A stretch of 63,799 nucleotides of DNA, filler included, from Basidiobolus ranarum (Eukaryota), in assembly GCA_040143965.1 (NCBI GenBank). It is 18 parts of 18 records of this genome, joined end to end, with 100 filler letters (N's around TTAATTAATTAA, not from the genome) between each part and the next. Parts side by side here need not be neighbours in the genome. Positions count along the whole stretch, not along the records: positions 56,823 to 60,262 come from JASJQH010009365.1; 17 more parts are not named here. One strand, given 5' to 3'. Of the stretch, positions 1 through 63,799 are shown in pieces. The notes beneath the pieces were generated by a model. The model did not search any database. It saw only the letters and a list, made by a program, of their open reading frames with translations, and was not told where the DNA came from. The translations under genes and the position numbers were made by a program. The first letter of the stretch is position 1; the number at the start of each line of letters is the position of its first letter.

Positions 1-780
1 AATAACTTTATGGACTTAAACAGTCACCCCGGGCCTGGTACACTAAGATAGACACATACTTGGAATCACTTGCTTTCCAAAAGAGTTTGGTGGATCCTGG
101 GCCCTACTTTAAAACAGATAAGGAGAGTAAGGCAATACTTGCCTTATATGTAGATGATCTTATTATAGCTACTAATAATGATGAAGCTCTCAGGAACATC
201 AACAGGGATCTATCAGTCCAATTCAAGATGACCAATTTAGGTGACCTTAGGTATCTTTGGGCCTGCAGATCCATACAGATATATTCAGCAAATCTATTGC
301 TCTGAATCAATCTAAATACATCTCAGACATTTTCAGACATTACAGGATGGAGAATTACAAGCCAGTAGCAACTCCCATGGATCCAGGGGTGAAACTATTC
401 AAGAATTGCATCAAAAATGATGGAAATTGGCCAAATACGATTCAAAATACGTCAGTTGTAAGCCCTGAGTTCCCAAATTAATCTATGGTAGGTAGTTTGA
501 TCTATGCTATGACTAGGTCTCAGCCAGATATCTCTTTTGCAGTGGGAGCAGTCAGCCAACAAGTGCAAAACCCAGGATCTGAGCATTATAAAGCAGTTAA
601 GTGCTTTTTCAGATATATGAAGGGGACAATTGATCAGGTATTGAGATACACAAGTTTTTATGAGGATAAGGATCTAATCAGGTTTAGTGATGCAGACTGA
701 GGACATGATGTTGTGGACAGAAGATCTATCACTGGATATACCTTTTTCTATAGTAAAGCAGCCCTATCTTGGAATAGCCA
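1..780 (+). mobile_element. Degenerate Ty1/copia reverse transcriptase to start of RNase H
   Basis: LYGLKQSPRAW, LALYVDDLII, MVGSLIYAMTRSQPDISFAVG and FSDAD motifs, broken by frameshifts. Confidence 0.93.
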
Positions 781-789
781 CGCTATATT

Positions 790-3463
790 ATCAAAGATTG
801 CTGAAAAAGGAGTTTTGCCAAAAAGCTAAATCGGAACAAACAAATCAATTAAGCACTAATATGGATCATCTATTTGTGTCTGCCCTATCAGTAACCACTA
901 AAGAAGATTCAAAGATGTGGCATGTTAATTCAGGAGCTTGCCAGCCTATGTCAAACAAGAAAGGTTGGTTTGGCAGCTTATAACCAATACAAACAAGGAA
1001 AGTCTACTTAGGTGGTGACTATGCACTGGATGCATTTGGTAATGGCACAGTTGTGCTCTGTCTAGATAGAACTTTAGCTATAGCATCTGCTAAATTGGAT
1101 GTTGTACTCCATGTACCACATGTAGCCATGAATCTACTCTCAGTAAGCCAAGCAATAACCCAAGGACAAATTTCATGTTCAGCAAGGCTGGATGCACTAT
1201 CACAGATCATAATAAGACCAAATTAGCTTCTGGAATCAAAACTTACAACTTATACAAGCTAGAAATCAGCAAATTGCATTCTGAGCATGCAAACTTGGCC
1301 AAAACTGGTGAAATAAGCTGTCAAACATGGCAAAGAAGTTTGGCAACAGTGGGCAACAAAAACTGACCCAAATGATCCCATATCAGCTTGTTTCAGGCTT
1401 TAAAATTGAAAATATCACTAAATTGGATCTGTGTGAAGTTAGCATATATGGAAAGCATCACAGACAGCCGTTTTCAAGCTCTGGAAAAGTCAAATCCACT
1501 CAGAATTTTGCCCTGACTCATTGGGACCTATGTGGGTGCATGAAAAATGTCTCACTAAGTGGGCAAAGGTGTTTTATGACCTTTATTGATGACACAACAA
1601 GATATACTTAGGTATTTTTTTCTCAAATCAAAATCTGAAGCCATAGCTACATTTGAGCATTGCAAAGCAATGGTCAAGAAAGAATCAGCACAAAAAATAT
1701 GGGCATTAAGGAGTGATAATGGCAAGATCAAAGTTACATGATCAAAAGTTATATTACCAATATTGGGCAGAATCTGTCTCCACTGCAGTCTATGCCAAAA
1801 ACACCTGTCCAACAAGATTGTTACAAAATTCTACTCCATTTTAAGCACTATTTATATTGAAATCAAGTGTGGATTGTCTCAGAATTTTTGGTTCCATAGC
1901 ATATTACCTAATTTCAACTTAGAAATGCTCTAAATTGGAACCCAAAAGCAGAAGATGCATATTTCTTGGTTACTGTGATGGATCTAAGGCCTATAGCATG
2001 TTTGCTACTGAGAATCTGAAGTTAATCAAGTGCAGAGAAGTGATTTTGATGAAAAAGCAAATTTCTCACCTCAAATCACAGTTCTTGATCCAGAAAACAC
2101 CATCAGCACTATTCAGGAAGTATCTGACAAAATCCAGCTGTATCTGAGCTCTATTCTAGCAATAATTCCAGTCCCAATTACATCAAAGGATAATTCAGGA
2201 CCCAGTAGAACATCCAGAAGGAGAAATAAGCAACAAAACTGGTGGAACACTTCCAATGATGATGTGTATGCTTATGCAACATTCTGTGACAAGCTACAGG
2301 TTCTAGATCAAGCTCTGGAGCATCCAGAATTAAAGTTACAGGAAAATCAGTGGCTGATAATTTTTCTTGACTTCTGGACAATAAAATGTGGCTGGAAGTC
2401 CTCTTTAATCAGGGAGGAAGCCAATAGGTTGCAATTGGGTCTACAGAGTCAAAAACCAAGCTGATGGAACCAAAGAAAGGTACATGGCAAGATAAGTTCC
2501 ACATGGCTATTGGCAGACACCAGGAGTTATTTTAATGAAACCTTTGTTCCAGTTGCTATGTTTAGCTTGATTAGATTAATCTTGACACTCTTAACTGTCC
2601 ATAGCCTTGATTTGCATCAAATGAATGTAAAAACAGCCTTTCTGACTGGAAATCTGTTGAAATTGGGTAAATAGCAACTCATTATTTAGTAGTTAGTTTA
2701 TTCACATTCTGATTATTTTGCCCTCAATTCTATCATTCAAAAACGTGTTTTTATTGCTCTAATTAATATTCCTATCAATTAGATCACTTTTACCAATTTT
2801 CACTATTTTCTCAAAACTTCTTGAAATCACCTCAAATTTTCACCCATGCTCAACAGGCATGTTAGTTATGATCTAAGCACATCCAAAAGTCCTATTTTAT
2901 AGTAAACTATAAATACAATATATTCAATTCAATAAAACTTAAGTATTTAATTCACAAATCCAAATCTTTTCCAAAACACTTCCTAATCCCCTGAACACTT
3001 TTATCAAAATCTAGAAGAGACCTATATGAGCAACCAGATTGCTTTGTAGACTGAAAACACCCCTATATTGTCTATAAACTGCAAAAATTGCTCTATTTGC
3101 CCAAGAAAGCACCCAGGGCATGGTACAACAAGAACCACTAGAATTTCTAAAATCCACAGCATATCATTGTATTTACAACTAAACAAATGAAAATAGGATC
3201 CTTATCTTGGCAAAATATGTGGATGACTTGATCATAACCACAAATTATTTAGAAGCACTGAATCAGACAAAGAGCCGCTTACCAAACCAACTTCAGATGA
3301 CTGATATGGGTCAATTAAGTAATTTTCTTTAAATCCAATCCAAGAGAGATAAACCCAATCAGAAAAATATAATGAATCAGTCAAGATACATCCTAGACAT
3401 CCTAAAATGCTTCAACCTGGAGAATGGCAAGCCTGTATCAACACCAATGGACCTCCATGTGAC
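790..3463 (+). mobile_element. Degenerate Ty1/copia pol (protease, GAG-pre, integrase, RT) interrupted by a solo LTR
   Basis: WHVNSGA (DSGA-like protease site), LTHWDLCG and FIDDTTRYT (integrase), KSRRCIFLGY, HQMNVKTAFL and YVDDLII, in copia PR-IN-RT order with many stops. Confidence 0.92.
2655..3006 (+). mobile_element. Solo LTR, family B (352 bp), with perfect 5-bp TSD AAATC
   Basis: TG...CA ends; AAATC at 2650-2654 and 3007-3011. Removing it restores the RT segment GNLEE. Homologous LTRs lie at 46586-46943 and 49135-49485. Confidence 0.93.
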
Positions 3464-3563
3464 NNNNNNNNNNNNNNNNNNNNNNNNNNNNNNNNNNNNN
3501 NNNNNNNTTAATTAATTAANNNNNNNNNNNNNNNNNNNNNNNNNNNNNNNNNNNNNNNNNNNN
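3464..3563. other. Artificial contig linker (N44-TTAATTAATTAA-N44, stops in all six frames); first of 17
   Basis: The same 100-nt spacer starts at 3464, 7025, 10585, 14142, 17697, 21251, 24804, 28356, 31906, 35454, 39002, 42548, 46094, 49639, 53181, 56723 and 60263. Intervening contig lengths never increase, running from 3463 to 3437 bp. Confidence 0.99.
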
Positions 3564-3982
3564 TAAAGCATATTGATGTTGTTGAGTTATGTCTTATCAG
3601 TCAAATATGTGCATATTTAGAGACTAAACACAACTTGATTCTTGTATTTTTTGATTCTCATTATGGCTGGAATACAAGGCCTAAAATATCAAATAAAGGC
3701 ATGCATAATAATTCCAATTCCTACAGCAGTAAACCTAGTGATTTGGCATTCAAGAGTTATATTTTTGCAAAAATTGCTGGTGATTAAATAACACATGCCA
3801 AATTTGAGGATCAATATTTTAACATGTATGAATACCATCAAGATACCAACAAGAAACTGCCATTATACCATCAAAATCCCTGGCAGAATGAAAGCCAGGA
3901 ATATTGTGACAGTTCTCTGATGGTTTTGCTAATTCGGAGGGTTGATCCAATCCGGATTAAATCAATTTTATTTTTGTTACAG
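3564..3982 (+). mobile_element. CMC/CACTA-like transposon, transposase-side end (degenerate terminus)
   Basis: Colinear with 37147-37565; ends ...TTTTATTTTTGTTACAG versus consensus ...TTTTTGTTAGGG. Confidence 0.85.
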
Positions 3983-3984
3983 TT

Positions 3985-4782
3985 TGGTCTACCATATGGG
4001 AAGAAAAAAGAAGCTCAGTCTATGTTTGGAGATTTAAAACACTTGTGGAGACTGAAACTGTGACTAAAATCATGAAAATGCATACTGATAATGGTTGATA
4101 ATATACTTCAACACTATTTAATCACTTTTGCAAAGTTCATGGAATTAAGGAAAAAACTATGGCGCTCTATTCACCTCAACAGAATGGAGTTGCTGAAAGA
4201 GCTAACAAGACTTTAATAAAGATGGCAAAATCTATGATAAGTGAACAATGTTTATCCATAACTTTTGGACAGAATTTGTTGCTACAGCTGTATTTCTGGA
4301 GAATAGGAGTTTTACTAGAAGTCTGTCTAACTCTGCACCATATCAGGCTTGGTTTCCAATTAAACCTGATTTAAAACATTTGAGGATCTCTGGATGCTTT
4401 ATATTTGTTAAAATTATAACCAGAAATTGGTCTAACTTTGATCTAAATAGTAAGAAATGCATGCTTCAGGGCTATTATACTCGAACTAAAGTCTACGGAA
4501 CCTACAATACAGAATATCAAAGTTAATCAAGTCCAGGGATGTTTCATTTAACAAAAAAGAAACATTTCATCTAAAATGACCTCAGATGATGATAAAAATT
4601 AATTTTCTCCTGATCCAATCATTCAAATTGATTCAAACTAAAATGATGAAAAAATGGCATTCCTGTGGTCCCTTCAACTGACATTCTGCCTACTGAAGTG
4701 CCCAATACCAGGCCACAAGTTATAGTACCTTTATTCAAAACCAAGAGATCCAATTGGATCAAAAACAGCCCTGAATACTATA
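3985..4782 (+). mobile_element. Degenerate copia integrase fragment
   Basis: YSPQQNGVAERANKTL, FWTEFVATAVFLENR, LKHLRISGC and SKKCMLQGY. Confidence 0.9.
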
Positions 4783-7024
4783 CCCTAACAGAAATTTGAG
4801 GATTTTTATTGTAGCAAAACCATCACAATTTCAATCCATTTGGGATTGGCAGTTTACTTACCATCATGAAATAGTCAAGTTAGACTTGATTTTAATCAAT
4901 TTTTTCAGTTTCAGGAGTGAAATTTCAAGATCTCACAGAATAGTTGCACATGATTGGCTACAATCTCAGACAACTATGGATCAACATATGTGCAGAAAAG
5001 GTAACTTAAATTTTACAGATTTACCACTTGAATCCTAATTTGTCACTCTTGAAATCCCTAGTCTTTTTGATATATTCTCCTGAATATTTTTGTAGAGTTC
5101 TTCATAACCAAGGTTTAGCTCATACCCAATACAAGTTTGTATCAATATCTCCATCAAAGCCCACCATTGTATTGACATTGCTGAATCAACATTCTTCCAG
5201 CTATCTGGCAGATACCGTGCAATATTGTGCCACTCTGTATTCAGTTCTTCCCAGATATCTGCACAGTCAACACCAGACTGAATGTTAAGTTTGATGTTCT
5301 TCTTCTGAAGCCACTTTGTGCATGTTTGCACTGTGTTCTTCCCTCCATACTTCTGAAAATACTGCAAAAACACTTTGACTATTATTGTACATCCTTATAG
5401 TGTGACACTACTGAGGGTGCTTAGTGGTGTTTGTGTGGCTTTTTACTTGCCTTTAAGTTTGGAGCTAATTTCAACACTTTGAAAAGTACCAGTTGAGGTT
5501 GGAAAGCTATGAGTTTAATTTGCTGGTGTTTTGGCTTGTTGAGAGGTGCCAGGTGTTGGATAAACTTGCAAATTTAGCACTCTTTCAACTGGTGTACACA
5601 GTTCCATGGTGAAATTAGGCTTTTTTGCCAGTATATCTGACTCTGGAAATGCAGATCTTGATAATGGTGTGAAGAATTTGGTAAGTGGGACAGTAGAGCC
5701 TAAGCTCACTGGCTCCTTTGCTTTTCCTTTGGGTTTACTAACTTCCTGCTCCCTGACTACTTCTTTAGCTGCTTTTCTTTCCTTTCCAAGTCAATAACTG
5801 TGTATATTTTTGAGAAGTTTTGTGAATAGGCCTATACTAGCCTATTGCCATTTGCTTGCAAAAACCAAGGATAAGCCACATGAAGTAAGTCAAGAATCTT
5901 CAGAGTAATATATGATTTTTGGTTTTTCCACAATTGGCTCAAATCAAGGTGATTTTGGGCAAGAATCCGCACAGTATCCAAAATGTTAAACTACTCACAT
6001 GTGCCCAAGCAATTTTTGGATGTTGTGTAGGCTTAATAGTGCAACACATACTCTGCTCTGCAAGATTATCATGGTGACATTCATATGTATGGTGTGGGAT
6101 TGATTGAAATCCCATATAAGAATGGACAGAGGGAGTAGCATGTAGCTGTAGCTCAAGTAGAGCATTATGAAGGTCTTGTATCACTGTTGAGTGACTCTCT
6201 AAATTTTGACTAGTTGCTTCTGAATACTGCATTAATTGCAATATTGCAGCGGTGTTACTTGTCATGGCCTGTATAGCAACTTTGTAGTTTCTATGTATGA
6301 TTGCATACAAATTCTTATGGTATTCTGCCTGCAAGTCCCTTGTTGTAATTATTCTCACCAAATTTTCTACAGAGGGTTGCTCAATAGTTGACAAAGTAGC
6401 CATTTTGGAAGTTGATGGTCTTGATGGTGTTTTGGGTGAACTTTTCTTAACTATTGATTTACTACGTTATTGGGGGATTACAATCTTTTCACTTGCACTA
6501 TTGCTGGAAAGGAACACATCTGGTAAATTGATTTATGCTTCATCATTATTTAAGTTAGTTTCCAGCATGTTAATGCCTTCCAAATTGAATAGTGGATTGC
6601 TAGACTGCTCATCAATTAAGTCCTTGTTTCTTGCTGGTTTTTGTTCCTTTTGTGCCAGCATGCTTTGGCTTGGAAGCCAATTTTGATTTAGATTTTGAAT
6701 GCTTTTTGATTGGCATTGAAATTTTCAGATGGTAAACTTGGTGTAATGAAATTGCTTTGACACAGCTTATAAAAAACCAAAATTGCCATGAATTACCACA
6801 AATGTCTTGTAAATCCCCTGATGACTCATCTGTGACACCATCTCAGAATCAGCTGATGATATTGATGGGCTATACCTGAATTACCACCCTTATGTAGGAG
6901 GTGTTTTTTTTTCTACAATATCCTTCTCATGCTGCAACACAAACATTCAAAGATGCCCTGCTATTATTGCCACATATTGTTGTGCTATCAAAGCCAGAGG
7001 CTTTGGAGAAAAAATACTCACAAG
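4783..7024 (-). mobile_element. CMC/CACTA-like transposon left part: TIR, complete decayed ORF2, divergent intergenic region, transposase start
   Basis: Begins CCCTAACAGAAA at 4783. ORF2 remnants span 5035-6716 on the minus strand. On the plus strand, MLQHKHSKMPCYYCH begins near 6929. Same layout as 60363-62160. Confidence 0.88.
5035..6716 (-). pseudogene. Transposon accessory ORF2 (about 560 aa reconstructed), function unknown
   Basis: Stitching ORFs 5939-6403, 5515-5709 and 5035-5373 gives MPIKK...MATLxTIEQPSVENL...DIWEELNTEWHNIA...LGISRVTN. The same frame recurs in about 10 other copies. Confidence 0.8.
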
Positions 7025-7124
7025 NNNNNNNNNNNNNNNNNNNNNNNNNNNNNNNNNNNNNNNNNNNNTTAATTAATTAANNNNNNNNNNNNNNNNNNNN
7101 NNNNNNNNNNNNNNNNNNNNNNNN

Positions 7125-7440
7125 CAAAGATGGTGATAAAGAGCAAGAGTTGGAAGAAGACCAAGATATTCAAAATAGTAAAACAAAAAAGCCTCTCAAA
7201 AAAGATGAAGATAGCACTATCAAAAAACGTACCAGGAAACCTAAAGCCGAAATATCTGCTGATGATGAGGCACCAAAGAAGCGTGGAAGAAAAACGAAAG
7301 TTGTAGCGTCCGATGCGGATAGTGAAGAAGAACTAGCACAATCCAAAAAACCTAAGAGCAGAAAGCCTAAGAGTGCACCCCCCAAAGGTCGTGCTCGTAA
7401 AGCTGTGATTCCTAGCAATTCAGGAAGTGAGTCCGAATAG
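7125..7440 (+). CDS. 3' end of a host gene; Lys/Glu/Ser-rich low-complexity tail with NLS-like PKKRGRK, probably a nuclear protein
   Basis: Open frame from contig start to TAG at 7440; normal CpG content; no diagnostic domain. Confidence 0.6.
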
Positions 7441-7896
7441 GCTACTTAAGCTAGAAGGTAGGAACTAATAATGATTTCGCATCATGTACTGTTGCATTTG
7501 AAGTATATGGTTTTTAACTTGACTTATTAGCTTCATGATTTCGAATGAGTATGATATTTATGTCACAATGCTTATTTTATGCTGATTTTTAGTTTATGTT
7601 TCAAATAAATTGCAGTGAAGAAAGTTGCTATCTGTGGAAAGGAATTGTGACTACTCCTATCAGTACTTGATGATTAAATAATGCCGAGTCTCATGTTGTG
7701 ACATGATATTTTAAAAAATTAGCAAAATGTGAAGCTAGAATTATCATGATTTTTGCTATTTGTGTTCAGGAAAGCAGGATTATTAATCAGATCACAATCT
7801 CCAAAGGTACTTGATTAAACACCAAAGTGTCAACCAAAGCGTATTGTAGACAGTTCTTAGAATAACCATTTTTTAGTTTAATTCTACTCTTTACTG

Positions 7897-9512
7897 ATGG
7901 TATGCAGTTTTAGTTAATATAAAGCTGAGATTTCAAATATGATTACTCATTTCTTCATAGGGCTTAGTACTTCTCGCTGTGGCTATCGTGACATTGGTCT
8001 TTTTTGTCTTTTTGATGCTTCTAGGGCCATCACAAAGATTTAGGTATTCCTATATTAGTCAGATCCTTGCTTTGATAGTTTTAGAGTGTGGCATCAACTA
8101 TTGCGAGTCTACTAATAATCATGTTAAATCTTTTTTAGAAACACTTGGATAGGTCATCTGCATCAATTTTTTACCGAAGACTTTATCGATATATTACAGT
8201 AAGTAAGATTTATTTACTTCATGCACTTCAATTTCCGCCAAAGTATGAAACTTGACACACATATATCTATGTAATCAGAGATGGTATCAAAAGATTGTTG
8301 GGACGTAGATTATACGGATTACTGAAGAAGATATTCACTTACGTAGCATTTGAGGCCAACCCTTTGGTTCAGGTATAATGTTTTCGCCGCTGTTATTTAT
8401 TGCTTTGTGAATAACTCGTATTCGAAAGGTTCTATATCTTGCTCTTCTCACTGTTGGTGTTTATGTTTTTTTCAAAGATGGATGGACCAAAATTCCAGGC
8501 CCTTATGCGAGCGAAACACATAGGTATACTATTATGTTTACCATGACCATGAAAGGGCGGGTAAAGATTACTGAGCTTTATTATTCTTTAGATATTTCAT
8601 TCCTCCAGTGGTCTTTATTACGTATCTGTCTTTTGCTTTAGTGTCCTTTAGCAATCCTGGGGTTGTAAATGAATCCAATGTAAGACGCGCATGTGAAATG
8701 TTTTCCTATGATTACATCAATTTTAAGCCGAAGACATGTACAACTTGCTGTTTACAAAAGTAGATGTTTATGTTAATCGATATATCCGAGAAACGATTAC
8801 TGATGAAGATACTTTCTCGCTAGGCCCGCTAGATCCAAACATTGCTCAATGTGCAAAGCGTGTATTGCCAGATCTGATCATCATTGTATGCTCTTTTTGC
8901 TATAAACTGATATTCTGCTGTCATGCTCACAAACATCACAGGTATCTGGGTGAACAACTGTGTTGGACTCAACAACCATCGCTACTTCATTGCGTTCTTA
9001 TCCTCAACAGCTATCACATGCATATATGCAAGTGTGATGATTGCTAAGATTTTATATGGAGAGATTGCTAGACAGGATCTTTTGAATTCTTGGTATTGGG
9101 ATCCAGACACGCGGCAACGTGTACAAGTCACTCTATTTAAGGCACTATCGGTGAGTAATCTAAAATGCATTTGCGCTGATCTTATACTCATTAATATCCA
9201 CTCCAGATGGTGATAAATACAAACGTTAATCTGGGGGCGTTGGGCATTTTTTGCGCATTGTGTTCGATTATCGTAACAGTTTTCTTCTTGGCTCACTTGT
9301 ACACTTTGTCTGATGGCACGACCACCAATGAGTCGTTCAAATGGGAGGACGTTAAAGAGGCAGTCGAGGATGGGCGTCTTTATATGAAATCACAAACTTC
9401 ACAAGACAGTGAAATGGCGCAAATCTTACATTTCGATCAAGTTTCTAACATCTATGACCAAGGGCGATGGAAAAACATATGGAGATTCATAGTACCAGAG
9501 CAAACATTGTAG
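7897..9512 (+). CDS. SWF1: DHHC palmitoyltransferase, Swf1/ZDHHC4-like; multi-exon, apparently complete
   Basis: Splicing at GT-AG introns gives [11 protein letters not shown]...[17 protein letters not shown]...NPLVQ...SNPG...[44 protein letters not shown]...[10 protein letters not shown]...NIYDQG. Confidence 0.9.
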
Positions 9513-10224
9513 CATCAAAGGATAATAAAGCCATTACAATTGTACTGCAAGTATTTATTACATATAAAAACAACAGTTACCTACATGTAGCGGCAAATCG
9601 TTGTATAAGAGCGAGAATTTAACTCTTCTAGCTCAACATACATTTGGATGCACACCTGACTGTGATGAAATCTCCTTAATGATATATGCACCTAAGAGTC
9701 AATGCCACTATATTACAGCAACGAGCAGTACCAAATCTATTTAAAGATAATCGCGAGTTTTTAGAACCAAGGAAAATACTTTGACTACAACAGATGTCAT
9801 TGAGATACCACTGAGTCTTTGCATGCATTATTATCACCTGTCTTAAGGCTGATACGTTTGTTCTCGGAGACTTCAGACAGCCTCTGTTTATGCCTCCATT
9901 CAATGTCTTTAATTTCATCTTCTGATTTCTAAGCTAACAAGGTGTAATAGTTGTGGGCTGGCCAATCATCGGAACTCTTTTTGATTATGCCTTAGTGAGA
10001 AAAATAAGACTTCCTTACGGTGGTTTACTTGTTAAGTCTATAGTTGGGGTTTAAAGTCTTGCCCGAAAGTTTGAAAAGTTGGTGTTCATAAATTAACCAG
10101 AATTGTGGTGTTTTTCATTTTAATTCCATATGCTTCTGTATGCTACGATTATTTCATAAATATTCTAGATGCTTCAAAAGGAGAGTTTAAACGATAAAAC
10201 AATGACATTTCTCTAGAGTGGGGC

Positions 10225-10584
10225 TTAGTTCTTTTTCCCTCTAACTTCTTGTGACAAACCTTCAGCAATATCTTTGAGATTGCCATAAGTAGGTGTGAGT
10301 TTAGCATCAGGAATCTTATCGTGAACGTTTTTGACCATTTCAGGAGATATTTCACCGCTTAAGCTAGCTACAAGAAAATCCCGAGCACTTGAGCTACCAC
10401 GTTTCTCGACTTTTGATAGAGGACTTTCGTTGTCAACTAAGAGTTGAAACTTTTTTACCTTTTGACGAGCCATGGCAAGATCAATTTCGAGGCGCTCAGT
10501 TGCTTCTTCCGGAGCATGTGTGCCAATTTTTTTTGACAACTTACTAGCTTTTTTTTTGTATTCATCCTGTGCTTCCGCAAGTTT
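10225..10584 (-). CDS. 3' part of an unidentified protein
   Basis: Open frame from the contig edge to the stop at 10225; CpG retained; no recognisable motif. Confidence 0.45.
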   Translation of the reverse strand, partial: KLAEAQDEYKKKASKLSKKIGTHAPEEATERLEIDLAMARQKVKKFQLLVDNESPLSKVEKRGSSSARDFLVASLSGEISPEMVKNVHDKIPDAKLTPTYGNLKDIAEGLSQEVRGKKN

Positions 10585-10684
10585 NNNNNNNNNNNNNNNN
10601 NNNNNNNNNNNNNNNNNNNNNNNNNNNNTTAATTAATTAANNNNNNNNNNNNNNNNNNNNNNNNNNNNNNNNNNNNNNNNNNNN

Positions 10685-11690
10685 AACCCTAAAACAGTTT
10701 GCAGACTCCGGAAAATACTCTATGGCTTAAAACAATCTCCAAGAGCTTGGAATAGCAAGTTAGATGCCTTTTTGGAAACACTCAAATTCCAAAAGTGTAA
10801 TGCTGACTATAGTATTGACATCAGGCCAGATAAGAAAAACCCAGCTCTATTAGCCTTATATGTAGATGACCTTATTATAGTAATCAATGACTTAAAGACT
10901 TTGGAGAAAGCCAAATCCAGCTTATCTGCCAAATTCAAAATGACTGATCTTGGAGAACTAATGTACTATCTTGGAATCCAAATTAAGATAGATAGAACTG
11001 TTGAAATTAGCATTGCCTAAACACCAATATAGTCATATATAGCTTAGTACTTAGTTATCTTATAACTCACTAAGATATTACCAATTATTCTCAATTGGAA
11101 TTTACTTGGAAAATTTTTACCAACTTAGAAGTTCTCAGATATATAGATTTTTCAAACTTGTGCTAGAAGCCCCAAACTTTGCACACAAATTCCTGGGACC
11201 TTCCTTAACATATTCTACATGTTAATCTGTTTACATCATGACAAAACTATAAATGTCAACTCTCTACTCAATAAATCAATAAGTGAAAACCACCAATTCC
11301 TCTAATTCTCCAAACCACTTCCAACAGGCTCCCAAATACTATAACAAGAGCTACTAAAACAACAACTTTAAATCAGTCCAAGTATATCCTAGATATACTA
11401 AAGAAGTTTAAAATGGAAGAATGTAATCCAGTATCTACCCCAAAGGAGGCATATCTTAACTTGATAATCAAAGTTGCATCAAACTAGCTAAGAATCCCAT
11501 GTTTCATAATAGAAACAAACATATAGTTATTAAGCATCACTTCATTAGAGAGACTATAGAGAATAAGTTTATTGACTTAACTTATTGTTTGACTGAAGAC
11601 ATGCTTGCTGATACATTTACCAAACCATTAGCTAGACAGAAATTTGAGAAGTTTAGACCTTTATTAGGATTAGTTTATATGACTATATAG
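10685..11690 (+). mobile_element. Copia RT and RNase H remnant (internally deleted)
   Basis: LYGLKQSPRAWN, LALYVDDLII, DNQSCIKLAKNPMFHNRNKHI and DMLADTFTKPL. Confidence 0.93.
10999..11346 (+). mobile_element. Solo LTR, family A (348 bp), inserted in an RT of its own family
   Basis: TG...CA ends, flanked by AGAAC/AGAGC (5-bp TSD with one mismatch); highly similar to the 3' LTR at 11702-12047. Confidence 0.9.
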
Positions 11691-11692
11691 TT

Positions 11693-12047
11693 GAGGGAGA
11701 GTGTTAAAATCAGCATTGCCTAAACATCTATATAGTTATATATAGCTTAGTACTTTGTTATCTTATAATTCACAAAGATATTATCCATTATTATCAATTG
11801 GAATTTACTTGGAATATTCTTACCAATTTAGAGGTTCTCAGATATATAGATTTTGCAAGCTTGTGTTGAAGCTCCAAACTTTGCACACATGTTCCTGGGA
11901 CCTTCCTTAACACATTCTACTTGCTAATTTGCTTACATCTTGAACCAACTAAAAATGTCAACTTTCTACTCAATAAATCAATAAGTGAAAATCACCAATT
12001 CCTCTGATTCTCCAAACCACTTCCAACAGGCCCCAAATACTTCAACA
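11693..12047 (+). mobile_element. Polypurine tract plus 3' LTR (family A)
   Basis: GAGGGAGAG at 11693-11701, directly after the RNase H stop, then TGTTAAAA...TTCAACA. Confidence 0.9.
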
Positions 12048-12530
12048 ACTTAATGGCAATTAAAAGGCCACCCAAACACTGCAAAGCACACTGATTAGTC
12101 TCACACTACAAGGATGTATAAAGATAGTACAAGTGCTTGAAGAGTATCTTCAAAAGTATAAAGGGAAAATCACAGTGCAAGTATGCATAAAGTGGCTTCA
12201 GAAGGAGAACATTCAACTAGACATTTAGTCTGGTGTCAACCTTGCAGATATCCTGTAGGAACTTAATAGAGAGTGGCATAATATTGCAGGGTATCCACCA
12301 GATAGCTGGAAGAATGTTGATTCAGCAATATTTATACCATGGTGGGCTTTGATGGAGAAATTGATACAAACTTGTGTTAATTATGAATTAAAACTTGGGT
12401 ATGAAGAACTCTATTAAAATATTCAGGAGAATACATCAAAGAAAATAGGGATTTCTAAGGTGACTAATTAGCATCCAAGTGGTAATTGTGTAAAATTTGA
12501 GTTATGTTTTTGCACATGCATTCATCCATA
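12048..12530 (+). mobile_element. CMC transposon ORF2 C-terminal fragment
   Basis: Homologous to 29570-30050. Confidence 0.82.
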
Positions 12531-12534
12531 GTTT

Positions 12535-12950
12535 AAGGGCCCACAGAAATGTTGTTTTCTTCATTGTTTTGTTTTGAGACAATTTGATAAATGGATCAGA
12601 AGAATGTTGCTTATTTTCATCTTCCAAGGTTATGTTTGGTGAAGATACTTTTTTTGATTACACAAAACATCCATGGTCTTGATTAACTTTGAATATTTGG
12701 TATTATATGGCTAGTAGGTCTTGGTTTGAGTAAAATGGCTCAGATATGTGCATTTCTTACTTCTTAGATCAAATTTAGAAAAATTTTGGCCGTAAATTTA
12801 GTATAAGCAATGTATCCAAGTATTTTCAAATGTTTTACATGAGGTTTAACTCCAAACTATTCTTGATATAGTGTAGAGTTAGGCAGACTTCTAGTATAAC
12901 TCATATTTATCGGATATACAACTGTTGCAATTTATTCCACCCAAAAACCC
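12535..12950 (-). mobile_element. Copia integrase C-terminal fragment
   Basis: Reverse-complement similarity to 4260-4670. Confidence 0.7.
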
Positions 12951-13681
12951 AGAAGTGACTTCAACAGACTGGTGAGATTCCTTTGTTGCCTTGTGGGTCT
13001 GTGAGCATCAGGCAAGGCTTCAGTAGACTTGTGGGACTTGGATGTAGCTTTGGTAGGTTTGCGAGAGCCAGAGTAAACTCAGTGAGCTTATGAGAGCTAG
13101 TTGTAGCTACGGTAGATTTATGGGCTGTAGAGGAGCTGTCAGTGGTAGTAGTTACTTTACTGAATACGGTAGGATTTAGATTGGGTATTTTTGATTTGTT
13201 TTTATAGTTCACTGGTAAACTTCACCTAACTTTTGTATACATATATATATATATGCATGAAACTAAAAAACGTGTCCATTGATCCACCGTCTTAAAAGTA
13301 TAAGCTTAGTTAAGCCATGTCAGGATATATTTTGACAAAGTAAAGCATCCATGCAGGATAGGATTCGTTGACGGAATTGTTGTGTGGTATGAAAACATCA
13401 TTCCTTCCCTGATATTTTATTAATAGCTAGACACTGCACTAATCTACAAAATAAAAGCGTATTGATATACACAAATGTTTCAAGATAGCATACCGTGCAA
13501 CAACGGAGTAAAAAAGAAAGATTCTATGCAACTTCAACTATAATTTAAATACTCGAAGATTGATTGATTTATTTATCAACAGGTAAATGTCAAAGGCAGT
13601 CCCAATTTTTCTTTACTCGTATCATCTAAGATACAATAAACTAGAGTATGTAGCGGTAGAGAAGGAGAAGGTAGCTACATT

Positions 13682-14141
13682 CTATGCCCAATCACAAAGG
13701 ATGGAATCGTTGAAAGTCTTGCATACAGTACCTGCTGCGCAAATGTTCTCAACCAGCTTGCCGTAAACGCAAATGGTAAACTTTTGTGAAACTCCCGAAT
13801 CAACACACTTGTAAGCACCTTCGGTACAACCAGAGCTGGTGGGCTTGGGAACATTGGAAGAGGTAACTGAAGTAGCAGTAAAGGTAGCGGTACGAGTTAC
13901 TGTAACAGTGGTAGGAATACAGGAGAAAGAAGAAATGGCGACGGTGGAGTGGTATGAGGTATGTTCGTGAGAAATAGTAGTGGCTTCGGTAGGCTTGTGG
14001 GAGTCAGTAGTGACTTCGGTTGGCTTGTGGGAGTCAGTAGTGGCTTCAGTAGGCTTGTGGGAGTCAGTAGTGACTTCAGTGGGCTTGTGGGAGTCAGTAG
14101 TGGCTTCAGTAGGCTTGTGTGAGTCAGTAGTAACTTCAGTG
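13682..14141 (-). CDS. C-terminus of a secreted-type protein: Thr-rich 10-aa repeats plus CBM19-like chitin-binding domain (probably a GH18 chitinase)
   Basis: Minus-strand translation (TEV/ATTDSHKP)n...CTEGAYKCVDSGVSQKFTICVYGKLVENICAAGTVCKTFNDSILCDWA*. The six-Cys spacing fits CBM19. The catalytic domain is not in this contig. Confidence 0.75.
13976..14141. repeat. 30-bp coding tandem repeat, at least 5 units, cut by the contig end
   Basis: Unit AGTAGTG(G/A)CTTC(A/G)GT(A/T/G)GGCTTGTGGGAGTC. Confidence 0.95.
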
Positions 14142-14562
14142 NNNNNNNNNNNNNNNNNNNNNNNNNNNNNNNNNNNNNNNNNNNNTTAATTAATTAANNN
14201 NNNNNNNNNNNNNNNNNNNNNNNNNNNNNNNNNNNNNNNNNTGAATGTGCAATAATGTCTAAAAGTACTTTTCTTAAACATACCACATAAGTAAAATAAA
14301 CTGTTTCCAAAATGGTAAATAACATCATGCCGTATAGTGCCCAATCATGCCAATTTGTGCTGGCACACTTTTTAGCTGGCCTGATCTGGCTCAATAAAAT
14401 GGAACAAGTCTAGTGTTATGATGGTGATCTTGTATGGTAAGTTATTGCTATTCTTATTTCGTATGCATTATTTAATTTCCAACAATTTTCACAAAAAACT
14501 AATTTTTGAATGACAAATTCCTGGGTTTACTACTATCAAAATTCAAGTTAATTTACATGCTT

Positions 14563-16540
14563 TTATTTAAATATTTTAGGATTTAATTCCAGCCATAATG
14601 ACAATCAAAAAAAACAGGAATTTTGTCTTTTGTCTCTACATCTGCACATACTTGACTGAACTGACATCACTCAGCAACATCAATATGCTTTACCAGCAAA
14701 CTAATGGTGGAAAAATTGCTAAAAATCTGAAATTTTGAAGTGCACTGACACTTGGTGAATAGCTCACTCTTGTTACCATTCACAATGAGAACAAGCTCTT
14801 GGATATTAGGAAATTTTGATATAGAATTCAGCCATAATATCCCAACTTGCAGTCAGCAAAAGTCCTGCCACAAGTTGATAAGTCAGTTCTCATATATATT
14901 ACCCAATGGCTGAAGCAATACTACTACATATCTCAATCTATTTTGCCAGAAAGTCTGTCTTGCAGCTTTCCTAGAACTAACCTCAGATTACTGCACAAAC
15001 AAATTGGTAAAAATATTGAGGTACTTACTCTGAGTCTATGAATTGGGTTTTGTTACTATAATTATGCTGCAACAATAGAAAAACCTGTGCAGACATCAAA
15101 AAGAGCCCTGTGTTGGAAGGTTAACATAGTCTGGAGTCTTGTTAACCCATTGCATTACATCTATTGCTGATATTTCTGATATATTGTCAAACAGATTAGC
15201 ATATGGCAATACTGACAATTTCATATAGAGCATCTTTTCACCATAGGTGTGCTCCCTTTGGAACTCCCAGAATGTACAGCAAAGGCCTGTAATCCCTAAG
15301 CATTGTGAAAGATGCAGCAGGGAATGTATTAAATACCAGCATATATTCAGTGTATCTTCTTTAAACCTGTAATAAAGTTTCTCATGATCATTTACAAAAT
15401 CTTCACACAGTTGCTGTATCTGCCTGAGATCTGCCAATATAAATTGATGCCATAAAAGCATATTAACAATTTCTACAAACAACTTAAAATGTTGCCAATA
15501 TTAGTCAGGCAGAATTCTTTTCCAGATTCCCCTTGAATATATTCAAATCCAAAACTTCCAGTCTTTGCATTTGAAAAAGCACCTAGATAGTGAATATTGA
15601 TGAGAGTTTTGGTAACATATGATGGTATCTTCAAATTTTCAAGCATTTGCCCAATCCATTCAAGCTTTGATTGTATCTTGAATGGCACACATTAGATCAA
15701 ATCTTCCACTATATAGCTGAGTAAGAAGTTTTGGAATATTGTTGAATAGTAACTGCATAGTGCCTAATGGGAAGCTCCGGTTCCAGCTGATCCCCTTTAG
15801 CAACATAATCTTAGACTTACAGCCAATCCCAAGTTTGATATTGGACTGACCATTTGGTGAATTGATATAAGTGAGCATGTTGAAATGTGACCTTGCTCTT
15901 GACAGTAAAATCATGGAGTTCAGTGATGTATTTTCATAGTAGTAATGCATATGCCTGGTAGAGTAAACTCCATTGCTTTGACAAAATCTACTATGTAAGA
16001 AAACCGTTAAACACCTGGTTTCTAAGATATGATTGAACTCTCCACTTGTGAATATTCGAAGCTGCTTCCCTTGCCATAAGTGCTGTGAGTGGACCAATGT
16101 TTGCCAATAAAAAAGAGTTGGTAAAAAACTGTTGTCTTCTTCTTCATCTTCTGATATACTAACATCAGTACTGGAATAATCAAGATCAACATCTGGCAGC
16201 ATGTCCTCTAAGTTGTCTGGACTTACTGGTCTGACCAAAGTTGCACTTTTACCTGCATCATCCTGGTCATATAACTGTGCTAACTCCATTGTATCATCTC
16301 TTTCAGCAGTATTACAAAAAGTTTGAGATAAAGCACAGCCAGTGGACTCATTGGGCTGAACTAAAGTTGATTTTGAGCACTTTTTACTATTTATTTTTGC
16401 CTGGCTTTATGCTGCAGGTGGCTTTATATGGTTATCATGCTTGTGATTATTTTTTTTCCATGAAGTCTCTGGCTTTGATAGCTCAAGAGTTTTGACAATA
16501 TTAGCAAGGCTTCTTTGCACATTTGTGATGTGACACAAGA
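14563..16540 (-). mobile_element. CMC/CACTA-like transposase remnant with internal deletion near 15990
   Basis: MELAQLYDQDD, RFCQSNG, SFPLGTMQLLFNN, HEKLYYRFKED..C.YLIHSLLHL and FWEFQRE. Confidence 0.88.
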
Positions 16541-16748
16541 AGGATATTATAGTAAAAAGAACTCCTACTGAGTAAGACCGGTATTTAAAGTACATCCCAT
16601 TGTTATCATCAGCTGATTCTGAGATGGTGTCACAAAGGAGTCATCAGGGTGTTTACAAGATATTTATTGTGATGGATAGCAATTGTTGTCTATTATAAGC
16701 TGTTTCAGAGCAATTTCTTTACAACAGTTTGACCATCTGAAAATTTCA

Positions 16749-17215
16749 GTGCCGTTCCCAAAGTCTTCAATATTTAAATCAAATTTGGCTTCTAACCAAA
16801 AGCCTGCTGGCACAAAAGGAAAAAAACTATCAAGAACACAAGACTTGATTGATGAGCAGTATGGCAATCCACTATTCACCTTGGCAGGCAATACTAAGCT
16901 GGAAACTAACTCAAGTAATATTGAAGCATTGATCAATTTATCAGATGTGTTCATTGCTTGCTATAGTCAAAGGGATGAGATTACAATCCCCCAACTACAG
17001 AGTAAATCCGTAGTTGAGCAAAGCTCCACAGAAGCACCAATAAGACCAATGACTTTCAAAATGCCTACTTTGCCAACTATTGAACATCTCACCATGGTCA
17101 ATTTGGATACAATTTTTGCAACTAGGGAATCTCAGGCAGCACACCATACTGATTTTTATGTGATCAAAAGTAAAAACTAAAAAGTTGCCATACTGTCCAT
17201 TACAAGTAATAACTA
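16749..17215 (+). mobile_element. CMC transposon ORF2 N-terminal part, divergent from the transposase
   Basis: LASNQKPAGTKGKK...EITIPQLQSKSVVEQSST...MPTLPTIE; head-to-head with the transposase. Confidence 0.85.
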
Positions 17216-17796
17216 TGTAGTGTGGAGAAAGGGTGTTAGCTTAAATGTTCATTAATAATGCTTAATCCCACTACACATCTCCAGCAAAGCTGAACCCTTT
17301 ATACTGGAATCTTAAAAATATTAATAAGCAATATTGTCATCACTCTATTGTTAAAGGGTAAAGACTCACTATAATATGTCCATAACTTGAAGACTTTTGG
17401 AGAAAGATTATTTCAGATGAAAGAGCAATCAAGAATCTTCAATAGTACATGGGTACATAAAACTCTGGTAGTTTCTGTACCTTGAAGTCTGAAGAAAAAG
17501 ATAAAGTCTTTTAAGATTGGCAAAAACTTCAATTGTGAGTGAAGTGAAATCTATGGCTGTTAAGTTGAAGATATCTGTGAACAAATCTGAATTGCAATCT
17601 TCAAGAGTCAAGCCAAATTGAGTTGAATAGATACCTACTTTTATCTTAATAACATAAATTGTGCTTTAGCTAAAGGTGTGGTCAACATGTCGGAAANNNN
17701 NNNNNNNNNNNNNNNNNNNNNNNNNNNNNNNNNNNNNNNNTTAATTAATTAANNNNNNNNNNNNNNNNNNNNNNNNNNNNNNNNNNNNNNNNNNNN

Positions 17797-17940
17797 AAAG
17801 ATTCTTGCCAAAGTATCTTCCTTGTCCAGTCTTGTCTTGTGATCTACACCCAAGTACTCTCCTGCCTTCTAGCCTCTTGTTGTTGTTCCCAGTCCTTGTC
17901 CAGTTCCATATTGTGACAGGCTGCGTCCCCCAGACCCCCT
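17797..17940 (-). mobile_element. Probable gypsy-type PPT and start of a 3' LTR
   Basis: Minus strand reads AGGGGGTCTGGGGG...TGTCACAATA; single copy in the window. Confidence 0.4.
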
Positions 17941-18127
17941 CTTTTCATCCTTACCCTTACCAGAACATCTATACCCTTGTCAAATCAATGGAGTTTATTC
18001 TAACAGGCATATGCATTACTCCTGTCCAAATACAACACCAAACTTCATGATTTTACCATCAAGAGCCCAGTCAGATATCAATATGATCACTAATATCAAT
18101 TCACCAAATAGTCAGTCTAACATCATA

Positions 18128-18389
18128 TTATTCTCAATTGGAATTTACTTAGAATATTTTTACCAACTTAGAAGTTCTCAGATATATAGACTTTTCTAAC
18201 TTGTGCTAGAAGCCCCAAACTTTGCACACATGTTCCTGAGGCCTTGCTTGACACATTCTATATGTTAGTTTGCTTACATCTTGACAAAACTATAAATGTC
18301 AACTTTCTACTCAATAAATCAATAAGTGAAAACCACCAATTCCCCTAATTCTCCAAACCACTTCCAACAGGCTCCCAAATACTTTAACA
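18128..18389 (+). mobile_element. Truncated LTR, family A
   Basis: Matches 11085-11346. Confidence 0.85.
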
Positions 18390-18407
18390 TATATTGCTGA
18401 AACTCCT

Positions 18408-18650
18408 TCCTAACAGAAATTTGGGGATGGTTATTGTAAGAAAACCATCACAATCTTAATCTATTTTGGGCTGACTGTTTATTTACCTTCATAAAATTGT
18501 CAAGTTGGACTTGATTTTAATTGTTACTTCAAATTCAGGAGTGAAATTCAATAATCTTGCAAAATAGCTGCTCATGATTGGCTACAATATCTGAAAACTT
18601 TGGTTCAACACATGTGTGAAGAATGTAACCCAAATTTTAAACATTTACAA
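18408..18650 (-). mobile_element. CMC transposon ORF2-side terminus
   Basis: TCCTAACAGAAATTTG, colinear with 4783-5030. Confidence 0.8.
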
Positions 18651-18659
18651 CTGCTCCAA

Positions 18660-19200
18660 GAACCACCATAACCTGTCTATTACTTTGCAAGTATGCTTTG
18701 GGCACAGCTTTTCCATTTTCTTGGACCATTGAGTACAGTACAATTGAAAGCCTTCACATGTTTATAAACACCTTGAATCATATACCCCTATCTCTAGTTT
18801 GATGCATGATTGATAAATACAGTGGAAATGCATTTGATCAAGACTTGGATACTAATAGTAAGAGTCAATTTGGTACGAATTATCATCTTGTTCTTGATTG
18901 ACAATTACTTCAGTAACACCAATGTATTGCCCTGGCTTACGTGAACCAGCCTTAACATAAGTTCTATTTAATGCATAGGTCACGTTGACAACTCAATGAC
19001 AATTGGCATGGTAGACTTGGACTGCATCATCTGGAAATAGGAAACACTTGCTCAGTATTCAAACATCAGTTTTGGATGTAGCGTTAATTTTCTATATCCT
19101 GGTCAAGGGAAGGTTGGTGAGTTGCTTGGACCCATAAAGCTCTGCTAGACCTGCATATGTAAACTGGAGCGAAAATATAGTAGCCAACTTACTACAACAC
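18660..19200 (-). pseudogene. Possible heavily decayed multicopper oxidase (Fet3/laccase-like) N-terminus
   Basis: MHFHCIYQ at 18810-18833 resembles the first Cu-binding motif MHFHGxxQ; upstream VVNVTY..IGV..VIVNQ; multiple stops. Confidence 0.3.
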
Positions 19201-21350
19201 ATTGAGAAATACTAGCGAACAAAAGATTACATTACATCGATGCAAAGTGAAGCGGCAGGCATTGTGATGTTAACTAAGAATTTGGAATCAGATAAAAGCT
19301 CCACAATAGTAAGCTTTTATCAAGAATGAATACATATCAATCAACGATCCTTGTAGTAAGTGACTTTTAAACCCGGTGTAGGATACATAAGATATCTAAG
19401 GAATTACTGGCTCTTCTCCCGATAGGAATTTTTCACTTTGGGGACAGCAGAATATCACGTTAGTGAAGAATATCATTATACATCAGTCATATATTTTTTC
19501 ACTTGGCAGTAAATGGACAATATATAGACCTTTCCGTACTAGTCAATCATTATACTTTCCTCTACCATAGTGGCGAGACTATATATTACCATGAAGAATG
19601 TAATGATTTTTATGAAACAGACCTGATAGGATGTGATTGGAGAGGCATTGACACTGACATATACTTGTCAATAAGCAGGCACGAGTTATCATAAGACTAC
19701 TTTCTTAGGAGGCGACAGAGTAGTAAGTCGATATGTAGAGTGTTTTGAATATGCTGAAAAGTGTTCTTTTTTAGTAGCCAACTGGTTTAAATGAGTATTG
19801 CATGTTCCGCATTTAAGTAGCATTCTCTGGATAATTGTAGAGGAAACACAAAATCTGTAGTTAAGTCTCCAACTATGGAGCAATCTATCTTGAATCAAAT
19901 CATCAAGAGCAATACAATACTTGAACTTTTTGAATGTGTGAACCTAGGGACAATGATACCTCAATACAAATACGTGTGATGTAAAACATTACACTTTGAT
20001 CTTACCATAGGCGACAGGTATATTTCTGATTGTAAAGCGAACTTTAATTAAGAATTAATAGACACGCAATAGATATGGATTAAGGGTGAGGATGAAATAT
20101 CTGATAGCTGCGTTTATTTAGCTACAGGTAGGAAACGACCATTGGTGTTCTAATATTGAGTAAAAGTAAATTCTTCAACAGGGCAAAACATCAGATTGGA
20201 GCAAAGCGGCAATATTCGTCCCTTACTCTACTTACCATAGTGTATATGAAGACGTCGGATGACCATGTTTATTGCAAAAATATAGGGAGCTTACATTGCG
20301 ATCTGATCAGCTTGAAATAAAGTATCAACTGCAAATATATTCATATGCATACGCATCAAGCATTTCTCAATAATTAAGATATAGACTTCCAACTTCGATC
20401 ACCAAGGAATGAGAACCCATATATAGGTCAGGCCCCTGCGTAAACTTTAGGCCCCCTTACTTCAACTGATTGCTTTTTAATGTTGAATCTCATTCTTTTT
20501 CACATAGTATGCCATTATCCCCATCACCTAGAAGCCTCGATCGATTGGTATAGTAAGGACTAGAAAAATTACTGGAGCAGCCAGAGAGTGAGTGACTTGG
20601 TTTTAACCCAAGCAGAGACAACGTCAGTTCCTGGAGCGTAACTGACTGATGAGATCGTATTGATGCATCAGCGTTTACATAGTAGCACAAGAACCACATT
20701 TTGGAAAACTAGCTATACAGTTAGATATATCTTTTGCACCTACAACCACTGTTTTGGATACTACAACCGACTACCGCCAATCCAAGCCGGCAGAAACTCG
20801 TGGATATATACATACGCAGTTACCCCTACGAAGCATATCTGCAATTGAGAAATAGATTACAAATACATTGGCTTCTTCAAAGATTTCATTTGCGACTTGA
20901 CCAAAGCACTCAAGGAAAGGCTATTTAGGATGAGAGCCTGACGGTGATATCTCTTCATGAAAATTACTTGATGATACTCTTCTGACAAGGGCTGTTAACA
21001 TATGCTTTTAGTATGCACTCGACTCCATGACGTCGTTGAGTTTGACACAGGTTTTACTTATTTAGCAATGCGAAAAAATAATTAATATTCGAAAACTGCC
21101 CACTTTTATGCATTCTACAATCCATGCTTAAAATATCTATCTCCTCGACCCTGACGGTTAGCTAGTCAACAGTTAGAGAGTCACTCAACAATGATACAAG
21201 ACCTTCAGAATGCTGTACTTGAGCTACAGCAACATGCTGCTCCCTCCGTCNNNNNNNNNNNNNNNNNNNNNNNNNNNNNNNNNNNNNNNNNNNNTTAATT
21301 AATTAANNNNNNNNNNNNNNNNNNNNNNNNNNNNNNNNNNNNNNNNNNNN

Positions 21351-21612
21351 GATCAATACAAAGAGGGATGATGTAAGGATGCTCAGGTGACCTTCCTTGG
21401 ATGGTCTTGGTGGAATTACACTATGTGTGGGATGACATGATTGGTTAGGTTTCATGGAATGTTCCAAAGAACATGATTTCCATATAAGGTAATCTGGATG
21501 AACTGACACCAGATTGCTGAGTAGGGATGGCACAGCAGATATGATGTCATAATCTAATAATAGAGAAGTTCTATTTGCAGTGCATCAGTATGCTGAGATC
21601 AGAATCATGACA
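21351..21612 (-). mobile_element. Gypsy-associated LTR (family D) abutting a CMC transposase remnant
   Basis: Reverse complement matches 37623-37790, which precedes the gypsy gag; begins TGTCA. Confidence 0.7.
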
Positions 21613-22716
21613 CCCGGCATATACATTACCACTATTCAAATAGAATACTAGACTCCATAATTTTACAATCAAGAGCTTGGTCAGATTTCAACATGCTCAC
21701 TGATATCAATTGACCAAACAGTCAGTCTAAAATCCAACTTGGGATAAGCCATAAGCCCAAGATTTTATTGTTGAAGGGGATCAGCTAGAGCCAGAGATTC
21801 CCATTAGGCACTATGCTCTTACTATTCAACAACATTCCAATACTACCTACTCAGCTATATAGTGGAACATTGAATCTGATCAACCTTTCAACACAGGGCT
21901 CTTTTCATTATGCTCATGAGCTTTTGCATTGTTTAAGCACAATAGTAGCAACAAATCTCAATTCATGGGCACAGAGTAAGTACCTCTATAATTTGGACTA
22001 TTTTGTTTGTGTGGTAATATGATGGTATATCTAGGAAAGCTGCAAGACAGACTTCCTGGTAAGATAGATTGAGATACACAGTATTATCATTTTAGCCATG
22101 GGGTAATCTATTCAAGCAATGACACATCTACTTGTGGCAGGGCATTTGTTGATTGCAAGTTGGGGATACTGTGGCTGAATTTTTTATAGAAATTTGCCAA
22201 AATCCAAGAGCTTATTCTCATTGTCAATAGCAGCAAGGGTCAGCTATTTGCCAAGTGTCAGTGCTACTCTAAATTTCAAATGTTTGGCAATTTTTCCACT
22301 GTTAGTTTGCTGATAAAGCATATTGATGTTTTTCCCTTCTGTCTGATCAGTCAAGTATGTGCATATGTAGTGACTAAAAACAATAAGATTCTTGTATTTT
22401 TTAATTCTTTTTATGGCTGAAATACAAAGCCTAAAGTTTCTAAATATAGGAATAAATGTTAATTTGAAGTCCTATAGCAGAAAACCCAGTAATTTGCCAT
22501 TCAAAAATTAGTTTTTTTCCAATAATTGTTGAAAATTATATATTGCATGCTAAGTGTGAGGATCAATATTTCACCATGTATAATTGCCATCATAATACTG
22601 ACAAGAAACCACCATCATACCATGAAAATATCTGGCAGAATGTAAGCCACTAATATTGTAATGGTCCTCTGATTGTTTTGTGCTCCAGAAGGGTAGATCT
22701 GATCCATTTGTTAGGG
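21613..22716 (+). mobile_element. CMC transposase 3' part (internally deleted) and terminus TGTTAGGG
   Basis: FPLGTMLLLFNNIP joined to INLSTQGSF; terminus at 22709-22716. Confidence 0.87.
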
Positions 22717-22730
22717 AATAATGTGCTATA

Positions 22731-23078
22731 TGATGAAATTAGCATTACCTAAACACCTATATAGTCATATATAGCTTAATAGCTAGTTATCCTATATTGA
22801 ACTAAGATATTACCCATCACTTTCAAATGGAATTTACTCAGAACATTTTTACCAACTCAGAAGTTCTCAGATGTATAGATTTTTCAAACTTGTGCTTGAA
22901 GCCCCAAATTTTGCACAGATGTTCCTGGGACTTTCCTTATGACAATCTACATCTTTGTTTGTTTATATCTTGATAATTCTATAAATGTCAACTTTCTACT
23001 TGATAAATCAATAAGTAAAAAGCATCAATTTCTCTAATTCTGCCAACCACTTCCATCAGATTCCCAAATACTTTCACA
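22731..23078 (+). mobile_element. Solo LTR, family A, with perfect TSD CTATA, inside a gag zinc knuckle
   Basis: CTATA at 22726-22730 and 23079-23083; the target reads CYKCGKLGHIA on the minus strand. Confidence 0.9.
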
Positions 23079-23640
23079 CTATATGTCCCAGTTTTCCACA
23101 TTTGTAACATTACACATGCTCCTCTTTGGTCAGCTATTTCAAGAACACAATGTCCATATAGTTTTTGTTTCACATGCAAGCTGACTTTTCTCTTTCCTTT
23201 TAAATTTTTATTGACATAAATAAGCAATCAGATAGTGCTGAGTAAGATTATCCCCATTTGCTTCCAAAGTGAGTACAGGGACTGAATATGATTCAGGGAG
23301 ACCATTAATTATTGTAAGAATTATATTCATTTCAGGTATTTCATAATTCATTGATTCCAGTTGCTTGGCAAGTTTCTTGACACCATTTACATATGTCATA
23401 ATATTTGAATCCTCAGATATATCAGATTTAAGAATTTTCTTGGTATCATCATCAAGTGAGCAGGCCCTTTTTGCACATGATATTCCACTGGGACTTCCCA
23501 TGCATTCTTGGTAGAGTCAGCATCTCTGACTAGCATAAGTTGTTATGATCACAGTCCTAGACATATTTCCCTAAATGCCAATCTGACTTTTTTTTTGAAT
23601 GGGGCCCTGGCTTCTTTGTTTCATGGAGGAGAGTTTAGTA
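23079..23640 (-). mobile_element. Copia gag remnant
   Basis: YVNGVKKLAKQLESMN...ILTIINGLPESY (Retrotran_gag_2-like) plus a CCHC knuckle. Confidence 0.85.
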
Positions 23641-23716
23641 ACTGCCTTTTTGAGAGAGAGATAGCAAACAATAAGTTAAGAAATTAGCATTGTCCAAGAA
23701 TCAATATAGCCTTATA

Positions 23717-24700
23717 TATTAAAGTTTCTTGGGAGCCTATACAAAGTGATTTGGAGAATTACAGTATTTGATAGTTCTTGCTGGTTGATTCATTGCGTAG
23801 AATGTTCACATGGAAAATTTTTATGGATGCAAGCAAATAAACATGTAAAATGTGTTAAGGGAAGTCCCAGGAGCATGTGTGCAAAGTTTGGGGCTTATAT
23901 CCCAAGTTTGAAAGAATCTATTTATCTGAGAGTTAATTTGGTTAAACATTCCAAGTAAATTCCAATTCAGAATAATGGGTGATATCTAAGTGAAATATAG
24001 TATAACAATATCCTAAGTTATATATGTCTCTAGAGATGCTTAGGCAATGCTAATTTTAAAACTATCCCTCACCTAAATACTCATACAAACTAATCCTAAG
24101 AAAGGTCCAAATTTCCCAAATTTCTGTCTAGCTAATGGTTTGGTTAGTATATCAGCAATCATGTTCTCTGCAGAGCAATAAGTTAAGTCAATAACCTTAT
24201 TTTCTGTGGCCTCCCTAATTCAACAATGTCCACTATGTTTGCTTCTAGTATGCAATACAGGATTTCTGGCTAATTTGATACAACTTTGATTGTCTTGAAA
24301 TATCATAGTTGGTGAGTTTTGAGAATAGCCCAAATCTGTTATGAGTTTTCTTAACCATATTACTTCTTTTGCTGCTTCACCAGCAGCCTTGTATTCTGCT
24401 TCTGGTGTTGAGAGTGATATGGTAGGTGGATTGTTTGAATTCCAAGAAATAGCACCAATACAACAAAGAAAGAAATATCCTGTTGTAAGTCTCCTGTCTT
24501 CTATGTCTCTTGCCCAATTTACATCTGTATATTTGATCAGGTCAAAGTTTGATCCTCAATACTGATATCTTAAGTACAAATACACAGCTCCCTTCAAGTA
24601 TTGGAGAATTTGCCCAACTGCTATTATTCAATTAGATCCATAATCTTGAAGATAGAGATACATAACCCCTACAGCATATGTAATATCTGGCCATTTTCCA
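23717..24700 (-). mobile_element. Copia RT end, RNase H, PPT and 3' LTR (family A, 23717-24061)
   Basis: YTDVNW..DIEDRRLTTGY, SWNS, EAEY and MIADILTKPL, followed by the LTR-A reverse complement. Confidence 0.88.
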
Positions 24701-24903
24701 ACCTTACTATTTCTAAGGTACTTGGGAGCCAGTTGGAAGTAGTTTGGAGTATTAGAGAAATTGGTGGTTTTTGTTAAAGTATTTGGGAGCCTGTTGAAAG
24801 TGGNNNNNNNNNNNNNNNNNNNNNNNNNNNNNNNNNNNNNNNNNNNNTTAATTAATTAANNNNNNNNNNNNNNNNNNNNNNNNNNNNNNNNNNNNNNNNN
24901 NNN

Positions 24904-25890
24904 TGCCCTCCAGGTCCACTTCAATTTCTCCTACTCCCAGAGCTTCCAGTGGCCAGTCATCTCCTGTATAAACCTTCTTGTTTATGTCAGTTTTGAGTGT
25001 CTTCAACCAGTTTTTTTGATTAGAGAAATGTTGAGAGGCTCCAGAATCAATATACCACAGCCTACAGTCTTGTGCAAAGATCACTGATAGGGCAGAAATG
25101 AATAAAACTTCCTCTTTGGTTGAAACCGGATTTGTTTGTTCTAACTTCTCATTTTTATTGTAATTTCTTAATTTGTAATCTTTTATCTGGTGTCCTAGTT
25201 TGTTACAACCATAGCATAAATCTGGTTTCCTTCTTTTATAACCTTTGTACTTACCAAAGCTATGTTTTCCAGCTCCAAAAAGAGCAACTACCTCAGATTC
25301 TTTTTCCAAATTCTTACTTCCAAGATGTTATTGATTAGTCTGGCTACCAGAAACTCCAAAGACAACTTGTCAGATCTTGCTTCCACAGCTGCAATCAAGT
25401 TTGAATACTGTGCTGGTAGACTACTCAGAAGAGTCATAATGACATCTTCTTCTTTTAAAGTTGCACAAATATTTTCCAGTTGTTTTGCCAAAGATCTCAC
25501 ATTTGAAATATGAGTTACCATGCTTTCAGACTTTTCCATCTATATATTGAAGAATTTTTGTCTGAGAAAGAGTCTATTAGCAAGACTCCTTACTTCATAA
25601 TACTCTTCCAATATAGTCCAAGCTTGATGGGAAGGCTTTGCATATTGAATATTCACAAGTTGTGAATCCTTTAAACTTTGACAATGGACATTAAAGGCCT
25701 TCTTGTCTCTTTTCTTGTAAGCTTCCAAAAAAGAAGGGTCAGAAGGTTCCTTTTCATCTCCAGAGACTACATCCCAAAGCTCCCTGTCTTCCAGCATGAT
25801 ATGCATCTTGAACTTCCAGAAATTGTAATTTTCTCTATTAAGCTTTTCAACACTTATGTTAGTAAAAGTGGTAGTAGTTGTTTTGGTCAT
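24904..25890 (-). mobile_element. Copia gag-protease, relatively intact
   Basis: EKLNRENYNFWKFKM..LEDRELW, SLPAQY, CYGCNKLGHQIKDY and WYIDSGASQH. Confidence 0.93.
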
Positions 25891-25909
25891 GCTCTAAAGG
25901 TTAGAACAT

Positions 25910-25922
25910 GGGGCTCATAGCC
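25910..25922 (-). promoter_or_regulatory. Primer-binding site complementary to the anticodon arm of tRNAi-Met (half-tRNA priming)
   Basis: GGCTATGAGCCCC directly after the LTR end; equivalents at 46573-46585 and 49486-49498. Confidence 0.82.
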
Positions 25923-26250
25923 TATTGGGAAGATATGGGCTGTTTAGAAGAACTTTAGAAAAGTAGAGTTGTGAATAGCATTGTGAGATAATTATTTATT
26001 ATCCAGAAATAGAGTATTTATACATTTTGGTGGTCATACAGAAAACTAACACTGGTATTTTGTTCAGAACATCTGTGGGAGTAAAATGAGCTATTTTTGG
26101 GGCAATTTGGACAAGTTTGAAAGTTTCAATATGGAATTGCTAAATCTACATTATTCCATTACATATATAATATATGTTCCAATTTGCAGTGAGATGATAT
26201 TGGACTTAGTAATGCTACCTAACTTATGTGTGATATATGAAATAGTCAGG
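25923..26250 (-). mobile_element. 5' LTR, family C (outer boundary approximate)
   Basis: Abuts the PBS; a second copy lies at 52919-53180. Confidence 0.75.
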
Positions 26251-26279
26251 TGTATAAAAATTGAGATCACAAATATGAT

Positions 26280-27331
26280 AAAGACAAAAAACCTCAACAG
26301 CATTCTTGTTGACCCTACCAGTGAAATTAACCCCACTAAAGTGCTTACTACTATGCCAGAAGCGGTAGTACCTTTGTCTCAAACCAGGAGATCAAATTGG
26401 ATCAAACAAAGCCCTGATAGCCATATCAAAAAGTCCCAAAATTGGGCCTATGCCTGCAGAGCTCAAATAGTTTGCCCCAGACTGTAAGAGAAGCCCTTAA
26501 TAGCACTCCCATGAAATTTTGGACATCTGCAATGGCTGATCAGTACCAGGCTTTGATTTATATTCAAACTTGAATTTTAACCAACTTACCTGATGATGGA
26601 GAATCAATTGGCTGCTGATAGGTGCTTAAAGTTTAACACAACTCTGAAGGCAATAGAGAAAGGTATAAAGTGCTTCTTGGAATATGAAGAAATAACCTAA
26701 CATAACACTTTAAGCCACACACAGAGGCAGAATACTGAGTTGCTAGTGACTCAGCTAAAGAAGCAACAAGGCTAAGAAACCTATACCAGATTTTGACCTT
26801 TCTCAAAATTCACTAACAACAATATTTCCGGATAATAACAGTAATATGAAGTTAGCTAGAAAGCCTAGGTTTCATACCATAAGGAAGCATGCAGATATTA
26901 GGCATCACTTGATTAGAGAAACTGCAGAGATTAAGTTTATTAACCCAACTTATTATTCTACCAAAAACATGATTGTGTATGTATTAGCTTATGTGACTAT
27001 ATAGCTGGAAGAGAATGTTGAAGCTAGCATTGCCTAAGCATCTATATAGTTACATATGTATATTAACATTTAGCTATTTTCAATTATACAAAGATATTAC
27101 ATACTATTCCCCCTTGGAATTTACTTAGAACATGTGTTCTAACTTAGAAGATCCCAGATATATTGATTTTTTTGAACTTGTGCTAGAGGCCCCAAACATT
27201 CTACAGGTATATTCTCTTACCTCTAAACAAAGTTATCAATTAAATTTCTACTTCATAAATCCATTAGTGAAAACCACCAATTTTTCTATTTATGTAAACC
27301 AGTGCCAACAAGTTCCCAAAACACTTTAACA
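26280..27331 (+). mobile_element. Highly decayed copia pol end with 3' LTR-A (27016-27331)
   Basis: TRRSNWIK, EAEY and KHADIRHHLIRE remnants; purine tract GGAAGAGAA before the LTR. Confidence 0.8.
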
Positions 27332-28455
27332 TACACTTCTTCAAAATCCTCCATTACAGCAATTTGGTATATTGAAAATGTGTAGTAACTCCTAAAGATC
27401 ATTGTGTTAAATACATTGAAAATGATACAACCCACATAACACATCATCAGAAAACCTTTTCTCATCACTCAATATTAAAGAATTTGGTCTATTGTGTAAA
27501 TAAAGCTTGTGCTACTATAGCTCTTGCAAAGAGAATAGTTAGCCAACATGTGTAGAAATCAACTGCTAAGTGGAAGTTCCAATATTTGAAGATCTGGGTT
27601 GCGACGCACATAGTTTTCTGTTAGTATGGATTAGTATGGATATAGCCAATTCAGTGATGCTGACTGGGGACAGGGAACTTATGAAGGAAGATCACTGATT
27701 GGAGATATCATTCCTTACTGTATTTAAGTCATCTCTTGAAATATAAAGAAACAGTCAACTATCATTAACACTATATTTGCATAGTTGTTATTCAGAATAT
27801 TGATCAACCATCACATTTGAGAGTTGCACAACTTAGATAACACCGATTTGCAATGAAAAGTTAGGATTATTGTTACAATAGATATGCTTTGGCCAATTCT
27901 CAAACCTGTTAGTAGATGAATGGGATAGCAGCTACATTATCAAGCGCATATTTCAGAGTGACGTTATTATGTAGATATTGGAACCACAGTAATATCGCTT
28001 CCTGTGATTTTGTATTCTAGCATTAGCATTGATGAAAGAATTTCGGGTCTGTGGAAGAAATATATATAATACGGAGGATCTAATATCTGACCGGAATTTT
28101 AGTGTTTATGCTTCTGGAAACATGGCTTTACAATCTTTCAGTCCATAACTTTGCTACAACTCCCGTAAAGCAAATCGTCAACGTTTCAGTTGATGTTGCT
28201 GCAGTCTAATAATTTAATAAAGAATTCTCCAATATTGCTGATACAGTCAGAAGTTAGTAAGGCACATACCTGCTCAAGCAAGTACTTATTCTAAACATTG
28301 AATTTACACGCTATCTTGGTCTCACTTTGAGGTAATATTGTTTGTAATTAGAAAANNNNNNNNNNNNNNNNNNNNNNNNNNNNNNNNNNNNNNNNNNNNT
28401 TAATTAATTAANNNNNNNNNNNNNNNNNNNNNNNNNNNNNNNNNNNNNNNNNNNN

Positions 28456-30242
28456 AAGTGAAGAGATTGTAATCCCCCAATTACGTAGTAAATCAATAGT
28501 TGAGCAAAGTTCAACCAAAACACCATCAAGACCATCAACTTCCAAAATGGCTACTTTGCCCACTATTGAACAACCCTTGGTAGAAAATTTGGATAGAATT
28601 ATTACAACAAGGGAATTGCAGGCAGAACACCATTTTGATTTGTATAAAATCATAAGTAAAAACCATGAAGTTGCTATACTGGCCATGACAGGCAAAAATG
28701 CTGCAATATTGCAATTAATGCTGCATTTGGAAGCAACTAGTCAACTGTTAGAGAGTCACTTAATAATGATACGAGACCTTCAGAACACAGTACTTGAGCT
28801 ACATCAACATGCTGCTCTCTCCATCCATTCACATATGCAATTTCAATCAATCCCACTCCATACATATGAACGTCACCATGACAATCTAGCAGAGTAGAAT
28901 ATGTGTTGTACCATTAAGACTATACAATGACCTGGAATTGCTTGGGCACATGAAAGTAGAAATCTCACAGGACAACGGGCAAACCAAAAGACTCTGAATG
29001 TCAGAGCTGCCATCACCTGCTCTGATGATGAGTTGTGTAATATTTTGAAAACTGTGCGGAATCTTTCCCAAAATCACCTGGATTTGAGCCAATTGTGGAA
29101 AAACCAAAAACCTGGTGTTACTCTGAAAGATCTTGACTTATTTCATGTTGCTTATCTTGTGTTTTTGCAAGCAAATGGCAATTGGGCTAGTATAGGCCTA
29201 TTCATGAAACATTGCAAAAATGTACACAATTATTGACTTGGAAAAGAAAGAAAAGCAGCTAAAGAAGTAATGATGGTGCTGGAGGTTAGTAAACTAATAA
29301 GGAAAAGCAAAGGAGCCAGTGAGTTTAGGCTATACTGTCCCACTTACCAAATTCTTCACAACATTACAAAGATCTGCATTTCCAGAGTCAGATATACCAG
29401 CAAAAAAGCTTAATATCACCATGGAACTGGATACACATGTTGGAAGAGTGCTATATTCAGAAGTTTATCCAACACCTGTCACCTGTCAACAAGCCAAAAC
29501 ACCAGCAAATAAAACTTGCTGCTCTCCAACCTCAACTAGTACTTTTCAAAATGTCAAAGTTAGCCCCAAAGGTAAAGGCAAGCAATAAGCCATACAAACA
29601 CCGCAATGCCCCCTCAGTAGTGTCACACTACAAGGATATACAAAAACAGTCAAAGTGCTGAGGAGTATTTTCTAAAGTATGAAGGGAAAAATGCAGTGCA
29701 AGTATGCAGAAAGTGGCATCAGAAGAAGAATATTCAACTTGACATTCAGTATGGTGTTGTCTGTGCAGATATCTGGGAAGAACTTAATACAGAGTGGCAC
29801 AATATTGCAGGGTATCTGCCAGATAGCTGGAAGAATGTTGATTCAGCAACATTAATACAATGGTGGGCTTTGATGGAGATATTGATACAAACTTGTGTTG
29901 GGTATGAGCTAAACCATGGGAATGAAGAACTTGATAAAAATATTCAGGAGAATATATCAAAGAGACTAGGGATTTTGAAGGTTACAAATTAGCATTCAAG
30001 TAGTAATTGTAAAAATTTGAGTTACATTTTTTGCACTTGTGTTGATCCATAGTTCACTGAGATTGTAGCCAATCATGTGCAACTACTTTGCAAGATGTTG
30101 AAATATCACTCCTACAGCTGAAAAAATTGATTACAATCAAATCTAACTTGATGATTTTATGATGTTAAGTAAATGGTGAATCCCAAATGGATTAAAATTG
30201 TGATGATTTCCTACAATAACAATCCTCAAATTTCTGTTAGGG
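28456..30242 (+). mobile_element. CMC transposon ORF2 (most of its length) and terminus TGTTAGGG
   Basis: ORFs 28547-28897, 29033-29236, 29319-29588 and 29696-29992 form one interrupted frame; terminus at 30235-30242. Confidence 0.9.
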
Positions 30243-30354
30243 GACTAGTAGTCCTAACTAGCTTATATTTGCTATATGAAGTAGATAGGAGTATAAAGAT
30301 AGAGATAACTAATATGTAAAAGACAATAAACTTTGAGACTTGTAGGGTGACCCT

Positions 30355-31905
30355 ACTCAGGGTGCTTTGCAGTGTTTGTGTGGCTTTTTGATTGCCTCTA
30401 TCTTTGGGGCTAATTTCAACTCTTTGAAAAGAACCAGTTGAGTTTGGAGATCCATGAGTTTTATTTGCTGGTATTTTTGCTTGTTGTGAGATGCTATGTG
30501 TTATATATAAACTTCCAAATTTAGCTCTCTTCCAACTGGTGTACCAGGTTCCATAGTAAGATTAAGTTTTTTTGCCTCTATATGTGACTCTAGAAATGCC
30601 GATCTTTGTATTTGTGTAAGAAATTGGTAAGTGGAATAGCAGAGCCTAAGCTCATTGGCTCCTTTGCTTTTCCCTTGGGTTTACTAACTTCCTGCACCTT
30701 GAGTACTTATTTAGCTGCTTTTCTTTCTTTTCCAAGTTCATAATTACATACATTTTTGAGATGTTTCATGATTAGGCCTACACTAGCCCAATTGCCATTT
30801 ACTTTCAAAGACCCAGGACAAGCCATGAAAAATTAGTCAAGAACCTTCAGAGTAACACCTGATTCTTTGTCTTTCCACAATTGGCTCAAATCAAGGTGAT
30901 TTTGGGCATGATTCTGCACAGTTTCCAAAATGTTAAACCACTCATCATTTGAGCAAGTTATGGCAGCATTTACATTTGGAGTCTTTTGGTTTTCTGGTTT
31001 CCTATGAAGTTAGGGACTTTCATATATATGTTGTGGGATTGATTGAAATCTTGCATGAGAATGGACAGAGAGTGCGGCATGTTGCTGTAGCTCAAGTACA
31101 GCATTCCAAAGGTCTTGTAACACTGTTGAGTGACTATCTAACTATTGACTAGTTGCTTTGGGATGCTTCATTAATTAGAATATTGCAACATTATTGCTTA
31201 TCATGGCCTGAATAGCAACTTTGTAGTTGTTACTTATGACTGCATGCAAATCATTATGGCATTCAACCACTTTGATCAAACCAGTTAGTCCAAACAACTT
31301 TGAGGACTTGCTGCTAGATGTTGACCTTGGTTATTCTGGTACTGATGGTAGTCTATCAGCCATTGAAGAAGAAGTCAATGGTTTTGTTACAGACTCTTTG
31401 TTATGAGCAAGCATTAGTCCACTCATAACACTTACAGTAAAGGAGGCAGCTTTGCTTATTAAGGAGTGGATAGTTCAATCTAATCTTAGCTACCAGGTGT
31501 TTACTGCTTTTCTTACACTTTTACCACTGTTGATTGGCAACTGTTGCATGCCACAGACCTGGTACAAGTGGAAAGCACCTGTCAATAGTATGACTTACAA
31601 TCCTTGAGTAATTAAACTACCGGTGTCCCAATGATTGTTTAGCTTTCAACAGTGATATGAAAAACGCAAAGTCATACACCATTGGCAAATAATTGGCAAT
31701 CATGGAATCAGGTAAGTATTATTTGTATTCAGCTTACATAGCATTGATTCCCCATCTTGAAGTTTTGACGAAATCACCCAAAGATATATCCTTGATCCAA
31801 TACCAAAGTACTGACCATAAAACTGATGGTTTTACCAATATATTTGATGGAGATCACTACCAGAATCACCAAATTCAAAGTTTATTTGTGGGCACGTATG
31901 ATCAA
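30355..31905. mobile_element. CMC deletion derivative: ORF2 (minus, 30355-31265) fused directly to transposase (plus, 31265-31905)
   Basis: The junction near 31265 removes both start codons and the intergenic region seen at 61143-61355. Confidence 0.82.
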
Positions 31906-32005
31906 NNNNNNNNNNNNNNNNNNNNNNNNNNNNNNNNNNNNNNNNNNNNTTAATTAATTAANNNNNNNNNNNNNNNNNNNNNNNNNNNNNNNNNNNNNNN
32001 NNNNN

Positions 32006-34573
32006 ATATGTGTTCAAAAAGAAACATTAACTTTTCAGATTCTGGTAGAGATATCCATCAAGTATATTGTAATACCCTCAGCTTTATGATGAGTACTTTA
32101 GGAATGGATCAATGATCTATATATGGGTGATTTCATCAAAACTTTAAGATGGGGAATCAATGGTACAAATGCTATATATGATCAATATTTACCTGAATCA
32201 TTGATTGCTAATAGGGTGCAAACAGTACTTTACTTCAGCTTTTCAGATCACTAGTGAAAGGCAAAGAACCATTGGGACATGAAGTTAGTTAAATTACTCA
32301 AGGATTGTAAGTCATACATATGATCAGTGTGTTCCACTTGCAGCTGGTCTGAGTCAAGCAACAGTTGCCATTTAATGGTGGTACAAGTGTAAGAAAATTA
32401 ATTTACACCTGGATGCTAAGATTGATTTGAACTCTCCAGTCCTCAATAATCAAAGCTGCTTCCATTACTCTAGGTGTTATGAGTAGACTATGGCTTGCTG
32501 ATAACAAAGAGTCCATAACACAATGTTGTCTTCTTCTTTGTCTTCTGATACACTAGCATTAGTACTGGAATAACCAAGGTCAACATCTAGCAGCATGTAC
32601 TCAAAATTGTTGGGACTTACTGGTTTGCCCAAAGTTGCATTTCTATCCACATCATTCTGGTCATATAACAGTGGTATCTTCATGGTATCTTGACTTTCAG
32701 CAGTGTTACCAATATACCAGGTAAATTACAGCCAGTAAATTCATTAGGCAAAACTAGAGTTAATTTTGTTTGCTTATTACTATTGATATTCACCTGGCTC
32801 TGTGCAGCTGGTTACTTTGTACAGTTACCATTCTTGTGATGATTTTTTCAGTGAAGTCTCTGGCTTTTGTAGCACCAGAATTTGCAACAAGAATAGCATG
32901 ACTGCTTTAAAGTTTGTGTTGTGGCATGAGAAGGACACTGTCAAAAAAGAACACCTCCTACATAAGGATGGTATCTTATGTATAACCTATCAATATCATC
33001 AGCTGATTCAGAGATGGTGTCAAAGATGAGTCATTGGGGGAGTTACAAGATAGTTCTGGTAGAGAGGGCAATTTTGGCTTCTGATAAGCTGTTTTTAAGA
33101 TATTTCATCACACCAAGTTTACAATCTGAAAATTTCAATGCCATTCAAAGAGTATTCAAAATCTAATTTTTATTCATCTTCCAAGCAAAAGCCTGCAGGC
33201 ACAAAAGGAAAAAAGCAGCAAGAACAGAGGACTTAATTGAGCAGCAGTTGAGAAATCCTCTAACCACTTTGGAAGGGATTAGTATGCACAACATTAACAC
33301 AAGTAATGGACTTGTTCTATTGTACCAGGATTTATTGGACCCAGGATCAATAAAATAGAGTATATGTAAACAAAATAGATCAGGCTAGAGGGTGCTAGGG
33401 AGTGGCAAACTGGGGGGCATAAATTTTAGAATATTTGATCCAATATGATTTGTACAACACATTCTGGTACCATCACAGAGAACAAGTCCAAGGATGAAGT
33501 ATTAATCAATTTACCAGATATGTTCTTTGCCAGTAATGATGCAAGTGAGGAGATTGAAATCCCCCAATTATGTAATAAATCAACAGTTGAGCAAAGTTCA
33601 ACCAAAACACTGTCAAGACCATTAACTTCCAAAATGGCTATTTTGCCCACTAGTGAGCAACCCTCAATAGAAAATTTGCATAGAATTATTACAACAAGGG
33701 AATTGCAGTCAGAACACCATAATGATTTATATGCAATCATAAGTAAACCTTCAAAGTTGCTATACAGTCCATGATAAGTAATAACACTGCAAGGAGGTTT
33801 ATCAGCACCTTGCACCTCTCAACCAGCCATAGCATCAAGATAGAAGAGTCATGGCTCTCCAACCACAACCTGTACTTTTCATAGTGATGAACTAGCCCCT
33901 AACTTAAAGGGAAGCCAAGAGCTGCACAAAACCACCAAGCACCCTGGGTATTATCACAGTACAAGAACATATTAAAATATTAAGATTGCTTGAAGAGTAT
34001 TTTCAAAATTATTAAGGGAAAAATGCATTACAAGTATGGAGAAAGTGGCTTCAGAAGAAGAACATTCAACTTGACATTCAGTCTGGTTTTGACCATGGAT
34101 ATATATGAGAAGCACTTAGCACAGAGTGGCATTGTTTGGCAAGGTATCCACCAGATTGCAGGAAGAATGTTGATTCAGCAACATTAACACAATAGTTGGC
34201 TTTGATGGATATATTCATACAAACTTGTGCAGAATATGAGCTAAACCTTGGATATGAAGAGCTCTATAAAAAAATTCAGGAGAATAAATCAAAGAAACAA
34301 GGGATTTTGGAGGTGACAAATTTTCATGTAAGTACTAAATATCTAATACATCAGTTACATTTTTTGCATACTTTTTGATCCATAGTTCCCTGAGATTGTG
34401 GCCAATCATGTGCACAATTGTGCAACATCTTTAAATTTCACTCCTGAAACTAAACAATTGATTGAAATCAAATCTAACTTCACAATTTTATGAAGGTAAG
34501 TAAATGATCATACCAAAATGGATTAAAATTGGGATGGTTTTCTTACAATAACAATCCTCAAATCTCTCATAGG
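32006..34573. mobile_element. CMC transposon: transposase 5' part (minus), ORF2 (plus, rearranged) and degenerate terminus
   Basis: MKIPLLYDQNDVDRNATL on minus; EEIEIPQL...MAILPTSEQP on plus; conserved intergenic CAGCTGATTC.GAGATGGTGTCA. Confidence 0.85.
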
Positions 34574-35009
34574 AATGAAGAAATAAATTGTCTCCAAAGC
34601 AGAGTAAAAGTTGCTTCCACTCTGTCTAATTCCTGCTTCCCTAGAAAGGTAAGTTTCTTCTGTGTAAATGAGTATAGTGCATTCTGCATTGACTCATTTT
34701 GATATATACATCCAATAAATTAATTCAGAGCAGACTACAACTAACTTTAATGATGTGGTTTATTGTGTAATTTCAATGCAATTACTCATAATAAAATAAT
34801 TTGCATAATTAACATAAGCCAAAACTTTATTATGCACTATTTAAGGATTTTAGCATGCAAATGAAAATTGGAATATACTTATCAAATGCAAACTGATTAC
34901 TCCATATTGTACCTGATCAGTTGAAAACTGTTCACATGCTCTCCATTGACTCTAAATGATCATTTTTAATGAATCCCAAAGCAACTTAGTTTGAGGCTTG
35001 TTGATGTTA

Positions 35010-35453
35010 GTAAACTGTCAAAATTTTAATCCATTTTTTATTCACCATATACTTATCATCATAAAATTGTCAAGCAAGATTTGATTTTAATAAATATTTT
35101 CAATTTCATGAAATTTCAAGACCATGCAAAATTGCTGCATATTAGTAGCTACAATCTCAGAAAATAATGGATCAACACATGTGTAAAAAATTTAACTCAA
35201 ATTTTACACATTTGCCACATAAATGCTAATATATCACCTTTGAAATCCCTGGCTTCTTTGATATATTCTGCTGCATATTTCAAAGAGTTCTTTATACCCA
35301 AGGTTTAGCTTGTATCCAAGACAAGCTTGTATCAACATCTCCATCAAAGCCCACCATTGTATTAATATTGCTGAATCAACATTCTTCCAGCCATTTGGCA
35401 GATACCCTGCAATATTGTGCCACTTTGTATTAAGTCTTCCAAATATCTGCATA
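35010..35453 (-). mobile_element. CMC ORF2 C-terminal fragment, inverted relative to the preceding copy
   Basis: NTKWHNIAGYLPNGWKNVDSAILIQWWALME. Confidence 0.85.
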
Positions 35454-35553
35454 NNNNNNNNNNNNNNNNNNNNNNNNNNNNNNNNNNNNNNNNNNNNTTA
35501 ATTAATTAANNNNNNNNNNNNNNNNNNNNNNNNNNNNNNNNNNNNNNNNNNNN

Positions 35554-37565
35554 TGATTCCCCGTCTTAAAGTTTTGATGAAATCACCCAAATATAGATCA
35601 TTGATCCAATACCAAAGTACTCACCGTAAAGCTGATGGTATTACCAATATACTTGATGGATATTACTACCAGAATCTGAAAAGTCAAGGTTTCTTTGAGA
35701 ACACATATAAGCATGCATTGGCATTGGCTCTGGATGGTTTCTCACTAAACAAATATATTTTTTTAAAGCTAATATCATTGTATGTATTGGTGACACTCCT
35801 GCCATCAGTAAACTTGGATGTTTTTGTGGGCAAAATGCACTATCTTGCTGTAGATTTTGTCAAATCAATGAAGTTTACTCTAACAGGGATATCATTACTA
35901 CTATCCACATACAACACTAAACTTCATGATTTTACCATTGAGAGCCCGGTCAGATTTCAACATGATCACTGATATCAATTCATTAATTAGTCAGTCTAAC
36001 ATCAAACTTAGTATTAGCCATAAGCCTAAGATTATATTATTCAAGGGGCTCAGCTGGAGCCAGAGCTTCCCGTTGGGCACTATGCACTTACTATTGAACA
36101 ATATTTCAATATTACTTACTTAACTATATAGTGGGAAATTCATTATGAATGAGCCATTTGACATAGAATCAAAGTTTTAATTGATTGGGAAAATGCTTGA
36201 AAACATCAAGATACTATCATATTTTACTACGACTCCCATCAATATCCACTCATCTAGGAGTTTATTCCAATTCAAAAACTGGAAGTATTGGATTTGTATA
36301 TATTCAAGTAGAATCTTGAAAAGATTTCTGCCTGACAAGTATTGGCAACATTGGGAGCTGTTTGTCAATACTGTTAATATATCCTTATGGCATCAACTCA
36401 CATTGGCAGATCTCAGGCTGATACAGCAACTATGCAAAGATTTTCTAATAGGATATGAAAAACTTTATCACAGGTTTAAGAAAGATTGACTGAATCTATG
36501 CCAGTATTCAATACATTCCCACTGCATCTTTCACAATGCTTAGAGGTGATAAGCCCTTGCTATACATTCTGGGAGTTCCCAATGGAACACACCTGTGGTG
36601 AAACAAAACTCCAGGTGAAATTGTTGGTATTATCAGATGCTAATCTGATTGACAATGCATCAGCAAAATCAGTGATGGATGTAATTCCATGAGTAAAGCA
36701 GACTCCAGAGTATATTAACCTGCCAACAACGGGCTCTTTTCAATGTGCTCATGGGTTTTTGCATTGTTTGAGCACAAAAACAGCAACAAAGCCCAATCCA
36801 AGGATAGAGAGTAAGTACCTCTATAATTGGACTAATTTGTTTGTGTGATAACTTGACAGTATTTCTAGGAAAGCTACACCACAGACTACTTGGTGAGATA
36901 GATGGAAATATGCAGTATTATTGATTTAGGCAAAGGGTAATCCATTCCAGAAATGACATATCTACTTGTGGCAGGACATTTGTTGATTGCAAGTCAGGGA
37001 TATATTGGCTGAATTCTTTACGGAATTTTGCCAAAATCCAAGAGCTTATTCTCATTGTGAATGGTAACAAGAGTCATCTCTTGGCCTAGTGTCAGTGCTA
37101 TTAAAAACTTCAGATGTTTAGCAATTTTCCGCCTTTATTTTGCTGGTAAAGCATATTGATGTTGTTGAGTCATGTCTAATCAGTCACATATGTGCATATA
37201 TAGAAACTAACCACATCATGATTCTTGTATTTTTTGATTCTCATTATGGCTGGAATACAAAGCCTAAAATATCTAAATAAAGGCATGCATATTAATTTGA
37301 ATTCCTACAGCAGTAAAACCAGTAATTTGCCATTCAAGAATTATATTTTTGCAAAAATTGTGGGATATTGAATAACACATGCCAAATTTGTCGATCAATA
37401 TTTTAACATGTATGAATTCCATCAAAATACCATGAAGAAACCACCATCATACTGTAAAATCCCTGGCAGAATGCAAGCCACCAATATTGTGACCATTCTC
37501 TGATAGTTTTGCTCTTTTGGAGGGTGGATCCAATCTGGATCAAATTAATTTTATTTTTGTTAGGG
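35554..37565 (+). mobile_element. CMC/CACTA-like (Tnp2/Transposase_21-type) transposase catalytic and C-terminal region plus terminus
   Basis: LALDGF (D1), IGDTPA (D2), SFPLGTMHLL, NWKYW, YEKLYHRF and FWEFPMEHTCG (E); stop near 37280; terminus TGTTAGGG at 37558-37565. Confidence 0.9.
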
Positions 37566-37622
37566 TGAAGACAGGAGATCTACCACAGGATACTAATTTC
37601 TTTGCTCTAATGGAGCTACTTC

Positions 37623-39001
37623 TGTCATTATTTTGATCTTGGCATACTCATCTACTGCAAATAAAACTCTTCCATTATTAAATTATGACATCACATCTGC
37701 TGTGCCATTCCTTCTTGGAAATCTTGTGTTAGTTCATCCAGGTTATCTTATATAGAAGTGATGTTCTTTGTAACATTCTATGAAACCTAAATTGCCAAAA
37801 TTACTGTGGTTTTATTAACCAAGTAAAGGTCATCATCCGGTTAGATCTGCATTGCTGCCTCTCTGACAAAGCAAAAATAGGCTTAGTGGGAACACTATAA
37901 TCAGGAGCAGCTCTATCTTGGTTTGCTCCTTTGATGGAAAGTCAATCTCCACTTTGTTTAGGCTTCCTTGCCATTCTTGCTGAATTGGAAGCCACAATTG
38001 AAAATGCAGAAAAGGAAAGAACTTCCACCACCAAGCACTGTGCCCTCAAACAAGGGTCAAAGCCTGCAGCAACTTATGCTGCAGAATTCTGCCTTCTTGC
38101 CTGTGATCTCAATTGGGGATAATCTACCCTAATCAACCAATTCCAATATGGACTCTGAGAAAATAGTAAGGATCTTTTACTCGCCATGGTTGACCCAGTG
38201 ACTTTGACTGATACTATACATCAGGCAGCTATATGTGACCACCGGATGTTTGAAAGACAACAACAAAGAAATATAGCTCCTTTCTTCTCTCTTTCCTCAT
38301 CTACTTTCGGATCTCCCTTCCATCAAACCCAAAATACAGCTCAAACAGATGACCCAATGCAAATGGATTGAACTTTCTTCAGAAAGCTTAGCCATGAGGA
38401 GAAATATTGATGCCAAGAAGAGAATCTATGCCTCTATTGTGGAGCTCCTGGACATGTAGCAGAACCTGTTCAAAAAATAATTCTGGATTTAACATCAACA
38501 ATATACAAGCAGAAGCAAGCACCTCCCAACCATTGGAAAACTCAAAATGCCAAGCTGCAATAATGAGCATGTCATTGAGCTAATCATATTCAAAAAATGT
38601 TTCTTCACCATACATTGCAATTTCTGCAGTTGTACCAATCATTAAAGCTACCCATTACACTCCTGCTACCAAATTCCAAGTCAATAAAAGCAACTGTACA
38701 TCTTGATTCAGGTGCTTCCTCCTGTTTTATTGACTCTGCCTTTGTAAAATCTCACTCTATCCCAATAATCAAGATATCTAGTCCAGTCCTTGTAGAAGTA
38801 ATTGATGGAATGCTGCTATCTTCAGGTGCAGCAGCACATGAGACAACCTTTATGACACTCATGTCCACTGCTCATCAAGAAGAAATAGCCTTTAATATCA
38901 TTTCTTTACCTCACCACCCAGTGATCCTTAGTATCTCATGGCTCATGCAGCACAACCCAGTAATCAACTGGAAGAACAAGATTATCAAGTTTAAGCAAAC
39001 C
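37623..39001 (+). mobile_element. Ty3/gypsy LTR fragment, gag (CCHC knuckle) and aspartic protease
   Basis: LKQGSKPAATYAAEF, NQFQYGL, DPMQMD, LCLYCGAPGH, LDSGASSCFID and LSISWLMQHNPVINWK. Confidence 0.9.
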
Positions 39002-39101
39002 NNNNNNNNNNNNNNNNNNNNNNNNNNNNNNNNNNNNNNNNNNNNTTAATTAATTAANNNNNNNNNNNNNNNNNNNNNNNNNNNNNNNNNNNNNNNNNNN
39101 N

Positions 39102-40312
39102 TATCGTATTATCGGTACCATTTTGGGCGGTCTGTGGGGATACCTTTGCTGGCTTGCAAGTCAGGGAAACCCTTATATTATTGCAGTCTTTACTTATATC
39201 ATTGGTGATTAGACTATTTAGGATCAATCAATTCTTGGATTTTACTAATGATTTTTTGTTGTTTGTAGCAATTCCATGTTGGTACTTCTTTATCACCAGG
39301 CCGTATACTAAGGTGCCTCTGGTATCATTGATAACTTACATGATTGTCATATTTGGTACATACAATTCTGTGGTTGTTGACAAACAGGGGTCAAGCACCT
39401 CAGCATTGTTATTGGCAGTGCTGAGAACCGTGAATTTGATTATTGCTATTATAATATCACTTTTGGTGGAGATGGTATTGTGGCCTTACGTAGCTAGAAT
39501 TGAGCTACGTAAACATCTGGGTAGAACCTTTTATAACTTGGGAGTTCTTTTCTCAAAAACTATCTCGATTCACATGATGGAAAGAGAATCGCCAGCTTGG
39601 TTAGAAGCCAGATATGAAGCCAAGAAACTGACCTCTAAATTACAGTCCTCGATTACCAAAGCTACTACTCTGTTAGCACTGTCGGCTAAAGAGCCGAGAC
39701 TGAGAGATGATTTTCAAGAACAAACGTATGTCGATATCATATTGAGAGTGCAGAATCTGCTCGATTGGACTGCAACCATGCGTTCGTCTATAGTTCAGAC
39801 AGACGAGAGAGTGAAAGCAAAATTAGTATATCCACTAAATAGAAGACGCAAGGATGTAGTAAGTTGATGTTTCTAGCGTGTTTGCATAATCATAGAAGCT
39901 AAATATTTCATTCTAGATCGCCTCCTTACTTCTACATTTCTATGTCATTTCGGGTGCATTCAAATCCAAGTCACCCCTACCGCCTTATCTTCCATCAGCT
40001 AGAACCCCTAGATTACGTCTACTCAGTAAGATTAGAAGATTGGGTACTTTTTCAAATATGTCTAGTGAGACTCTCACTGATGTAACCGAAAATGAATTTT
40101 TCTACACCAATTGGTATGCATATGCAGGTAGTCTAATTGAAATCGTGGAAGAACAAGAGGAACTAGGTGATTTGGTCAAAAAGGTTGTAGGTGAGATTGA
40201 ATTTGTTGTGAGTGACTTCAATTCGTACTCGGATAGAACACCAAACGTATCGATTGATATTGAAAGAATGGCTGATGCTGCAGGGCTGTCTGTTCCAAGA
40301 AACTATTCATGA
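39102..40312 (+). CDS. C-terminal half of an aromatic acid exporter/FUSC-like (ArAE_2, Bre4/YGL140C-like) membrane protein
   Basis: RIIGTILGGLWGY, LWPYVARIELRKHL, EPRLRDDF and KSPLPPYLPSAR; two GT-AG introns. Confidence 0.82.
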
Positions 40313-41385
40313 TTTTATAATTTGTACACACATAATCCTTGATTACTGCCATTCCTCCCCCCCAATGCTTCTATGTATATTTATTTCTCTTCATTTTGTT
40401 ATATTTTTCATGGTCGTTGACTTTAAAACTTTACTGTCATATCCTATCGTTCCGTTAGAATGTTCAAGTGATTTCTTAAATTTTGTACTTCTGATCAAAA
40501 ATACTTATTGCGCGATATGTTGAGGGTACTGTTTCAGGGAGTTTCATGGCGAAATGTCAGTCCAATAATAGTGATTGGTTATGTTTATGGTAATGATAGC
40601 GTAAGTGATATGTTTAATATAATTTGTAGAGTATCCCACGGCTTGGAGTGTACCCATTGGTTAAGATAGTGTGGGAAACATCCAAAATAACAAACACATA
40701 AAGGCAGCTCGCTGTAGAAACTGTGCTTGATAGTTGCTTTACATGTTATGAATCGTGTGCTAAATCCTCTAAAAATAATCCAGTGGCTACCAATAAAGAT
40801 TGCAACATAGCGTCTTTATGAACAGAAAGATCAATACCCAAGCATCTGTCTTCTCTATTACCGTGTTATCAAGGCGTTTTCACGTCACTGAACCAAGTGC
40901 ATATCTGTTGCCATTTTCATCACTGTCCAGGATGTTTTACATACTCTCCAAAGCATCGATTCTCTCAAGCACTATCACGGACAGTACATCATCTGTTTGG
41001 ATGACCAAGCGATAAACCACTATTACTGGACCAAAGCCAAGTCTAAGTGTTATATCAGCGTTGAAGCTGACTCCACCAATCTTTTCCACTCTAGGTCACA
41101 CGACAAATATAGATATTATTTATCCTTATTTCCAAATTGATTAAATACCAGGATTTGTAGTTTATTTTTTGATTGGTTACTAGCCGACTGCTTTTCTAAT
41201 ATTTCAATCCAATTCACTAAAACTTTTCAACTGACACAAGTATCCATTTTAATTATTATTAACTGTACCTGTTTCCTCTAAGAATAGACAAGTGTGAAAT
41301 AGTACCACTGTATAAACTTTGTTTGCTTCACTTGACATTCGTCTAGAGTCTTTGAGAACCCTTCCTAGATATTTCCTTTGTAAAC

Positions 41386-42547
41386 ATGGAAAAGGAGTAT
41401 GATCCAGGAGAGGTGCCACTTTCGCGTGTGTTAAGTGACCGTTCTTTAGAAGAGGATAGACCTGGTTTTTTTGATCTGAGTACTTCTGATGATATAATCC
41501 ATGGATTTAACGAATTAGTCCAAGAATCTCCCACTTTCAGTAGAAGAAAATCCCCTTCTGAAGACTTACCGGAAGATAGTTATCGTACACCTTCTATTCC
41601 AATAGTGACTGTTACTGATTGCGCCGGCCCTTCACATTGCAATGGTAGAGATACAGAGGAGGGAGGCTCACCTATTACCTCAGCAAGATCTTCAATATCC
41701 GACTTGTCTGACGTTCAGTTTTCTCTGGGTGACCGTTGGAATTCTGCAACACCAACGATGGAGAATTCTAAAGGGAAAGAGATAAAATCGGAGTCTGCAA
41801 TAGAGCAAGATATGGCATATGATGGTAAACCTCCAGTTCTTCTTCAAACTCAAGTACGTCAGAGAAGGGCCCAAGAGCTCAAGGACAAGAAGAACTTTCC
41901 AAAGCGAATCTGGGATTTTATTCGCAAACATTGTAGAAGCTCCCTTACGCCTAGTGGATTTCGCTCTTTCATGCGTTGTTTGGTTGCATTTCTTGTAGTC
42001 AGTATTCTCATGATTATTCCAAGTACCGCCAAATGGATTGGCCCAGTGGATGTCTTAGCTGGTACTGGGTTGATGTTCTTTCCTGCCAATAAAACTTTAG
42101 GTGCTCAACTGGAGGCCTCTTTATTAGGAGTTATATTTATTCTTATTACCGGTGTATACAATTATGCCGGGTTAGCTTGTCTAGTCGCATTTAATACTAG
42201 TGGCCACGCGACAGACTATGGTGCATCGTTAATAGTTGCTGTTTGGCTTATCTTCGCCACGCTTGTTTTAGGCTACCTGAGAACCAAATATTCTAGACTG
42301 TACACACCTTGTGTAGCTGCACAAATCACCCTCTTTTTCGCCTTATTTACGAATATGAGAATTACAAATCTGAGTTTCTCTATTGTGTGGTCGGTTAACA
42401 AACCATTTTTGCTTGCAATCGTCATCACATGTATATCGAGTTTGGTAATATTTCCCCAGAGTGCGACTGGGAAGCTGGCGTGAGTATTCATCGAATGAAG
42501 CCTTCTTCCAACTTTCACTAATGATTTTTCTTTAGTAATGAGACGCG
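41386..42547 (+). CDS. N-terminal half of a second ArAE/FUSC-like membrane protein
   Basis: Disordered Ser-rich N-terminus, then RCLVAFLVVSIL...FFPANKTLGAQLEA...IFPQSA transmembrane block; intron near 42480. Confidence 0.8.
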
Positions 42548-42647
42548 NNNNNNNNNNNNNNNNNNNNNNNNNNNNNNNNNNNNNNNNNNNNTTAATTAAT
42601 TAANNNNNNNNNNNNNNNNNNNNNNNNNNNNNNNNNNNNNNNNNNNN

Positions 42648-43338
42648 TGAAATTAGCCCCAAAGTTAAAGGCAAGCAAACAGCTGCACAAACACTGCAAA
42701 GCATCCCCAGTAGTGTCACACTATAAGGACATATGAAAATAGTAAAAGTGTTTGGGAAGTATTTTCAAAAGTATGAAGGGAAAAATGCAGTGCAAGTATG
42801 CAGAAAGTGGCTTCAGAAGAAGAACATTCAACTTGACATTCAGTCTGGTGTTGACTGTTCAGATATCTGGGAAGAACTTAATACAGTGTGGCACAATATT
42901 GCAGGGTAGCCATCAGATAGCTGGAAGAATGTTGATTCAGCAACGTTAATACAATGGTGAGCTTTGATGAAGATATTGATACAAACTTGTGTTAGATATG
43001 AGCTAAACCTTGGGTATGAACAACTCTATAAAAATATTCAGGTCAATATATCAAAGAAACTAGGAATTTCAAAGGTGACAAATTAGCATTCATGTGGTAA
43101 ATGTGTAAAATTTGAGTTATGTTTTTTGCACATGCATTGATCCATAGTTTGCCAAGATTGTAGCCAATTATGTGCAACTATTTTGCAAGATCTTGAAATT
43201 TCACCCCAGAAACTGAAAAAATTGATTAAAATCAAATCTAACTTGACAATTTTATGACAGTAAGTAAACAGTCAATCCCAAATGGATTAAAATTGTGATG
43301 GTTTTCCTACAATCATAATCCTCAAATTTCTGTTAGGG
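42648..43338 (+). mobile_element. CMC ORF2 C-terminus and terminus TGTTAGGG
   Basis: Terminus at 43331-43338, colinear with 29560-30242. Confidence 0.88.
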
Positions 43339-43409
43339 GAGTGTGCCCTATGCATTTTTAGTTTTCTTACATAGAACTCAATTTTTATTTCCAAATTACT
43401 CATCTGAGG

Positions 43410-43680
43410 GTGAGTCCTTGCTTCTTAACACTATTCAAATATGCTCCAACCACTCTGGGAGGCCTTTGAATAACAAGCATTTTCAACTAGAGAATACCTC
43501 AAACTTTGACAAAGTTCATTGAAGACTCTTGTCCTTTATTTTAAGCAATCTAATCTTGAAGACTCAGTATGCTGTTCATCAACATGGTAGACTCCATCGC
43601 ACAGTCTTCCATCGATCTTTGCATTGTGAACTTCCAGCAGGTGTAGTTTTTTCCACCATTTGAGCGCCTTTATTAATAAA
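43410..43680 (-). mobile_element. Very old copia gag relic
   Basis: GKNYTCWKFTM resembles the gag N-terminal NYxxWKFxM. Confidence 0.5.
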
Positions 43681-45727
43681 ATTGGAAGTACTAACCATAA
43701 AATCACCCGCTGACAACTTCAAGATTGCATCCAGATTACATCAATATGAAACAATGCACAAGTTATACGAGCAATAGATGTTTCTCACACTAAAATACTA
43801 CGTTCGAGATTATAGAATATATGAGTGTTATGAGTTCTGACCATAGACACTAAGCAACATCCTAACATCTTCCGAATGTGTTAAGTATAAATAATGTTTC
43901 GAAAATGTTGAAAGTTTGTAACTAGTTGTAGTTTCATACGGCGTGTAATAATAAGGACCCGGATATTGATACATTCATCGAAACAAAAAAGAGAACATGC
44001 TTGTAATATACTGGGGAAATGGGCATGGCAGGTTAGAAAGAATATTCGTGGGATTTGTTTGGGTAGACTTGGGTAATTTGTTGGATTTTAATGCTGGCAA
44101 ATATTTAGATGCGGAATAATGAAAATGCTATATGGGGTTTAGGTGCTTTACTATCGGATTTCAAACACGTTGATCACCATTGCGATTAATAGTACTAATG
44201 GTGAGGGAGAGGACTACGTGTTTCAAATACGGACAGGTCATCTCCTGTCGTGTAATGTAAACAATGCACAATGTAGATTATTATTCATTTATGGGCCAAA
44301 TACAAATAAGTCCACCAAATTGCTGATTGGAAATACCGGGTGCGGAGTTCGCGCCCAATGCGGAAAGTGACTTGGTGGAACACACGAGCACACGATTGAC
44401 TACACCAAGTTGCGTATGCTGGTTGAAGTTTCCAAAGAAGCTGAGCATAAATCTTGGTATTGAAAATAGATTTAAAAATCATAGCAATATGATGTGCGAT
44501 ATTATCCATGCTTATTTAATGCAAAATGGAATTCGGAGAAAACTTGTTGTAACCAGAATTAAGCTCTGTATACCACGCTTACCAAATCAAATAGTGGAAT
44601 TACCATGCACAAAGTCGACAATGGGGTAGCACATTAATGTCCATGATTGAGGTAAATTCTAAGGTTAATTTTAGTGTAAAAATCAACTAGAGAATGTACT
44701 AAGCTTCTCAAATGAACAAGTCGACTATACATACTTTTCTTGTAATGTAGGACAATAGATTCAGTGTTTACCGCACTCAAGTTATACAAAAGTCAATAAA
44801 CCACGCCAATACTAACATGATTGATCTAGTTGAAATGAAAGGACCAAGCCTCAGACCCTATCCCTCATATTTTCCTGGGTGAATAGCCGGCCAAGTGGCG
44901 TTTAATATGTACAGGTTGATGGTCATGATCTGTAGATCATTCTATCACTGCAAGCTTGTTGCTGACTTTGTTCGCAACTCTTGAAACGCCATACATATCG
45001 ATGCTCGAAGGGAACGCTTAGTCAAGCATGGTATTGGGTCTGATCCCATACATCTGACGTAATGTACTCGCAACTGTCGTAATTACAGAATGGAAGTCTT
45101 CGCTAGTAACTGCTTCATAATTTTGTACCAACTCAAATAGCATTTTTTTAGAATTATATTCTCAGTAACCTAATTGGCGTTTTAAACTCATTCCTTAAAT
45201 TTATATTTACCTCTAAATAATCACTTTGTACTGGTCAGAGGAATCACTTATTCTAATGCCTTTCCAGTAAGGGGCTAGAAGAGGATACTGAATTATAGGA
45301 TAATTGACGGGATTTTACTTGGGGTCACCGTGATGCAAAGAATCAGTGCTTGTAATAATAAAATTTGTCTCCATCACGTATACAGCGAATGTACCGCTCG
45401 AGTAGTACCTTCCTAATATAGCACAGCACTCAAAGCTTATTCTGTATGGCACCCACGAAAGGTCTCTCGAAATAAATACCACCAGGGCTATAAACTACAA
45501 TATTGGTTACTCCGCTCATGGTGGATCCAAGATTTAGTCAGCCGCACGAAGATTGCTCCATACTAAATTTAATAACTATATTTATGGAAATATCACGATG
45601 GAATCCGGTAACAAGCTCTTACAATGGAAAGTTAATTAAAATTGAGGGTAAAGGTCAAAGATATATAAGAAATATTAAATCCAATGTAGAAGCATCACAC
45701 TACGCCTTTCTCTACACCGCTTACATC

Positions 45728-46093
45728 ATGGTAGCCATTAAACTTCTCACAACAATCTCTCTCTTCGCTGTATCCTCCTTGGCTTGGGTTTGGCCCTTAC
45801 CTGCGAAGATGGATGTTGGAAACACCATCATTCGCGTTGACAAGTTTAACCTTGGTTTCAGCATCAAGGCCTCAGTCGGTTCCGATATTCTTGAGAGAGC
45901 CGTTGAGCGCTACAAGAAGTTGATCTTCATCGAAGGTGAATATGGCTCCCTTCTCGATACTGTTGAGAAGACTGTATTCCCCACCCCCACTACATCTGTC
46001 CCTACTCAGGCACCCGCTCCCAAGGGTACATTCCCAATCTTGACAGGTCTCAGCATTGTGGTGAATGGAACCGATACCAAACTCAATCTTGAC
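45728..46093 (+). CDS. Secreted beta-N-acetylhexosaminidase (GH20), N-terminus
   Basis: Signal peptide MVAIKLLTTISLFAVSSLA, then WVWPLP and ILERAVERYKKLIF, typical of the GH20b domain. The true start is probably 45728, not 45503. Confidence 0.82.
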
Positions 46094-46193
46094 NNNNNNN
46101 NNNNNNNNNNNNNNNNNNNNNNNNNNNNNNNNNNNNNTTAATTAATTAANNNNNNNNNNNNNNNNNNNNNNNNNNNNNNNNNNNNNNNNNNNN

Positions 46194-46943
46194 CAGGATT
46201 CATCTGAATTGAGAACAATTTTTGCCTAAGATATAGCCTATTAGCCAGACTTTTAGTCTTGTATAGTCCCTCAAGTATTTCCCAAGCATTTTGGATGTTT
46301 TTGGATGATTGTATGTGCCTCAATTGAGAATCTCTGAGATGTAGACAAAGTGTAGAGAGTGCTTTCTGCAGCTTCTTGTGAAAGGCAAGGATAGCTTCTG
46401 GTTGCCCCTTTGGCTCTATTTCTTCTCCTGTAACAAATCCCCAAAGGTCCCTGTCTTCTAGCACCATTTGCATCTTGAACTTCTAAAGGTGAGAGTTTTT
46501 ACCATCAAACTTCTCTCTGGATGCAAAAATGTTAGTAATAGTACTGGTAGACATCCCTTTAATAGCTAGCTTGGGGCTCATAATCTGATAAAAGTGTTTA
46601 GGGGATTTGGATGTGCTTTGGACAAGATTTGAATTTCTGAATTAGACACTTAAGTTTTGTTGAATTGCATATGTCCTATTTATAGTTTACTATGAAATAG
46701 GACTATTGGACATGCTTAGATCATAACAAACATGCCTGTTAAGCATGGGTGAAAATTTGAGGTGATTTGGAGAGGTTTTGAGAAAATAGTGAAAATTGGT
46801 AAAAGTGATCTAATTGATATTTCTATCATATAGAGCAACCCACATGAACACATGTTTTTGAATGACAGAATTGAGTGCTAAATAATCAGAATATGAACAA
46901 ACTAGCTACTAAGTGATGAGTTCCTATTTACTTAATTTCAACA
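46194..46943 (-). mobile_element. Copia 5' LTR-B (46586-46943), PBS and gag
   Basis: LTR, then GATTATGAGCCCC, then ATGTCTACC; MQMVLEDRDLW..., SLANRLYLRQKL. Confidence 0.9.
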
Positions 46944-47515
46944 TAAAATGCAAAAGAATACTTGAAAAAGACTTAAAAAAGCTAGTATGGAAAACCACAA
47001 TAGAAATATACCACAAGTTGCTTCTCAAGTTTAATATTCAAATTGATATAACTTCCACAGTTTACCATCTGGATATCTAGGAAGAACTTGATGGAAAGTA
47101 GTGACAGGCTGCCATGTACTCACCAGAACACTGCTAAAATATCAACATGCAATGTTCTTGCAAAGGTCCTATTGAATGGAGCTACTGTTGCAAAGTTGTG
47201 TTAGACATGGACTAAACCTGGGTTATGTTACACTTGACAACAGTGTTCTTCAGAATATAGGAATAAAACTGGAAATTTTGCAATCAGACAATCCATCAAA
47301 GTAATAAATAAGAAAATTTGGAGTTGGGTTTTTGAAAGATTGCTTCCTTGTGACTGATCTGTTATTGTAGCCAATTAAGGGCCACCTTTTGCAATATCTG
47401 AAAGTCTCAACTCTTGAAGTAAAAAATTTGAATAAATGTAATATAGCTTGATGATATTATGGTAGTATTTAGATGTGCTGACCCAGATGGATTAAATTTT
47501 CAATGGTCTTCTTAC
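46944..47515 (+). mobile_element. Diverged paralog of the CMC ORF2 C-terminus (second subfamily)
   Basis: NIQIDITS...DI*EELDG...MELLLQSCVRHGLNLGY...LEIL aligns with NIQLDIQS...DIWEELNT...MEILIQTCVGYELNLGY...LGIS. Confidence 0.7.
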
Positions 47516-47865
47516 AGTTGAAATATTGCAAATAGCCACTCATTATTTTGTAGTTAGTTGATTCATATTCCAAACACTTAGTGCCCAATAGTAACATTCA
47601 AAAATGAGTGTTTATTTTTCTCGTTGATAGATGTATGAATTAAGTCACTTCTACCAGTTTGTCTATTTTCTCAAATCTTCTACTAATTATTTCAAATTTT
47701 CCACTTGCTTGACAGGCATGTTTTTTATGATCTTAGCTTGCTCAATAGTCCTATTGCATGGTAAACAATAGATAGGACATATTGAGTTCAATAAATCACA
47801 AGTCCCCAATTCACAAAGCTAATGCTTGTCTAATATACTTCCAAATCCCATAAACACTTTTGTCC
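47516..47865 (+). mobile_element. Diverged LTR, family B-like
   Basis: Shares blocks AATAGC.ACTCATTATTT, ACAGGCATGTT and TAAACACTTTT with 2655-3006. Confidence 0.7.
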
Positions 47866-48094
47866 ACACAGTATTATCCCTGATATTTCTGTTAGTAGCA
47901 TGTCCTCTGTAGAACAATAACCTGGGTCAATAAGTAGAATCTTTTTATCACTCAATTAAAAGATATTGATTGCTTAAATGTTACCTTCCAGTACTAAATG
48001 TTGAATATCTAACTAATTTGATACAACTTTGATTATCTTATAAAAACACTGTTGTTCATTTTGAGAATAGCCTAAGCCTTTCATGAGCTTTTTT

Positions 48095-49134
48095 AACTCT
48101 CAGGTAGAGCACCATAATGATTTGAATGCAATCATAAGTAAAGACAACAAATTTGCTATACTGGCCATCACTAGCAATAACACTGCAATATTGCAATTAA
48201 TGCAGCATTCTGAAGCAACTGGTCAAAAGTTAAAGAGTCACTTAATAGTTATACAAGACTTTCAGAATGCTATACTTGAGCTACAGCAACAAGCAGCTCC
48301 CTCCGCGCATCCTTGTAGAGGATTTCAATCAATCTACATCACGCATATGAACATCACCATGACAATCTAGCAGAGCAGAATATGTGTTGGACCATAAAGC
48401 CTATACAGCAACCCAAAATTGCATGTGCACATGAAAGTAGAAATCTCATAGGAAAACCAGCTTGCCAAAAGACTCTGAATGTCAGAGCTGTCATCACTTG
48501 CTCTGATGAAGAGTGGTTTAGCATCTTGGAAACTCTGTAGAATCTTGGCCAAAATCACCTTGATTTAAGGCAATTTGAAAAAACTAAAAAGAGGTGTTAC
48601 TATGAAGGTTCTTGACTATTTTCATGTGGCTCATCGTGAGTATTTGCAAGCAAATGGCAATTGGCCTAATATAGGCCTACTCATGAAACATATAAAAAAT
48701 GAATGCAATTATTGACTTGGATAGAAAGAAAAGCAGCTAAAGAAGTACTTGAGGAGCTGGAAGTGAGTAAACCCAAGGGAACAGAAAAGGAGCCAGTGAG
48801 TTTAGGCTCTACTGTTGCACTCATCAGATTCTTCACACCATTACAAAGATCTGTATTTCCAGAGTCAAATTTACTGGCAAAAAGGCTGATTATGAAAATG
48901 AAACTAGGTACACCGTTTGGAAGAGTGATAAATTTGGAAGTTTGTGCAACACCTGGCATCTCTCAACAAGCCTAAACACCTGCAGATGAAACTGATGGCT
49001 CTCCAACATCAACTTGTACTTTTCAAAGTGTTGAAATCAGCCCCATACTTAAAGGCTAGCAAAAAGCCACACAAATACCATAAAGCACCCTCAGTAGTAT
49101 CACACTACAAGGACATATAAAATAGTAAAAGTGC
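48095..49134 (+). mobile_element. CMC ORF2 central fragment
   Basis: QVEHHNDLNAIISK...ERKAAKEVLEE...EPVSLGSTV. Confidence 0.86.
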
Positions 49135-49638
49135 TGTTGAAATTAGGTAAACAGCTACTCATTTTTTAGTAGTTAGTTTACTATTATTCTGATTATTTAG
49201 CACTCAATTCTGTCACTCAAAAATGTGCTTTTATTGCTCTATTTGAAGAAATATCAATTAGATCACTTTTACCAATATTCAATATTTTCTCAAAACTTCT
49301 CCAAATCATCTCAAATTTTTATCCATGCTTAACAGCCATGTTTGTTATGATCAAAGCATTTCCAATAGTTTTATTTCATAGTAAACTATAAAGAGGACAT
49401 ATTCAATTCAATAAAATGAAAGTGTCTAATCCACAAATCCAAATCTTGTCCAAATCACTTCCTTATCCCCTAAACACTTGTATTTGGTTATAAGCCCCAG
49501 GCTAGCTGTTAATGGAATGTCTACCAGTACTATTACCAATGCTTTTGCATCCATGGAGAAGTTTGATGATGTAGACTTTCACCTTTGGAAGTTCAAGATG
49601 CAAATGGTGCTAGAAGACAAGGACCTTTGGGGATTTGT
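49135..49638 (+). mobile_element. Copia 5' LTR-B (49135-49485), PBS (49486-49498) and gag start (49517)
   Basis: GGTTATAAGCCCC, then MSTSTITNAFASMEKFDDVDFHLWKFKMQMVLED. Confidence 0.9.
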
Positions 49639-49758
49639 NNNNNNNNNNNNNNNNNNNNNNNNNNNNNNNNNNNNNNNNNNNNTTAATTAATTAANNNNNN
49701 NNNNNNNNNNNNNNNNNNNNNNNNNNNNNNNNNNNNNNTTACTGACAAATTATCTAGT

Positions 49759-50605
49759 ACAATCGAGCATCTATTCCCATTGCTTCTGCGGCTCCTTAAA
49801 GATGAAATCCCTGAGGTCCGATTGAATGCTATCTCCAAGCTTGATGGGGTCAACCGAGGTGAGTGGGATACCTTTACGTTGTAATTCCTTTAGAGAATCT
49901 AATTATTGCCTCAGTCATCGGGATCGAGTTAATTTCGCAATCTTTGTTGCCTGCTATCGTTGAATTGGCTGAAGATAAACAGTGGCGAGTTAGGTCGGCA
50001 ATTATTGAATATATGCCTCTGCTTGCTAGCCAGCTTGGAGAGTCATTTTTTGATGAAAAACTTGGGAATCTTTGTATGTCATGGTTAGGGGATCCAGTAT
50101 TTTCCATTCGTGAAGCAGCCACCATCAATTTGCGAAGACTCACTGAAGTATTCGGTGTTGAATGGGCCAAGAAAACCATTATTCCAAGAGTTCTCGCTAT
50201 GGGCTCAGATCAGAACTACATATATCGTATGACGACCATATTCTCCATCAACGTTAGTACCACTTCTCTAAATATGTCCAAACTGTCCCTTTCCCGTTAA
50301 AACCATATTTTATATAGACCATCGCTCAGGCCGTCTCAGCACAAATTATAAAGGAACTCTTTCTTCCTACCCTCTTGAAGCTAGCCACCGATCCTATCCC
50401 TAATATTAGGTTTAATGTTCCTAAATCCCTAGAGACATTGACACCAATCCTGAAGTCAGATCCGTCGACTGCATCAGTAGTCACCAATGAAATCCGTGCC
50501 GCTTTACTCCAATTATCCAACGATCAAGATTATGATGTGAAATACTTTACCCAACGCGCATTAGTTAAAGATAAAGAATCTTATAGCAATAGGTCACATT
50601 TATGA
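49759..50605 (+). CDS. TPD3: Protein phosphatase 2A scaffold (A) subunit, C-terminal HEAT repeats
   Basis: [68 protein letters not shown] and [13 protein letters not shown] introns. Confidence 0.96.
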
Positions 50606-50766
50606 TGAGAAAAGTAGTGGATTTGATGATTTGTAGCCATTACTTTCTTCTTTACTCAACAATTCCAAAAATCTCTATATTGTTCCCTTATTCCATCTTC
50701 AACCAATTGCTTCTTGAAATTTGTTTCCTCTTGAATTCAAGTTTAAATCATTTTTTAGAAGTATCT

Positions 50767-51084
50767 TGTGGAGATTAACACAGCCTAAACACCTATATAG
50801 TCATATATAGCTTAGTATCTAGTTATCCTATATTGAACTATGATATTACCCATTATTCTCAATTGGAATTTACTTAGAGCTCTCAGATATATAGATTTTT
50901 CAAAGGAGCCACAAACTTTGCCAATATATTCCTGGGATATTCTTTAACACACTCTACATATTAGTTTGTTTACATCTTGACAAACCTATAAATGTCAACT
51001 GAATACTCAATAAATCATAAGTAAAAACCATCAACTTCTCTAATTCTCCAAATCACTTCTAACTGGCTTTCAAATACTTTAACA
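50767..51084 (+). mobile_element. LTR, family A (internally deleted)
   Basis: Matches 10999-11346; no TSD visible. Confidence 0.82.
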
Positions 51085-51183
51085 CAAACTACATGTTAGA
51101 AGCTAAATTTAGTAAATACTTCAATGTATGATATAATTCATACAATCATGTTGAGCAAGTAATAGGGCCTCAAAGTTAGTTAT

Positions 51184-52857
51184 TGTTAAAGTATTTGAGA
51201 GCCCATTGGAAGTGGTTTGGAGAATTAGAGATATTGGTAGTTTTCTCTTATTGATTTATTGAGCAGAATGTTGGCATTTATGGTTTTGTCAAGATATAGT
51301 CAAACTAACATGCAGAATGTGTTAAGGAAGGTCCCAGGAACATGTGTGCTAAGGTTGTGGCTTCTAGCGCTGGTTTGAAGAAATCTATATATCTGAGAAC
51401 TTTTAAGTTGGTGAAAATATTCCAAGTAAATTCCAATTGAGAATACTGGGTAATACTTTAGTGAAATATAAGATGACCAAGTCCTAAGCTATATATGACT
51501 ATATGGGTGATTAGGCAATGCCAATCTCAATACTCTCCCTCTGCTACATAGTCATATAAAGTCATCCTAAGCAAGATCTAAATTTCTCAAATTTCTGTCT
51601 AGATAATGGTTTGGTTAATATATCAGCAATCATGTCTTCTGTAGAACAATAAGTTGAATCTATAAACTTATTCTCTATAGTCTCTCTAATGAAGTGATTT
51701 ACAATATCTATATGTTTGCTTCTGTTATGAAACATGGGATTTTTAGCTATTTTGATACAACTTTGATTATCTTGAAATATTGTACTTGGTGAATTTTGAG
51801 AATAACTTAAATCAGTTAAGAGTTTTCTTGACCATGCTGCTTCTTTTGTTGCTTCATAGGCAGCCATGTATTCTGCTTCTGTTATTGAAAGTGATAAAGT
51901 ATTCGGGAGCCTGTTGGAAGTGGTTTGGAGAAAATAGAGAAATTGGTGGTTTTCCCTTATTGATTTATTTAGCTGAAAGTTGACATTTATAGTTTTGTCA
52001 AAAAGTAAGCATTTCACTGTGCTGAATGCGTCAAGAAAGAGCCTAGGAATATGTGTGCAAAGTTTGGGGCTTGTAGCACAAGCTTGAAAAATTTGTATAT
52101 CTAGGAACTTCCAAGTTGATATTTGAAGCAAATTCCAATGGAGAATAATCAGAAATATCTTAGTGAAATATACAATAACTAAATACTAAGCTATATATGA
52201 CTATATAGATGTTTATGCAATGCTAATTTCAACAGATATAGCTATAGTAAGTTGTTTCTTTGAATTCCAAGAAATAGCTTCATCATAGCAAAGAAATAAG
52301 TATGCTGTTGTAAATCTCCTGTCTTTAGTATCTCTTCCCAGTTTGTATCTGAAGATACCCATTGGATTAAAGTTTGATCAGAATATGTGTACTGTAAGCA
52401 CAGATCCACTTTATCTTTCAAATATATGAAAATCCACTAGACTGCCATAATTTGATCAGATCCATAAATTTGAAGATATTGGCACATAACTCCCACAGAA
52501 TATGCATTATCTGGCCATGTTCCAACCATGATATGTATCAAACTACCAATAAAGATTTGGTCAAGTTAAGATTAGTCTCCATTAGGGTAGATACTGGATT
52601 ACATTCTTCCATTTTAAACTTCTTTAGTATATCTAGGATATACTTAAACTGACTTAAAGTCATTGCTTTAGCAGTTCTTTCTATCATAGCTTGGATTCCA
52701 GAATAGTATATCAGTTCACCAAGATCAGTCATTTTGAATTTGGCAGATAGGCTGTATTTGCTTCTATCCAAAGTCTTTAAGTCATTGATTACTAAAATGA
52801 GGTCATCTACATATAAGGCTAATAAAACTGGGTTTGTCTTATCTGGCCTGAGATAGA
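51184..52857 (-). mobile_element. Copia RT, RNase H, PPT and 3' LTR-A (51184-51532), with a nested LTR-A at 51892-52234
   Basis: LALYVDDL, TEAEYMAA and DNQSCIKIAKNPMFHNRSKHID; PPT GAGGGAGAG; the nested LTR has imperfect GAAAG/GATAT flanks. Confidence 0.92.
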
Positions 52858-52918
52858 CCCTAACAAATATAAAATTGATTTCATCGAGATTGGATCCACC
52901 CTTCTGTAGCACTAAACC
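52858..52918 (-). mobile_element. Stub of the CMC transposase-side terminus inserted in copia RT
   Basis: CCCTAACAAATATAAAATTGATT...TTGGATCCACCCT is the reverse complement of about 37505-37565. Confidence 0.82.
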
Positions 52919-53180
52919 TATTGGGAAAATATGGTCTGTTTGGAGGAACTTTAGAAAAGTGGAGTTGTGAATAGCTTTGTGAGATAATTATTTATTGTCC
53001 AGAAATAAAGCATTTATACATTTTGGTAGAAATACAGAAAACTGACACTGGGGTTGTGTTCAGAATATCTGTGGGAGTAAAATGAGCTATCTTTGGGGCA
53101 ATTTGGACAAGTTTGAAATTTCCAATATGGAATTGCTAATTCTCCCATTATTCACAAACAAATATAATATATGTTCCATT
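52919..53180 (-). mobile_element. LTR, family C
   Basis: Closely matches 25923-26182. Confidence 0.82.
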
Positions 53181-55868
53181 NNNNNNNNNNNNNNNNNNNN
53201 NNNNNNNNNNNNNNNNNNNNNNNNTTAATTAATTAANNNNNNNNNNNNNNNNNNNNNNNNNNNNNNNNNNNNNNNNNNNNTACTATGCACATGCTCCTCA
53301 AAGGAGGTTCATATATTGATTGGACTGGGCGGGTCAAGTTGGCTACTTAGGGTTCTAGCGGTTAGGATCATCGCCGGCCCATCTACCCGCATTACCGTGC
53401 GGTAAGCTATGAGTGCAGAAGAGGGAGAGTATCCAAATACCTCTGCATGAGGGTAGAGTGGATGAGGGAGGATGGCCGAGATTGTTGAAATGCCAACAAA
53501 ACACACCACTCGCAATGGTGAGGAGCACATCTAGATATTTAGGCACAAAGAAACTGGAGCAATAGATGGGTCATGGGCTTCCCGCATGTACGTAGCATCT
53601 GTTCTCGGTGGGTGAGTGAATGCTTTCGCGAAGATGCTGGTTCTTTGAGCTTGGTGGTGCGATCACCGTGAACCATATGATTGGTACTCTTGTAAATTGA
53701 TCAACACTTGGTTGCTAACTGATGGCCTGCTTGACCCCGAGGATCACAATATAATCTCGATATAGCGCTGAGATAAGGGAGACTGTATGCGATCTCGAAG
53801 TGTCCAGAAATCGGATGGGTATATCTACTTTACCATGAACTTAGTTTGCGATGTGTGTAGGCCATCGTGATGATTGTTGATACTGAAATTGTTGATTCCA
53901 TATCGACCGAATCACAATAAGATTTCAATATGAGCTTGACCACCTTCAAATGGAAATATACCTATTTCATCTATGGATCAATGTCAGGGAGATCCAGAAG
54001 AGACTCATGCATCTATTGTTATGCTCACACGAGCTCTGTGTTTGTAATTGAATATGCGTAGACATAGCAGTAAAACTCTACTAAGGGTGAGGTGCCTTCC
54101 CTCTCTCTAGGAAATCCGATCGATTCTCTCCCGCAAACCCGCTCGATAAGAAAAAATGATTTTAGAAGGGTCAGGGTGAAGTATGGGACGTAAAATAAAT
54201 AAGGTTACTCTCAAGTCTTATCAAGTGTAGGGACAATACTCTCTGGTTTGAGGCCTAGCTCAATGAAAGTGTGTCGAATTGCGCTTAGGGCTGTTTTCAA
54301 CTTGACCTACATATTGGTAGGAGTACTAGCATGGGTATGGGAAAGCAGTTGCTATCTGCAAATATTGGCAACATCTTCCCCTTCGAAGAAATTAAAAGGT
54401 AGCCGACCTTCTCCCATTGTAATAGGGTTTGTGCCGCTTCATACGATAGGGAAGGACCTACTCCCCCATGTTCTCAAACCCCTAGGCAATTCCATCACGC
54501 TCTTATATTTGATTAGCAGTTTTTATAAGTTGGGTTGAAGAAAAGCTATAAGATAAATTCTCCAAAAGCAAAAAGAATCGAATAGTAATGATAGGAAGAA
54601 AATGAACACTATCTGACCTCGGAGAGACGGTCTCTGGGAATCAAAACTAACTCGTGAAATGGCATATTTAATGTTGGAAAAAGGCGCAGTCTCTAATTGG
54701 AAAAGAGTCCAGATACACTTTGCTTCCTTATTCAACGGAGTGTAAATATATAGATGCCATCGAGACTGGATATATGTGACTTGTTTATTTGTTGATTCAA
54801 CGTAATTCATATTTTACATGTACCAAGATCATCAAGGTATACTGTATTCGTAGCATATTTAATCCTTCAGTTGAACAATACTATTTAATTAAATACAGTA
54901 GAGGGACAAGCTTTCATAATGCAAATGAAAATATGAGATTTGTATTTACGCTTTACGGTTATGCACAAAGTTGTACATGTATATCGCTTCTTTCAATTTA
55001 CGAAGCTTGAGAATACTCCTTATACATCTTTTGATATGCGAACGGCATCCACTACTCATAGTAATATCCTAAACATCGTCTACTAAAACTCTATCGCCCA
55101 GTAAGAGTATGTGGCTTGATGGCAATAGCTCGCTTACTGCACTACACTAAGTATCGATGGCTGATAAACATTGAACATTGGGCATTTTGATGACTTGTAA
55201 TTTTATTTGACAGAGAGGGCTAGGTCTCAATATAAAGAAATGCATTCTATACACGTATCTAGTAAGAGTTAATGGTAGTTGTGCTGTTAAGTAGCATCTA
55301 GAATGATCAAACATTATTCAAGAAGCCCAAGTCACGAAGAGAATTAAGTAATGAAAGAAAAATAAAGCTCATATAGCTGCAAATATATGATAAGGCTTGA
55401 GAATTAGATTCGACGCTGAAGAAGCGTCTACGCCAAAACAATGCATTTACGTGTAGTTCAGCTTGGCCAACAGTCTAAAGTGGTCACATATCTCTCAAAG
55501 TTCAAGCAAGCCATAGTTAATAATATAAACCCTTCCTCCGATATAATAGAAAAGTCTTCAATATATATTGATTTGATTTCTTTTTTGACTTCTATACATA
55601 TTTACACGTTTCTTTGAAACCTATGTTCATTTTTTCTTCAGTGCTCTTATCAAAATAATAATCGTAATTTGCATAAGCTATGTTTAATCGAGCACGACTA
55701 CTCGCATTGGAAATTCTAAAATCAACCATTCTAGAATAGCATATATAGAAAATATGATTTTTTTAGAATCCATATGAAAAAAATAAACAAAGAAAAGAGA
55801 AGCTTTGTAAGAGCACTGTTTTAGTTGACACGAGAAATACGAATACAGTAGCGGGTCAGAGAGCCAAA

Positions 55869-56722
55869 ATGCAATTCAACTCTACTACAGAACTTTCACA
55901 ACTTCATAAAGAATTAGAAGAGGATGCTCTTAAGTATTCTCCTGCCCAGTTTCATCTGACGCCGGGCTTGATCCCTGAAGGCACAGTGAAGGAATGGAAT
56001 TCGCGTAATAGAACATTGAAAACCGCAATGAACCCGGCTGGAAACGAACTTGCTATTCATGTAGGGGGCCAAAAAGCCAAAGAATTATTAAAGGTTGAAG
56101 CAGTTTAGTTTTATAGAATCACGCCCTCGTTGTTAATGTTATTTGCGGGCATAGCATTTGACTTTTATTTCTAAATCATTTGGATTTATATTTTTTAGAA
56201 TGATTCTCAACTAAAAGCTTTCGAGCAAGATCAGCAAATTCATATCGTAGCTTGGAATAGATTTTCACAAAAGAGACGTCCTGTAAGAATAATTTACTAC
56301 TTTGTTCGCTACATCCACTGTTTCCGCAAGTTCTGACTCTTAGATTTTTAGTTCATCAATACTACATATGGAATTTTCCGTTTGTTTCAAACTTTAAACT
56401 CTGAAAATCAAGGCGAATCTGAAAATGGAGCTCGGGATGAATACCAAGCGTAAGTCTAATTCTTTGTAAAACTTATCTTTTCTCTTTCTAAACGATTACG
56501 TTATATCAAAAGAAAACTAGATGCGCATACAATTAGTCAATACTATTCCGAAGCAATTAAAAATCACCTGGTTCTTCTTCAAGTAATTTACTTTACAGAA
56601 ATCTATTTCATTTCAATTGATTGCTGACGTTGAAATTTAGAGTGATGGTTCTGACAAAAACGCCAGTGAAGTTATTCTTTTTGAAGGAATCTACACTATT
56701 TGGAATCTATGCGAGGTTCTTT
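55869..56722 (+). CDS. NUP85: Nucleoporin Nup85, N-terminal exons
   Basis: Spliced FINTTYGIFRLFQ...ISQYYSEAIK...LFEGIYTIWNLCEVL parallels Nup85 LFNESHGIF..LQ...VSKNYRSVI...LIWNLCEIL (recalled alignment); four GT-AG introns. Confidence 0.78.
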
Positions 56723-56822
56723 NNNNNNNNNNNNNNNNNNNNNNNNNNNNNNNNNNNNNNNNNNNNTTAATTAATTAANNNNNNNNNNNNNNNNNNNNNN
56801 NNNNNNNNNNNNNNNNNNNNNN

Positions 56823-57778
56823 CGTTCATGGTGGAATATTGCAAAACATTGGTCGTGGCTATACTGATCTCACTGCTGCTCTCTGCGCTGTAGGTATTCA
56901 GGCAGAGGAACTTCAGATATGGAAAGAAGTTGATGGTATATTCACTGCCGATCCTCGCAAAGTTCCCAACGCGAGACTACTGAATATTATTACTCCCGAT
57001 GAGGCCGCTGAACTTACGTACTACGGTTCAGAGGTTATCCATCCATTTACCATGGATCAAGTTATTCATGCACGAATCCCTATTCGTATTAAAAATGTTC
57101 AAAACCCTGGTGGGAATGGTACTATTATCCTGCCTGAGGTTCATCAGAAAGGAAGCACCTCTCCTCATTCACCTGAAGTCTTACTTGAGAATGGATATTT
57201 ACCAGATCTTTCACGCAGACATCCTACAGCCATAACAATCAAGGAGGACATTTTTGTTTTGAATATCCGTTCTAACCGCAAATCCGTATCCCATGGCTTT
57301 TTTGCTAGGATTTTTGCTACTCTAGATCGTTATGGTATTGCTGTTGATGTGATCGCTACTAGTGAAGTTCATGTTTCTATGGCTTTAGGTACGAATACCT
57401 GTGAATTACACTTGGCAGGTGCCGTGAAAGAACTCACCCAAATCGGCTCGGTAGACATCATGAAGAATATGGCGATACTCAGTTTAGTTGGGAAGCAAAT
57501 GAGAAATATGGTTGGAATTGCTGGCGCTATGTTTACGAGCCTTGCGAAGTCAAATATCCTTTTTTACAATTCGCTCAATTTATTCAAGATGATGTGATAT
57601 TATACTTCTTTAACTCACCTCTCCACATATTAATATTGAGATGATTTCACAGGGTGCCTCGGAGATCAACATATCGTGTATTATCTCCAAGACACATGCT
57701 GATAATGCTCTTCGTGTCGTTCATGACAGTTTACTGGCGAACGTTGATTATAGTGAGTTAAATGGGAGTATTATTTAA
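56823..57778 (+). CDS. HOM3: Aspartate kinase, C-terminal kinase and ACT domains
   Basis: IGRGYTDLTAAL, ELQIWKEVDGIFTADPRKVP, EAAELTYYGSEVIHPFTM and TSEVHVSMA; after the intron, NINIEMISQGASEINISC. Confidence 0.97.
57554..57626 (+). other. U12-type (minor spliceosome) AT-AC intron, 73 nt, phase 1
   Basis: 5' splice site ATATCCTTT; branch point TTCTTTAAC at 57606-57614; 3' end CCAC. Excision restores LAKSNINIEMISQG in frame. Confidence 0.92.
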
Positions 57779-57806
57779 TGTTGCACCTTGAATTTCTTGA
57801 TTTTCT

Positions 57807-57926
57807 GGACACTATGGACAATTCTTAAAATTTATGGACAATATTTCGTTAGTACAGTATTTTAGATGTAGATTATGGACACTTTAAGGACAATTATTAG
57901 TTTATTCTATGGACATTTACAGGACA
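57807..57926 (+). repeat. Cluster of seven GGACA motifs in the aspartate kinase 3' UTR
   Basis: Direct count; contexts are TGGACA or AGGACA, starting about 30 nt after the stop codon. Confidence 0.85.
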
Positions 57927-58512
57927 TTTTTCATTTTAGCTTTGATTTTTTATATAGCATGCTTAGTATATTATTTTTAGTGCCAAAGCAAGATCAGGGT
58001 CATCTGAATCCTATTTATTCACCGCTGTACCCATCTCAATTTCATTTGGAAAAATAAATAATGATCGTATTTTTTCACAGGCGAACTTTCGGTACTTGTT
58101 ACATTCGCATTTGGTTCGAATGTGCAGAACCCAGTGCCTCCATACAGGTGACGATTGGAAGGTACTAGCCAAGTGATGTGTGAGTGAGTGTTTTCTATTC
58201 TCTGGGCTTCAAACATTACTTCCCTTCTACGGGCCCTCGAGTAGTAAAGCGGTGTCTCTGCAATCTCTATCAAGCATCGGTGCACCTCTAAAAATCATAC
58301 CGTAATTTTCGGATAGTCTTTCAGGTAATTTATGGGATTTTCAATTAATTGCTACCGTTTCTTGATCCGAATTTAACCAATGGCCATTGAAGAGAGAGGA
58401 TAGGATCCTAATTTCCATATTAACGGTATTGGTCAGATCCAGATATCTTAGTTTACTTTCATAATCATAAGGTACGGTGGAAAGAAAATCTACTTGTTAA
58501 CTAATCCAAGCT

Positions 58513-58910
58513 ATGGAACACGCAGGAAGTGGTCGTGGTGATTACTATGGTGCTCAAAGCAATTTTCAATACAATGGACGCGGTAGAGGAAGGGGTCGTG
58601 GTGGTAGAGGCAACTGGAGAGGTCGAGGACGCGGTGGAAATAATTACCAAGGGCAAGGACGTGGTAACTTTAATAAAGGTTACGTAAATGCCAACTCTGG
58701 AGAGTACCAATCAGCTCCTAAAGTAAATATTACTTCCTGTTGATCACCTATCTTAACGTTCATATAAGTAACTTTACTAATTCTATACCTGACTAGAAGC
58801 AACGCACTGAGCATCCCCATTTCAATTCAACCATCAATGATATATCCATTTATTATAAGAAAAGTTTTTTACAAGATCCTTGGTCTCATCTGGAAGCGCC
58901 GACACGATGA
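58513..58910 (+). CDS. Small RGG-rich protein with C-terminal MPLKIP/TTDN1-like motif
   Basis: Exon 58513-58722 (GRGRGRGGRG), GT-AG intron 58723-58796, exon ending ISIYYKKSFLQDPWSHLEAPTR*. YxKxSxLxDPW is the MPLKIP signature. Confidence 0.7.
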
Positions 58911-60362
58911 GAAACTACAAGTATTATCTCTACACAAGATTTACGCTGTAAAGAAATTGTGGTAAAGGAGTCGGGAGAAAACGTAGAACTCTTGCCATAT
59001 ATTCATGTATCTAGTATTAGGCAATTCAAATGTTACACTGTATGCTCTCTTCTGTCTATTTACTTTAGGAATACACCTACGCTTACATATATATAAATAT
59101 ATATATACGTTTGGCTTTGAATAAATCTTTACTCCTGCAAATACCCTCCTTGAGCAACAGGTTCCGGTTCAAAACGGGTAGTTGAATATGACTGGTTCAT
59201 AGTAGATATTCGCTATCTCCAGTGAATTTTATATGTATATAGTACACCAAAAATCAAGTTCGAAGAAGGGAAATATCCCTACTAATACGGTTCTCTAAAA
59301 GCTTGCCCCTTACTGGGTTGATTGTATGCACCAAACAAACCAATTATATCTCATTAACCATGGCAAGGGGGAAGAGTTGAGTTTTACTCATTGTTTCAAG
59401 CTTGTTCAGCTCACATAAATCTGGTTTATCTCACTATTCTCAGTCCAATAAACATTGAATCCCTTGACCACATCATCAATATCAAAATATAACTCCTGGA
59501 ACACATTTAACATACATAACCTAATTCCGCAAAGGGGGTATCTAAACCAACATTTTATCTACCGAAAACACGACAAATAGTAACAAGTGTGGCGCATACT
59601 AGTTACTTGTTCATGTACCCATCAATATAACTTTCAAAACTGCAAACATTCAAGTTATCCATTATTATAGGAGTAGCTGGAAAGTGGAGTATGTATATCT
59701 CACTTGTTGTATCTGGTTTTAATACAACATGAACAAGAAATTGAACCGTTGTATAGTCTCCAGTTCAAAGTATTGATGTCACTCTGGTTTCAGAATCCTG
59801 GAGTCCACCCTAGAACCCTACCCAGCCTTAGCTACTCTCGGATAGCTCTGGCTAAATACTGTGGTGATAAAATAGCCATGATTCAATAGATCACTAGAAG
59901 AACAAATGTGGAACTGCAAACAATTCGAAAACAGGTCTAAAAGATGTTGGAGCTATTTTGTTCTTGACATAGATAGTGATGTGCAAATATTCCTATCAAT
60001 TGTAAGAAGGTTCTTGTTTAGTGCGAGGTCGAAATATGATGTTGTAGAGTGCTTCACTAATATACTTAGTATAGCCCCCTCTCTCAATTGATGTCCCAAA
60101 TCAGCGTAATTACTGTATATACATGCAGGTAGATAGTTTAGGAGACTGACCTCTCTGAGCTTATGAATAGTTATGAGGCAAAGAGAACTGCGTGAAAATA
60201 TAGACACCCATTCTATGGTAGAACAAGTAGATTCATTCTCACCTTCTATTAGCATTGACTAGNNNNNNNNNNNNNNNNNNNNNNNNNNNNNNNNNNNNNN
60301 NNNNNNTTAATTAATTAANNNNNNNNNNNNNNNNNNNNNNNNNNNNNNNNNNNNNNNNNNNN

Positions 60363-61143
60363 TGATGGCAGCTCTGACATTCAGAGTCTTTTGGTTTGCC
60401 GGTTTTCCTATGAGATTTCTACTTTCATGTGCCCAAGCAATTTTGGGTTGTTGTGTAGGCTTAATGGTCCAACTCATATTCTGCTCTGCTAGATTGTCAC
60501 GGTGACATTCATATGTATGGTGTGGGATTGATTGAGATCCTATATGAGAATGGATGGAGGGAGCAGCATGTTGCTGTAGCTCAAGTACAGCATTCTGAAG
60601 GTCTTGTATTGTTGTTGAGTGACTCTCTAACTGCTGAATAGTTGCTTCCAAATGCTACATTAATTGCAATATTGCATTGTTATTGCTTGTCATGGCCTGT
60701 ATAGCAACTTCATAGTTTTTACTTATGAATGCATACAAATTGTTATGGTGTTTTGCCTGTGAATCCCTTGCTGTAATAATTCTATCCAAATTTTCCACAG
60801 AGGGTTGTTCAATAGTGGGCAAAGTAGCCATTTTGGAAGTTGATGGTCTTGATAGTGTTTTGGTTGAACTTTGCTCAACTATTGATTTACTATGTAATTG
60901 GGGGATTACAATCTCTTCACAAGCACTATCACTGGAAAGGAACACATTGGGTAAATTGATCAATGCTTCATGATTACTTGAGTTAGTTTCTGGCATTTTA
61001 ATGCCTTCCTAAGTAGATAGTGTATCACTAGACTGCTCATCAATTAAGTCCTCTGTTCTTGCTGGTTTCTTTCCTTTCATGGCACCAGGCTTTGGCTTGG
61101 AAGCCAATTTTGATTTAGAATTTGAACACTTTTTGAATGGCAT
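60363..61143 (-). mobile_element. CMC ORF2 N-terminal half
   Basis: MPFKK.S.SKSKLASKPK...MPETNSSNHEALINLP...MATLPTIEQPSVENLDRII. Confidence 0.88.
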
Positions 61144-61354
61144 TGAAATTTTCATATGGTAAAATTGATGTAATGAAATTGCTTAGAAACAGCTTAAATA
61201 AACCAAAATTGCCATCCATCACTGGTAATATTGTATAAATCCCCCAATGACACATCTGTGACACCATCTCACAATCAGCTGATGATATCGATGGGCTTTA
61301 CCTAAAATACCACCCTTATTTAGGAGGTGTTCTGTTTCCTACAATATTCTTCTC
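61144..61354. promoter_or_regulatory. Putative bidirectional promoter between ORF2 and transposase
   Basis: About 210 bp between divergent ATGs. The core GTGACACCATCTCA.AATCAGCTGATGAT is conserved near 6835, 16610, 33000 and 61260. Confidence 0.5.
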
Positions 61355-62160
61355 ATGCTGCAACACAAACATTTAAAGAATCCCTGCTATAATTGTCATA
61401 AATTCTTCTGCTATGAAAGCCAGGGGCTTCATAGCAAAAATAATCACAAGCATGGTTGCTGTACAAAGCCTGGTGTAAAACAACAGTAATAAGAGCACCA
61501 AATCAACTTAAGTTTTGCTCATTGAGTCCACTGACTATACTTTGCCTCAAAGTTTTGGTAACACTGACAAAAGTCAAGATAACATGGAGTTACCACAGTT
61601 ATATGACAAGAATGATGTAGGTAGAAATGCAACTTTGGTCAAACCATTAAGTCCAGAAAACTTTAAGGACTTGCTGCTAGATACTAATATTGGTTATTCT
61701 AGTACCAATGGTAGTATATCGGAAGTTGAAGAAGAAGAAGATGGTTTTGTTATACACTCTTTGTTAATGGCTAACATTAGTCCACTCATAACACTTACTG
61801 TAAAGGAAGCAGCTTTCATTATTGAGGAGTGGAGAGTTCAATCCAATCTTAGCAACCAGGCGTTTATTAGTTTTTTTACACTTTTACCACAGGTGATTGG
61901 CAACTGTTGCTTGCCACAGACCTGGTACAAGTGGAAAACACTTGTCAATTGTATGACTTATAATACTTCAGTAAATAAACTACCTTCATGTCCAAATGGT
62001 TGTTTGACTTTCACTGGTGATCTAAAAAACCTGAAGTCATGTATGGTTTGCACACAATTGGCAATCACTGAATCAGATAAATATTGTTCATATTCAGTTT
62101 ACATACCATTGATTCCCTGTCTTAAAGTTTTTTTTAAATCACCCAAATATAGATCATCTT
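61355..62160 (+). mobile_element. CMC transposase N-terminal part
   Basis: PCYNCHKFFC..., MELPQLYD, CPNGCLTF..LKSCMVC and YIPLIPCLK. Confidence 0.88.
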
Positions 62161-62164
62161 CCAA

Positions 62165-63799
62165 AAGTGAGTTCATGCAATAAGAATATATTAACAATAT
62201 TGACAAATAACTGTTATTGTTGCCCACACTTATCATGCAGAAATCTTTTCAAAATTCCACTTAAATATATACAAATCCAATGTTCCAGTCTTTGCATTTG
62301 AATAAACACCTAGATGAGTGGATATTGATGGGAGTCCTGTTAAAATATGATGGTATCTTGACATTTTCAAGCATTTTCACAATCAATTCAAACTTTGATC
62401 CTATCTCAAATGGCTCATTCATATTAATTTTTCACTATATAGCTGAGTAAGTAGTGCTGGAATGTTTTGAACAGTAAGTGCATAGTGTCTAATTGGAAGC
62501 TCTGGCTCCAGCTGATCCCCTTTAGCAATATAATCTTAAGCTTACAGCTAATATCAAGTTTGATGTTGGACTGACTATTTGGTAAGTTGGTCTCCATGAT
62601 CATGTTGAAGTCTAACCTGGCACTTGACACTAAAATCATGGAGTTTAGTGTTGTATTTGGATAGTAGTAATGTGTATGCCTGTTAGAATAAACTCCATTG
62701 ATTTGACAAAATCTACTGCAAGATAGTGCATTGTGCCAGCAAAAACCTCAAGTTTACTGATGGCAGGAGTATCACCAATACATACAACAATATTAGCTTT
62801 AATAAAATATTCACCCATCTGAACCCCATTAGATAACCATTCAAATTCCGCAATCAAAGACTCCAAGAAGCTATCTATAAGCACTGGTGATTTAGGTCCA
62901 GATATGATGGATAGTTTCAAAATATTATGACTCTTATACCATTCAGAAGGAGGAAGATATATGTTGATTAAAATTGTTGGCTTGCAAGCCTTTCCAACGA
63001 TATATTTGTTTAGTGAGAAGCCATTCAGAGCCAAAGCAAATGCATGATGATATGTGTGCTCAAATAAACCTTGACTTTTCAGGTTCTGGAAGTGATATCC
63101 ATCAAGTATATTGCTAATATCATCAGCTTTATGGTTAGTACTTCAATATTGCATCAAGGATCTATATTTGGGTGATTGCATCAAAACTTTAAGACAGGGA
63201 ATCAATGGTATATAAGCCAAATATGAACAATATTTACCTAATTCAGTGATTGCCAATTGTGGGCAAACAGTACATGACTTCAGGTTTTTCAGATCACTGG
63301 TGAAGGCCAAACAACCAATTTGACATGAAGGTAGTTTAATTACTGAAGGATAATAAGTCATTAAATTAAAAAGTGTTTTCCACTTGTACCAGGTCTGTGG
63401 CAAGCAACAGTTGCCAATCAACTGTGGTAAAAGTATATGAAAACCAATAAACACCTGGTTGCTAAGATTGGATTGAACTCTGCCTCCTCAATAATCAAAG
63501 CTGCTTCCTTTACAGTAAGTGTTATGAGTGAAGTAATGTTTGCCAATAACAAAGAGTTTGTAACAAAACTGTCATCTTGTTCTTCAACTTCTGATATACT
63601 ACCATTGGTACTGGAATAACCAAGGTCAACATCTGGCAGCAAGTCCTCAAGGTTGTCTGGACTTACTGGTTTAAACAAAGTTGCATTTTGGCCTACATCA
63701 TTCTGGTCATATAACTGTGGTAACTCCATGGTATCATGACTTTTGGCAGTGTTACCAAAACTCTGAGGCAAACTACAGTCAGTGAACTCAATGGCCGAG
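62165..63799 (-). mobile_element. Second CMC transposase copy, inverted
   Basis: LNGFSL, LPPSEWYK, IISGPKSPVLIDSFLESLIAEF, IGDTPAISKL and TMHLLF. Confidence 0.9.

Follow-up and report, generated by a model that had tools for sequence, protein, structure and literature searches.

What kind of element gave rise to the repeated fragments in these parts of the Basidiobolus ranarum genome, and what is the second gene that it carries? The window, the whole stretch of 63,799 nucleotides analysed here, consists of 18 contigs of 3437-3463 bp with N44-TTAATTAATTAA-N44 spacers between them. By blastn against a pseudo-reference built from pieces of the window, 26 fragments were placed on a single element of ~5.18 kb. 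They come from 12 of the 18 contigs, and transposon sequence covers 20,929 of the 62,099 non-spacer bases (33.7%). These fragments are very probably old copies, numerous and no longer active, of a single autonomous cut-and-paste family of ~5.2 kb within the CMC (CACTA/EnSpm-Mirage-Chapaev) group. In kind, the element is an ordinary selfish DNA transposon with a second gene, ORF2, added.

Tiling of the copies and the element ends

The consensus of the window copies is 5181 bp long, with a depth of 2-6 that drops to 1 over 190 bp (consensus 3179-3369). It begins with a 13-bp terminal inverted repeat (TIR) and 253 bp, after which ORF2 occupies consensus 2007 to 254 in minus orientation. About 310 bp separate ORF2 from the transposase gene, which runs in plus orientation from its first ATG at consensus 2317 to its end at 4892 and is followed by 289 bp and the second TIR. 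This is close to the layout of 250 bp, 1.7 kb, 210 bp, 2.7 kb and 285 bp that the initial annotation had assembled from about a dozen contigs. Its overall interpretation, a CMC/CACTA-type element with short TIRs, two divergent genes, the expected motifs and a high copy number in the sample, stands, except for its statements on introns and subterminal repeats, which are corrected below. The copies are located as follows.

3564-3982, plus: final ~420 bp of the element, with the decayed right terminus TGTTACAG (c02a)
4783-7024, plus: left end, its TIR CCCTAACAGAAAT occupying 4783-4795; extends as far as consensus 2315 at the contig end, without ~70 bp at consensus 1213-1283 (c02b)
12047-12534, minus: internal fragment, consensus 188-674 (c04)
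14413-17213, minus: consensus 5045 to 3463 fused to 2745 to 1543, with a 716-bp deletion (c05)
17977-18125, plus: consensus 3471-3619 (c06)
18408-18652, plus: decayed left end TCCTAACAG (c06)
21162-21250, minus: consensus 1417-1505 (c06)
21616-22716, plus: consensus 3500-3762 fused to 4329-5152 (565-bp deletion), right terminus intact at 22716 (c07)
28456-30242, minus: consensus 1-1786, left terminus at 30242; its ORF2 remnant is on the window plus strand, 28457-29989 (c09a)
30339-31904, plus: 5'-truncated at consensus 609, with the stretches from 1277 to 1368 and from 1612 to 2497 deleted internally (c09b)
32006-34574, minus: consensus 3129 to 2, with consensus 1536 to 784 deleted and 175 bp inserted; its left terminus, at 34574, is decayed (c10a)
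34990-35451, plus: consensus 13-479, eroded terminus (c10b)
35554-37565, plus: consensus 2975-5181 with 190 bp missing (3179 to 3369); its right TIR occupies 37553-37565 (c11)
42649-43338, minus: left 687 bp, left terminus intact at 43338 (c13)
48098-49136, minus: internal ORF2 fragment, consensus 583-1626 (c14)
52858-52902, minus: right terminus with only ~45-70 bp of element behind it (c15)
60363-62155, plus: consensus 1227-3020, which takes in the 5' part of ORF2 (60364-61155, minus), the N-terminus of the transposase (61254-62155) and the intergenic region between them (c18a)
62156-63794, minus: consensus 4025 down to 2384 (c18b)

The two ends of the element never occur on one contig among the 18, and its halves are linked via overlapping copies only: c02 (consensus 1-2315), c18 (1227-3020), c10 (1836-3129), c05 (1543-2745 and 3463-5045) and c11 (2975-5181). 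The overlapping copies that join the left and right ends are 77-92% alike. Contig c05 forms a physical link between the ORF2 region and the right part of the element, and the 190 bp absent from c11 are present, among window copies, in c18b only.

Such tiling could in principle be an artefact in which ORF2 and the transposase come from two different repeats that are often adjacent or were misassembled. Consistent with this, no contig holds both ends, and chimeric joins do occur in the assembly or genome, since two copies in c18 meet in an inverted junction at 62155/62156 and several contigs carry rearranged fragments. However, five independent copies (c02b, c18a, c10a, c05 and c09b) run collinearly through the junction between the ORF2 and transposase starts, the outer ends form an inverted repeat at 12 of 13 positions and have a subterminal motif in common, and the record encoding P0003, an intact relative of the transposase (698 aa, 79% identity, from another record and the sole close database relative), is 5233 bp, near the reconstructed length. 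We consider the artefact extremely improbable.

The sharp ends of homology reported in the initial annotation (4783, 30242 and 43338 on the left; 22716, 37565 and 52858 on the right) are exact in all six cases: homology between copies ends at the first C of CCCTAACA, and the outer flanks are unrelated. This sequence occurs six times in the window against 1.60 expected, a count reached in 0 of 100 shuffles. Three more ends are decayed (left, 34574, minus; left, 18408, plus; right, 3982, minus). The 13-bp TIRs are CCCTAACAGAAAT and CCCTAACAAAAAT, and the six intact ends read 5'-CCCTAACA..TGTTAGGG-3', i.e. they are of the CCC..GGG type. The outermost six bases, CCCTAA, are identical to a single unit of a telomere-type repeat. 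The insertion site of the c15 copy is a copia-type RT remnant.

The transposase and its place among CMC elements

The transposase gene has ~830 codons. Where the initial annotation had seen no obvious introns, all three copies that cover the relevant stretch carry one canonical intron of 58-59 nt (GTAAGT...YAG), and its removal lets the frame continue into a conserved C-terminal exon in two of them.

36811-36868, plus: 58-nt intron, GTAAGT...TTGAC...CTAG (c11)
21976-22034, plus: equivalent intron (c07)
14971-15028, minus: equivalent intron (c05)

In the Pfam search that had been proposed for this element, the ORF at 62645-63142 (minus, in c18b) matched Transposase_21 (PF02992) with E 2.2e-7 and a score of 30.8 bits, the cutoff being 28.6. 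This was the only match to the family among 16 transposon-derived pieces of the window, 2 bits over the cutoff, and the argument from catalytic motifs therefore leans largely on P0003. That protein scores 60.3 bits for Transposase_21 and 40.4 bits for DUF1258 (cutoff 33.1, E 3.1e-10).

The LDGF, GPKxP, GDxPA, CxFC, MH and FxMER motifs named in the initial annotation were all recovered in P0003 and the window copies. In P0003 they are LDGF259, GPKSP302, GDTPA343, CRFC363, MH441 and FPMER606, together with HSLLH585. The DDE triad is D260 (LDGF), D344 (GDTPA) and E609 (FPMER), and the C(2)C and H(3)H motifs are CRFC (363-366) and HSLLH (585-589). The window copies retain the following.

c11, plus: LALDGF 35724-35741, IGDTPA 35786-35803, CCRFC 35846-35860, GTMHL 36076-36090, FWEFPMEH 36567-36590
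c05, minus: HSLLH 15312-15326, FWEFQRE 15252-15272, GTMQL 15750-15764
c18b, minus: LALNGF 63017-63034 (first D replaced by N), GPKSP 62885-62899, IGDTPA 62762-62779

An AlphaFold model of P0003 (pTM 0.64) gave 45 Foldseek matches in the PDB at E <= 0.001 (best E 3.4e-8), and those listed are all RAG1, amphioxus RAG-like or Transib transposases. RAG1, ProtoRAG and Transib are the nearest solved folds to the modelled core, as expected for CMC relatives; the likeness is confined to structure (identity 8-13%, TM-scores 0.24-0.47), and a PDB sequence search with the transposase returned zero chains at E <= 1. With its DDE triad, CRFC and HSLLH motifs and a Transposase_21 profile match above the curated cutoff, the transposase belongs to the CMC group.

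Within that group, En/Spm (CACTA) is among the closest comparisons. Transposase_21 (Tnp2) is the best Pfam match of the transposase, and En/Spm likewise has short TIRs (~13 bp), short subterminal motifs and a second element-encoded protein. The differences are that En/Spm ends in CACTA, whereas the intact ends here begin with CCCTA; that its second protein is of the TnpA type, to which ORF2 is unrelated at the Pfam level, and ORF2 is divergently transcribed; and that no named Tnp2 protein exceeds 31% identity with the transposase. Plant CACTA genes are usually co-oriented or alternatively spliced. The initial annotation had taken CMCWR termini as a defining feature of CMC elements. CMCT lineages have been described as ending 5'-CA..TG-3' in most cases, a usual and not a universal feature (PMC12730594), and all six intact ends here are instead CCC..GGG. 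Short target site duplications of 2-5 bp are a further CMC trait, with 3 bp in EnSpm/CACTA in the strict sense; among the 18 contigs, none of which has both ends, no such duplication was observed.

The family could also be a separate CMCT lineage, Mirage-like or new, with CCC..GGG termini and its own accessory gene, and not EnSpm/CACTA proper. One published scheme equates DUF1258 with Mirage and Transposase_21 with CACTA (PMC3985635), and P0003 exceeds the Pfam cutoffs for both; the closest named proteins are just 26-31% identical to the transposase, and the termini are neither CACTA nor CA..TG. Yet Transposase_21 lies 20 bits above DUF1258 in P0003, all 17 aligned relatives match Transposase_21 while only two match DUF1258, and Mirage was described from animals, mainly nematodes. 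We regard a separate lineage as unlikely, although it is the strongest of the alternative readings considered here.

Other fungal CMC elements have been described. The Pucciniales EnSpm families and CNIRT6 of Cryptococcus neoformans are set apart from the present element by their described ends, 5'-CAC..GTG-3' or CACTG, with 3-bp target site duplications where stated (PMC12730594, PMC12810828). ESTA and CNEST (both with TA target duplications) and Plavaka are fungal CMCT elements. Like the element here, they possess C(2)C and H(3-4)H motifs, according to PMC12730594. The ESTA/CNEST type was rejected, as TA is not found on both sides: the left flanks end in TA, TC, TC, AT and CT (TA in 1/5), and the right flanks begin with AA, TG, TC and TT (0/4). 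Plavaka was also rejected; Pfam includes a Plavaka model, and P0003 matches nothing at E <= 0.1 besides PF02992 and PF06869. Its termini, given as TGT..ACA or CATCA..TGATG (PMC12730594), differ too.

ORF2 and the subterminal motifs

ORF2 has ~585 uninterrupted codons; its single frame needs one extra T that is present in three of six copies. The N-terminus of the protein is basic and is followed by a coiled coil and a conserved helical domain, from which a low-complexity linker leads to a C-terminal domain. A search of 1.84 billion representative proteins returned six matches, of which three are fragments of its own family and one is apparently spurious; the homologues P0005 and P0008 have 35-37% identity (E 4.5e-31 and 2.2e-15). 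On this basis ORF2 does not resemble a conserved host gene; it is a real, lineage-restricted protein.

TET/JBP or kinase genes are present in some other transposons of fungi. Extra genes have been described as frequent in fungal DNA transposons, sometimes in opposite orientation (PMC12730594), and ORF2 could be such a passenger, a captured or lineage-specific gene that is neither a transposition factor nor an end-binder. At E <= 0.1, four ORF2 pieces (P0001, 28457-29233, 29301-29852 and 29621-29989) match no Pfam family, including the TnpA-type PF03004 and PF03017, and P0005 and P0008 give sub-threshold coiled-coil matches only; Transposase_24 and Transposase_23 are the TnpA-type families mapped to CMC (PMC5751038). 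A PDB sequence search found nothing below E 0.2, and the structure model has a confident fold in the coiled coil only. Against a passenger role, ORF2 keeps the same position and orientation in every window copy that covers the region, its matches are so few, and its basic N-terminus and coiled coil would fit a DNA-binding, oligomerising accessory factor. We judge a passenger role unlikely.

A candidate target for such a factor lies near the ends, where the initial annotation had found no evident repeat arrays. A CpG-bearing 7-bp ACCGTCA-like motif clusters within ~150 bp of both ends, and short subterminal repeats at both ends are a feature of EnSpm/CACTA in the strict sense. Seven of its 11 matches in the 5181 bp fall inside the terminal 2x160 bp (binomial p 9e-7, for a pattern picked after inspection). 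The terminal regions contain CCGTCA four times, where 0.116 would be expected, a count reached in 0 of 1000 shuffles. Motif numbers differ between copies, the extremes being 0 at the left end of c09 and 6 at the right end of c02.

3834-3873: four direct ACCGTCA-like copies (3834, 3845, 3856, 3867) spaced 11 bp apart, with inverted copies at 3907 and 3918; the best-kept right cluster (c02a)
4818-4880, plus: left cluster with ACCATCA at 4819 and 4860 and inverted ACTGCCA at 4847, which are decayed ACCGTCA (c02b)

From this anatomy we infer that the transposase would recognise the TIRs and carry out excision and reinsertion through its RAG1/Transib-like RNase-H core. ORF2 may act as an accessory factor that binds the subterminal motifs, like TnpA of En/Spm, and its coiled coil could bring the element ends together.

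A bolder proposal is a distinct fungal CMC lineage defined by CCC..GGG termini and a new ORF2, of no detectable kinship to TnpA, that binds ACCGTCA arrays. We hold this to be improbable, more so than a passenger ORF2. If it were true, the binding site of ORF2 would be ACCGTCA, a CpG motif that can be methylated and is arrayed near both ends at helical-turn spacing, and host CpG methylation would directly turn off end recognition.

Decay of the copies

All copies of the CMC family in the window are dead, with internal deletions and lost CpGs. The ratio of observed to expected CpG is 0.0-0.15 in repeat-only contigs versus 0.62-0.83 in gene-bearing contigs. Out of 562 inferred CpG cells, 453 are now TG or CA and 35 are intact, counts that are partly circular because it was mixtures of TG and CA that identified the CpGs. 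At non-CpG sites, divergence from the consensus is mostly 5-15%, and no RIP-type CpA bias was seen in the window copies relative to it. The family may have been silenced by host CpG methylation, with subsequent deamination removing nearly all CpGs, and the silenced copies would later have accumulated stops, frameshifts and internal deletions. A metagenome scan for the element returned one distant locus.

Reconstruction and ends of the element

The window comprises 18 contigs of 3437-3463 bp, largest first, with spacers (N44-TTAATTAATTAA-N44) that carry stop codons in all six frames. Because the contigs are ordered by size, those adjacent in the window are not adjacent in the genome, and the whole samples a fragmented assembly instead of representing a single locus. 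All-against-all blastn revealed extensive sharing between contigs, at 73-93% identity. We tiled a pseudo-reference from the shared pieces (extended from 4913 to 4986 and then 5175 bp), and the majority over all aligned matching fragments, corrected for CpG, gave a 5181-bp consensus. Its depth is low (~2-6, and only 1 across 3179-3369, a segment that c11 has lost through a 190-bp deletion, leaving copy c18b as its sole source). In total, 26 fragments from 12 of the 18 contigs map to the consensus and cover 20,929 of 62,099 non-spacer bases (33.7%).

None of the 18 contigs carries both ends. The two halves are linked by five copies (c02b, c18a, c10a, c05 and c09b) that are collinear across the stretch where the ORF2 and transposase starts meet, and by c05 and c11, which extend on toward the right end. 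The resulting layout is close to that of the initial annotation, which had placed segments of 250 bp, 1.7 kb (ORF2), 210 bp, 2.7 kb (transposase) and 285 bp between the termini.

Layout of the element (consensus positions)
Left TIR of 13 bp, then 253 bp
2007 (ATG) to 254 (stop), minus strand, ORF2
~310 bp, intergenic region between ORF2 and transposase
2317 (first ATG) to 4892, plus strand, transposase
289 bp after the transposase, then right TIR

Internal deletions are frequent, with 716 bp missing in c05 and 565 bp in c07, and others in c09b and c10a. In contig c18, two copies meet head-on at 62155/62156, on opposite strands and at consensus positions 3020 and 4025; this junction reflects either a rearrangement in the genome or a chimeric assembly join.

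The terminal 8-mer CCCTAACA occurs six times in the window, against 1.6 expected, and none of 100 shuffles reached six. These sites coincide exactly with the six termini initially annotated, and the sharp loss of homology described there is borne out, as the outer flanks (40 bases per end) are mutually unrelated. Read inward, the three ORF2-side ends share one sequence (CCCTAACAGAAATTTGAGGATT...), and the three transposase-side ends read CCCTAACAAA[A/T]..., two of them being CCCTAACAAAWATAAAATT and the one in c07 having a short deletion. When the terminal 80 bases served as query in a short-word search, another three ends emerged, all decayed: 34574 (-) and 18408 (+) are left termini and 3982 (-) is a right terminus. 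Of the first 13 bases, 12 are shared between the left and right ends. Among the literature full-text matches listed for the 8-mer, all were unrelated.

The 200-bp flanks of these nine ends were compared with all contigs to detect flank pairs or paralogous sites lacking the element, and no target site duplication was readable from this comparison. Three of the nine ends adjoin an LTR or copia family. For the end in c15, an uninterrupted paralogous copia copy occurs in c04, with similarity ending 6 nt short of the terminus, and a matching opposite flank is absent from the window contigs.

The terminal regions also contain clusters of a short motif, contrary to the earlier impression that subterminal repeat arrays are not evident. 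The CpG-corrected consensus has ACCGTCA or a near match 36, 77 and 88 bp from the left end, and the right end has, within 150 bp, four direct ACCGTCA-like copies 11-12 bp apart, together with inverted copies. Without CpG correction, 7 of 11 matches to ACC[GA]TCA|AC[CT]GTCA in the 5181 bp fall in the terminal 2x160 bp (binomial p 9e-7, a value that overstates the case since the pattern was picked after the data were seen). Counts in the terminal 160 bp of individual copies are 3 (c02), 0 (c09) and 2 (c13) at left ends, and 2 (c11), 6 (c02) and 3 (c07) at right ends. Because ACCGTCA contains a CpG, the motif reads ACCATCA or ACTGTCA in decayed copies, and this decay probably hid the arrays at first.

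The transposase and its intron

The first Pfam scan covered eight window ORFs, six of them inside the element. Of these six, one (62645-63142, minus strand) matches Transposase_21 above the cutoff (E 2.2e-7; 30.8 bits versus 28.6), in line with the initial assignment to CMC; the second matching ORF among the eight lies in a gene contig and matches ArAE_2_N. Ten further element pieces, with stops read as X, had no Pfam matches at E <= 0.1. With the 62645-63142 ORF as query, a word-indexed search across 5.8 billion proteins returned a single protein of 210 candidates, P0003, an intact relative of 698 aa and 79% identity encoded on a 5233-bp record. It scores 60.3 bits for Transposase_21 and 40.4 bits for DUF1258, families that correspond to CACTA/En-Spm and Mirage, respectively, according to one study (PMC3985635). 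Every motif that had been listed for the transposase is found in P0003 (LDGF259, GPKSP302, GDTPA343, CRFC363, MH441 and FPMER606, plus HSLLH585), and the same motifs occur in the window copies. In copy c18b, the first catalytic D is replaced by N.

A search with P0003 identified 19 proteins among 8000 scored candidates, one being P0003 and the others sharing 25-34% identity with it. Those with names belong to the Tnp2 family and come from Rhizoctonia and Ceratobasidium, one relative is red-algal, and 17 of 17 aligned members match Transposase_21. By sequence, P0003 matched no PDB chains at E <= 1. An AlphaFold model of P0003 built with these 17 sequences (mean pLDDT 61.6, pTM 0.64, core mostly 75-94) had 45 Foldseek matches in the PDB at E <= 0.001 (best E 3.4e-8), and those listed are all RAG1, amphioxus RAG-like proteins or the Helicoverpa Transib transposase, with modest TM-scores of 0.24-0.47. 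The predicted fold is the one expected from membership in the CMC-Transib-RAG1 group. A metagenome scan with P0003 yielded 588 pattern-matching stretches, only one of which encodes a relative (L001, 26% identity); an ORF2 homologue is absent from L001 (best tblastn E 0.75).

The C-terminus of P0003, which ends at residue 698, departs from the consensus, and at this point all three covering copies (c05, c07 and c11) have a 58-59-nt segment of the form GTAAGTACC...(CTGAC-like)...TCTAG. When it is removed, the upstream frame enters a conserved open stretch of ~130 codons in two of the three copies, with one stop each; the third, c05, has an extra 1-nt deletion. Since the frame is restored across this segment, the transposase gene comprises ~830 codons and one short intron, where the initial annotation had seen no obvious introns. 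P0003, the one close relative that the protein database search returned, looks like a gene call that ran into the intron.

ORF2, a narrowly distributed protein family

ORF2 appears in the consensus as three open pieces, the first two in the same frame with one stop between them. The frame shift before the third vanishes with one added T, which is present in three of six copies covering that point (c04, c10 and c13); c02 carries an additional base within a few positions of it. The shared frame and the restoring T indicate a single, intronless ORF of ~585 codons.

A 259-residue query (28457-29233, two X), used in a complete HMMER scan against 1.84 billion representative proteins, gave six matches at E <= 0.001. 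P0004, P0006 and P0007 are fragments of the same family (72-82% identical), and P0005 (299 aa, 35% identity, E 4.5e-31) and P0008 (243 aa, 37% identity, E 2.2e-15) are true distant homologues. P0009, a tandem-repeat protein with ten short matched stretches, was regarded as spurious. The alignment shows a coiled coil followed by a conserved block (...IAWA.E.R.L.GKP.NQKTL... ...PGVT...FH..YPGF.QANGNWA.IGLF...KNVR.Y). These matches show that ORF2 encodes a real protein family, with a very narrow distribution in current databases; a search with P0005 recovered P0005 alone among 744 candidates.

Pfam contained nothing for ORF2 at E <= 0.1 except sub-threshold coiled-coil families, and the best E against PDB profiles was 0.22. 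In the AlphaFold model (mean pLDDT 54.7, pTM 0.25), the confident part is one long helix only. In the ESM Atlas, P0005 scored 0.86-0.87 to unnamed Mucoromycota clusters and the ORF2 C-terminal piece, itself of low recognition (1731), 0.89 to RelA_SpoT clusters, values below 0.9 that serve as leads only. A literature search for CACTA elements with an oppositely oriented ORF2 listed only plant or general papers among its matches.

CpG decay, placement among CMC elements and other sequences in the window

No window copy has an intact gene. At non-CpG sites, the divergence of fragments from the consensus ranges from 1.3 to 15.4% and is mostly 5-15%. The inferred CpG cells number 562, of which 453 are TG or CA and 35 remain CG, a count that is partly circular because CpGs were inferred from TG/CA mixtures. 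Depletion at the contig level is independent of this: CpG observed/expected, counted per contig, is 0.00-0.15 in nine wholly repetitive contigs, 0.27-0.46 in three mixed contigs and 0.62-0.83 in six contigs with ordinary genes. RIP was considered as the cause and rejected, since non-CpG C-to-T changes have no CpA excess (CA 199/764, CC 109/416, CT 111/572) and transitions do not dominate (779 versus 926 transversions). The substitution pattern identifies methylation-driven deamination as the apparent cause of decay. With CpG loss near-total in repeats and CpG content normal in gene-bearing contigs, the host appears to methylate CpG in its transposons and not to use RIP.

The element thus combines a CMC-type DDE transposase, short TIRs, subterminal motifs, internally deleted copies and CpG-specific decay. 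By analogy with En/Spm and RAG1/Transib, the transposase would bind the ends and cut and paste the element, and ORF2 might be an accessory protein that binds and bridges the ends. Internal deletions could arise from interrupted gap repair following excision, and methylation may have silenced the family.

CMC elements are known in fungi and little studied there. This family stands apart in its CCC..GGG termini and its ORF2, and its transposase is at most 31% identical to named proteins; these are family-level differences. New fungal CMC families continue to be reported (PMC12810828, PMC12730594). As a third of a random contig sample, the family is probably a main contributor to genome size and assembly fragmentation. 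Repeat masking and gene calling would benefit from a clean element model (ends, two genes, one intron and subterminal motifs), and ORF2 is an uncharacterised protein family tied to a CMC transposase.

The contigs also carry other repeats and host genes. These genes, the 58-nt GTAAGT intron and the relatives found in basidiomycetes suggest that the host is a fungus.

Other repeats and host genes (window positions)
10999-11346, 11702-12047, 18127-18389, 22731-23084, 23719-24059, 50767-51092, 51177-51530, 51890-52254, second ~350-bp repeat
10685-10999, plus strand, copia-type reverse transcriptase remnant (Pfam RVT_2, E 3.6e-27)
52579-52861, minus strand, copia-type reverse transcriptase remnant (Pfam RVT_2, E 4.2e-18)
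2654-3006, 46586-46943, 47517-47864, 49134-49483, third ~350-bp repeat family (c01 and c14, 74-86% identity)
41356-42483, BRE4/ArAE_2_N-type transporter (c12, gene region 39103-42483; ArAE_2_N, E 9.5e-12)
49863-50297, HEAT-repeat protein fragment (c15; host gene, normal CpG content)
56824-57594, aspartate kinase, C-terminal part (c17; AA_kinase, E 9.7e-24, plus ACT)

One of the two copia-type reverse transcriptase remnants contains the right end at 52858 of a CMC copy; the retrotransposon was therefore already in place when the transposon inserted. The second repeat is abundant, has TG...CA ends (TGTTGAAATTAGC...TACTTTAACA) and has the appearance of a retrotransposon LTR. It follows the polypurine run GAGGGAGAG in at least two places, and it lies 14-18 bp from the CMC right end in c07 and the left end in c06. 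Contig c04 ends in a tandem array of a 30-bp unit (13976-14141; 5.5 copies, 91% matches).

Follow-up and report, generated by a model that had tools for sequence, protein, structure and literature searches.

A 73-nt segment interrupting the 3′ part of an aspartate kinase gene of Basidiobolus, at positions 57554-57626 of the DNA analyzed here, is very probably a genuine U12-dependent AT-AC intron, lying in phase 1 within the second ACT domain of a HOM3-type enzyme. This reading is based on the signals of the segment, on their register with a gap defined by protein homology, on the lineage of the host and on a public gene model that agrees with it. From these features of the sequence we infer that the RNA is spliced at these borders and that splicing depends on U11 and U12. 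An earlier note on the same DNA had proposed that a fungal aspartate kinase gene contains an AT-AC intron of the U12 type here, a proposal backed by the signals, by the restoration of the protein and by the lineage.

The window, by which we mean the whole stretch of DNA that was analyzed (63,799 bases, 36% G+C), consists of 18 pieces of about 3.45 kb and is not one chromosome stretch. The pieces are joined by 44 N, a 12-base linker with stops in all frames and another 44 N (for example at 56723-56822), so that 34 runs of N are present. Because linkers separate the pieces, those that adjoin in the window are not genomic neighbours, and 56823 is where the aspartate kinase gene is cut short. The intron-bearing piece spans 56823-60262 (3440 nt), and the start of its contig cuts the 5′ part of the gene. 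The exon upstream of the intron therefore represents the 3′ part of the gene and carries the closing part of the AA_kinase domain, then the first ACT domain, then profile positions 1-24 of the second one (Table 1).

Table 1. Features of the aspartate kinase gene and of its predicted intron, in coordinates of the window.
Feature	Position	Strand	Details
Aspartate kinase exon	56823..57553	+	Matches to Pfam AA_kinase (E 8.7e-24) and to ACT_9; 86% identical with B. meristosporus P0001 over 243 aa
Predicted U12-type AT-AC intron	57554..57626	+	73 nt, phase 1, 30% G+C; based on signals, protein repair and identity with P0239
5′ splice site ATATCCTTT	57554..57562	+	Direct reading; its first base is the first intron base
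In-frame TGA inside the intron	57595..57597	+	Ends the ORF 56779..57597; the ORF-call protein P0121 stops here
Putative branch-point sequence TTCTTTAAC	57606..57614	+	Direct reading; ends 12 nt before the last intron base
Terminal AC	57625..57626	+	Earliest AC or AG that lies 10 nt or more downstream of the branch A
Last aspartate kinase exon	57627..57778	+	Rest of the second ACT domain, stop 57776-57778; ACT_9 27-60 of 61, E 3.8e-13

Read without splicing, the kinase frame is open from the linker (56779) and reaches the TGA inside the segment with the C-terminal sequence ...LAKSNILFYNSLNLFKMM, and a second frame, open from 57614, reads ...NIEMISQGASEINISC... down to the stop at 57776-57778. 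Retention of the intron would truncate the protein before its last 50 residues. Deletion of 57554-57626 joins both frames in phase 1 to give ...MFTSLAKSNINIEMISQGASEINISC..., which is open up to the same stop. In this joined product, positions 1-24 of the Pfam profile ACT_9 close exon 1 and positions 27-60 open exon 2, while the two profile positions between these matches correspond to the last full codon, S, and to the split codon, N. Similarly, 10 of the 11 named fungal aspartate kinases with which the window was aligned are continuous across the junction, with one column falling between the window exons; the eleventh row, a partial protein of Puccinia (P0003), ends before the junction. Conservation in exon 2 is similar to that in exon 1 and extends to the natural stop. 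The run-off of the open reading frame, the 5′ signal, the branch site 12 nt from the end and the terminal AC are all, by direct reading, as the earlier note had described them, and the restoration of the ACT domain that it had claimed is confirmed by the profile and by the homologues.

To compare splice choices, we considered all 9096 in-frame, stop-free deletions of 21-300 nt within 57400-57760, whatever their end dinucleotides, and scored them with a profile of 13 fungal aspartate kinases from which the window sequence was left out. The deletion of 57554-57626, together with its equivalent slides, reached 555.0 bits, the highest score of the 9096, compared with 523.4 bits for the best GC-AG deletion (57544-57640), 491.9 bits for the best GT-AG deletion and 482.0 bits for read-through. 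The equivalent slides exist because ATAT stands at both borders of the intron (57554-57557 and 57627-57630), so that five cuts yield the same mRNA; the AT-AC cut is the only one of these five that belongs to a known splice type. Removal of the 104 nt delimited by the GT-AG pair at 57549/57652 leaves a 1-nt frame offset uncorrected, and this pair is not among the 211 in-frame, stop-free candidates with GT-AG, GC-AG, AT-AC, AT-AG or GT-AC ends, in agreement with the frame shift previously ascribed to it.

The segment combines the features of a U12-type AT-AC intron, namely a 5′ site like /ATATCCTT, a TCCTTAAC-like branch site with one mismatch and a terminal AC, with a restored frame and protein. 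The consensus of U12-type branch sites is TTCCTTAAC, and the branch lies at a short, set distance from the 3′ end of the intron. Compared with this consensus, TTCTTTAAC contains a single C-to-T difference (CC to CT) and hence one cytosine instead of two; a U at the position of the second C would still wobble-pair with G in U12. The presumed branch adenosine is 57612 or 57613, located 13-14 nt from the 3′ end of the intron. According to the available text of Olthof et al. 2024 (PMC11347168), two cytosines are a mark of strong minor-type branch sites in human, and U11 and U6atac pair with positions +4 to +9 of the 5′ splice site, which read TCCTTT here. For minor introns, the corresponding text of Larue & Roy 2023 (PMC10639083) reports that phases are biased in the order 1 > 2 > 0. 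The phase 1 of intron 57554-57626 fits this published bias.

Established knowledge of the minor spliceosome suggests how the intron would be removed. U11 would pair with ATATCCTTT and U12 with TTCTTTAAC, leaving the branch adenosine bulged, after which U4atac/U6atac.U5 would join and U6atac would take the place of U11 at the 5′ splice site. Two transesterifications would then link 57553 to 57627, the 3′ AC being picked because it lies only 13-14 nt away from the branch point.

Taken alone, the motifs are not significant in this AT-rich window. The sequence RTATCCTT is seen 6 times against 5.78 expected, and a loose pattern of 5′ splice site, branch and AC or AG end is found once against a simulated mean of 0.86, with at least one occurrence in 168 of 300 simulations. 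Significance arises from register, since the signals coincide exactly with the limits of the stretch whose removal protein homology demands. From base composition, a segment delimited by homology has a probability of about 1.4e-7 of starting with a U12 5′ site, holding a branch motif at the right distance and ending in AC or AG.

Several other candidates of the window were rejected as chance matches or coding sequence. Five further ATATCCTT sites lack an in-register branch motif within 400 nt, a U12 candidate at 45770 (+) lies within an open frame of 215 aa, and another at 19386 (−) has no coding context. Matches to ATATCCT and TCTTAAC at 11384 (+) and 52641 (−) fall inside frames resembling a copia-type reverse transcriptase. 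A near-identical stretch, translated ...KYILDILKKFKMEECNPVST..., is present at about 11100-11630 (+) and about 52390-52940 (−); one of the two copies has YVDDLIL upstream, and the copy at 11384 is full of stops. These stretches near 11384 (+) and 52641 (−) resemble reverse transcriptase of a Ty1/copia-type retrotransposon. Elsewhere in the window, a 375-aa open frame at 41356-42480 (+) matches Pfam ArAE_2_N (putative ER transporter, E 9.5e-12), and six other long open frames (175-254 aa) gave no Pfam match.

A small gene at 58513-58910 (+) has a Gly/Arg-rich first exon and a second exon matching Pfam MPLKIP (E 9.5e-10). Its 74-nt GT-AG intron (58723-58796), which reads GTAAAT...TAG and has a TACTAAT-like branch, provides a major-type comparison; judged against this neighbour, the AT-AC intron is ordinary in length and differs only in its signals.

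The interrupted gene has the domain order of a fungal HOM3-type aspartate kinase, AA_kinase followed by two ACT domains (Pfam AA_kinase, ACT_9), and PF00696 is found in all 120 matches listed (2688 were significant). Its closest match is aspartate kinase P0001 of Basidiobolus meristosporus CBS 931.73, followed by three Basidiobolus proteins at 73-75% identity and then by proteins of Kickxellales, Mortierellales and Mucorales at about 65-73%. The identity to P0001, which is 86% over all 243 aa of the first exon, is 87% for the whole spliced product (292 aa, up to the stop). In a maximum-likelihood tree of 23 rows, the window gene and P0001 are sisters (support 100/100) on a stem that is long (0.78), and P0002, P0004 and P0005 form a second Basidiobolus clade, both clades being separate and fully supported. 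Given this separation and the 62% identity between P0001 and P0005 of the same strain, Basidiobolus has two old lineages of aspartate kinase that have diverged deeply. Between B. ranarum (P0002 and P0004) and B. meristosporus, the 'b' copies share 84-86% identity, to be compared with the 87% between the window gene and P0001; these values fit the view that the latter two are orthologues of two Basidiobolus species.

Two public proteins are products of a 3440-nt contig, which has the length of the intron-bearing piece and is evidently identical with it. P0239, a 217-aa protein named Aspartokinase of Basidiobolus ranarum, is contained letter for letter in the spliced translation, which it matches from the ATG at 57052 to the natural end, and the deposited gene model therefore already removes exactly these 73 nt, although as support for the intron it may not constitute independent evidence. 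P0121, an unnamed 181-aa ORF call in one cluster with P0239, ends in intron read-through. The prediction that annotators would truncate this gene thus holds for the plain ORF call, which stops inside the intron, and fails for the named protein, which equals the AT-AC-spliced product.

The lineage of the host is known for minor introns. B. meristosporus was credited with 249 of them (0.554%) by Larue & Roy 2023 (PMC10639083) and with 237 by Olthof et al. 2024 (PMC11347168), and the available text of the latter also reports U11, U12 and U6atac genes in zoopagomycote fungi and a putative divergent U4atac in B. meristosporus. Since both introns and snRNAs of this sister species are published, the inference of a minor spliceosome is already in print for it. 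For the organism of the window, a working minor spliceosome seems plausible on indirect support only; an Rfam search of the 63.8-kb window, a sample too small to inform, gave 0 matches at the gathering score and 0 at E ≤ 0.1. Full-text literature searches turned up no article connecting aspartate kinase with minor introns; lists of introns sit in supplements and web databases, and the orthologous intron of the gene of P0001 may already be catalogued. We consider the intron to be correctly identified but fairly ordinary, given that an abundance of such introns is already established for the genus and that a public model already splices the 73 nt. Its contribution is one clean, homology-anchored example added to the minor introns of an already minor-intron-rich Basidiobolus. 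Because animals have no orthologue of the host, a metabolic gene, the intron is not countable among the ancient positions shared by animals and fungi.

We also analyzed the position of the intron in other fungi. Scanning JGI metagenome contigs with the fungal alignment matched 578 stretches, of which 548 were relatives, and the best 80 of these were taken. An intron at this codon was found in 0 of the 78 informative fungal loci from these best 80 of 548. A single tblastn segment spans the junction in 77 of the 80 loci, the sequence of L072 is continuous over the junction up to the contig end, and L069 and L077 have GT-AG introns located 7 codons downstream of the Basidiobolus intron position. 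By eye, L069 (1650-1780) and L077 (4550-4680) seemingly contain two tandem short GT-AG introns around a 5-nt micro-exon, ACAAG or GCAAG, which would supply the Q of ...EMISQGASE.... Only L070 and L072 are clearly early-diverging, with 97% and 89% identity to named Mortierellaceae proteins; the other 78 of the 80 loci show at most 62% identity to any named early-diverging protein, and most loci consequently say little on fungi that still have a minor spliceosome.

At the protein level, 238 collection proteins were compared at the junction; one listing covered the best 120 of 1739 matches, so that weaker fragments may have escaped. Of the 238, 198 have both flanking motifs at normal spacing and 18 look odd, and among the proteins compared a read-through of the NIL... 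kind is present only in P0121, the window's own. Five unspliced ORF fragments of other, unnamed fungi (P0171, P0197, P0209, P0222 and P0234) diverge right after MFT or MFR, about 5 codons upstream of the Basidiobolus intron, and their read-through starts with C-V or S-V, which is what a GT intron should yield. As the breaks fall at differing codons, this short stretch of the gene appears to have taken introns at at least three positions in different fungi.

Could the major (U2-type) spliceosome remove the segment instead, whether by treating it as one of the rare U2-type AT-AC introns or by using GT-AG or GC-AG sites close by? We regard this as highly improbable. TTTAAC also matches the loose major branch consensus yUnAy given in the available text of Olthof et al. 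2024 (PMC11347168), and 73 nt is an ordinary length here, as illustrated by the typical 74-nt GT-AG intron 1.1 kb downstream in the next gene. However, the TCCTTT block is the one that pairs with U11 and U6atac and is unlike a U1 site, every GT-AG or GC-AG alternative loses invariant residues (the best falls 31.6 bits lower, the best GT-AG 63 bits lower), and the obvious GT-AG pair breaks the frame. It is likewise hard to believe that the 73 nt are a recent, unspliced insertion with an ATAT target-site duplication, which would make this aspartate kinase copy truncated or a pseudogene. Exon 2 is open and conserved down to a natural stop, and the presence of a full U12 5′ site and of a branch at the right distance is unexpected in an unspliced insertion, as the probability of 1.4e-7 indicates. 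Neither the 63.8-kb window nor the 80 metagenome loci yielded a second copy of the 73 nt, the longest other matches in the window being 11 nt exact or 18 nt at 89%; many near-identical copies across the genome would be the mark of an introner-like or transposon-derived intron family. Against these points stand the 4-nt direct repeat that flanks the segment and the other Basidiobolus aspartate kinase copies, which could cover the function.

A further possibility is compatible with the U12 reading and concerns the origin of the intron: the splice would be real, and the intron would be a lineage-specific gain in the Basidiobolus-only 'a' paralogue, not an ancient retention. We hold this to be unlikely, though worth serious consideration. 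The lack of the intron in all 78 informative metagenome loci, two Mortierellaceae included, speaks for a gain, as does the contrast, drawn from the available text of Larue & Roy 2023 (PMC10639083), between a reconstructed Zoopagomycota ancestor low in minor introns and B. meristosporus, whose density of minor introns is the highest among fungi; moreover, ATAT at both borders fits an insertion, and the host copy sits on a long branch. Yet 76 of these 78 loci are at most 62% identical to named early-diverging fungi and, if they belong to Dikarya, come from a group without minor introns anyway, Ascomycota and Basidiomycota being described as devoid of convincing minor introns in the same available text (PMC10639083). 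A 4-nt AT repeat is also weak evidence in DNA of 36% G+C, and the gain of minor introns is described in the literature as extremely rare, and as very rare outside Physarum. The narrower scenario of a young U12-type gain in the divergent paralogue through an ATAT-duplicating insertion, in which the duplicate supplied the AT of the 5′ splice site, is in our opinion more doubtful still. If true, it would provide a traceable example of how Basidiobolus reached the highest fungal minor-intron density from a poor Zoopagomycota ancestor. Should the intron turn out to be confined to Basidiobolus, it would count as a candidate for the gain of a minor intron.

Whatever its origin, the predicted U12-type intron can be compared with known systems. 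AT-AC U12-type introns of animals and plants begin with an ATATCCTT 5′ site and finish with AC, and their TCCTTAAC-like branch lies 10-15 nt before the 3′ end; the classical examples are reportedly those of Hall & Padgett 1994 and Tarn & Steitz 1996. The Basidiobolus intron shares with them the 5′ site, the branch-type site and the terminal AC, and differs by its length of only 73 nt, by a host gene without animal orthologue and by the T in place of the second branch C. U2-type AT-AC introns are not known to have the TCCTT block or a fixed branch-to-3′ distance; their termini are like those of the Basidiobolus intron, which unlike them has both. Rhizophagus irregularis, which according to the available text of Larue & Roy 2023 (PMC10639083) has 205 minor introns and all four minor snRNAs, also lies outside Dikarya and shows canonical motifs and the phase order 1 > 2 > 0, but it belongs to another phylum, and that text describes no aspartate kinase intron there. 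The closest system is provided by the minor introns of B. meristosporus: the species is another one, the protein identical to that of the window being named B. ranarum, whereas the genus-level lineage, the kind of intron and the consensus logic, in which a 5′ site is combined with a branch near the 3′ end, are alike.
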